From a virus (Duplodnaviria; Caudoviricetes), in IMG/VR virus record IMGVR_UViG_3300027657_000008, positions 1 to 31,081 of that record: DNA of 31,081 bases; one strand, given 5' to 3'. The position numbers and the translations under genes were made by a program. The notes under the pieces were generated by a model, which was not told the DNA's origin, made no database searches, and was given only the letters and a program-made list of their open reading frames with translations. Shown here piece after piece: positions 1 to 31,081 of the stretch (the stretch's first letter is position 1; the number at the start of each line of letters is the position of its first letter).

Positions 1-1
1 G

Positions 2-931
2 TTGGCCGAGAGCTTGCTGGACGGTCTGGTGACCGCGGATCACTATCTGGCGATCCTGTACACGCTCGACCCCGAGGACGAGGAGTGGGATGAAGCGGCG
101 TGGCCCAAAGCCAACCCGCTCATGCACGCCAACCCGATCCTACTCGACGCGATCAGGAAGGAGGCGATCGAAGCCAAGGTCAAGCCTGGCGGTGTGGCTG
201 AATTCCGGATCAAACGCCTGAACCGCCGCGCAGTGGCCAGTGACGCGTGGGTAGACCTTGAGGCGTGGAACGCCTGTGACGGCCCCGTGGACCTGGACGA
301 GCTGGAAGGCTACGACTGCTGGGCAGCGCTGGACCTGGCCAGCACGGCCGACACGACCGCGTGGCGGCTTCTGTGGCACGTGGACGGCGCCTGGTACACC
401 TGGGGTCGCTGCTGGGTGCCCGAGGCCGCTGTGGAGCTTCGTACGGCGCGCGGCGCGGGTATCTACCAGCAGTGGCTCGAGTCGGGCCACATGACAGCCA
501 CGCAGGGTAACGTAGCGGACTACGGGATCATTGAGGCCAGTGTGGCTGCAGACTGCGAGCGCTTCGGGCCTAAGGCCGTCGCCTATGACCCGTGGAACGC
601 GTCTGACCTGGTCAACCGGCTGGTCGGTAGCCACGAGTTGCCTATGGTCAAGTTCATTCAAGGGACCAAGAGCTACCACCCGGCGATGCAGGCGCTCCAC
701 CGCGCCTACATGAGCCTCCAGCTTGCCCACGGGGGCGACCCTGTGCTACGATGGCACCTTGCCAACGTTGTCGCGCGCACCGATGCCAACCTGAATCAGG
801 CGCCCGACAAGAAGCGCAGCGTCGAGCGCATCGATTCGGCTGTAGCGCTGATGATGTGCTTTGGCCTCGCCGTCGCGGACGTAGGCGAGGAGGAATCCGT
901 CTACGAATCCAGGGGCCTACTGGCTATATGA
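2..931 (+). CDS. terL: Terminase large subunit, C-terminal nuclease half (5'-truncated by window)
   Basis: Motifs W.KANP, ALDLASTAD (nuclease Asp), AYDPWNA, HGGDPVLRW and RIDSAVAL..A typical of HK97-type Terminase_1 family; directly upstream of portal. Confidence 0.95.
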   Translation: MAESLLDGLVTADHYLAILYTLDPEDEEWDEAAWPKANPLMHANPILLDAIRKEAIEAKVKPGGVAEFRIKRLNRRAVASDAWVDLEAWNACDGPVDLDELEGYDCWAALDLASTADTTAWRLLWHVDGAWYTWGRCWVPEAAVELRTARGAGIYQQWLESGHMTATQGNVADYGIIEASVAADCERFGPKAVAYDPWNASDLVNRLVGSHELPMVKFIQGTKSYHPAMQALHRAYMSLQLAHGGDPVLRWHLANVVARTDANLNQAPDKKRSVERIDSAVALMMCFGLAVADVGEEESVYESRGLLAI

Positions 932-2076
932 ACCTGCGCTCGATGCTGACCAACTGGCTCCTGCCCCCCAACACCCCGGGCGGTTGGACCGTGCGCGGCG
1001 TGGGCGGCCCGACGCCTGCGCTCCCCGTCAATGAGTTCAGCGCGCTGGCCCTGCCAGTTGTCTACGCCTGCGTCCAGCGGCTCAGCACGCCGCTCGCTAT
1101 GTTTCCGGTTGAAGTCTTTCGCGGCCGTGAGTTCCAGCCGGACCACCCCGTCGCACGGCTACTCAACATCCAGCCTAACCCGTTCATGGCGCCGCGCACG
1201 TTGCGCAAAACTACTATGGCCGGCGCGCTGCTGTGGGGCAACGGGTATGTCGAGGTGCAGAGGGACGGCGCGGGCCGCCCTGTAGCACTGTGGCCGCTGC
1301 TGCCGTGGGCCACATGCCCCGACCGCCAAGAGGACAAGCTCACCTACCGCACAGTGATCGACGGGACCAGCTTCCCGCTTGACCACAGCGACGTGCTGCA
1401 CCTGATGGACTTCACCTTGGACGGCTATGTGGGGTTGAGCCCGATCCAGCAAGCCCGCGCGGCCGTGGGGCTCGCGCAGGCCGCGGAGTCCTTTGGCTCC
1501 AAGTTCTTCGCCAACGATGCCAAGTCAGGCGGGTTCCTGCAGATGCCTGGCAAGTTGAGCGCAAAGGCCAGCGACAACATCCGCCGCAGCATGGATGAGC
1601 AGGGCGGGCTCGACAATGCGCATAGAATCAAGATTCTGGAGGAGGGCGCCAAGTACGTGGCGACCACAATCTCGCCCGACGACGCGCAGTTCCTTAGCAC
1701 GCGGGAGTTCCAGATTGGCGAGATGGCGCGCATGTACAATGTGCCTCTGTTCCTCCTGCAGCACAGTGAGCCCGGCACGGTCTGGGGCTCGGGCATGGAA
1801 GTGATGAACACCGCGTTCGTGGTGCACTCCTTGAGCCCGTGGGCGGTCGCCTGGGAGCAGGAGATCAACCGCAAGATGTTCACCGAGGCCGAGCAGGACC
1901 AAGGATACTTCGCGAAGTTTAATATGGACGCCTTGATGCGCGCCGACAGCGCCGGGCGCGCCGCCTACTATGGTGCCGGCATCACTGCCGGCTGGCTAAC
2001 CGTCGCGGAAGCCCGCGAGATGGAAGATTTAGATGCCCTACCAAGCACTGGCGATACACCCGGACTGGCTGGCTAA
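928..2076 (+). CDS. Phage portal protein, HK97 family
   Basis: VYACV..LS, LLNIQPNPFM, LLWGNGY, G.SPI, DAQFLSTREF, EMARMYNVP, GWLTVAEAREME. Start moved to ATG 928 (ATGA overlap with TerL stop) rather than track start 751. Confidence 0.95.
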   Translation: MNLRSMLTNWLLPPNTPGGWTVRGVGGPTPALPVNEFSALALPVVYACVQRLSTPLAMFPVEVFRGREFQPDHPVARLLNIQPNPFMAPRTLRKTTMAGALLWGNGYVEVQRDGAGRPVALWPLLPWATCPDRQEDKLTYRTVIDGTSFPLDHSDVLHLMDFTLDGYVGLSPIQQARAAVGLAQAAESFGSKFFANDAKSGGFLQMPGKLSAKASDNIRRSMDEQGGLDNAHRIKILEEGAKYVATTISPDDAQFLSTREFQIGEMARMYNVPLFLLQHSEPGTVWGSGMEVMNTAFVVHSLSPWAVAWEQEINRKMFTEAEQDQGYFAKFNMDALMRADSAGRAAYYGAGITAGWLTVAEAREMEDLDALPSTGDTPGLAG

Positions 2077-2806
2077 GTACGACGCGCACGCCGCGGCGCC
2101 TGCCAGCGACGCCACTACCCACCGCGGTGTGGCTGTGGTTCCCGTGGCGGGCCCGATCTACCGCGGCGCTGCCGAGCGCATCGTGGCGCAGGTACAGGCC
2201 GCGGTGGCCGACCCGCGCATCGCCGCCGTAGTGCTCGGCCTGGACACACCGGGCGGCACCACCACAGGTCTACCCGAGGCGCACGCGGCACTGATGGCCC
2301 TCCGCGGCACCAAGCCTATCGTGGCCCAGGTCAGCCACATGGCGGCTAGCGCAGGCTACTGGCTGGCGAGCGCGGCCGATGAGATCGTAGCGAGCCCGAG
2401 CAGTGTGGTCGGGAGCATTGGTGTCTACATGATGCACGTGGACCAGAGCGCCGCCCTGGCGCAAGAGGGGCTCAAGGCTACCTACATCAGCGCCGGGCGC
2501 GACAAGGTCCTGGGTAACGGCACGGAGCCCCTGAGCGACGAGGGCCGGGCTTACTACCAGGGTATGGTCGACGAAGCCTACGCGCAGTTTACGGGTGATG
2601 TCGCCCGGGGGCGCGGGGTGGGGCTCGAGACCGTGCAGGGTGACGCCTACGGTAGCGGCCGGGTGGTCACGCCGCGGCTTGCATTGGCGCAAGGAATGAT
2701 TGACAGTATCGCCACTCTGGGCGATACTTTGGCACGCTTTATGCCATCGTCGGCGACCCAGCGGCGCGCGCGCCAATTGGCGCTACTTACCATCACCGGA
2801 GTCTGA
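2033..2806 (+). CDS. Prohead maturation protease, S49 (SppA-like) peptidase
   Basis: LDTPGG, MAASAGYWLAS (catalytic Ser), VGSIGV, SAGRDK, GMIDSI motifs; between portal and capsid. Confidence 0.92.
   Translation: MPYQALAIHPDWLAKYDAHAAAPASDATTHRGVAVVPVAGPIYRGAAERIVAQVQAAVADPRIAAVVLGLDTPGGTTTGLPEAHAALMALRGTKPIVAQVSHMAASAGYWLASAADEIVASPSSVVGSIGVYMMHVDQSAALAQEGLKATYISAGRDKVLGNGTEPLSDEGRAYYQGMVDEAYAQFTGDVARGRGVGLETVQGDAYGSGRVVTPRLALAQGMIDSIATLGDTLARFMPSSATQRRARQLALLTITGV
2730..2745 (+). promoter_or_regulatory. Candidate sigma54 (-24/-12) promoter upstream of major capsid gene
   Basis: TGGCACGCTTTATGCC vs consensus TGGCACG-N4-TTGCW; GG 2731-32 and GC 2743-44 with exact 10-nt spacing; ~65 nt before capsid ATG. 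Confidence 0.6.
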
Positions 2807-2808
2807 CA

Positions 2809-4095
2809 ATGCTGAAGGTACTACGCGAGAAGCGCGCCACGGCCATCGCCGATATGCGTGCCATTCTTGATCTGGCCGCGACCGAGAGTCGCGAGCTGAC
2901 CGAGGGTGAGACGAGCACTTTTGATGCCAAGCAAGCCGCTGTCGCCACTCTGGACGCCAGCATCGCCCGCGCCAGCACCCTCGAGACGCTGGAAGCTTCC
3001 CTGGCTGCCCCCGTCGCCTCCGTTGGCGCCCGCCAGCGCGTGACTGCCGCCCCCGGCCCAGAGGCCAAGCGCGAGTTTGAGTCCCTGAACGAGTTTATGG
3101 CCGCGGCCATCTGCAACCCGAATGACTCCCGTCTGGCCAGCCTGTACGCTGAGCAGCGTATGGACACCGGCGGTAAGGGCGGCTTCCAGGTTCCCCGCCA
3201 GTTCCTGAGCACCCTGCTGAAGGTGGACCCGCAGACCGCTATCGTCCGCCCCCGCGCCACCGTGCTGCCGGCCGGCAGTCCGCCTGATGCGGCGATCGAT
3301 ATTCCCGCCCTGGACCAGCGCACCGGCACTAACGCGAGCCCGGGCAATGTGTTCGGCGGCGTCACGTTCGCCAAGACGGACGAGGGTGGAGACAAGCCTG
3401 AGACCGATGTTGACTTCCGCATGATTACCCTGCAGCCTCAGGAGTTCTCTGGCCACATCGTCGCTACGGACCGTTTGCTCAACAACTGGTCGGCCGCTGG
3501 TGCGTTCTTCGAGAGTCAGATGCGCGCCGCGATGGTCGCCAAGGAAGACTTTGAATTCCTTCGCGGCAATGGTGTCGGTGGCCCCATCGGTGTCATTAAT
3601 GCCGGCGCGACCTACACTGTAGCGCGCGAGACCAATTCGCAGTTCACGCGGACCGATGTCAACAACATGGTCTCCCGTATCCTGATGCGCGAAGGCAACC
3701 CGGTGTGGGTGCTGAGTCGGTCGCTGATGCCTCAGCTCCTGAACATGCGCAACGAGATTGGCTCGCCGGCCGTCGGCGATGGCGCCCTGGTGTTCCAGCC
3801 TAGTGTGGTCCCGGGTATGCCTTCGATGTTGGCCGGCTTCCCGATCATCTGGAACGAGCGCAGCCCCGGCATCACTGCCAAGGGTACCGCGTTGCTGGCA
3901 GACTTCGGTAAGTACCTGGTCAAGGATGGCAGCGGCCCCTTCGTGGCTAGCTCCGAGCACGTGTACTTCCTGAAGAACAAGACGGCCATCAAGCTCTACT
4001 GGCTTGTCGATGGACAGCCTTGGCTGACCGAGCCCTTCGTGGGCGAGGACAACTATGAGGTCTCCCCGTTCGTCGCCCTTGGCGCCAACACGTAA
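2809..4095 (+). CDS. Major capsid protein, HK97 fold, with N-terminal coiled-coil scaffold (delta) domain
   Basis: Heptad-like N-terminus; GGFQVP, EGGDKPET, FLRGNGVGGP.GV, LAGFPI, LLADFGKY, SPFVAL; GGAG RBS at 2798-2801. Confidence 0.95.
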   Translation: MLKVLREKRATAIADMRAILDLAATESRELTEGETSTFDAKQAAVATLDASIARASTLETLEASLAAPVASVGARQRVTAAPGPEAKREFESLNEFMAAAICNPNDSRLASLYAEQRMDTGGKGGFQVPRQFLSTLLKVDPQTAIVRPRATVLPAGSPPDAAIDIPALDQRTGTNASPGNVFGGVTFAKTDEGGDKPETDVDFRMITLQPQEFSGHIVATDRLLNNWSAAGAFFESQMRAAMVAKEDFEFLRGNGVGGPIGVINAGATYTVARETNSQFTRTDVNNMVSRILMREGNPVWVLSRSLMPQLLNMRNEIGSPAVGDGALVFQPSVVPGMPSMLAGFPIIWNERSPGITAKGTALLADFGKYLVKDGSGPFVASSEHVYFLKNKTAIKLYWLVDGQPWLTEPFVGEDNYEVSPFVALGANT

Positions 4096-4105
4096 TAGCC
4101 GCAGT

Positions 4106-4125
4106 GGGGCCCCTGATGGGGCCCC
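4106..4125. repeat. GGGGCCCC-TGAT-GGGGCCCC perfect hairpin after capsid gene
   Basis: 8-bp all-GC stem with 4-nt loop between capsid stop and the GAGGA RBS (4126-4130) of the next gene; no U-tract. Confidence 0.7.
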
Positions 4126-4137
4126 GAGGAATCTAGA

Positions 4138-4506
4138 ATGAGTGCAAAACTGAGTGAGCTGGCCGTTGCGAGCCCCGCTGCGAGCTGGGTCAGCATGGAA
4201 AACTACCGCCAGGTGTCTGGCATCGCCGTTGTAGCGGATGCGGACACCGGCGAAACCGTGACAGTGCAGCTGCGGAAGGCAACGGATGCGAGCGGCACGA
4301 ACGCGACCAACTTCGGCACGGCCGTTGTTGTCACTGGCGCCGCGACCGACACCGATATTAGCGCGATCCAGACCGAGTGGAGCCAGGCTTTGGGTGCTCT
4401 GGCCGGCGTGCCATACACCCACGTGTCCGCAACCCTGAGCACGGGCGCGAGCCCCGAGACCGTGACGGGTGTTGTGCTCCGCAGTGAGCCGCGGTTCAGC
4501 GTATAA
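4138..4506 (+). CDS. Putative capsid decoration / virion protein
   Basis: 122 aa, beta-rich, A/T/V-rich; WVSM.NY and LRKATDASGT pattern typical of small genes following HK97 capsids; good RBS. Confidence 0.65.
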   Translation: MSAKLSELAVASPAASWVSMENYRQVSGIAVVADADTGETVTVQLRKATDASGTNATNFGTAVVVTGAATDTDISAIQTEWSQALGALAGVPYTHVSATLSTGASPETVTGVVLRSEPRFSV

Positions 4507-5275
4507 GTGTGTTCGACCCTACCTGGACCCAGGCACTAGGCGTCCGGTCCAGGTAGGGGCCACAGTCTATGGCGACCTTCCCCATTTAGTAGCGGCGGGG
4601 TTTTTAAGTCTCCTCCCCTCCCCCGCGTTACCCGCCGCTCCTTCTATCGTGTGGCCCGTGTGGCCGGTAGTCGTCTGCATCGCTACGGGGCCCAGCCTTA
4701 CCCGAGCCGATGCGCTGGCCCTGCGTCACCTACCAACTATCGCCGTCAACGATGCCTACCGCGTCGCCCCGCACGCGCAGATTCTCTACGCCGCCGATAA
4801 ATCCTGGTGGGACATGTACAACTGTTGCCCGGACTTTACAGGGCGGAAAGTGTCGCAGAATGTACAACCTGGACGCGGGTGGCCCACGGATGCAACAGTT
4901 GAGGTGCTGCGGAGCATCAAAGCGCCGGGTATGTCGCGCGACCCGGGAGTGTTGCACCGAGGGTACAACTCCGGGTATCAGGCGCTCAACTTGGCTTTAC
5001 TTTGCGAAGCGAAAATTGTAGTATTGCTGGGGTATGACTGCGGTCAACCGCTGGGGAGCCCGTCGCATTATTTCGGCGATCACCCCAACGGCCTGCAGAA
5101 ATGCTCCCCGTATGACCTGTTCCGCCGATCCTTCGCGGATGCGGCTCCGACAATCTCGGCCCGCGTTATCAACGTGAGTCGCCAGACTACGCTCGACTGT
5201 TTCGAGCGTATGAGCATCGGCAAGTGCTTGACCATTATAAAGAACTCGGGGGGCTCGTCTTACTCGGCGCAGTGA
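4484..5275 (+). CDS. Maf/DUF115-like (sialyltransferase-fold) putative glycosyltransferase with short N-terminal extra domain
   Basis: CIATGPSL, IAVNDAY, LYAAD..WW, NSGYQALNLA, VLLGYD, HYFGDHP, VINVS motifs of the DUF115/Maf/CstII-like group. Start uncertain (GTG 4484 chosen; 4469 or ~4650 possible). Confidence 0.72.
   Translation: MSRGSAYKCVRPYLDPGTRRPVQVGATVYGDLPHLVAAGFLSLLPSPALPAAPSIVWPVWPVVVCIATGPSLTRADALALRHLPTIAVNDAYRVAPHAQILYAADKSWWDMYNCCPDFTGRKVSQNVQPGRGWPTDATVEVLRSIKAPGMSRDPGVLHRGYNSGYQALNLALLCEAKIVVLLGYDCGQPLGSPSHYFGDHPNGLQKCSPYDLFRRSFADAAPTISARVINVSRQTTLDCFERMSIGKCLTIIKNSGGSSYSAQ
4517..4558. repeat. Perfect 13-bp inverted repeat
   Basis: CCCTACCTGGACC (4517-4529) / GGTCCAGGTAGGG (4546-4558), 16-nt loop, 10 nt after stop of decoration gene. 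Confidence 0.8.
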
Positions 5276-5496
5276 TCGGACTCGGTCAACTGCTGGCTAG
5301 CGGCGAGCGCATCACGGTTCGGCTGGCCATAGGCCGCGCCTTGTGCTCGGGCGGTCTCGGGGGCGCTGCCAGTAGCGCCCTGGTGGTGTGGCCGGACCTG
5401 CCACCCGCCGCCTTGCTTGGCATCGCGTGCGCCATTGCTAGCCTCGGGACTTCCCTCATTGAATCCATCTTCGCACGCATGGCCGGTGCGCGATGA
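5224..5496 (+). CDS. Holin, P2 gpY-like (Phage_holin_2)
   Basis: 90 aa, three hydrophobic segments; GERITVRLAIGR.L and WPDL resemble the GEPITPRL.IGR / FPDL pattern of P2 Y. Confidence 0.8.
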   Translation: MLDHYKELGGLVLLGAVIGLGQLLASGERITVRLAIGRALCSGGLGGAASSALVVWPDLPPAALLGIACAIASLGTSLIESIFARMAGAR

Positions 5497-5846
5497 GAGT
5501 CGAGTTGCACCCTGATGGCCGTCGCGCCACCCTGCTTGAGCCCATCGTTTGGGGCGATATTACCGTTCCCGCGGGATTTGTCACGGACTTTGCATCTGTC
5601 CCACGAGCCCTATGGATACTCATTCCTCCACAGGGTAGACACTCGTTCGCTGCTGTGGTCCACGATTGGCTATACCAGTCACAGCAGCTCACGAGACGTG
5701 AAGCAGATAGGCTATTCCGGCTTTCCCTCCTCGCTACTGGCAGCGGCAACTGCAAAGCGTGGGCGATGTACTTAGGAGTACGTCTGGGAGGCTGGGTAGC
5801 ATGGGGGAAACATGCGCGAAACCTGCACACATCTGGACCTGATTAA
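5493..5846 (+). CDS. DUF1353 family protein
   Basis: ITVPAGFVTDFASVPR, AAVVHDWLY, RREAD.LF, MY.GVRLGG signature; ATGA-coupled to holin. Confidence 0.9.
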   Translation: MRVELHPDGRRATLLEPIVWGDITVPAGFVTDFASVPRALWILIPPQGRHSFAAVVHDWLYQSQQLTRREADRLFRLSLLATGSGNCKAWAMYLGVRLGGWVAWGKHARNLHTSGPD

Positions 5847-7251
5847 AGACGGCAAGAACCGACGCAAGTGCAAAACTTGCGGTTATCGACCCACCCTTAC
5901 TAAATACCTGATTACTAGCGCTCAGAATGACACTCCGGTTCATCGGGGCTTTTGGGGCGCGCTTAAGACCTACGCGGCGGCCGAGGGCGCTACGCTACAG
6001 GTCATTCCGACCCGCTACCGTAATCCTGACAGTCACCACGAAGGAATTGCCGATGAGATGAGCTGGCCGGCAGAGGTCCTGCCGTACCTGGTCGATCGTG
6101 ATGTCAAGGTGCACCAACACCTGATGCTGATGGGAGACGCTAAGATCAACGCGACGGCCTCCGACCCGCTGAGCGGGATGGATAGCCTCAGCGGCGGTCG
6201 CAGCGCGGTGTACGGCCATGCGCAAGTTCAGATGCGCCTGGTACCGACCCCACGCCACGACCTTCCCCGCATCCTTCACACAACGGGCAGCTGCAGCATG
6301 CCCAACTATTCTCGATCCAAAGCCGGTAAAAAAGCTCTATTCCATCACAGCATCGGGGCCCTTGTAGTGGAGACCTGCGGCAACAGGTTCCACATGCGCG
6401 AGATTCTGGGCAGCGACGATGGTGCATTCTACGACCTCACCCGCCGGTATGATGTGACCGGCGTCACAGACGGACACAGTATATCTGCGCTAGTGCTCGG
6501 CGACGAGCACGTGAAGTTTATGGATGCCCAAGTGCGCCGTGCCACTTTTGGAACAGGGGGCATCGTCGAGACCCTGCGCCCCCAGGTGCTTGTGCGCCAT
6601 GACATGCACGATCACTACAGCGGCTCGCATCACCATGAAAACGATACACTTCTGAAGGTGGCGAAGGCCCATGCGGGCGACGATTGCGTGGAGTCCGAGT
6701 TGAATTTGCTGCGGGATCACATAGCCGCCACCACCCCGCCAGGGTCAATAAGTGCCATCGTCCAAAGCAATCACCATGACCACTTGCGTCAGTGGCTCAA
6801 CAGATTCGACGCCAAGCGCGACCCGGGGAACGCTCTGTTCGCGTGGGAACTCTACGGCCGCCTGGCCCAGGCGATACGCAACAAGGAGGATGCAGACCCT
6901 TTCCGCGTGTGGCTGAAGGCGAATCTGCCTGACGAGGTGAAGGGGCGGGTGGAGTTCCTTGACCCTGACCGGGCGCACCTTATCGGCGGGGTGGATGTGT
7001 CGCAGCATGGCGACAAGGGGCCCAACGGTAGCCGCCCTGGCATTGCAGGGTTCGCCCGGCTGACCCACAAAATGTTCCTGGGCCACAGCCACACGCCGGG
7101 TATCAAAATGGGCGCCTGGCAGGTCGGGGTCTCCGCCCCCGGCATGGGTTACGCGTCGGGGCTTAGCTCGTGGCTTGCCACGCATGGGGTGATCTATCCG
7201 TCCGGTAAGCGTGCCATGCTGCACATTATCGGCGGACACTGGCATGGGTAA
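5812..7251 (+). CDS. T5 A1-like protein (metallophosphoesterase-fold putative nuclease) with N-terminal Cys/His zinc-ribbon-like segment
   Basis: ITSAQNDTPVH..F, GHAQVQM, TTGSC..PNY..SKAG.KA.FHH, LVLGDEH, HD, SNH.DHL, HGDKGPNGSR, GHSHTP, SSW..TH, GKR; N-terminal CTH...KCKTCG. Confidence 0.78.
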   Translation: MRETCTHLDLIKDGKNRRKCKTCGYRPTLTKYLITSAQNDTPVHRGFWGALKTYAAAEGATLQVIPTRYRNPDSHHEGIADEMSWPAEVLPYLVDRDVKVHQHLMLMGDAKINATASDPLSGMDSLSGGRSAVYGHAQVQMRLVPTPRHDLPRILHTTGSCSMPNYSRSKAGKKALFHHSIGALVVETCGNRFHMREILGSDDGAFYDLTRRYDVTGVTDGHSISALVLGDEHVKFMDAQVRRATFGTGGIVETLRPQVLVRHDMHDHYSGSHHHENDTLLKVAKAHAGDDCVESELNLLRDHIAATTPPGSISAIVQSNHHDHLRQWLNRFDAKRDPGNALFAWELYGRLAQAIRNKEDADPFRVWLKANLPDEVKGRVEFLDPDRAHLIGGVDVSQHGDKGPNGSRPGIAGFARLTHKMFLGHSHTPGIKMGAWQVGVSAPGMGYASGLSSWLATHGVIYPSGKRAMLHIIGGHWHG

Positions 7252-7435
7252 GTGCCCCCTGCCACTATGGACTGCAAGTGCAAAACGTGCCAATGCGATG
7301 GTAGCAGCGCGCCATGCGATCGGGCTCCCGATCAAGCCGTGCGACCCCAAGCGGGGCTCGGCTACTTTGGCTCGCATCACGGTCGATTGCGATAACATGG
7401 TCCGTGCAATGGATGAGCTGCTGAAAAAGATGTAG
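7244..7435 (+). CDS. Hypothetical protein (63 aa)
   Basis: ATG overlapping the A1-like stop region; fills the operon gap; no recognisable motif. Confidence 0.45.
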   Translation: MGKCPLPLWTASAKRANAMVAARHAIGLPIKPCDPKRGSATLARITVDCDNMVRAMDELLKKM

Positions 7436-7441
7436 CCGCGG

Positions 7442-7473
7442 CATGGGGCCCTGGGTTACCCTGGGGCCCCATG
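7442..7473. repeat. 14-bp GC-rich hairpin covering the 7471 start codon
   Basis: CATGGGGCCCTGGG-TTAC-CCTGGGGCCCCATG: 12 Watson-Crick plus 2 G-U pairs. Confidence 0.7.
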
Positions 7474-7671
7474 ACTCTTGACGAATTCATTCCCGCCGTT
7501 CGTGCCACCATACCAGACGTGGCAATCCAATTGACCAAGGAGCAGTTGCTGGACGATGACCGGCCGATTGCTATCTTCGCCCTGGGTAGTCGCACGGTCT
7601 CTATCGGTGCTCGAGTGCACCTGGACGCTGAGTTAGTCGCCTGGCTGGTACGCGAATTGCTTCCCTTGTAG
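7471..7671 (+). CDS. Hypothetical protein (66 aa)
   Basis: ATG-started ORF with protein-like composition in operon direction. Confidence 0.55.
   Translation: MTLDEFIPAVRATIPDVAIQLTKEQLLDDDRPIAIFALGSRTVSIGARVHLDAELVAWLVRELLPL
7646..7661 (+). promoter_or_regulatory. Candidate sigma54 promoter upstream of glycosyltransferase/methyltransferase cluster
   Basis: TGGTACGCGAATTGCT; GG 7647-48, GC 7659-60; perfect TTGCT -12 box; 14/16 identical to the motif at 26401-26416. Confidence 0.65.
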
Positions 7672-7723
7672 ACGTGGAGAGTCTAGGAGTACCCTGGGCC
7701 CACAAGAAGAAGGGGAGACTGAG

Positions 7724-7870
7724 ATGATCGCTTGCGAACGTCAGACTAACGACCTGTGGTGCGTCATTACGCACTCCGCCATGCATACCGACCTGACGCG
7801 CTGGCAGGCCGCGGGCATCCTGCGCGCCCTGGGCCTCCTGCCTTGCCGTATCGCAGAGGTGCTGCGGTGA
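7724..7870 (+). CDS. Small hypothetical protein (48 aa, MIACERQTNDLWCVITH...), below ORF-track cutoff
   Basis: GGGGAG RBS upstream; stop overlaps next GTG start (GTGA). Confidence 0.6.
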   Translation: MIACERQTNDLWCVITHSAMHTDLTRWQAAGILRALGLLPCRIAEVLR

Positions 7871-8595
7871 GAGTCCTCTACGACCCGCGCGCTACGGGCC
7901 CGAGTTGTCTCGCCGTAGCGCGCGCGCTAGGGCGCCCTGAGGCTTACGTGGGGCAGCCGATCGGCCCCGAGGGCGCGGCGTTCTTCGGTACCCCGACATT
8001 GCTCCCGCTGGCTTTGGCTATGCAGGCCGCGGGTACGCCATTTGTCTACGTGGATCATGGCTACATCCGCAAGTCTGGTGTCTACCGCATGACGCGTAAT
8101 GCGCTGCAGGTGACGCAGTGGGGCAGAGCAACGCGCCGCTATCCAGGCATCATGGCACCCTGGCGCCCGTGGGGTGAGCACGTGCTGGTATGCCCCCCAG
8201 AGACCGGCCACGCTGCAATGCTAGGCGTGGACTCGGCAGCGTGGCTGCAACTGGTGCTGGGGGCCCTGGCGGTCCATACAAGCCGCCCCGTGAGGGTGCG
8301 GCCCCGCAATTGCCCCGAGCCCCTGGCACAGGACTTGCAAAACTGCTGGTGTCTGGTGACGTGGACCAGCAATGCGGCAGTTGATGCCATTCTCGCGGGG
8401 ATACCGGCGATATGCACGGGGCCCTGCGCCGGGGGCATCATCAGCAGCCGGCGGATACAGGATATTGAGAGCCCCCACATGTCGCGCGTGCGGCAAGACT
8501 GGGCGGACTGGCTAGTTAGCAACCAATGGAGTTTAAAGGAATGCAATTTAACGAGCCTACGGGGTGGTGGCTGCCCGATGGGGAGACCCACCTAA
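7867..8595 (+). CDS. Putative glycosyltransferase (GT-B-like, capsule-synthesis/KpsS-like C-terminus)
   Basis: FVYVDHGY, PWR..GEHVLVCPP, HTSRPVRVRPR, L..DL.NCWCLVTWTSNAAVDAILAGIP; start GTG 7867 by coupling. Confidence 0.65.
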   Translation: MRVLYDPRATGPSCLAVARALGRPEAYVGQPIGPEGAAFFGTPTLLPLALAMQAAGTPFVYVDHGYIRKSGVYRMTRNALQVTQWGRATRRYPGIMAPWRPWGEHVLVCPPETGHAAMLGVDSAAWLQLVLGALAVHTSRPVRVRPRNCPEPLAQDLQNCWCLVTWTSNAAVDAILAGIPAICTGPCAGGIISSRRIQDIESPHMSRVRQDWADWLVSNQWSLKECNLTSLRGGGCPMGRPT

Positions 8596-9272
8596 TTGAA
8601 TGGATGACGGTTAGTAAGCAGAAGTGCGACGGCGGGCGGCTTGGCTACCAGATGCACAAGCTTAACCGCTGCATGGCCGAGGCGCCGGCGCATCGCAGGC
8701 GTGTGGCCGTAGACGTGGGCGCCCATGTGGGCCTGTGGTCCTGGCCGTTGGCGCACCGGTTCGGTACAGTGCACGCGTTTGAGCCCATGCCCGAGCATCA
8801 GGATTGTTGGTACGCCAACATGGGGCAGCATTCAGCGGCCATAGAAATGCCGCAGCTGGCGGTTGGGGCGGAAACGGACGTACCCGCGCTTAACGCCTTG
8901 TTGCATGGGGTCGCGTTAGGCGAGAACATTCGCCCTGTGCGAATCGCGACCCGCACACCGGGGAGTAGCGGTGATACTGGGGTCGACGTTAGGGGGCTCG
9001 AAGTGGAGATGCGCACTTTAGATAGCTTCGAGCTTGATAAAGTGGACTTTATTAAGGTCGACACGGAAGGCTATGAGCCGTTTGTGATCGATGGCGCACG
9101 CGAGACTATCGCCCGGTGTCGGCCCGCGTGCATAGTGGTCGAGCAGAAACCCGAGACGGGAGGGGCGCAGCGCTACGGGACGACGGTCACTGCAGCGGTG
9201 GAATTGCTCGAGACGATGGGGTACCGCAAGGCTGCGGTGTTGCAAGGCGACTACATAATGGTGCCGCGCTGA
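8541..9272 (+). CDS. FkbM-family SAM-dependent methyltransferase
   Basis: VDVGAHVGLWS, VHAFEP, VALG, MRTLDSF, VDFIKVDTEGYEPFVIDGA, VVEQ; GGAG RBS favours ATG 8541 (8526 alternative). Confidence 0.92.
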   Translation: MQFNEPTGWWLPDGETHLIEWMTVSKQKCDGGRLGYQMHKLNRCMAEAPAHRRRVAVDVGAHVGLWSWPLAHRFGTVHAFEPMPEHQDCWYANMGQHSAAIEMPQLAVGAETDVPALNALLHGVALGENIRPVRIATRTPGSSGDTGVDVRGLEVEMRTLDSFELDKVDFIKVDTEGYEPFVIDGARETIARCRPACIVVEQKPETGGAQRYGTTVTAAVELLETMGYRKAAVLQGDYIMVPR

Positions 9273-9991
9273 TGGGGTACGGTGATGAGATCATGGCGGC
9301 GGGGCATGCCGAGTCGATGGGCCACCCCGTGCGCATCGTGGGCACACGGGGGGAGATTCGCTGGCACCCGCTGTGGGAGGGCAACCCGTTCATCACACGC
9401 CGGCTGTCCGATCCGGCGATACGCAATGGCCCCGGGTGCCGTCCCTATCTGGTGTACCCGTTCACGCACGCCGGGGGCGCACACTTCACCGGCTGGCGCG
9501 CCCGGGATCACCGGGGGCGGCTGTACGGCATAGAGCCCGGGTGGCTGAGCGGCCTGGTGGTCATCGAACCTAACCTTGCGTCCGACGGCAACCCCAACAA
9601 GCGCTGGCCCATGGAGCGCTGGCAAGCTGTGGTCGATGCGCGCCCCGACCTACCGTGGCTGCAGATGTCTGGGCCACACATGTTGCGCGGGGTGCAGCAA
9701 GTGCGGCCTCGGACCTTCGTGGACGCGTGTGCGCTCCTGGCCGGGGCGAGGGCGGCCCTGGTACCTGAGGGCGGCCTGCATCATGCTGCAGCGGCTTTGC
9801 AGGTTCCCGCGGTTGTCTTGTTTGGGCAGCACACGCCGCTCGAGGTCACAGGGTACCCAGAGCACATCAACCTAACGGGGGGCGACGGGGAGGCGTGCGG
9901 CAAGTGGCTGCCGTGCGACCATTGCGCGCGAGTGATGGATCGGATAACCGTGGAGGAAGTACTCAATGCGCTGGATTACGTTACTGATTAG
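9272..9991 (+). CDS. Glycosyltransferase family 9-like (heptosyltransferase fold)
   Basis: MGYGDEIM, NPFI, NKRWPMERWQAVV, EGGLHHAAAALQVPAVVLFG, C..C.HC...MDRITVEEV; TGATG coupling to FkbM. Confidence 0.88.
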   Translation: MGYGDEIMAAGHAESMGHPVRIVGTRGEIRWHPLWEGNPFITRRLSDPAIRNGPGCRPYLVYPFTHAGGAHFTGWRARDHRGRLYGIEPGWLSGLVVIEPNLASDGNPNKRWPMERWQAVVDARPDLPWLQMSGPHMLRGVQQVRPRTFVDACALLAGARAALVPEGGLHHAAAALQVPAVVLFGQHTPLEVTGYPEHINLTGGDGEACGKWLPCDHCARVMDRITVEEVLNALDYVTD

Positions 9992-10793
9992 CCTGATGGC
10001 GGCCCCGGCGTGGGCGGACGGGCCCTGGGTCATGGACGCCGGCACCGCGACCCGTACGGTCACAGCCACACATGGGTGGATGCCGGGTGCCGCGCCGGCG
10101 GGCTTCCCGGGCTCCGCGCCCCTGCAGGCCTCGCCGGATATGGGGCTCAATGCAGAGACCGGTACGCCGGCGCTTAGCTTTGCGTGGACGCCGCCTTCGC
10201 CCGGCACCTATTACGTGTGGCTGGTCGGCTGGGCCAAGGGCGGGGCGGCGGACACAGCAGTCGTGGGGCTCAACGGCGCCAGGCTGTCTCGGGTTGCCTT
10301 TACGCCACTCCGGCAGTGGACGCGGTCTAAGCCGGTGCCCGTCACGGTCGGCGCGACCCCGGTAAGCATTGATGCGCATATGCGCGAGGACGGACTGTGG
10401 CTGGCGCAGTTGGTTATCACGCGCGAGCCGGTGTGGGAGGCGCCAGACCCCGACGGCGACACCGGGGAGCACTCTTTCCCGCTTGTGTTCACCTGGCGCC
10501 AACCTGACGTGGCCGATTTTCCCTCCATGACTTGGCGGCTACGGTACAAACTGGGCGGCCAGGACTACGTGCACATCCAGGGTATTGAGCAGCAGCGCTA
10601 TGAGCGGTCAGTATTGGCCCTTCCTGATACAGAGCTGACAGCCTGGGTCAGAGCGTGTGAGCCTAAAGGTTGTTCCGCATGGTCGCTACCTGTGACCGTG
10701 ACGCTAGAACTCCCGGTGGACGAGGTCGATCCGGACGCTGGCACGGGTGATGCAGAGATACCAGTGGAGCTTAGTATTCAACTGGTGAACTGA
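9966..10793 (+). CDS. Secreted protein: signal peptide + carbohydrate-binding-like beta-sandwich + FN3-like domain
   Basis: MRWITLLISLMAAPAWA signal peptide; GTYYVWLVG...DTAVVGLNG...MREDGL pattern; C-terminal FTW..P, WRLRY, VRAC...GCSAWS.PV. Confidence 0.7.
   Translation: MRWITLLISLMAAPAWADGPWVMDAGTATRTVTATHGWMPGAAPAGFPGSAPLQASPDMGLNAETGTPALSFAWTPPSPGTYYVWLVGWAKGGAADTAVVGLNGARLSRVAFTPLRQWTRSKPVPVTVGATPVSIDAHMREDGLWLAQLVITREPVWEAPDPDGDTGEHSFPLVFTWRQPDVADFPSMTWRLRYKLGGQDYVHIQGIEQQRYERSVLALPDTELTAWVRACEPKGCSAWSLPVTVTLELPVDEVDPDAGTGDAEIPVELSIQLVN
10739..10754 (+). promoter_or_regulatory. Candidate sigma54 promoter upstream of membrane-protein cluster
   Basis: TGGCACGGGTGATGCA; GG 10740-41, GC 10752-53; ~40 nt before ATG 10795. 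Confidence 0.55.
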
Positions 10794-10794
10794 A

Positions 10795-11067
10795 ATGCAC
10801 TACACTGGCACGCACTTGAGCATACACACCTCAGATGAGGGTATCACCGTGTGGATTGGCGAGTATCACTGCCACACTCCCGGCTGCTGGATTGCACCCG
10901 CGGCGGCCGTAGTGGCCGCCCTGGCCGGCGGGTTTGCCGCTTGGGCCTGGCTGGATGCCCCTGAGCTAGGCGTCTTCGCCGGTCTCGCGGCCGGCTGCAC
11001 AGCCTATGCAGTGGGGGAGGCCGTAGCATTCGAGCGGAGGATTCGCCGCGTCCGCGGGAAGATGTAG
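10795..11067 (+). CDS. Hypothetical membrane protein (2 TM)
   Basis: Two hydrophobic segments, basic C-terminus. Confidence 0.6.
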   Translation: MHYTGTHLSIHTSDEGITVWIGEYHCHTPGCWIAPAAAVVAALAGGFAAWAWLDAPELGVFAGLAAGCTAYAVGEAVAFERRIRRVRGKM

Positions 11068-11339
11068 TGGTAGGGCAACCGAAGCCGCGCATTCACGCGC
11101 GCACTACTGGCTACACGCTCGCGCATCTTAAGGCGGACTTACGCGAGCATGAGGCCAGAACGCATGCTGAATTTACCGAGATGCACGCGCGTTTGGACAA
11201 GTTGGCAGAGGAATTCCGCATGTCACTGGAAAAGCGTGTGTCTCTGGACCGGTATCGGCCAGTCGAAATGCTGGCCTTCGGTGCCATAACGCTAATTTTT
11301 GGCGCTTTAGCTGCTTTCGTACTGGGAGTACTGCGATAA
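11067..11339 (+). CDS. Coiled-coil protein with C-terminal TM anchor
   Basis: Helical charged N-part then RYRPVEMLAFGAITLIFGALAAFVLGVLR; stop/start coupled both sides. Confidence 0.65.
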   Translation: MVGQPKPRIHARTTGYTLAHLKADLREHEARTHAEFTEMHARLDKLAEEFRMSLEKRVSLDRYRPVEMLAFGAITLIFGALAAFVLGVLR

Positions 11340-11542
11340 TGTTTGACGCTTACATCACCGGGGGCAAGGTGCTCAACATCCTACCCCAAGAGTTCTCGGC
11401 GAAGCTCCCGCGGCCTTACGCAGAGTTGAGCCCGCTGGAATATGACTACTGGGTGCGGGACCTATCGTTGAACCTGGCGCACAAACTGCGCGAACGGCTT
11501 GCCGCGTTGCGCCCAGGGGGCGGCCATGCGCCAAGGGCCTGA
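11339..11542 (+). CDS. Hypothetical protein (67 aa)
   Basis: GGGAG RBS, TAATG coupling. Confidence 0.6.
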   Translation: MFDAYITGGKVLNILPQEFSAKLPRPYAELSPLEYDYWVRDLSLNLAHKLRERLAALRPGGGHAPRA

Positions 11543-11654
11543 GATCACTTGGCGTAGTGTTGTGGCGTTATGCGTGGCCGGCGCGATGTGCCTGTATGTG
11601 TGGTATTTGCTCTGGTATATTCTCGGCGCACTCTGGTATATGATCGCCGGATGA
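11526..11654 (+). CDS. Small hydrophobic peptide (42 aa, MRQGPEITWRSVVALCVAGAMCLYVWYLLWYILGALWYMIAG), below ORF-track cutoff
   Basis: AGGGGG RBS; ATGA overlap with next gene start 11651. Confidence 0.62.
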   Translation: MRQGPEITWRSVVALCVAGAMCLYVWYLLWYILGALWYMIAG

Positions 11655-13252
11655 CCGCACATATCCGCACGTGGGCCTCACCGGTGGGCACGGCTACGGC
11701 CGCCACTGTAACGCTTGATGGGCCCCGTGTGGCTCCGGGCAACCTGCTCCTGGCGGTAGTGGCTCACGCTCGAGCCTACGCCGCCCCGCTACTCCCGCCC
11801 CCCGGGTGGGTTCTGCTACAGCGCATCCCGGTCGGTGGCGTCCAGGGTAACCTGGCCGCTGCCGTCTACGCTCGCACCGCCACCGGTGAGGAAACCGAGG
11901 CTACCTTTACTTGGCGCCAAGGTTTCCTCGCCTCCGCCGGCGGCGCGGCGGCCTTCGGAGGTGCTAGCGACGCGCTGTACAGCAGCGAGACTGGCCTGGC
12001 CGGGTGGACCCTGGGCCAGGGTAGCAGTATAGACACCTGGCGCCGCACTATCTGGGTGCCAGAGCTGGAGCAGTATGTGAGCGTCGGCGGCGGCACCGCG
12101 GTTGGCTTGGTGCAGACGAGTCCCGACGGTATCGTGTGGGCGCGGCGCGTCGTGGCGAGCGGTGCGTGGAATGACGTTACTTGGAGTCCTGAGCTGGGAC
12201 TGTTGGTCGCAGTGTCCGGCACAGGTGTCGGGCGCGTCATAACGAGCCCGGACGCTGTGACCTGGACCGAGCGCACCGCTGCAGCGTCCTTGGACTGGCG
12301 TGGCGTGGCGTGGGCCAGCGACATCGGCCTGTTTGCGGCCGTGGGCATTCCCGGGGGCGCCATGACAAGCCCCGACGGGGTGACCTGGACATCCCGCACG
12401 ATGCCAAGCGCTGTCAGCTGGCGCATAGTGCGCGCTACGTCAGGGCGGTTTGCCGCGGTAGCCAGCGCTGGCACCGGGGTGAGGGCAGCCACCAGTACCG
12501 ATGGAATCACCTGGGCCTCGGGCGACATCGCAACTAACAAAAACTGGCAGGGCTTGGCGCGCGCTCCGGACCTGGGACTGTGGCTGGCTTCCGCCAGCAG
12601 CGCGGGTGGCGCTCCCACCGCACTCATGGCCACGAGCCCCGACGGAGTGACGTGGACCAGTCGCACGGGCGCTATTGATCAGCGTTGGGACGCCTTGGAG
12701 TGGGCGGAGGAGCTAGGTCTGGCCGTAGCGGTGAGCAGCGATCCGACCAACCTGGCGCTTAATAAGGTCCAGACCAGTCCCGACGGGGTGACCTGGACGC
12801 AGGTAGCGGGTACTAGCGGCGGACAATGGACGAGTGTCACGTGGCGTCCCGGAGCTAGCGCTCCCGTCGCCGTCGTGCTAGAGTACAGTCGCGTCCAGGT
12901 CGCGGCTATAGCTGCGTCCGCAGATGATGATACCCGCTCCGCAACGCCAGCAGCCACGCAGCCGACCGGTACTGCCGCGGCGCCCGGGCCTGGGCTCGCA
13001 GTGGCGCTCCTGGCCGTGATGGGCGCCGGCTGGGATGACGCGTCAGTCAGTATCAGTGCTGGCTATGAGATCACCGAATTGGTGCGTGTCGGGGTGATCA
13101 CTGTCGCCGCGGCCGAGCGCGCAGTAACTGTGGCCGGCGACCAGACCGCTACCTGGTCCGCGGTCAACGCCGGGGGCCCCACGTACGGGGCGCAGCTAGC
13201 AATAACGCAGGGACCATCCGGGCTCATCGTGGCCGCGGTAGGGAGCCGATGA
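11651..13252 (+). CDS. Putative virion (head-associated) protein with ~7-blade Asp-box/BNR beta-propeller inserted in a beta-rich domain
   Basis: Six S[PT]D[GA]..W repeats plus one degenerate, ~43-aa spacing; flanks GNLLLAVV..PPGW..YARTATG.E...TFTW and VVLEYS.V; start ATG 11651 by coupling. Confidence 0.75.
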   Translation: MTAHIRTWASPVGTATAATVTLDGPRVAPGNLLLAVVAHARAYAAPLLPPPGWVLLQRIPVGGVQGNLAAAVYARTATGEETEATFTWRQGFLASAGGAAAFGGASDALYSSETGLAGWTLGQGSSIDTWRRTIWVPELEQYVSVGGGTAVGLVQTSPDGIVWARRVVASGAWNDVTWSPELGLLVAVSGTGVGRVITSPDAVTWTERTAAASLDWRGVAWASDIGLFAAVGIPGGAMTSPDGVTWTSRTMPSAVSWRIVRATSGRFAAVASAGTGVRAATSTDGITWASGDIATNKNWQGLARAPDLGLWLASASSAGGAPTALMATSPDGVTWTSRTGAIDQRWDALEWAEELGLAVAVSSDPTNLALNKVQTSPDGVTWTQVAGTSGGQWTSVTWRPGASAPVAVVLEYSRVQVAAIAASADDDTRSATPAATQPTGTAAAPGPGLAVALLAVMGAGWDDASVSISAGYEITELVRVGVITVAAAERAVTVAGDQTATWSAVNAGGPTYGAQLAITQGPSGLIVAAVGSR

Positions 13253-13896
13253 GCAACTATTGGACACACTATGACCGGATGCCCGAGCGCTGGCAGACGG
13301 TGCGCGCACAACCGCCGGTCACGGCGCTCATGACGCTGGCCGAGGCGCGCTCGCACCTGCGCCTGGACGCCTGCGACGGCACGCACCCGGACGACGCGCT
13401 GGTCACGCTGCTCATTGCCGCGGTCACCAGCGAGCTGGATGGTGTGGACGGGTGGCTCGGCCGCGCACTGCAGCCACAGGCCTACCGGCTGATCCTGGAC
13501 CGGTTTCCTTGCTACCGCGATCGCATCCGATTGCCCATGACCAGTCCGCAGACTCCTGGCGTTATGCCCATCACGCATGTGCGCTACCTGGACGACGAGG
13601 GCATCACGGTAGACCTGGACGATTGGGTTGTGGCCGTAGCCAGCGATCCAATCTACCTACTGCCGGCGCCCGCCACCGCGTGGCCGGACGTGCGCTGCCA
13701 GCCGGGCGCCGTCGAGATTCTGTACGACGCTGGGTACGAGTCGATCCCGGAAATGATCCGCGCCTACGCCAAGGTGCGGCTTGGGCAACTGTACGAATTC
13801 CGTGAGTTAGTCGTGGCCGGCGTCAGCATCGCGCCTGTGCCGTACCTGCTAGATAGCCTGGAGAACTTCCGGGCTCGCTGGCACTCGCCGGTATGA
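13249..13896 (+). CDS. Head-tail connector / adaptor (HK97 gp6, phiE125 gp8-like)
   Basis: TLAEARSHLRLD, DDALV..LI.A, GRAL..Q, LDRFP, VEILYDAGY, LYEFRE. Confidence 0.9.
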   Translation: MSNYWTHYDRMPERWQTVRAQPPVTALMTLAEARSHLRLDACDGTHPDDALVTLLIAAVTSELDGVDGWLGRALQPQAYRLILDRFPCYRDRIRLPMTSPQTPGVMPITHVRYLDDEGITVDLDDWVVAVASDPIYLLPAPATAWPDVRCQPGAVEILYDAGYESIPEMIRAYAKVRLGQLYEFRELVVAGVSIAPVPYLLDSLENFRARWHSPV

Positions 13897-14249
13897 GGGC
13901 CGGGCCGCTCCGCCACCGCGTGACGCTGTGGGCCCGGACGGAAGCCCAGGCCGCGAGCGGTGCCGTGACATGGACCTGGGCCGAGGTGTGCACGCTGTGG
14001 GGCGAGGTGACCTATGAGCGCGGGAGCAAAGGCTTTGCCGCGCAGCAACTGTACGGCACCCAGCCTGTACGCGTGCGCCTACGGGATCGCACCGGCATCC
14101 GAACCGACCAGAGGATTACATGGGCCCCCGAGTGCGCGACCACCCAGTTCCTGGAGATACTGAGCGTAATCCCGCCGACGGGCCGCGCCCTGGGAACGGA
14201 ACTCCATTGCCTGCTCAGGGAAGCGGACGGGTGGAGGACAGAAAAGTGA
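13893..14249 (+). CDS. Head closure protein (SPP1 gp16-like)
   Basis: MRAGPLRHRVTL, W.EVCTLWGEV, RVRLR.R.GI..DQRI. Confidence 0.9.
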   Translation: MRAGPLRHRVTLWARTEAQAASGAVTWTWAEVCTLWGEVTYERGSKGFAAQQLYGTQPVRVRLRDRTGIRTDQRITWAPECATTQFLEILSVIPPTGRALGTELHCLLREADGWRTEK

Positions 14250-14305
14250 GCCGCTGCAAGAAGTGTGCCAAGGTACGCGAGGTGCTGATGCCGTGGCTGA
14301 AGTAG
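14246..14305 (+). CDS. Putative 19-aa CxxC micropeptide (MSRCKKCAKVREVLMPWLK)
   Basis: GGAGGA RBS at 14233-38, 7 nt before GTG; GTGA coupling to head-closure stop. Confidence 0.5.
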   Translation: MSRCKKCAKVREVLMPWLK

Positions 14306-14721
14306 TCTCCGGTCTCCGGGAGCTGGACCGCAAGCTCGCGGCGCTTGGCGGCGCCCTGGGCCAGAAGGTACTCCGCAATGCGACCCGCGCGGCCATGACG
14401 CCGGTACTGAAAGCGGCACGCGCGGCCGCGCCCGTAGGCACCGAAGCGCACCGCACCTACCAGGGGCGACTCGTGGCGCCGGGCTTCGCCAAGCGCAACC
14501 TGCGCATAGTGACCTACCGCAACCGCCAGACTGGCAAGGTCGGCGCGTTACTGGGAGTACGGCGGGAGGCGTTCTACGCACTGCAATTTTGGGTCTACGG
14601 CGCTTACGGCCGGAAGCGGCGTGACTGGCTGACCCCAGTATTCGAGGCGGGCCAGTCTGCGATGCTGACGCTACTCAAGACTGAGACCGCTAAGCGCATC
14701 CTCAAGGCGGCGAAGTCATGA
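14293..14721 (+). CDS. HK97 gp10-like neck/tail-completion protein
   Basis: VSGLRELDRKL..L, KVLRNA.RAA..PV...AR..APV, FYA.F..YG, WL.PVFE; GAGGTG RBS favours GTG 14293. Confidence 0.85.
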   Translation: MAEVVSGLRELDRKLAALGGALGQKVLRNATRAAMTPVLKAARAAAPVGTEAHRTYQGRLVAPGFAKRNLRIVTYRNRQTGKVGALLGVRREAFYALQFWVYGAYGRKRRDWLTPVFEAGQSAMLTLLKTETAKRILKAAKS

Positions 14722-15125
14722 ACTACGCGGACTTCCGCAGCGTGGTGCTCGCGGCGGCACCGGTGGCGGCGATCGTGGCGGCGCGTGTGTTCCCGCTGAT
14801 CGTGCCACAAGAGGTGTGGTCGAGCCCGACCCGCAAGCCCTGCATTGTATTTACAACGCGAAGTGTACAAAGGCAGGTCCGCACGTGCGGCACGGATGAG
14901 TTGCTGCAGGAACGGGTGGACCTTGACTGCTACGCACGGGACAGCGACACTTGTCAGTTGCTCGCCGCTGCTGTAAGATTGGCACTCATTGATTTTCGCG
15001 GCACGGTGGGTGCTACCCGCTTCGGGCCGTTCCATTTAGAGTCGGAGACAGACCTGGACGACGATGAGCCCGGCCTGTTTCGTCGTGTCCTAACCTTTAG
15101 CATCTGGAGTCGCCCGGCGCCATGA
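14718..15125 (+). CDS. Tail terminator protein, DUF3168 family
   Basis: V.AIV.ARVFP...PQ, PCIVF, RV.LDCYA, LAAAVR.AL. Confidence 0.85.
   Translation: MNYADFRSVVLAAAPVAAIVAARVFPLIVPQEVWSSPTRKPCIVFTTRSVQRQVRTCGTDELLQERVDLDCYARDSDTCQLLAAAVRLALIDFRGTVGATRFGPFHLESETDLDDDEPGLFRRVLTFSIWSRPAP
14999..15014 (+). promoter_or_regulatory. Candidate sigma54 promoter upstream of major tail gene
   Basis: CGGCACGGTGGGTGCT; GG 15000-01, GC 15012-13; preceded by an AT-rich IHF-like stretch. Confidence 0.45.
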
Positions 15126-15544
15126 CTACCCAAGCCTTTGTTGGCAATATCTTCTTCGAGCGCGGCGACGCCGCCAGTCCCGAGACCTTCCTCCGGATTT
15201 GCCAGGTGTTTGGCATCGACGGCCTTGGCGAGACAAACGCGATTGTCGAAGCCACCACCATGTGCTCCGAGGGTAGCCGCGAGTATATCGCGGGCCTGGC
15301 CGATGGCAGTGAGATCAGCATCGAGGCTAATTACGAGCAGAACGACACTGACCTAGAGCTACTGGTCGCTGACGTGAAAGCCAAGAGCGTTCGCAACTAC
15401 CAAGTTGTGGTCGAGGATGTGAGCCCGGCCGAGGTGTTCTCCTTCGCTGCCATCCCGCTGAGCTGGACACTGAATCCATCGGTCGATGACCGCAACACGA
15501 TCACCTTTACCTTCAAGGTGACCGGCGCGATCACTATCGTCTAA
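15122..15544 (+). CDS. Major tail tube protein
   Basis: GD.ASPETF, VEATT, REYIAGLADG.EISIE.NY, TFKVTGAIT; position between terminator and chaperone. Confidence 0.9.
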   Translation: MTTQAFVGNIFFERGDAASPETFLRICQVFGIDGLGETNAIVEATTMCSEGSREYIAGLADGSEISIEANYEQNDTDLELLVADVKAKSVRNYQVVVEDVSPAEVFSFAAIPLSWTLNPSVDDRNTITFTFKVTGAITIV

Positions 15545-15828
15545 TGAACAAACAAGAATTCCTTTTGAAGGGGGCGCTGCGCCAGGCCTACGTCGAGACC
15601 GATGCAGGTGCGGCCGTAGTGCGGGAGCTAACCGTTGCCGAGCGTGGCGAGTACGTGGAGCTGGCCAAGGCCGCCCCACACCGGCTTGTGCCGTGGCTTG
15701 TCGCCATTTGCCTGGCTGATCCGCAGCTGACTGAGGATGAGACCGCCAGCCTGAGCCCGGCAGTACTGGATGTACTGGCGCGCGGCGCACTCAAGGTTAG
15801 CGGACTGGTCGACGCGGGAAACGACTAA
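15544..15828 (+). CDS. Tail assembly chaperone (lambda gpG analogue)
   Basis: VVRELT..ER motif; ends in a slippery heptamer; canonical position. Confidence 0.85.
   Translation: MNKQEFLLKGALRQAYVETDAGAAVVRELTVAERGEYVELAKAAPHRLVPWLVAICLADPQLTEDETASLSPAVLDVLARGALKVSGLVDAGND
15816..15822 (+). other. Programmed -1 ribosomal frameshift site G GGA AAC
   Basis: X XXY YYZ heptamer in the correct phase just before the chaperone stop; -1 frame reads GKRLTPEQL into ORF 15843-16136. Confidence 0.88.
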
Positions 15829-15842
15829 CCCCGGAGCAACTG

Positions 15843-16136
15843 ATGTGGCACCGTCTAGCACTTGGGCTCGGCGGGCGCAGCATCGGGGAATGGCAGCACG
15901 CCATGGGCGCCGGGGAGTTTGCCGATTGGTGCAGCTATTGGCGCGAGGAACCATGGGGTGCCTGGCGCGACAACATGCACTCGGCGGTACTGACGGCAGC
16001 GGTGATCAACTCGACGCCCGGCCGCAAGAAGGCCGTAAAGCCTGACGACTTCATGCTAAAGTCTCGTGACGCCAAGAGGGCGGCGACCACAATCAAATCA
16101 CTGGCGGCACTCCGGGCCCTGGCGAAACGTAAATGA
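15843..16136 (+). CDS. Tail assembly chaperone C-terminal extension (gpT analogue, expressed via frameshift)
   Basis: LAL.LG.R.I.E, EF..W..Y...EPWG..R.N, KPDDFM motifs. Confidence 0.85.
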   Translation: MWHRLALGLGGRSIGEWQHAMGAGEFADWCSYWREEPWGAWRDNMHSAVLTAAVINSTPGRKKAVKPDDFMLKSRDAKRAATTIKSLAALRALAKRK

Positions 16137-18142
16137 CTGATCTCGCTAAGTTAGTCGTCAGGTTCGAAGCCGAGACCGCCCAGCTTACCAAACAGCTGCA
16201 GAGCACCCAAGGCAAGCTCGAGGCGTTCGGTAAGAAGTCTACGGCCTCGGCCACGGCCGTAGGCACAGCCTTCGGTGTCATGGCGGCCCAGGCCGCTACG
16301 GCCATCCTCTCAATGGCCAAGGCGGCCATTGATGGCGCCGACGCTACCAGCAAGTTCGCTCAGTCCGCCGGCGTATCCACCGAGGCTTTCTCCCGCCTTA
16401 GCTTCGCGGCGGAGCTTAGCGGCTCCAGCGCAGACCAGCTGCGCGACGCATTCAACAAGCTGAACAAGTCCGCCACGGATACCAGCCGCGGCATTGGTAG
16501 CTCACAGGCCGCCTTTGCTGCGCTTGGCGTGAGTGTGGTTGATGCCAGCGGCAAGATTAAATCATCTGACGCTCTGTTGCTCGACGTAGCGGAAAGTTTC
16601 TCCACCTTCCAGGATGGCGCCGCTAAGGGTGCGGCCGCCCAGGCTATCTTCGGCGAGTCCGGGGCGCGCTTGCTCCCGCTGCTTAATCAGGGTCGCGCCG
16701 GGCTTGAGGCAATGGGCGCCGAGGCCGATCGCCTCGGGCTCACGCTCACCGATGAGGCAGGCAAGGCGGCCGAGGCGTTCAATGACAACCTGACGCGCCT
16801 GCGCAAGGTGACTGACGGTGTCGTGTTGCGCATTGCGCAAGGCTTGCTACCGACCCTGGAAGCCATGTCGGCGCGGTTAGTCACTGGCAGTGCTGATGCG
16901 TCGGGCTTTGCGGGTAGCGTCAAGATCATTACGGGCACCATCAAGGGCCTGATTACCGCAGGAACGCTCGTTACAAGCGTCCTGGACGCTGTGGGGCGCA
17001 CCCTGGGCGGCTTGGCGGCCGCGGCTGTGGCTGCCATAGGCGGCGAGTTTCGGCAAGCGCTCAGCATCCTGGGTGAGATCGACACGGACTTTAACGCGAT
17101 CGCCGAGCAAGCCGGCCGCGACGTGGCGGCAATCTGGGCCAACAGCGACATTCCGGAAGCTGCAGCGGCGGCCGGCGCAGGCGCTACTGAAGGCTTCAAG
17201 CGCGAGCTGAAGTTCGCTCCCGCGGCCGGAGCTGAGACCGCCAAGGCCGCCAAGGCCGTGCGCGACTCCATCACGCCTATGATTCAGGCGCTGCAGGAGC
17301 AGGCGGCCACGCTGGGTATGACTAGTACCCAGGTAGCGCTCTACCGGCTGGAGATGGAAGGCGCCAACACCGCGCAGCTGGCCGTAGCGGCTAGCGCTGT
17401 GGCTGTGATCGATGCTCACGAGCGCCAGGCCGAGGCCGCCGAGGCCGCCGCGAGCGCCGAGGCTGAGCGCATTGGGAACCTGGAGTCGCTGCAGGAGCGC
17501 CACATTGGTCTCATCACCGGTGTGGACGATGCGACCCGCCAGCTACTGCAGACGCAAGAAGAGCTGGAGACGCTGCTGGGCGCGGGGCGCATCAGCGCCG
17601 ACGAGTACGCGGCGGCTATGGAGCGGCTTGGCGAGACCAGTCGCGAGGGACTGTTCGACGTGGCGGAGTTTGGCAAGGAAGCGGCACGGAGCTTGCAGAG
17701 TAGTTTCTCTGACTTCCTGTTCGACCCGTTCAGCCAGGGGCTCGACGGCATGCTCAAAGGCTTCGGGCAGGTCCTGCAGCGCATGATCGCCGAGGCCGTA
17801 GCTGCAGACCTGCTCGGACGCATCACCGGGGGCGGCGGTGGGGGCGGCGGCGGGATCGGTGCGGCGCTGACTGGCGTAGGGAAGTTCTTCGGGTTCCTGA
17901 ATAACGGGGGCACGGTCCCACACGGGCAGTTCGCTATCGCCGGGGAGAACGGGCCCGAGCTAGTATTTGGGGGCTCGCAGGTAGTTAGCACGCGCGAGAC
18001 AGCGCAGATGATGCAGGGTGGCGGTACGACTATCAACGTGTCGATCGCACCACAGAACAACACTACGGACATGCGGCGCGCCGCGGGCCAGGGCGCCCGT
18101 GAGGGACTGGCTGCACTAGCGGGGGCTCAACGTTATGCCTAA
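16133..18142 (+). CDS. Tape measure protein (669 aa)
   Basis: LAKLVVRFEAET start, Ala-rich helical body, AIFGESGARLLPLLNQG, C-terminal AGENGPEL. Confidence 0.93.
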   Translation: MTDLAKLVVRFEAETAQLTKQLQSTQGKLEAFGKKSTASATAVGTAFGVMAAQAATAILSMAKAAIDGADATSKFAQSAGVSTEAFSRLSFAAELSGSSADQLRDAFNKLNKSATDTSRGIGSSQAAFAALGVSVVDASGKIKSSDALLLDVAESFSTFQDGAAKGAAAQAIFGESGARLLPLLNQGRAGLEAMGAEADRLGLTLTDEAGKAAEAFNDNLTRLRKVTDGVVLRIAQGLLPTLEAMSARLVTGSADASGFAGSVKIITGTIKGLITAGTLVTSVLDAVGRTLGGLAAAAVAAIGGEFRQALSILGEIDTDFNAIAEQAGRDVAAIWANSDIPEAAAAAGAGATEGFKRELKFAPAAGAETAKAAKAVRDSITPMIQALQEQAATLGMTSTQVALYRLEMEGANTAQLAVAASAVAVIDAHERQAEAAEAAASAEAERIGNLESLQERHIGLITGVDDATRQLLQTQEELETLLGAGRISADEYAAAMERLGETSREGLFDVAEFGKEAARSLQSSFSDFLFDPFSQGLDGMLKGFGQVLQRMIAEAVAADLLGRITGGGGGGGGGIGAALTGVGKFFGFLNNGGTVPHGQFAIAGENGPELVFGGSQVVSTRETAQMMQGGGTTINVSIAPQNNTTDMRRAAGQGAREGLAALAGAQRYA

Positions 18143-18779
18143 TCCGTTTCTGGAGGAACGTCTATCCGAGTGCGTGCTGATCGGCAGCACCTGGAGCGAC
18201 GACTACACCGTGGAGATCACCCGCACCGCGGGCGAGCAGGAGCACCGCCGGCTTGTGCAGCCGTACCCGCTGCGCAGGTTCACGATCGCGTACATTGATG
18301 AGCGGATGGACTTTGGCTCGCAGATTTTCTCCCTGTACAGCCGGGCCTACGGCAAGTTCGCCGGGTTCCGGTTCAAGGCGCACGATGACTTCACCACCAA
18401 CCCGAATGGCGTGGGCAGCCACACCGCGCTGGATGAGATTCTGGTGACGCTCGGCGCCAACACGGTGCAGCTGGTCAAGCGCTACGGGACGGGAGTGAGC
18501 GTGCCAGTGATAGGCCGACCGCTGCGCACCATATTCAAACCTGTGGCAGGGACGGTGCTGATCGCGCGCAACGGTACGCCGCTCGCCACGCCGGCCGACT
18601 ACACTGTGGCTACGGCCACAGGTATAGTCACCCTGACGGCGGCGGTGGGGGCGGATGTGATCACCGGTGGCTGCCAGTTCGATCTGCCCATGCGGTTTGA
18701 TAGCTCGCTGCCCACTGAGTACACGACTGACGTGGTGCGCACGGCCCAGGCCGAGCTGGTCGAGCTGATCAACCCATGA
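18135..18779 (+). CDS. Distal tail protein, DUF2460 (GTA-type)
   Basis: F.EERL, G.EHR, GFRFK..DDF, QLVKRY, RTIFKPVAGTV, TGIVT, QFDLPMRFD. Confidence 0.9.
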   Translation: MPNPFLEERLSECVLIGSTWSDDYTVEITRTAGEQEHRRLVQPYPLRRFTIAYIDERMDFGSQIFSLYSRAYGKFAGFRFKAHDDFTTNPNGVGSHTALDEILVTLGANTVQLVKRYGTGVSVPVIGRPLRTIFKPVAGTVLIARNGTPLATPADYTVATATGIVTLTAAVGADVITGGCQFDLPMRFDSSLPTEYTTDVVRTAQAELVELINP

Positions 18780-19597
18780 GTGCCAACCCGCTCTACCGCG
18801 TCATGTGCCTACGCATCGAGGCCCTGGGTGGCCTTGAGGTGCGGCTTACTGCGCACCCGCGGGACCTGGTCATAGCTGGCAGTCCGGCTGTCACTTACCT
18901 GACTGCTAGCGGCTACCAGTTCACCGGATTCAGTGCGGCCAGTACTTCCAGTCCCGCGATGGTCGACCTGGAAGGCATCGCCGGTGTGGCCGGGATTGAC
19001 CGCGATACGGTGGCTAGCGGCGTGTTTGATGGTGCCCGCGCCTTCTTGTTCGCGACCACATGGCACACGCCCATCGAGGACGAGGAGCCCATCACTAGCT
19101 CCATCATGGGCAAGACCACCCTGAGCGACGAGCGGTACCGCATCGAGGAAATGGCCCTGGTGGACGCGCTGAACCAAACCGTGGGGCGCACCTACCAGCC
19201 GACCTGCTACAAGGAGTTCGGCGGCCAGGAGTTCGCCGGGTGCAAGATTGACCTTGGGCCCATCACAGTCACAGGTACGCTCACGCACGTCGGCCCGGTG
19301 CGCGACAGCACCCGAGGTGAGGTGGCGGACTATTTCGCCTACGGCACCATCGCGCTCACCAGCGGGCCCAACGCCGGCCTCCCGCCGCTGGAGATCAAGA
19401 GTTACGCCGCGGACGGGACGATAGTCACGTTCCAGCCATTCCACTACGCGGCGCAGGTAGGTGACACGTACACCATGATTCCGGGATGCCGCAAGCGGCT
19501 AGTAGACTGCCGCGACAAGTGGGACAACGTGGTGAACTTCGGGGGCTTCACATTCGTCCCGATTGGCTCCAAGTACTCGCAAGTGGGCAATAAATAA
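18776..19597 (+). CDS. Tail hub protein, DUF2163 / BR0599 family (GTA-type)
   Basis: T.HPRDL, G.FDGA, LNQTVGRTYQPTC..EFG...CKIDL, GDTY..IPGC.K...DC..KW.NVVNFGGF.FVP. Confidence 0.92.
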   Translation: MSANPLYRVMCLRIEALGGLEVRLTAHPRDLVIAGSPAVTYLTASGYQFTGFSAASTSSPAMVDLEGIAGVAGIDRDTVASGVFDGARAFLFATTWHTPIEDEEPITSSIMGKTTLSDERYRIEEMALVDALNQTVGRTYQPTCYKEFGGQEFAGCKIDLGPITVTGTLTHVGPVRDSTRGEVADYFAYGTIALTSGPNAGLPPLEIKSYAADGTIVTFQPFHYAAQVGDTYTMIPGCRKRLVDCRDKWDNVVNFGGFTFVPIGSKYSQVGNK

Positions 19598-20139
19598 TGG
19601 ATTTTAGCCGCCCATGGACGATCTTTGCCGTTGATGCTGAGTATGAGGCCTACGGCGCCTCGCGAATCGTGAAAGCGCATAATGACAGTTGCAGGATGGT
19701 GCGCTCCCCGATTGAGCGCATCCTACCGGCGCACATGTGCACCCCGGCCGCCCTGGTCATGCTGCAGGCTATCGGGCTCCAGGAGTCGCGCATGGAGCAC
19801 CGGCGCCAGCTAGGCGACGGCCCCGCCCGCGGCCTGTGGCAGTTCGAGATGGCCGGCGTGCGTGGCGTCATGACTCACCGGGCCTCCGAGCGTTGGGCCC
19901 GGGCCGTCTGCGTGTTACGCGACGTGCCACAGGAAGCCGCCTTCGTGTGGTCGCGACTCGAGCATGATGACCTGCTAGCGGCATGCTTCGCGCGCTTGCT
20001 GCTCTGGACTGATCCAAAGCCCCTGCCACGCATGGGTGACCAGCATGCCGCATGGCAGCTGTACCTGCGCACCTGGCGCCCCGGTAAGCCGCATCCGGAG
20101 ACCTGGGCGGCGCTATACGAGCAAGCATGCGAATTGTAG
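19597..20139 (+). CDS. Lysozyme-like protein, putative endolysin
   Basis: AIGLQES (candidate catalytic Glu), RRQ..DGPARGLWQFE, FARLLLWTDP.PLP, Y.RTWRPGKP. Start could be later (GTG 19669 or ATG 19696). Confidence 0.72.
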   Translation: MDFSRPWTIFAVDAEYEAYGASRIVKAHNDSCRMVRSPIERILPAHMCTPAALVMLQAIGLQESRMEHRRQLGDGPARGLWQFEMAGVRGVMTHRASERWARAVCVLRDVPQEAAFVWSRLEHDDLLAACFARLLLWTDPKPLPRMGDQHAAWQLYLRTWRPGKPHPETWAALYEQACEL

Positions 20140-20513
20140 ACGCTGCCCGGGAGTGTCTTGGCACCCCATTTCGCCACCAGGGCCGCTTGCCTGGCGTGGC
20201 GCTGGACTGCGCGGGGCTCGTGCGCCACGCACTGGTGGCCGCCGGTGCGGTAGATGTGCCTGAGGTGCAAGGGTACGGGCGCGCGCCCGACAGCGACCGG
20301 CTGCGGCATGCGGTGGCAGGGTACCTGACGCAGGTTGACGCGTGGCAGCCAGGTGACGTGCTGCTCATGCGGTTTGGTAGGGAGCCGCAACACTTGGCCA
20401 TTGTGACGGATCGTGGCATAATCCATGCCTACGAGCGCGTGGGGAAGGTCTGTGAGCACGTCCTGTGCCCACGCTGGCGCGCACGCATCGTGAGCGCCTA
20501 CCGATATGTCTAG
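20127..20513 (+). CDS. NlpC/P60 tail-associated peptidase (GTA-type)
   Basis: AR.CLGTPFRHQGR, LDCAGLV (catalytic Cys), PGDVLL, QHLAI, IIHAY. Confidence 0.93.
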   Translation: MRIVDAARECLGTPFRHQGRLPGVALDCAGLVRHALVAAGAVDVPEVQGYGRAPDSDRLRHAVAGYLTQVDAWQPGDVLLMRFGREPQHLAIVTDRGIIHAYERVGKVCEHVLCPRWRARIVSAYRYV

Positions 20514-23500
20514 CGCAGGTCAAGCACTCGGCGGCGTAGTAGGCGCAGTCGCTGGCTTCTTCGTCGGTGGCCCGCAGGGCGCGCTCTACGGCGCGCAACT
20601 TGGCCTAGCGGTTGGCGGCGCGCTCGATCCTCCCAAGGGCCCCAACATCCAGGGCCCGCGCCTCAGTGACCTGACAGTCCAGACGGCCACATACGGCGCA
20701 GTGATACCCCGCGCCTACGGGACCATAGCCACACACGGCAACGTGTTCTGGCTGCAAGGCGACGCGCTGACTGAGGTCGCCGCCAAGTCTACGCAGGGTG
20801 GCAAGGGCGGCGGACCTTCTAGCAGCGTCACGAGTTTTAGTTACTTCGCGACGTTTGCCGTGGGTCTCTGCCAGGGACCGATCGCGGGCATCCGCCGCAT
20901 CTGGATCGGACCGGACCTGTTCTACGACGCAGGCTCGGGGGACCTAGAAACCATCCTCGCGAGCAACGCGGCCGCTGAGGGCTTTACGCTCTATCTAGGA
21001 ACAGAAAGTCAGGCACCTGACCCGCTGATCCAGGCCGATCGGGGGGCGGCTGATACGCCTGCGTACACCGGGCTTGCCTACATCGTGTTCGAGCAGCTGG
21101 CGCTGGCCGACTATGGCAACACGCTCCAGGCCGCGCAGGTCAAGGTCGAGGTTATCCAGGTCGCGACGCTCGAGGGGCTGACACTACTGGCTGAGGAGAC
21201 CCAGGAGTACACGCCCTACACCGTGACCGGCGGGGTGGGTGCTGGGAGCGGAGTGCCATACAATGGCTATGCGGGATTCGCGCGCCCCGACCACATCCGC
21301 TGGTACCTGCCAGACTGGGACAACAGCACGCCCCCTAACCCGCGGCAGTTCTACGTGTACGATGTGCGCCCGGGCAACATCACGTTTGATGGTGTGCGCG
21401 CGGTCAATCGTGTGGCTGCGCAAGAGTCGCCCCCGGTGTTGACCGACAGCACGGAGCTTTATTACGGGTCGATCAATGAGCTGTTCTCGCCGCCCCCGAC
21501 CCAACTGAGTAACTTCGGCGCGTTGCAGGGTAGGGTGCGGGGCACGTGGGCCGCAGTTACATCCACACGGTCGGGCGTGCATGCTGCATACCTTGCGCCA
21601 ATCGGGACTCCGGCCGCGTTCTTCCAGATAGCGGGTATCGCTACGGCCGGCGCGGTCGAGGTGACAGAGGCAGGCGACGTCTACTACTTCGATGCCTCCG
21701 GCGCCCGTCGCTTTGACTCCTCCGGCGCGTTGGTCGACACGGTAGCGTTTGCCTTCGACATCCCGACCACGAGCGTCGAGCAGCCCCGCGCCTACCTGAG
21801 TGACGACGGCAACATCTATCTCAACACGCGCTTTGCGACCGCAAGCCAGCTGTACCGCATATCTCAGGACCTGACCAGCATCGCGCTGGTGGGCAACGTC
21901 GCGCACGTCTTCAACGCATCTGGGGACGACAATTACGACATTACGGTTGAGGATGGGGTGTTCGCCCGGTTCTGCGTCAACAGTAACGCCGGCGCCACGG
22001 ACATCAAAACCGCGTGGTTTAGCCTGGCCGGTGTGGCTGGGGACCTAGTGCCGCTGGCAGACATTGTTGAGGCCGAGTGTCTCCAGTCGGCGCTGCTTAC
22101 CGCCGGCGACCTGTATACCAGCGAGCTGACGCAGCTGGTCCGGGGGTATAAGGTCGGTACTGTAGCCGCGCTGCGTGCCGCGCTGGAGCCACTGCAGGGC
22201 GCCTACCCATTCGACATCGTGCAGAGCGGCTACCAGATCGCGTTCCGGGTGCGCGGGCGCGCGCCGGTGGCGACTGTGACTGCCGACGAGCTGGACGCAC
22301 GCGGCGGTAGTGACCAGCCGGGTCAGAGACTGACCATACTGCGCGAGATGGACACCCAGCTGCCGCGCACGGTGAGTCTTGGCTACCTGGATGTCGAGCG
22401 TGAGTACGATACCAGCGAGCAGTCCACCGACCGCATCAGTACCGAGAGCGTCAACCGCCGGAGCCTTGAGTTCGCGCTGGTACTGGATGCGGATGAGGCC
22501 GCTCAGCGTGCTGAAGTACTACTGTGGTTATACTGGCTTGAGCGCTACGACCTGCGCTTTACCCTGCCAGACACCTACCTGGACCTAGAGCCAGCGGACG
22601 TAATCACAATCCAGCATCCGGACGCCACGTATGAGGCGCGTATCACGGCCATCACGTACACCGCGGACCAGCGGCTGGAGTGTCACGCCAAGCTCAACGA
22701 CACCCCGCTCTACACCAGCACGGCGCTAGGTGACAGGGGCGACAGCACCGAGACCGTGATTGCGCTTGAGGGGCCGAGCGAGTACGTGTTGGTGGATGGC
22801 CCGACGTTGCTCGACTCGCTTGATGCGCCCGGGGTGCTCGGCGCCATGCATGGGTTCAGCGCCGCGTGGCCTGGCGGCACAATCCACCAGACGCGCGACA
22901 GTGGCACCACCTGGCCTGTGCTGGGCGCCTTCGCCGGCCCGGTACCCATGGGCAACGCGTTCAATCCGATCGGTGCGCCCGATGCGTTCTGGGTCGTGGA
23001 TGAGGAAAATGTGCTCCGCGCTACCATCATCCAGGGCGCGCTCGAGTCCGTCACGCTGCTGCAGATGCTGAACGGGGCCAATCACTTTGCATACGGTGCG
23101 GCCGGGCGCTGGGAGATCATAGCCGCGCAGACCTGCACGCAGGGGGCCGATGGGTCGTGGACATTGCAGGGCTTGCTCCGCGGACGGTTTGGTAGTGAGT
23201 GGGCGGCCGGACTGCATGGGATAGGTGACACCCTGGTGTTGCTCACCGATGCGGACGTGCAGTTCCTGGGCTTGCCCCTGGTGACGCGTGGGGTTCTCAC
23301 GCAGACGCGGGGTATCACGGCTGGCGCCACGATCGACACGGACGACGATAGGGACTTCACCTACAACGCGGAGAATCTACTCCCCCTGAGCCCCGTGTAC
23401 CTGAACGGCTCGCGGCACCCGACCACACGGGACTGGACACTGACCTGGACCAGGCGCACCCGCATCGGCGGCGAGTGGATGGACTTCGTGGACGCGCCAC

Positions 23501-23715
23501 TGGGCGAGACCAGCGAAGCCTATGAGGTGGACGTGTTCTCGGGGTCGGTGATAGTGCGCACTCTGAGTGCATCTACACCTACGGTCGCGTATACTAGTGC
23601 GCAGCAAGTAGCGGACTTTGGGTCAGACCAGGGTACGCTGTCTGTGCGCGTCTACCAACTGAGTAGCACTGTCGGCCGCGGGCGGCCCCTCATCGAGAGC
23701 ATCACGCGTGGCTAA
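20506..23715 (+). CDS. Central tail / host specificity protein (GTA megatron-like, Phage-tail_3)
   Basis: GPRLSDL.VQT..YG..IPR.YGT, FAVGLCQGPI, PAY.GLAYIVFE, ALEPL, LEPADVI, LLRGRFGSE, WTRRTR, PLGE.SE.YEV. Confidence 0.92.
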   Translation: MSSAGQALGGVVGAVAGFFVGGPQGALYGAQLGLAVGGALDPPKGPNIQGPRLSDLTVQTATYGAVIPRAYGTIATHGNVFWLQGDALTEVAAKSTQGGKGGGPSSSVTSFSYFATFAVGLCQGPIAGIRRIWIGPDLFYDAGSGDLETILASNAAAEGFTLYLGTESQAPDPLIQADRGAADTPAYTGLAYIVFEQLALADYGNTLQAAQVKVEVIQVATLEGLTLLAEETQEYTPYTVTGGVGAGSGVPYNGYAGFARPDHIRWYLPDWDNSTPPNPRQFYVYDVRPGNITFDGVRAVNRVAAQESPPVLTDSTELYYGSINELFSPPPTQLSNFGALQGRVRGTWAAVTSTRSGVHAAYLAPIGTPAAFFQIAGIATAGAVEVTEAGDVYYFDASGARRFDSSGALVDTVAFAFDIPTTSVEQPRAYLSDDGNIYLNTRFATASQLYRISQDLTSIALVGNVAHVFNASGDDNYDITVEDGVFARFCVNSNAGATDIKTAWFSLAGVAGDLVPLADIVEAECLQSALLTAGDLYTSELTQLVRGYKVGTVAALRAALEPLQGAYPFDIVQSGYQIAFRVRGRAPVATVTADELDARGGSDQPGQRLTILREMDTQLPRTVSLGYLDVEREYDTSEQSTDRISTESVNRRSLEFALVLDADEAAQRAEVLLWLYWLERYDLRFTLPDTYLDLEPADVITIQHPDATYEARITAITYTADQRLECHAKLNDTPLYTSTALGDRGDSTETVIALEGPSEYVLVDGPTLLDSLDAPGVLGAMHGFSAAWPGGTIHQTRDSGTTWPVLGAFAGPVPMGNAFNPIGAPDAFWVVDEENVLRATIIQGALESVTLLQMLNGANHFAYGAAGRWEIIAAQTCTQGADGSWTLQGLLRGRFGSEWAAGLHGIGDTLVLLTDADVQFLGLPLVTRGVLTQTRGITAGATIDTDDDRDFTYNAENLLPLSPVYLNGSRHPTTRDWTLTWTRRTRIGGEWMDFVDAPLGETSEAYEVDVFSGSVIVRTLSASTPTVAYTSAQQVADFGSDQGTLSVRVYQLSSTVGRGRPLIESITRG

Positions 23716-25429
23716 CAGCACCACAAACCTAGACCAGCTAGTCCAGTCCCAGGCGTCCAAGGAAGTAACGGCTAACGCGCTCTGGGACGCCATGAGCCAG
23801 GCCGCTACCTACGGGCGCAGGGCCAGCACTACATCTGGGCTCACGTGGGGCTTCTATGGCGGTAATGTAGTTGTCAGCAGCGGCGCCTACGTAGCGGTGG
23901 CCAACGGTACTTTGACGCTGACTGCCAGTGCGACTAACTACATTGTCGCGCTGAAAGCCGACGGGGTGGTTAGTTTCGCGACCGTCAGCACCAACTGGGA
24001 CAATGTTACCGACTATTGGCGCTTGTACAGGGTAGTTACTGGCACGGCCACAATTACCAGTTACACCGATGATCGCCAAAGTAGCTTTCTCGCGGTCTCG
24101 GGGAATGGTAATGGTGCAGCGGCGGTTGTGATTGTGCCTGACGGCACCGAGCGCACCATCACTGAGTCCCAGACCTACCACGCGCAGGCCAGCGCCGAGG
24201 ACAACGACTGGCACGCGCTGGCGTGGAGCCAGGAGCTCGGGCGCTGTGTGGCGATCGCGCGCTCGGGCACCAACCGAGTCATGTATTCAGATGACGGCAT
24301 CACGTGGGTGCCGGCTACGGCCAGCAACAACCGCGACTGGCGCGACGTGGTGTGGGCGGACACCCTGGGACGGTTCGTGGCCGTGGCGTTTGACGGTGCC
24401 GCTGCGGGGCAGGTTATGACCAGTCCCGACGGGGTGACGTGGACCGACCGCACGTCCTCGTTGGCAACCCAGTGGGGAGGGCTAGCGTGGGCGCGGGCGC
24501 TCGGGCGGCTAGTGGCAGTTGCGGAGTCTGGCGCTAATCGTGTCATGACCAGCGAGGATGGCATCACGTGGACCAGCCGCACGGCCGCCGCTGCCAACAC
24601 TTGGCGTGACGTGGACTGGAGCGCTGAGCTGGCGCTGTTCTGTGCTGTGAGCAGCACCGGTACCGCCAATCGCGTCATGACCAGTCCAGACGGTATCACG
24701 TGGACCAGCCGCAGCACGTCGGGTAATGACAATTTCTGGTCTGGGGTGGTATGGGGTGCCTACGCTGGGGTGTTCGTAGCCGTGGCACAGAGCGGCACCA
24801 ACCGTGTACTTACGAGTCCTGACGGCATCACGTGGACCGGGCGCACCGCTGCGGCAGCGCAGCAATGGTACAAGGTCACGTGGGCGCCGGAGATCGGTTT
24901 GTTCCACGCGGTCCACCTGGACTCGGTGGCCACGAGTATGACCAGCCGCGATGGCATTACCTGGGCTAGTCGTACCGCAGCCACAGCCAACGCCAAGCGG
25001 CGTAGCGTGTGGTGTGCCGGGCTCGGCATGTTCATCGTGACGGCAAGCGCAGGCGTAGGTAACCGTGTCGAAACCAGCGCTGGGTACGTAGGCGTGTACA
25101 CCCCGACGCTATTTGCCGTGGCCAATGTGGCCGCGAGCACGGCATTTCCTATGCGATGGGAGCGGCGCGGCAAGAATGTGATGGTCTACGGCCAGGTTAA
25201 CATCCAGGCGACTGCAGGTGCTACGAACACTCAGCTAGGCGTAAGCCTGCCATTGAGCGCTACCTTCGCCGCCGAGGACATGCTATCTGGGTCTGCTACT
25301 GCGGGGTTCGCTACGGTCGCAGGTAGCTACGTGGCGGACACAAGCAACGCACGGGCGGAGTTCCGCTATCTCAGCGAGTCCACCATCAACCGCGCTATGC
25401 GCGGCTCCTTCAACTACAGGTTGACCTAA
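23708..25429 (+). CDS. Tail fibre / receptor-binding protein with Asp-box beta-propeller
   Basis: N-terminal SQASKEVT.N anchor (DUF2793-like); six S.DG[IV]TW repeats plus one partial; C-terminal YTPTL...RRGKNV.VYG..LP fibre-tip-like domain. Confidence 0.82.
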   Translation: MANSTTNLDQLVQSQASKEVTANALWDAMSQAATYGRRASTTSGLTWGFYGGNVVVSSGAYVAVANGTLTLTASATNYIVALKADGVVSFATVSTNWDNVTDYWRLYRVVTGTATITSYTDDRQSSFLAVSGNGNGAAAVVIVPDGTERTITESQTYHAQASAEDNDWHALAWSQELGRCVAIARSGTNRVMYSDDGITWVPATASNNRDWRDVVWADTLGRFVAVAFDGAAAGQVMTSPDGVTWTDRTSSLATQWGGLAWARALGRLVAVAESGANRVMTSEDGITWTSRTAAAANTWRDVDWSAELALFCAVSSTGTANRVMTSPDGITWTSRSTSGNDNFWSGVVWGAYAGVFVAVAQSGTNRVLTSPDGITWTGRTAAAAQQWYKVTWAPEIGLFHAVHLDSVATSMTSRDGITWASRTAATANAKRRSVWCAGLGMFIVTASAGVGNRVETSAGYVGVYTPTLFAVANVAASTAFPMRWERRGKNVMVYGQVNIQATAGATNTQLGVSLPLSATFAAEDMLSGSATAGFATVAGSYVADTSNARAEFRYLSESTINRAMRGSFNYRLT

Positions 25430-25431
25430 CA

Positions 25432-25659
25432 ATGGCTTGGGAAGTTGACTATGACTATGTGGCGCGCACGGTCACTGTGCGACGCCAGGGGGCGCCCGGC
25501 GCAGTCACCTACGGGGAGGCCGAGCGTGAGGTGGCAATCCTGGAAGTACCCGACGCGCGGCGAGTGCTCGCCGCCGCCGGGATTACCGTTCCTACCGTGG
25601 AGCGCGAGCGGGAGCTACGCGAGACCCGGTGGCCGGCCGATGACACAAGGACGCGCTGA
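25432..25659 (+). CDS. Hypothetical protein (75 aa), last gene of late operon
   Basis: ATG 2 nt after the fibre stop; no motif recognised. Confidence 0.55.
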   Translation: MAWEVDYDYVARTVTVRRQGAPGAVTYGEAEREVAILEVPDARRVLAAAGITVPTVERERELRETRWPADDTRTR

Positions 25660-25704
25660 GTTCTATCCATCGCGCTACGTAGTCCTGTGCGTCCTGATTC
25701 CAAG

Positions 25705-25730
25705 CCTGCGCAGCAGCCACACTGCGCAGG
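25705..25730. terminator. Hairpin between convergent transcription units
   Basis: CCTGCGCAG-N8-CTGCGCAGG 9-bp stem; no U-tract on either side, so terminator role is uncertain. Confidence 0.4.
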
Positions 25731-25772
25731 GCCCGCGGGGTCGGCCGGCTTAGCGCCAGGCCAAACACCCCG

Positions 25773-25958
25773 TCACTCAGTGTGGCGGTCAAGTTCACCT
25801 GCAATCTCCTTGTACGCTAGCACTATGTTCTCGTAGCGCTCAAACAGTTTCTGGAAGCGCGCGAATGTCGCGGCATTGGGGTTGGCTACCCATTCGCGCC
25901 GTGCGTCGGCCAGGTGTGTGGCTGTGATCAGCGCGCGATCCTGGATACGGATAGTCAT
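25773..25958 (-). CDS. Hypothetical protein (61 aa, MTIRIQDRAL...)
   Basis: GGGGG RBS and ATGA coupling support start 25958 rather than track start 26183. Confidence 0.65.
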   Translation of the reverse strand: MTIRIQDRALITATHLADARREWVANPNAATFARFQKLFERYENIVLAYKEIAGELDRHTE

Positions 25959-26062
25959 AGTGTCGCCCCCTGCAGTGCCAGAGCGATCCCGTGACCGGTC
26001 AGCCACGCGCAGACTACTAGTGCGGTCAGAGTTAGTGTTACGTTGCGGATAAAGCTGCTCAT
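25955..26062 (-). CDS. Small membrane peptide (35 aa, MSSFIRNVTLTLTALVVCAWLTGHGIALALQGATL), below ORF-track cutoff
   Basis: Perfect AAGGAGG RBS (26070-76, minus strand); stop overlaps next ATG. Confidence 0.72.
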   Translation of the reverse strand: MSSFIRNVTLTLTALVVCAWLTGHGIALALQGATL

Positions 26063-26080
26063 TTTGGTGCCTCCTTTTTA

Positions 26081-26389
26081 TTACCAGACCCATTCGCCGG
26101 TAGTGACGTAGGTCCAATCGCTGTCTACGTAAACTGCATCCAGAAACCGTGCCACATCGGGCAGCAGCGCTACTGCGTCGCAAACCTGGGCATCGGCCTC
26201 AATTACGAACGGCTCCACGCCGGCTTCGAGCGCGGCCGTCAGACTGTGGTGGCCGTCCAGCAGCACTCGGTAGGTCTGTCCGTCAACCGTAAACTCTGGA
26301 CTAACCGTGATTGTGAAGTCTCGGGCAGCAAACTTACGGCTCACTATGGCCGAGTCCAGGTAGCGCTGACTTGTGATGATGTTGTGCAT
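26081..26389 (-). CDS. Small ParB/Srx-like domain protein (102 aa)
   Basis: ITSQRYLD, YRVLLDGHHSLTAA..AGVEP (DGHH-type motif); no RBS, predicted leaderless. Confidence 0.72.
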   Translation of the reverse strand: MHNIITSQRYLDSAIVSRKFAARDFTITVSPEFTVDGQTYRVLLDGHHSLTAALEAGVEPFVIEADAQVCDAVALLPDVARFLDAVYVDSDWTYVTTGEWVW

Positions 26390-26400
26390 GTCATATGTGT

Positions 26401-26416
26401 AGCAGTTCGCGTGCCA
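26401..26416 (-). promoter_or_regulatory. Candidate sigma54 promoter, leftward
   Basis: Minus strand TGGCACGCGAACTGCT; ATG 26389 lies 13 nt beyond the -12 C. Confidence 0.72.
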
Positions 26417-26426
26417 CCCCACAGGC

Positions 26427-26442
26427 TGGCATGGATTAAGCA
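26427..26442 (+). promoter_or_regulatory. Candidate sigma54 promoter, rightward
   Basis: TGGCATGGATTAAGCA; GG 26428-29, GC 26440-41; upstream of GGGAG RBS and ATG 26477. Confidence 0.62.
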
Positions 26443-26476
26443 TAGTAGAGTGCACCAACAATGGGAGACCAAGATT

Positions 26477-26668
26477 ATGGATAACGAGGACCTGCTTCTG
26501 TTCGCTGAACTCCTGGGACGCGAGTTTACCCAGTCCTACGATTCGGACCGTCCCGGCCGGGCCCTATACATGCGCCGGGCCTTCTATCGGGTGCTGGAGC
26601 CCTTGGAGTGCAGTGGGTTGCGCCACGCGATGCGGGAAGCCTACACAAGCCAGGGTGGGGTGCTGTGA
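26477..26668 (+). CDS. Hypothetical protein (63 aa), paralogue 1
   Basis: GGGAG RBS; similar to the next ORF. Confidence 0.72.
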   Translation: MDNEDLLLFAELLGREFTQSYDSDRPGRALYMRRAFYRVLEPLECSGLRHAMREAYTSQGGVL

Positions 26669-26862
26669 TGCCCTTCGCCGATCTGATGTTGCTGGTGGAG
26701 CTACTGGGCGCCGAGTACGAGCGTGCGGCACTCAACGGACGCCAGGAGCACGCCTACCACGTGCACCAAACCTACCGGCGCGTGTGTGCGCTTACCGTTG
26801 AGACCTGCGAACTCGATGAGTTGCGTGATGCTTACATCTACGCGGGGGGCACCGTATGGTAG
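26668..26862 (+). CDS. Hypothetical protein (64 aa), paralogue 2
   Basis: TGATG coupling; similar to the previous ORF. Confidence 0.72.
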   Translation: MPFADLMLLVELLGAEYERAALNGRQEHAYHVHQTYRRVCALTVETCELDELRDAYIYAGGTVW

Positions 26863-28724
26863 CCTTCCTGGACTTCGAGACGTACTCAGAGTGCGACATT
26901 ACCAAGTGCGGGGCGCCGGTCTACGCGGCGCACCCGAGTACCGAGGTGCTGTGCGCTTGCTATGACGTGGGCACGGGGCCCCGCATCTGGCTGCCAGGCG
27001 ACCCACCGCCGGCGGAGTTGCTGGAGCATGTGGCTGCCGGCGGGCGCATCGCCGCGCGCAATGCCGCCTTTGAGCAGCTGATATGGCCGCGCACAGGGTG
27101 GCCGCCGGTGCCGCTCGAGCAGTGGGAGTGTACTGCTAGCCGCGCGCGCGGCTGGGGGCTCCCAGGGTCTCTCAAGGATTCAGGCGCAGCGCTTGGCGAG
27201 GTGCAGAAGAAGGACACCCTGGGCACGCGGCTCATCACTATGTACTGCTGCCCACAGAAGGATGGCAGTCGGCGGCACACGGGCAGCGACATGCGCCTGT
27301 ATAGCTACTGCTTGCAAGACATAGTGTCCGATGCGGACCAGATGCGGCACATACCGCCCCTCAGCGACCATGAGCGCCAGGTGTGGCTGGTGGACCAGCG
27401 CATCAACCAGCGCGGCGTTGCGATCGACATGGAGTCGGTCCGCGCCTGCGCAGCACTGGTGGACCGGGAGTTGGCGGCGGGTGCCGTCGAGGTGCAGCGG
27501 ATCACTGGGGGCATCAACCACACTGAGCTGGCGCAGCTGCGAGACTGGGCCCTCGCCCGGGGCGCGCGGCTCGCCGACATGACCGCCGCTACCATTGCCG
27601 CCGAGCTAACGCGTGGTGACCTTGAGCCCGAGGTGCGCGCGGCGCTGCAGTGGCGCTCGGACCTGAGCAGCGCCAGCGTCAAGAAAATTTACGCCCTGCG
27701 CGATCGCGTGGGGGCCGATGGTAGGCTCCGCGACGTGCTGGCTTACTGCGGGGCCGAGAGCACCGGGCGATGGGCGGGCCGTGGCCCACAGACCCAGAAT
27801 CTCCCTCGCCCGCCCGAGGGTTGGGACGCGGATGCGGCGCTCGAGGCGATCAGGCGCGGGGAGGCGACGGGCTTAGATGTGGTCAAGAATAGTCTCAGAG
27901 GCCTGTTCGTGGGCCATGAGCTAGTGTCGAGCGATTATACAGCCATCGAGGCCGTAGTTCTCGCGGCGCTGGCCGGCGAACAATGGCGACTCGATGTGTT
28001 CGCGGGGCACTGCAAAATCTATGAGGCGAGCGCGGCGGCCATCACCGGGCGCACCCTGCAGTACTACCTGGACTACAAGGAGCAGAACGGAAAAAACCAT
28101 ATAGATCGGGCACTTGGAAAAGTTGCCGAGTTGAGCTCAGGATTCGGCGGTGGGGTGGGTGCGTGGCTGCGCTTTGGGGCCGGCGCGACCATGAGCGAGG
28201 ATGAGATAGCCGCCGCGTTGCAGGCGTGGCGCAAGGCAAGCCCGCGCGTGGTGCAGCTTTGGTACGCTCTGGACCGGGCGGCATGCGCTGCCGTGCGGGA
28301 CCGGGGGCGCGAGTACCAGGCTGGCAGCGCGCCAGTCAGCTACCAGGTGCTGGGAGACACCCTGTACTGCCGGCTGCCCAGCGGGCGGACTCTCTGTTAC
28401 CACCAGCCAGCACTGGCGCCGGGTAAGTTTGGGCGCGATCAGCTCACGTACGTCAGTTATGGACGCCGGGAGTCAGCCTGGTATGGATTGCTCACCGAGA
28501 ACGTGGTGCAGGCTGTGGCTAGGGACCGGTTCGCGCAGTGTCTCCTGGACCTCGAGGCGTGCGGCTACCCGGTGGTCATGCACACCCACGACGAGCCCGT
28601 GTGCGAGGGGCAGGGCCTGGATGTGGCCGTGATGGAGCGCATCATGACGCGCCCCCTGGACTGGTGTGATGGCTGGCCTATCCGCGCCGATGGCGGTTGG
28701 CACGGATATCGCTATAGGAAATAG
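26856..28724 (+). CDS. DNA polymerase family A with 3'-5' exonuclease (SPO2/APSE-like)
   Basis: Exo motifs LDFETYS, NAAFE, YCLQD; TGRWAG; motif A DYTAIE; motif B R..GKVAELSSGFGGG; ENVVQA.ARD; motif C HTHDE. Confidence 0.95.
   Translation: MVAFLDFETYSECDITKCGAPVYAAHPSTEVLCACYDVGTGPRIWLPGDPPPAELLEHVAAGGRIAARNAAFEQLIWPRTGWPPVPLEQWECTASRARGWGLPGSLKDSGAALGEVQKKDTLGTRLITMYCCPQKDGSRRHTGSDMRLYSYCLQDIVSDADQMRHIPPLSDHERQVWLVDQRINQRGVAIDMESVRACAALVDRELAAGAVEVQRITGGINHTELAQLRDWALARGARLADMTAATIAAELTRGDLEPEVRAALQWRSDLSSASVKKIYALRDRVGADGRLRDVLAYCGAESTGRWAGRGPQTQNLPRPPEGWDADAALEAIRRGEATGLDVVKNSLRGLFVGHELVSSDYTAIEAVVLAALAGEQWRLDVFAGHCKIYEASAAAITGRTLQYYLDYKEQNGKNHIDRALGKVAELSSGFGGGVGAWLRFGAGATMSEDEIAAALQAWRKASPRVVQLWYALDRAACAAVRDRGREYQAGSAPVSYQVLGDTLYCRLPSGRTLCYHQPALAPGKFGRDQLTYVSYGRRESAWYGLLTENVVQAVARDRFAQCLLDLEACGYPVVMHTHDEPVCEGQGLDVAVMERIMTRPLDWCDGWPIRADGGWHGYRYRK
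28698..28713 (+). promoter_or_regulatory. Candidate sigma54 promoter
   Basis: TGGCACGGATATCGCT; GG 28699-700, GC 28711-12; upstream of RBS and ATG 28747. Confidence 0.62.
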
Positions 28725-28746
28725 CAGAGACAACCGGGAGAGCGAG

Positions 28747-28974
28747 ATGGCCACAGACCGATACGCAGACCTGCTAAAGCAAGGCTTCATGAAGCCGAGG
28801 AAAGCAAAAGCCCCGATTGAAATTGTTTCCTGTATCGGATGCCAGAATTGGCACGCCAAAGGGAAGCACACGGAGAAAGACGCCGCGGTCCGCCGGTCTA
28901 ACGTGAAGGCGGAGGCCCGGGAGCGGGCCCGCATCATGGAAGCGCGCCGGAGACTTGGCATAGTGTCTGCATAA
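28747..28974 (+). CDS. Small basic protein with CxxC-H-H putative zinc finger (75 aa)
   Basis: CIGCQNWHAKGKH; GGGAG RBS. Confidence 0.65.
   Translation: MATDRYADLLKQGFMKPRKAKAPIEIVSCIGCQNWHAKGKHTEKDAAVRRSNVKAEARERARIMEARRRLGIVSA
28956..28971 (+). promoter_or_regulatory. Candidate sigma54 promoter (leaderless transcript)
   Basis: TGGCATAGTGTCTGCA; ATG 28983 is 13 nt after the -12 C (28970). Confidence 0.68.
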
Positions 28975-28982
28975 GAAATAGC

Positions 28983-29264
28983 ATGAACATCAAACTAACC
29001 AAAGCGCAACTGGCAGTGGTCGAAGTCAACGAATGGACCGACATGGACCTGCATGGAGACTTCGGTGGTGTGGAATACATGGGCTTCATGTGCGCCTACG
29101 ACGCCAAGCGCGGGGCGATCCTGACCAGCGTCGGCAAGGAGCACCTGAGCAACGCCGCGAACTTCCTGTTTGACTTTGGTAATTGCGAGATGGAGCCCGC
29201 TAACGAGCGCCGAGCCATCATGAACCTGGCAAGCAAAGTGCTTAGGGCAGCATATGACAAATGA
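28983..29264 (+). CDS. Hypothetical protein (93 aa)
   Basis: ATG ORF with strong C/G third-position bias; no RBS. Confidence 0.7.
   Translation: MNIKLTKAQLAVVEVNEWTDMDLHGDFGGVEYMGFMCAYDAKRGAILTSVGKEHLSNAANFLFDFGNCEMEPANERRAIMNLASKVLRAAYDK
29227..29242 (+). promoter_or_regulatory. Candidate sigma54 promoter (leaderless transcript)
   Basis: TGGCAAGCAAAGTGCT; ATG 29254 is 13 nt after the -12 C (29241). Confidence 0.6.
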
Positions 29265-29505
29265 ACAACTACAGGTGAAAGCCTGGAACAAGATGAACAT
29301 CAAGCGCGGCAAGTATGTGCCTTGCCGTGAGACCTGGAAGCACGAACCGGAACCCACCTCGCAGGTGAAAGCCCAGCGCTACGCAGATTGGCTGATAGAC
29401 ACCGGGCGCACGGTGGCTTGGGTCTACCCAGCCACACCTGCGGTGGCACGGATGGTGCTAGAGAATAGCGGACTGGAGGTGAGAGAATATGATCAGGGAA
29501 TATAA
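29254..29505 (+). CDS. Hypothetical protein (83 aa)
   Basis: Overlapping operon-like arrangement. Confidence 0.68.
   Translation: MTNEQLQVKAWNKMNIKRGKYVPCRETWKHEPEPTSQVKAQRYADWLIDTGRTVAWVYPATPAVARMVLENSGLEVREYDQGI
29444..29459 (+). promoter_or_regulatory. Candidate sigma54 promoter
   Basis: TGGCACGGATGGTGCT; GG 29445-46, GC 29457-58; upstream of GGAGG RBS and ATG 29489. Confidence 0.65.
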
Positions 29506-29848
29506 CGGACCAATGGAAGCGGAGTCGATACTGGCCTACCGCGCCCGCCGCGGGTTGCGGAGTGAGGACGCGGCGGAATTATTCTGGCAGGCCGCCGGGC
29601 GCATTGACGAGATCGACGATAAGCTACGATTGGAGACCGCGGCACTACAGGAGGAAGTTCTGGACTGGCTGCGTAATGCGCATCAGGGGCGCAACTGGCG
29701 GGGCTTTATGCTGCTGGGTGGCCGGGAAATGCGTCTGCAGGCCGTTACGCCATTCGATGAGTCGGTGCTACTGGATGTATTCTTGGCTGCCGGCTGGAGC
29801 GTTACAGGACGCGATGGCGTCCTAATTAAACTGGAGCAGAGGACATGA
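29489..29848 (+). CDS. Hypothetical protein (119 aa)
   Basis: GGAGG RBS; ATGA coupling to the next gene. Confidence 0.7.
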   Translation: MIREYNGPMEAESILAYRARRGLRSEDAAELFWQAAGRIDEIDDKLRLETAALQEEVLDWLRNAHQGRNWRGFMLLGGREMRLQAVTPFDESVLLDVFLAAGWSVTGRDGVLIKLEQRT

Positions 29849-30120
29849 TCACTATTGGCGGCTTAAGTCTGGATGAGGCTAAACGAGTACTGGAGTACTT
29901 GACTGCGCTGCGGGAGGGCCCACGGCTACCTACGCCGCGCGAGCCCGAGCTAGCTCCCGCACCCGAGGTGATTACCTTTGCCACGCTCCTGCAGCGCATC
30001 ACTACAGAGCGAGTGCCGGCCGCTAAGATCAAGGCGGCGCTTGGCGATAAGATGTTGCCAGCCATTGCGACCGATGAGGCCGAGGTGCGGAGGGTATATG
30101 ATGAACTTTTCGGAAGCTGA
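29845..30120 (+). CDS. Hypothetical protein (91 aa) with Pro-rich linker
   Basis: GAGGA RBS, ATGA coupling. Confidence 0.7.
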   Translation: MITIGGLSLDEAKRVLEYLTALREGPRLPTPREPELAPAPEVITFATLLQRITTERVPAAKIKAALGDKMLPAIATDEAEVRRVYDELFGS

Positions 30121-30184
30121 CGCCTGGTGTCATGTGACGATGCGCGCCCTGCGGGAATGGCTAGCATCTATGGCTTTAAGGTAG
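30101..30184 (+). CDS. Possible 27-aa peptide (MNFSEADAWCHVTMRALREWLASMALR)
   Basis: GGAGGG RBS at 30089-94; fills the gap between neighbours. Confidence 0.4.
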   Translation: MNFSEADAWCHVTMRALREWLASMALR

Positions 30185-30197
30185 AGGTGGAGCTGTC

Positions 30198-30398
30198 ATG
30201 ACATTCGAGGAGGCAATTAACCGCATCGGACGTGTCAGTAGCGGCGAGGGTTGGACGGTATTCGCCGGGGAGACTGCGCTCAATATGTCGAGCATCGGCG
30301 AGACCAAGTTCGCAGAGTTACGGGCGCTTGGCTGGAAGCTCCAGGGTGAGGCGCGCCCTGAGCACGGGCGGCTATATACCTGGTGGACGCGGCCATGA
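30198..30398 (+). CDS. Hypothetical protein (66 aa)
   Basis: GGAG RBS; ATGA coupling to the next gene. Confidence 0.7.
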   Translation: MTFEEAINRIGRVSSGEGWTVFAGETALNMSSIGETKFAELRALGWKLQGEARPEHGRLYTWWTRP

Positions 30399-31081
30399 GC
30401 AGATCACCTAGCGGTGCGCATGTGTGGGTGCATTGCCCGGGACAACCCGAGCTAGCCGCCCAGCTACCGAAGGAGCCGCGCGACCCCAGGGCCGATGAGG
30501 GTGTACTGGCGCATCAGATAGCGGCAGCGGTGCTACGGGGTGAGGGTGGAGGTGGCGACGAGTACGTGGCGCTCTACGTGGACTACGTGCGCTCGTTGGG
30601 CGGCGAGTTACAGGTAGAGCAACGCCTGCAGATACCCGTCGGTGAGGGAATGGTAGGTGTGGCCGATGCGATCGTGGACGGGACCCACGTAATAGACTTC
30701 AAGTACGGCGAGGGGCCGGTGGAAGCGAAGGGTAACTGGCAGTTGCTATGCTACGCCTGGGCGCTACCGCCGGCGGAAAGCTACGAGCTGACCATTGTGC
30801 AGCCTAGAGCGTATCACCCAGAGGGGCCCATACGGACGTGGAGTGTCACCCGCACCGAGCTACGGCGCTACGTAGCGCAGATGATGGGTGCCAGCCTGGG
30901 CGGCGACCTGCGCACGGGGAGCCACTGCCGCAACTGCGTGGTACGGCCACACTGTCCCGCGCTACGGGGCGATGTGTCGGCGCAGATAGACCACCTGGCT
31001 GTGGCTGCAGAGCTGGATTCCCTGCCCCTGGATGCTGCGGGCAGGGAATTGGCCCGCATCCTGCAAGCTGAGAAACTACTA
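30395..31081 (+). CDS. DUF2800 / Cas4-like PD-(D/E)XK exonuclease (3'-truncated; absent from ORF track)
   Basis: Manual translation: SPSGAHVWVHCPG, ADEGVLAH, VEQRL, GVADAI, VIDFKYGEG, NWQLLCYA, TIVQPR, GSHCRNC...CPA. Confidence 0.9.
   Translation, partial: MSRSPSGAHVWVHCPGQPELAAQLPKEPRDPRADEGVLAHQIAAAVLRGEGGGGDEYVALYVDYVRSLGGELQVEQRLQIPVGEGMVGVADAIVDGTHVIDFKYGEGPVEAKGNWQLLCYAWALPPAESYELTIVQPRAYHPEGPIRTWSVTRTELRRYVAQMMGASLGGDLRTGSHCRNCVVRPHCPALRGDVSAQIDHLAVAAELDSLPLDAAGRELARILQAEKLL

Follow-up and report, generated by a model that had tools for sequence, protein, structure and literature searches.

Candidate sigma-54 promoters in front of early and replication genes of a tailed phage, including a back-to-back pair and predicted leaderless cassettes

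Introduction

RNA polymerase carrying sigma-54 (RpoN) stays silent until an ATPase opens it. A phage whose first genes depend on such promoters therefore either leaves it to the signalling state of its host whether infection begins or brings along its own activator or bypass factor. The use of sigma-54 by phages is called rare in published work, which rests on Pseudomonas phage YuA (AM749441), a siphophage with 64% GC. PMC5053324, citing Ceyssens 2008, reports that YuA depends strictly on host sigma-54, and one sigma-54-like start was confirmed by ONT-cappable-seq (PMC10914365). In the GenBank record of YuA, three fragments within the structural region are annotated as -24/-12 promoters, and the phage also has sigma-70 and phage-specific early promoters. 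Two further proteins bear on how such promoters might be opened. The AAA-only protein DctD250 fires sigma-54 promoters, intragenic ones included, without an enhancer (PMC3844500); it is an engineered protein, and no such protein was found in the phage studied here. Htm (Gp204), an AAA+ protein of an E. coli phage, is proposed in bioRxiv 10.64898/2026.10.06.757011 to act on the sigma-54 holoenzyme without a DNA-binding domain, although it lacks GAFTGA, its action on sigma-54 is hypothetical and it concerns host genes.

Here we analyse a window of 31,081 nt of an uncultured soil phage, the whole of the stretch taken from IMG/VR record IMGVR_UViG_3300027657_000008 (Caudoviricetes), whose GC content equals that of YuA. 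In contrast to YuA, at least 12 strong boxes were found in 38 kb of this phage and a relative, standing ahead of early and replication genes; two of them form a divergent pair, and others belong to predicted leaderless cassettes. The boxes share TGGCAC, TGC and their fixed spacing with bacterial -24/-12 promoters (such as E. coli argT, norV, zraP and glnA; PMC12316311). Unlike bacterial sigma-54 promoters, they overlap the final codons of the gene upstream, several leave no room for a leader, and neither enhancer nor IHF site was found with them.

Frequency and spacing of the boxes

To score the boxes we held GG and GC fixed and counted eight further consensus positions (maximum 8), using a sigma-54 consensus of our own that was compared with the text of PMC12316311. 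Positions 1-25700 were treated as the late region and the remainder of the window as the early region. An earlier note, based on a manual scan, had listed ten motifs with exact GG-N10-GC spacing. All ten are present, the minus-strand one running from 26416 to 26400, and two 8/8 sites had been overlooked, at 8324 (plus strand) and 14270 (minus strand, antisense). The ten motifs are not due to chance, and boxes of this kind outnumber what codon use and base composition would yield. Nine sites in the whole window reach at least 7/8 at the exact spacing, compared with about one expected from synonymous-codon shuffles. Five of these lie in the late region (0.69 expected) and four in the early region (0.23 expected), counts reached in 0 of 600 synonymous shuffles. 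Within-gene shuffles gave 0.66 (late) and 0.46 (early) such sites, and column-permuted motifs run on the real sequence gave 0.46 and 0.11, the observed counts being reached by 1 and 0 of 1500. Shifting the spacer by -3 to +5 left 0-1 strong sites per region, the strict spacing that characterizes sigma-54 promoters. A shuffled-control scan of the kind proposed in the earlier note showed enrichment close to gene starts as well: 20-130 nt ahead of a start we counted 5 late sites scoring at least 6 (0.6-0.9 expected) and 6 early ones (1.0-1.4 expected), with the distance window and gene starts chosen by us after the first list of sites had been seen. A loose pattern allowing 2 mismatches is barely enriched (59 matches vs 44.6 +/- 6.9, reached by 5 of 100 shuffles).

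The density of strong sites (at least 7) is 2.9 per 10 kb in the window and 0.17 in YuA, which at the same GC holds a single such site in 58.7 kb and whose best forward site within the marked fragments scores 5/8. The relative L162 adds 7.25 kb with 4.1 such sites per 10 kb, all 3 of them 64-143 nt ahead of a start, and none of 80 loci with related polymerases (5-22 kb each) has more than 3. Matches resembling sigma-70 promoters are no commoner in the early region than chance would give (2 vs 1.4).

Base use is asymmetric at the 14 early or middle sites: TGGCA occurs in 14/14, as does GC (fixed by the search), and the two positions that follow GC are W in 14/14 and 13/14, as in sigma-54 promoters. 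The downstream half had been described as TTGCW, which does not fit most sites: T stands at -15 in only 4/14, most reading NTGC, and TT at -15/-14 is found in 0/6 early window sites. Sigma-54 sites that lack this TT are weaker and lean more on an enhancer-bound activator, a point against the promoter reading. The validated E. coli promoters argT, norV, fdhF and zraP also lack T at -15 in the entries used from PMC12316311 (S2 Table), and the phage sites deviate from consensus in the same manner as these sigma-54 promoters of E. coli.

Taken on sequence evidence, the boxes are probably true host sigma-54 (RpoN) promoters that would set off transcription of the early and replication genes of the phage (probability about 0.72). 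The earlier proposal that much of the phage programme runs on RpoN holds up for these genes, through enrichment, spacing, asymmetry, conservation and the fixed ATG described below, and for the late genes only as a set.

The divergent pair and its genes

In the early region two boxes are placed back to back:

26081..26389, minus strand: 102-aa gene, phrog_4807, predicted leaderless; other genes take its place in relatives
26400..26416, minus strand: sigma-54-type box, 7/8, leftward member of the pair; ATG at +27
26417..26426: spacer of 10 bp separating them, constant in length but not in sequence
26427..26443, plus strand: sigma-54-type box, 6/8, rightward member, 10 bp from the leftward one; ATG at +50
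26477..26862, plus strand: two paralogues in tandem (63 and 64 aa, 29% identity), confined to this clade
26856..28724, plus strand: family A DNA polymerase, C-terminal end GWHG

The leftward box keeps 16/17 bases in the relatives L160 and L161, in which the gene beginning at +27 is an unrelated one of 86 aa. The rightward box, which heads the 63/64-aa pair and the DNA polymerase, keeps 17/17 in both, and similarity to relatives in runs X3 and X6 starts exactly at 26427. At 82-85% identity the pair leaves a footprint, 33/34 box bases being kept while the spacer is identical at 1/10 positions in L160 (Fisher p 1e-7) and 5/10 in L161 (p 0.001). Boxes arranged back to back in this way are also present in 89 unrelated viral loci, where mostly no ATG is close by and arrays with a 46-47 bp period are frequent; such boxes therefore need not be gene promoters.

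The start of the 102-aa gene is our choice, and its exact protein is absent from the sequence collection; by eye, the protein carries a ParB-like DGHH motif. The 63-aa protein has 8 homologues, all of the same clade, and a confident three-helix bundle model (from 5 sequences), for which Foldseek returned no match at E 0.001 and the best Z was 7.3, among generic bundles; the Atlas search of this protein gave no match either. Among the matches listed for the polymerase, 104 of 120 proteins end in GWRG, compared with GWHG here. In the search for an enhancer, L160 was seen to retain a 13-bp direct repeat at 26556/26574, the gene of which L161 lacks. An invariant stretch of 32 nt near 26746 was discarded, being within chance at 82-85% identity.

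Small-gene cassettes and predicted leaderless mRNAs

Further boxes lie from the last codons of the polymerase gene onwards:

28698..28714, plus strand: sigma-54-type box, 7/8, in the last codons of the polymerase gene; ATG at +49
28956..28972, plus strand: sigma-54-type box, 7/8; ATG of the 93-aa gene at +27
28983..29264, plus strand: 93-aa gene, predicted leaderless; the identical protein is in the collection, and its cluster has 6 members of 93-94 aa
29227..29243, plus strand: sigma-54-type box, 6/8, unchanged in both L162 and L163; the 83-aa gene has its ATG at +27
29254..29505, plus strand: 83-aa gene, predicted leaderless; the identical protein is in the collection, and its cluster has 5 members, each of 83 aa
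29444..29460, plus strand: sigma-54-type box, 7/8; ATG of a 119-aa gene at +45

An AATAGC had been noticed behind three of these boxes, and indeed stands at 28720-28725, 28977-28982 and 29464-29469, that is 22, 21 and 20 nt past the first base of boxes 28698, 28956 and 29444. Boxes 28698 and 29444 are also identical in L162 and L163, relatives that at 93-96% identity are too close to test the conservation of 28698, 29227 and 29444. Box 28698 is partly forced by the protein, since it is kept in 10-19% of synonymous shuffles, and the same applies to 29227 and 29444 (kept in up to 11% and 16%). In L163 box 28956 is duplicated around an inserted 61-aa gene, with the spacer altered and the boxes kept, and the new cassettes in L160 and L163 carry their own box. 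Promoter-plus-small-gene cassettes, as read from the sequence, are swapped and duplicated among relatives, and the swapping breaks at the box edge.

Five genes without detectable mutual similarity (local scores 18-31) have their ATG exactly at +27 behind a box, 13 nt behind the C of GC; 3 of them are in the window, with 0.05-0.18 expected. Transcription from sigma-54 promoters starts about 12 nt behind the GC. The genes at +27 have neither GGAG nor GAGG (0/5; best Shine-Dalgarno matches 0-4 nt), whereas GGAG precedes 4/5 of the genes placed +41 to +55 from early boxes and one has GGAGGTG, and the 119-aa gene has a strong Shine-Dalgarno match. The fixed ATG at +27 thus predicts leaderless mRNA. 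Two unrelated phage loci, L122 and L082, hold 13 and 7 boxes, many with an ATG at +26 to +28, and were selected by a seed pattern that already contained the ATG at +27. In viral contigs the leaderless-type pattern was found in 78 stretches, 56 of which lack a second leaderless site. We found no description of sigma-54 leaderless phage genes, or of a phage-wide sigma-54 set, in open-licence papers and bioRxiv.

From the conserved boxes and the five genes at exactly +27 we infer that infection likely starts through the activator-dependent RNA polymerase of the host. RpoN holoenzyme would bind each box, the back-to-back pair would drive the left and right arms, and the further boxes would head the small-gene cassettes, several of them predicted to be leaderless. 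The transcript would begin at the A of the +27 ATG or one base earlier, and genes at +41 to +55 would receive a short leader with a Shine-Dalgarno match. Opening may, with less support, need an AAA+ activator acting without a fixed phage enhancer, as the DNA upstream of two of the promoters is exchanged in relatives. Being small, the 44-bp pair and the 27-nt promoter-to-ATG cassettes lend themselves to study apart from the phage, in laboratory strains of E. coli or Pseudomonas; one question within reach is whether sigma-54 can make translated leaderless mRNA.

Boxes of the late region

Sites of the late region include the following:

2730..2746, plus strand: weak box, 6/8, 79 nt ahead of the capsid gene; kept in 6% of synonymous shuffles
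7646..7662, plus strand: box, 7/8, 78 nt ahead of a 48-aa ORF (7724-7870), then glycosyltransferase-like genes
8324..8340, plus strand: box, 8/8, 202 nt ahead of an FkbM methyltransferase gene; absent from the first list
10739..10755, plus strand: box, 7/8, 56 nt ahead of the ORF at 10795; kept in 0-0.3% of synonymous shuffles
14254..14270, minus strand: box, 8/8, facing the other way from the late operon, flanked by head-closure and neck genes; +27 has no ATG
14999..15015, plus strand: weak box, 6/8, 123 nt ahead of the major tail protein gene; kept in 1-7% of synonymous shuffles
17682..17698, plus strand: box, 7/8, inside the tape-measure gene; next start 453 nt away

Box 7646 had been placed before a glycosyltransferase cluster; it does precede such genes, although the nearest ORF is the 48-aa one, previously unlisted. 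Box 2730 scores on both strands because it is near-palindromic. Among the late boxes, comparison with relatives covers 7646 and 8324. In run X6 the -24 half of 7646 differs, with two amino-acid changes, and still begins TGGCAT; the alignment spans the -12 half. For 8324, runs X4 and X6 have changes at 8322, 8323 and 8340 and none within 8324-8339 among 40 of 85 rows listed. Three boxes, 14270, 17682 and 8324, are backward or far from starts and count against promoter function. The late region is enriched for boxes as a set, and promoter function is supported there for the set and not for single sites; the late boxes are likely a mixture of internal booster promoters and some chance matches.

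Source of opening and alternative readings

The late sites could instead be chance products of a common peptide, L-A-x-x-L (CTG GCA ... TTG C), only the early cluster being real. That reading frame is common to 2730, 7646 and 8324, about 6 of the 16 late sites scoring at least 6 (the class of 2730 and 14999) are expected by chance, relatives cover 1/4 late sites of the first list, and no box of at least 6 stands in the 222 nt ahead of the small terminase gene (terS) in the relative L255. Synonymous shuffles that keep the peptides yield 0.7 strong sites, however, against 5 observed, and 7646 remains box-like despite its amino-acid changes, and we regard this reading as doubtful. The boxes might also bind RpoN holoenzyme mainly as blocks or decoys, in closed complexes that keep genes silent or sequester RpoN. 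The backward and gene-internal boxes (14270, 17682), the arrays in unrelated phages that have no link to an ATG, and the failure to find activator or enhancer would suit this; it is nevertheless improbable given an ATG at exactly +27 in five unrelated genes, the supply of each inserted cassette with its own box, and the lack of a sigma-70 promoter excess available for blocking. Less probable still is that the motif serves as a palindromic operator (TGGCAC-N5-GTGCCA) recognized by a dimeric repressor or activator of the phage. The near-palindrome at 2730 and a divergent pair that recalls a lambda-like switch point that way, but mirror positions outside the GCA/TGC core match at only 2, 5, 3 and 1 of 22, all early boxes point into a gene, and the ORFs scanned include no helix-turn-helix or integrase family.

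If the boxes are RpoN promoters, as we prefer, their opening has to be accounted for. The window had been said to encode no AAA+ activator, and we likewise found no GAFTGA, Walker A or PF00158 match in it. The search for such a protein beyond the window, suggested at the same time, was carried as far as about 40 kb pieced from the window and relatives, and no PF00158/GAFTGA activator was seen in the window, in 11 ORFs and six frames of L162, or by eye in the ORFs of L255; L162 ends inside primase and L255 starts 222 nt before terS, with a gap between them. Upstream of 15 sites, shared words of 6 or 7 nt, gapped palindromes and the IHF consensus were no commoner than at random, in a comparison of low power, and no downstream enhancer was seen by eye. 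An activator of the host is the most likely source of opening, at about even odds. The second choice, plausible but clearly weaker, is a stripped-down, AAA-only phage activator encoded in the primase-terS gap and itself made from a sigma-70 promoter. That gap and a window rated 44% complete by CheckV leave space for it, and boxes ahead of replication, capsid and tail genes would fit a cascade. Against it stand the negative searches above, the boxes at the head of swappable small genes of immediate-early look, and the about 40 kb already accounted for, phages with the closest capsid having 42-43 kb. It is unlikely that a small non-AAA protein, injected with the DNA or found in this clade only such as the 63/64-aa pair, opens the promoters with neither AAA+ activator nor enhancer; if true, it would mark the first natural way around the need of sigma-54 for an activator.

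No close relatives were found in viral contigs through the polymerase, capsid, 63/64-aa pair or primase, nor in genomes through the capsid, and no RNA datasets are listed for 24000-31081. The leaderless pattern was also sought in genomes, where about 250 stretches were found and about 280 estimated by chance; as the count is near chance and the stretches are taxonomically scattered, no host is called from it. The only hint of a host comes from a putative endolysin, whose named relatives, at 60-66%, are from Achromobacter, Bordetella, Stutzerimonas and Caldimonas.

Genome layout

The window is a linear phage contig of 31,081 bp (64% GC) that makes up the entire record. Four metagenome studies of soil and sediment supply relatives at 85-97% identity. 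The polymerase shares 45% identity with its best relatives beyond its own cluster. The named relatives of the putative endolysin give a hint of a beta- or gammaproteobacterial host.

Gene content: HK97-type head; long tail; glycosyltransferase-like and methyltransferase genes
Leftward arm: short, with small genes
Rightward arm: family A DNA polymerase, small genes, DUF2800

The structural operon includes glycosyltransferase-like genes (phrog_4603, GT9, DUF6716-like) and an FkbM methyltransferase at 4469-5275 and 7867-9991, which may modify the virion. Two proteins (11651-13252 and 23708-25429), one preceding the head-tail adaptor and the other closing the tail module, have in common repeated SxDGxTW motifs, which we take to be BNR/Asp-box-like. 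Where the late and leftward arms converge, a GC-rich hairpin seen by eye at 25704-25729 is a candidate two-way terminator; it was not among the output of a terminator scan.

Enrichment of sigma-54-type boxes

All ten sigma-54-type motifs claimed in an earlier note were found in the window. Its concern about chance matches was justified: a loose form of the motif, with two mismatches allowed, occurs 59 times against 44.6 expected, a count reached in 5 of 100 shuffles. Because the loose pattern is hardly above chance, we required GG and GC and scored a further eight positions of the sigma-54 consensus. The consensus used matches the text of PMC12316311 and, by eye, validated promoters from part of the S2 Table of that paper. 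With a stricter first version of the scoring, 8 sites scored 7 or more, where 1000 synonymous shuffles predict 0.34. With the final scoring, the shuffled-control scan that the earlier note had proposed revealed enrichment of such sites in both regions: the late region (1-25700) has 5, with 0.69 or 0.66 expected, and the early region has 4, with 0.23 or 0.46 expected, according to the kind of shuffle. These counts were reached in none of 600 shuffles of each kind, and permuted motifs and shifted spacers gave no comparable enrichment on the window. The box set is real. Across 80 loci that carry related polymerases, no single locus holds more than three sites of at least 7; the dense set is a trait of the window's clade and not of the polymerase family. 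Counting against a reading as RpoN promoters, TT at -15/-14 is found in 0 of the 6 early boxes of the window. Identification of the motif as a palindromic operator was unsupported by a symmetry test.

The claim that both early and late genes carry sigma-54-type promoters is well supported for the early set and only partly for the late one. Taken together the late sites exceed expectation, with individual sites of unequal strength. Site 8324, missing from the earlier list, has a perfect score; the metagenome runs X4 and X6 differ at 8322, 8323 and 8340, with no change within 8324-8339 among the 40 of 85 rows listed. Site 10739 survives recoding in 0-0.3% of synonymous shuffles. At 7646, the X6 contig aligns from 7654 and the unaligned letters before it end in TGGCATCG, so that two residues are changed and a box-like -24 half persists. 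Sites 2730 and 14999 score 6/8, and about 6 of the 16 late sites in this score class are expected by chance. Box 17682 lies far from any gene start. The related locus L255 contributes another 1.7 kb, comprising terS and the beginning of terL; its 222 nt before terS hold no box of score at least 6, which leaves the head of the late operon without a box. One further site could drive an antisense RNA:

14254-14270, minus strand: box of perfect score, located between head-closure and neck genes and antisense to the late operon

Fixed distance to ATG and predicted leaderless genes

Sigma-54 promoters are placed at -24/-12 (PMC4842269). At three sites (26416 on the minus strand, 28956 and 29227) an ATG stands exactly 27 nt after the first base of the box, against 0.05-0.18 expected; two of these starts agree with proteins called in a public collection and the third was our choice. 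The earlier note had rightly placed boxes before gene starts and had overlooked this fixed distance. The +27 ATG is 13 nt past the C of GC; with GC at -13/-12, transcription would presumably start at the A of this ATG or at the base preceding it. In the window and the related loci L160 and L161, five mutually unrelated genes have an ATG at exactly +27 and none has a GGAG or GAGG match, unlike the genes at +41 to +55, where a match of this type is present. The +27 cassettes are predicted from these features to be leaderless.

Conservation and cassette exchange in relatives

26400-26416, minus strand: leftward box of the back-to-back pair
26427-26443, plus strand: rightward box of the pair
28698: box in the last codons of the DNA polymerase gene
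28956: box ahead of a 93-aa gene (28983-29264)

In L160 and L161, 33 of the 34 bases of the back-to-back pair are kept in a stretch of 82-85% identity, and the spacer keeps its 10-bp length with 1/10 and 5/10 bases identical. There the leftward box is followed, likewise at +27, by an 86-aa gene unrelated to that of the window, beyond which a second leftward box has a 94-aa gene at +27. Run X6 carries 662 other letters in place of the left cassette, and similarity restarts precisely where the rightward box begins, at base 26427. L160 has an additional box ahead of two genes inserted before the polymerase. In the related locus L163 a 61-aa gene is inserted and the promoter duplicated, with the boxes and the purine-rich stretch AGGAAATA retained and the spacer altered. 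The AATAGC pointed out in the earlier note corresponds to this common stretch, directly before the predicted start, and is likely the region that melts. At 28698 AATAGC also contains the polymerase stop codon. The polymerase ends in GWHG in the window and in GWRG in 104 of 120 among the proteins listed; with GWHG the DNA reads TGGCAC. Box 28698 is partly forced by the protein sequence.

Tandem 63- and 64-aa paralogues at 26477-26862, predicted by modelling to be three-helix bundles, are restricted to this clade; L161 keeps the second alone.

Activator and enhancer

Related locus L162 (96% identical) extends the window by 7.25 kb, with three further strong boxes 64-143 nt before starts.

L162 extension: rest of DUF2800, SSB, methylase, helicase, DUF6378, primase

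The search for a GAFTGA AAA+ protein beyond the window, suggested in the earlier note, returned neither GAFTGA nor PF00158 in this extension. Window, L162 and L255 together cover about 40 kb, that is, all but the stretch from the primase end to terS, which would be large by the CheckV completeness of 44% and small by the 42-43 kb of the phages with the closest capsid. A search at 15 sites detected no common upstream word, palindrome or IHF consensus. In relatives the DNA ahead of 26427 and ahead of the promoter of the 93-aa gene is swapped. Activation without a fixed enhancer is thus the simplest reading for these boxes; an engineered AAA-only activator is known to work in this way (PMC3844500).

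Alone between SSB and methylase, L162 encodes a 290-aa ORF (4404-5276) without Pfam match; judged by eye, its ends are Hint-like and it contains a LAGLIDADG-like motif.

Comparison with YuA and other viral loci

YuA is the published precedent for the layout of this phage. Strict sigma-54 dependence (PMC5053324) and one confirmed sigma-54 start (PMC10914365) are reported for YuA. Its record marks three -24/-12 fragments in the structural region; their best forward site scores 5/8 and one fragment lacks any site of at least 4, so the precedent is weaker in sequence than the window phage. At the same GC, YuA has 1 site of at least 7 in 58.7 kb. Compared with this closest published case, the boxes of the window phage are much denser and cleaner, they stand at early genes, and they come with predicted leaderless cassettes; we found no description of such a sigma-54 phage programme in the open literature.

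Two viral contigs related to each other and, by tblastn, unrelated to the window (L122:442-6035 and L082:3600-5200) carry tandem cassettes with 13 and 7 sigma-54 boxes that are nearly identical; every box precedes a small ORF whose ATG lies at +26 to +28 or +31/32.

The geometry of 26400-26443, two sigma-54-like boxes back to back with exactly 10 bp between them, also occurs in 89 viral loci from unrelated phages, mostly of 40-48% GC. Many of these pairs are repeated in tandem, 3-4 times at a period of 46-47 bp, and one contig has 8 dispersed copies. The majority have no linked ATG, which counts against the promoter reading, since boxes of this kind can have other roles; a double RpoN dock, a decoy and an origin element are possible functions.

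Follow-up and report, generated by a model that had tools for sequence, protein, structure and literature searches.

The window analysed here, a 31,081-nucleotide stretch of a virus record (IMGVR_UViG_3300027657_000008), carries four genes, A to D, which are present and co-oriented on the plus strand where a first-pass annotation had placed them (Table 1). Their reported position between head and neck genes is confirmed by an HK97-type major capsid gene upstream and a head-tail adaptor gene downstream, as is the coupling of the last three genes: B and C overlap by 55 nt (ATG of C at 8541, stop of B at 8595), and C and D are coupled through a TGATG at 9272. The small gene that follows the capsid gene overlaps with its 3' end the start of A, a GTG at 4484 with no clear ribosome-binding site, by 23 nt; its product contains 24.6% Ser and Thr, the highest share among the 25 window proteins counted. 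Between A and B lie 2.6 kb with a holin gene, a DUF1353 gene, the gene of a phrog_1745 protein and short ORFs, and the 3.2 kb from D to the adaptor gene are occupied by other genes. A search of the plus strand over 4000-11700 found no sigma-70 promoter.

Table 1. Features of the head region of the window
Feature	Position	Strand	Basis
HK97-type major capsid protein, candidate acceptor	2809..4095	+	PF05065 E 9e-31, phrog_10
Small post-capsid protein, putative decoration protein, candidate acceptor	4138..4506	+	phrog_28483; decoration role putative
Gene A, Maf/CstII-fold glycosyltransferase with N-terminal extension	4484..5275	+	phrog_4603 E 2.9e-35
N-terminal extension of A, in frame, possible DUF7210-like domain, putative head-targeting tag	4484..4625	+	weak similarity
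Holin, outside module	5224-5496	+	Pfam/PHROG matches
DUF1353 gene, outside module	5493-5846	+	Pfam/PHROG matches
479-aa phrog_1745 protein, outside module	5812-7251	+	Pfam/PHROG matches
Gene B, beta-Kdo-transferase-fold protein (KpsC/WbbB-like)	7867..8595	+	AF2 pLDDT 91; structure comparison
Gene C, FkbM-family SAM methyltransferase	8541..9272	+	PF05050 E 6.7e-19; TIGR01444 above cut-off
Gene D, compact GT9 (WaaC/WaaF-like)	9272..9991	+	PF01075 E 1.4e-9
Head-tail adaptor, downstream limit of interval	13249..13896	+	phrog_442 E 6e-19

The four enzymes

Gene A encodes 263 residues, with a catalytic domain of ~190 residues that begins at about residue 61. Its AF2 model (pLDDT 84) bears out the earlier Maf-like label: the best structural match is Maf 5MU5 of M. 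magneticum (Z 15.2, rmsd 3.2, 183 residues aligned), others being HPPK (Z 11.2) and the glycan sialyltransferase CstI (Z 11.0). A Pfam search with the protein itself gave no match; homologs of A carry PF01973. Conserved throughout the family are D105 (119/119), S163 (111/119) and D185 (118/119), whose spacing (58, 22) resembles that of the essential D272/S334/D357 of CbMaf (62, 23); judged by this motif spacing, not by residue-level alignment, A is predicted to keep the Maf catalytic residues. The catalytic fold is that of Maf enzymes such as those of M. magneticum, CbMaf and GkMaf, and the triad, going by spacing, would be theirs too; Maf enzymes are described as accepting Kdo and attaching it to Ser/Thr in E. 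coli (10.1101/2020.06.03.131540). We predict that A is an initiating protein O-ulosonyl (Kdo) transferase. Unlike Maf, it is a catalytic domain only and is encoded in a phage head operon: just residues 263-520 of the 632 of 5MU5 align with it, the full multidomain architecture, the flagellin-binding region and the flagellar locus are absent, a small phage domain appears in place of the flagellin-binding regions, and extending enzymes follow.

For gene B (242 residues), Pfam gave a weak match to DUF6716 alone (E 0.021). Structure comparison of its model upholds the glycosyltransferase fold in the earlier GT-B-like label and refines it to the full-length beta-Kdo-transferase fold, as in KpsC (GT107; 6MGD, Z 10.7, 203 residues aligned; 6MGB, Z 10.5, 216 aligned), WbbB (GT99; Z 9.7, 208 aligned) and KrkA (Z 8.8, 197 aligned), with a Foldseek E of 2e-6. 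As in these enzymes, an acid occupies the general-base position, D63 (133/134 sequences) being profile-aligned with Glu66 of KpsC. Unlike the retaining beta-Kdo transferases, B is 60-150 residues shorter and lacks both the QxxxD nucleophile (the column of KpsC Asp160 holds F, Y or W, and H115 in the window) and the HP motif, the region reading R-x-K; it cannot follow the double-displacement mechanism described for them. B is predicted to be an inverting CMP-ulosonate transferase, its donor being assigned from the fold because two of the three KpsC catalytic residues are missing.

The FkbM label of gene C is well founded (PF05050, 69 bits against a cut-off of 22.7; TIGR01444, 71 against 37.7). 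The protein contains the SAM motif DVGAHVG, had no match in a sequence search of the PDB, and is predicted to be a glycan O-methyltransferase. Gene D likewise retains its GT9 label (PF01075, 38 bits against 22), with profile matches to WaaC (E 8e-6) and WaaF (4e-5), and scores below the equivalog cut-offs of TIGR02193 (28.6 against 185 bits) and TIGR02195 (22.8 against 135 bits). Its C-terminal part carries a conserved CxxxxxCxHC motif. D resembles WaaC and WaaF in its donor-binding C-terminal half and in an N-terminal GxGD, but differs in its length of 239 residues against 326-348 and its shortened N-terminal acceptor domain. D is a predicted ADP-heptose transferase.

Recurrence of the module and its link to the head

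The co-occurrence and synteny search suggested by the first-pass annotation drew on the loci with the most similar genes, the best 80 of 416 for D and the best 80 of 556 for A. Among the 34 dereplicated viral loci with enough flank in the D sample (best 80 of 416), the four families recur jointly: A is present at 27, B at 30, C at 31 and all three at 26, and A leads the group in 27 of 27. D adjoins co-oriented virion or packaging genes at 29 of these 34 loci (24 by custom profiles, 5 more by Pfam), whereas four (L050, L060, L076 and L099, three of them one clade) lie in replication arms, so that a location far from replication genes fails as a general trait; locus L065 is oriented opposite to its own head genes. 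The grouping proposed earlier exceeds chance, for the four families are found together again in related viruses, in most of them as a single block, but in the window A is split from B-C-D by the insert 5224..7251. A close relative (L253) has the identical arrangement, and loci L001-L252 contain no homologs of the insert genes. Judged from sequence, A, B, C and D form one conserved module, set between the head and tail genes in many phages that are otherwise unrelated. Its phages have Gram-negative hosts, judging from nearest relatives, and the profile of B is matched by 5282 clusters at 50% identity. Relatives add a GT-A enzyme, extra methyltransferases, sulfotransferases, an acetyltransferase or a Kdo-hydroxylase-like protein, a match to the last (E 1.4e-6, 30 aa) standing ahead of D at locus L081.

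Homologs of A in the phrog_4603 family, with 29-36% identity, include PmgO/PmgP of P1 (HdmB/HdmC of P7), orf7 of D3, ORF010 of PAJU2 and a CcrColossus protein; the records annotate that of PAJU2 as 'structural protein' and hdmB of P7 as 'head morphogenesis'. Within the stretches fetched, P1, P7, D3 and PAJU2 have A with no match to B or D. CcrColossus gp126-gp131, in the late region, comprise A, two B, a GT-A enzyme, a methyltransferase and D; unlike in the window, this block lies between tail and lysis genes and the FkbM gene is located elsewhere.

A capsid gene lies ≤2.5 kb upstream of A in 54 of 99 family representatives. No in-frame start is found for 23 of the 99; in 21 of the 23, A overlaps a small ORF on its upstream side, placed in the frame that would require a -1 shift. 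A canonical slippery heptamer in the correct phase occurs in 12 of the 23 against 6 of the 76 others (Fisher p 1.3e-5). The small domains of this frameshift type match PF23843 (DUF7210) in 4 of 23 cases (best E 2e-4) and phrog_2616 in 5 of 23, and in-frame fusions of the small domain to A are seen in P0145 (0/1000 shuffles as good) and L196 (4/1000). In relatives, A is joined to a small DUF7210-like protein whose gene directly follows that of the capsid, either in frame or via a probable -1 frameshift, which supports a link to the head. By analogy to lambda gpFI, the small domain is a putative head binder; among the PDB matches of its profile there was no gpFI entry. The extension of A in the window matched D3 orf6.5 as the best of 29 comparisons (BLASTP E 0.001; 3/2000 shuffles as good). 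Its comparison with the profile of frameshift-type domains was not significant (174/1000 shuffles), a DUF7210 and profile search with it gave zero matches, and it is unstructured in the AF2 model (pLDDT <50). Its tie to the small-domain family is weak and no more than suggestive.

Proposed virion glycosylation and alternative functions

What could such a module do? We consider it rather likely that it glycosylates a virion protein, most probably of the head, with A putting Kdo on Ser/Thr, B and D extending and C methylating the glycan, from LPS-core donors of the host; the acceptor and the donors are what we infer. The earlier proposal of host LPS or flagellar donors holds as far as host supply is concerned, a CMP-ulosonate synthetase being present in only 1 of 30 virus records, but the beta-Kdo-transferase fold of B favours CMP-Kdo over a flagellar sugar. 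The ADP-heptose-type neighbours of a cellular B-D pair (L126) and the Kdo-hydroxylase-like match ahead of D at L081 also speak for these donors. The module would be transcribed late, together with the head-tail operon. The small N-terminal domain would dock A on the procapsid or capsid, much as Maf enzymes are described as requiring an acceptor-binding domain or partner for flagellin (10.1101/2023.12.03.569772). A would then move Kdo from host CMP-Kdo onto Ser or Thr residues of the capsid protein or of the decoration protein. D would add heptose from ADP-heptose, like WaaC on Kdo, and B, before or after D, a further ulosonate with inversion. Finally, C would O-methylate the glycan using SAM, and swapped accessory enzymes would vary it in relatives. 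The benefit is probably a protective masking of the particle rather than assembly, since pmgO and pmgP of P1 are dispensable.

In the literature found, virion glycosylation is documented for mycobacteriophages only, with glycosylation of capsid and tail-tube proteins reported for Che8, Corndog and Myrna (PMC12363180, citing Freeman et al. 2023). As there, the coating of capsid or tail proteins is ascribed, here as a proposal from the genes, to glycosyltransferases that the phage encodes; the module differs from those systems, as they are described, in its Maf-like, KpsC-like, GT9 and FkbM families, its Gram-negative hosts and its predicted Kdo and heptose. If true, an equivalent widespread among phages of Gram-negative bacteria would give a function to the long-unexplained 'morphogenetic' genes pmgO/pmgP of P1 and orf7 of D3, revise expectations of how particles encounter antibodies, lectins, proteases and host defences, and provide a source of new small protein Kdo- and heptosyl-transferases; the reading is directly testable with cultured phages. 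A wider and distinctly more tentative proposal is that an LPS-core-like Kdo/heptose glycan might cover the heads of Gram-negative phages in their hundreds to thousands, D3 and the Caulobacter jumbo phages included. In this picture, a tag resembling gpFI would guide a pared-down Maf enzyme to the capsid, programmed -1 frameshifting would set its dose, and exchangeable enzymes encoded downstream would diversify the coat much as a serotype locus does.

The enzymes might instead act on the host envelope during infection or in lysogens, remodelling the inner core of the LPS or some other glycolipid so as to exclude superinfecting phages or mask a receptor. B and D do resemble enzymes acting on Kdo/heptose glycolipids, and both can act on non-virion acceptors, because cellular homologs of the two are scattered through the tree of D, where they take up 26 of 108 rows and require at least 6 changes. 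Cellular B-D pairs adjoin heptose-pathway-like genes, the neighbours of one (L126) being an epimerase gene and a cytidylyltransferase-like/HAD gene of the sort usual in ADP-heptose synthesis, and pelagimyophage glycosyltransferases have been interpreted as O-chain modifiers (PMC7029224). An integrase is present in 8 of 30 records, and many genome matches are prophages. We nevertheless regard envelope remodelling as unlikely: the module lies inside a late operon with no promoter of its own, A always comes first and is joined in relatives to the small post-capsid protein, which envelope work would not need, its top structural match is a protein glycosyltransferase, and a tyrosine integrase is missing from 3 of the 6 near-complete records. 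Glycosylation by A of a host flagellin or pilin, extended by B-D so that the phage receptor is disabled or masked, would fit the flagellins described as Maf acceptors and the occurrence of A homologs in phages of Caulobacter and Pseudomonas; such phages commonly use pili or flagella as receptors. However, A lacks the flagellin-binding regions of Maf and its extra domain would, going by relatives, derive from a post-capsid protein of phages, and we hold this to be quite unlikely.

It is very improbable, in our estimate, that the module serves to protect phage DNA from nucleases by hypermodifying it with a Kdo/heptose glycan. The 4 of 34 D loci (best 80 of 416) in replication arms would agree with it, as would the post-capsid slot, presumably that of FI in the lambda gene order. 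FI is described as a packaging chaperone (PMC13595911), and phage glycosyltransferases that add Kdo or heptose to 5hmC have been described in clusters that, like the module, draw on host Kdo/heptose donors and in some cases lie near structural genes (10.1101/2023.12.21.572611). Position alone, from which the annotation had argued against DNA modification, is therefore insufficient to dismiss the DNA reading. Those clusters, however, are described as combining a base-hydroxylating partner with DNA enzymes of the T4-beta-GT-like or GT-A kind (10.1101/2023.12.21.572611), and their pathways need a hydroxylated base, which is made either by 5mYOX together with a C5-methyltransferase or by a homolog of thymidylate synthase. 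A search for PF00303 gave 0 of 30 records, most of them incomplete, and 0 of the 6 near-complete ones (control 10/14); PF12851 was found in 0 of 30, its control being equally silent. The window, an incomplete genome, contains no gene of this kind, and the structural matches listed for A and B do not include T4 beta-GT.

We give hardly any credence to the view that in this phage A belongs to one cassette and B-C-D to another, unrelated one, or that the extension of A is untranslated, the grouping reflecting a post-capsid hot-spot for cargo. Other cargo (holin, DUF1353, phrog_1745) does sit in this interval, as the 2.6 kb insert that separates A from B, and the nearest relatives of A have other partners: of the closest 21, B is present in 4, C in 3 and D in 0, so that this phage may be mosaic. 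In the tree of D, however, the window belongs to a 28-row clade (SH-aLRT 99) in which 21 rows, including the window, have A, B and C, and fusions of the types A+B, A+C and B+A+C occur.

The gene set in the window and in other phages

The window is a partial genome (31 kb) of an HK97-type siphovirus with terminase, portal, S49 protease, capsid, neck, tail and family A DNA polymerase genes. The seven top-ranked matches to its polymerase, at 36-40% identity, come from phages of Proteobacteria, and most of the 345 records matched come from other hosts. The four genes in which the first-pass annotation had seen a candidate virion glycosylation system (A to D in the table) are present and co-oriented, and the overlap or stop/start coupling claimed for the last three is found as 55 nt shared by B and C and a TGATG joining C and D. 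A contiguous four-gene operon is ruled out for this phage by the 2.6 kb of other genes between A and B, coding for a holin, a DUF1353 protein and a 479-residue protein; an identical arrangement, including this insert, is seen in the close relative L253. No plus-strand sigma-70 promoter was found in 4000-11700, where the match counts of the scan were at chance level.

Features of the window discussed in the text
Feature	Positions	Strand	Assignment or remark
Capsid gene	2809-4095	+	HK97-type
Ser/Thr-rich protein	4138-4506		24.6% Ser/Thr
Gene A	4484-5275	+	Maf-fold glycosyltransferase
N-terminal extension of A	4484-4625	+	possible DUF7210-like small domain
Holin and DUF1353 genes	5224-5846		immediately downstream of A
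479-aa protein	5812-7251		phrog_1745 ('DNA transfer protein', E 1.7e-133)
Gene B	7867-8595	+	beta-Kdo-transferase fold
Gene C	8541-9272	+	FkbM methyltransferase
Gene D	9272-9991	+	compact GT9
Repeat protein 1	11570-13252		18% Ser/Thr; just upstream of adaptor gene
Endolysin-like gene	19597-20139		phrog_3108 (unknown function); amid tail genes
Repeat protein 2	23708-25429		21% Ser/Thr; at tail end

Judged from sequence comparison, the four-gene module is real and widespread, with a putative acceptor. The D query retrieved 416 viral loci, and the 95 fetched form 65 groups at 70% identity, of which 34 have at least 4 kb upstream and at least 2 kb downstream and were counted, the flanks of the other 31 being too short. 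On the same strand and within 6 kb of D, A occurs in 27/34 loci, B in 30/34, C in 31/34 and all three in 26/34, a co-occurrence that the first-pass annotation had left to a synteny search. Where present, A is always the first module gene (27/27), and the most frequent orders are A-B-B-D-C (13) and A-B-C-D (11). Co-oriented virion or packaging genes adjoin the module in 29/34 loci; in L065 it lies on the strand opposite the head genes, and four D loci (L050 and the single clade of L060, L076 and L099) lie in replication arms. Module genes are also found fused (A+B, A+C, B+A+C). A GT-A family, absent from the window, is present in 14/34 loci, and the variable extra genes (84 + 30 proteins scanned) include GT8-like proteins, TylF and other methyltransferases, sulfotransferases, a hexapeptide acetyltransferase, radical SAM proteins and a Kdo-hydroxylase-like match.

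Among cultured phages, 73 records match A, 17 B, 26 C and 15 D. In CcrColossus, the interval from tail to lysis genes contains A, two B genes, GT-A, a methyltransferase and D; in the S20 record, nine genes form a block flanked by capsid and head-closure genes. In D3, A lies between capsid and adaptor genes, and in P1/P7 the A homolog is pmgO/hdmB. Locus scans of viral contigs with A or B as the sole query found nothing. Among the closest A groups, 21 with enough flank, B is found in 4, C in 3 and D in 0. By gene content, A forms the core shared by these loci and the enzymes behind it are exchangeable; therefore the window phage may be a mosaic.

Enzyme folds and sugar donors

Gene A matches phrog_4603, and its structure model (pLDDT 84 from an alignment of 119 sequences, residues 1-33 mostly <50) is closest to the Maf catalytic domain (Z 15.2, rmsd 3.2, 183 aligned), in keeping with its initial description as a Maf-like transferase. 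HPPK (Z 11.2), CstI (11.0) and then other sialyltransferases follow, and a noisy Foldseek search has Maf at rank 7 (E 2.6e-3). An identity as MptE kinase was ruled out by lower Z and by gene context. The near-invariant residues D105, S163 and D185 are spaced similarly to essential residues of CbMaf, and Maf enzymes are described as adding Kdo to Ser/Thr (10.1101/2020.06.03.131540).

Despite almost no Pfam signal, the B family is large (5282 clusters at 50%); 59/134 members have a weak DUF6716 match, and the alignment gave no usable pattern. In both structure comparison and Foldseek, the B model (pLDDT 91) matches KpsC, WbbB and KrkA across ~200 residues, roughly twice the span of the remaining top matches, so that the earlier GT-B-like assignment stands and is refined to a beta-Kdo-transferase fold. 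Measured against the catalytic residues given for KpsC (PMC10148158), B has an Asp at the position of the general base; because the QxxxD nucleophile and the HP motif are missing, it falls outside GT107. From the model, we infer that B would be an inverting CMP-ulosonate transferase. The fold is common to four Tetraselmis virus 1 proteins (viral structure library, E 1e-13 to 2e-6). Profile matches agree with the first calls for the other two genes: C belongs to the FkbM family (a PDB sequence search gave no match), and D is a short GT9, kin of WaaC/WaaF and scoring below their equivalog cut-offs.

A CMP-ulosonate synthetase was found in only 1/30 virus records (1/6 of the near-complete subset) and in 0/5 of a separate set, four of which overlap the 30; thus, the donors are probably supplied by the host, as previously proposed. 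Most Gram-negative bacteria build the LPS core with CMP-Kdo and ADP-heptose as donors, which fits the presence of A in P1, a phage of E. coli K-12. Of the 71 D loci from a genome search, some are in prophages and others cellular, the latter including B-D pairs in Verrucomicrobia and a B-D pair that adjoins heptose-pathway-like genes. In a quick D tree of 108 rows, midpoint-rooted for drawing only and thus silent on transfer direction, the cellular sequences do not group apart but are interspersed with viral ones, which shows exchange. Three cellular homologs from marine Alphaproteobacteria (L108, L110, L111) lie downstream of a PLP class I/II aminotransferase gene, some with FkbM, and possibly serve glycolipid synthesis.

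A small post-capsid domain joined to A in related phages

The 152 A loci were reduced to 99 representatives at 80% identity, each with at least 900 nt upstream; a capsid gene recognized by profile lies within 2.5 kb upstream in 54/99. In 23/99, no in-frame ATG, GTG or TTG precedes the first conserved strand, and in 21 of these 23 a small upstream ORF overlaps A in the frame requiring a -1 shift (other frame, 5). A canonical XXXYYYZ heptamer in the -1 phase occurs in 12/23 start-less loci (other phases: 4 and 3), versus 6/76 loci with starts (p 1.3e-5). The A frame of S20 opens exactly at CCCTTTG, and in D3 CCCAAAG is located seven codons upstream of the domain. Only weak RNA structure follows the slippery sites (n=19, mean z -1.17; 7 further loci had no heptamer), and upstream of A in the window there is no heptamer in a usable phase. 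The clade of L080, L181, L223 and L229 has AAACCCN at the junction, not a canonical slippery site.

A beta-beta-helix-Gly pattern of ~45 residues opens the small protein, which matches DUF7210 in 4/23 loci and phrog_2616 in 5/23; in-frame fusions to A also occur. A first profile, seeded with five in-frame extensions, retrieved its seeds alone. Against a profile of frameshift-type domains only, with 1000 shuffles for each of eight N-termini, P0145 (0/1000), L196 (4) and P0101 (26) scored, and P0073 (78), P0107 (125), the window (174), P0058 (339) and P0235 (430) did not. The extension in the window shows similarity to D3 orf6.5 (3/2000 shuffles, best among 29 comparisons; BLASTP E 0.001), has no BLASTP match to the L196 extension and gave no usable match in the ESM Atlas; a small-domain tag on the window's A is suggestive only. 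Between 2975 and 4572, L257 is ~82% identical to the window overall, yet identical over the start of A, which suggests a recent exchange of the A segment; across the extension neither of the close relatives L253 and L257 differs from the window.

In the ESM Atlas, the L080 small domain reached unnamed viral clusters and DUF7210 at 0.88, and aligned with the N-terminal ends of viral GT4 and GT2 proteins; every one of these matches fell below the tool's bar. The GT4 and GT2 alignments are a hint that the domain may tag viral glycosyltransferases more generally. A small post-capsid domain of another kind has been duplicated onto B or onto A in the lineage of L014 (7301-7663, 8363-9307), L018 and L025. 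By likeness to lambda gpFI, which the small-domain profile search did not reach, such domains may bind heads. gpFI is described as a bridge between capsid and terminase (PMC13595911). As Maf is reported to require an acceptor-binding domain or partner (10.1101/2023.12.03.569772), it is plausible, by analogy, that the small domain targets A to its acceptor.

Acceptor, function and alternatives

What does the module act on? We consider it probable that it glycosylates the virion, most likely the head: A would start the glycan by placing Kdo onto Ser/Thr of a virion protein, B and D would lengthen it and C would methylate it. Its acceptor may be the capsid protein or the Ser/Thr-rich protein encoded at 4138-4506. 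As P1 pmgO and pmgP are reported to be nonessential, plaques forming without either (PMC10695390), a protective role seems likelier than one in assembly; none of pmgO, pmgN and pmgP is named in the main text of a study of the P1 virion proteome (PMC9024508). Virion glycosylation is known from mycobacteriophages (PMC12363180, citing Freeman 2023), and a literature search covering few subscription papers found no description of the module or of glycosylated proteobacterial-phage virions. Our analysis adds the assignment of B to a beta-Kdo-transferase fold, counts of how often the four genes lie together and, across the A family, the joining of A to a post-capsid domain by probable frameshifting or by fusion.

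Remodelling of host LPS, the interpretation given to pelagimyophage glycosyltransferases (PMC7029224), is unlikely to be the module's function, and action on host flagellin or pilin is more doubtful still. Even less probable is hypermodification of phage DNA: 5hmC bearing Kdo or heptose does exist (10.1101/2023.12.21.572611), but PF00303 is absent from 30/30 records searched; PF12851 was found in 0/30 by a search whose positive control was silent too. Least likely of these is that A and B-C-D are unrelated cassettes.

Other window genes deserve mention. The 479-residue protein between A and B, with no Pfam or PDB sequence match, has CxxC near its N-terminus and the motifs GDEH, HDMHDH, NHH and GHSH, which resemble those of a calcineurin-like metallophosphoesterase. 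The lysis genes look scattered, with holin and DUF1353 behind A and the endolysin-like gene, so called by appearance, among tail genes. Finally, the two proteins with repeated S-x-DG-x-TW motifs are possible beta-propeller appendages and additional candidate glycan acceptors.
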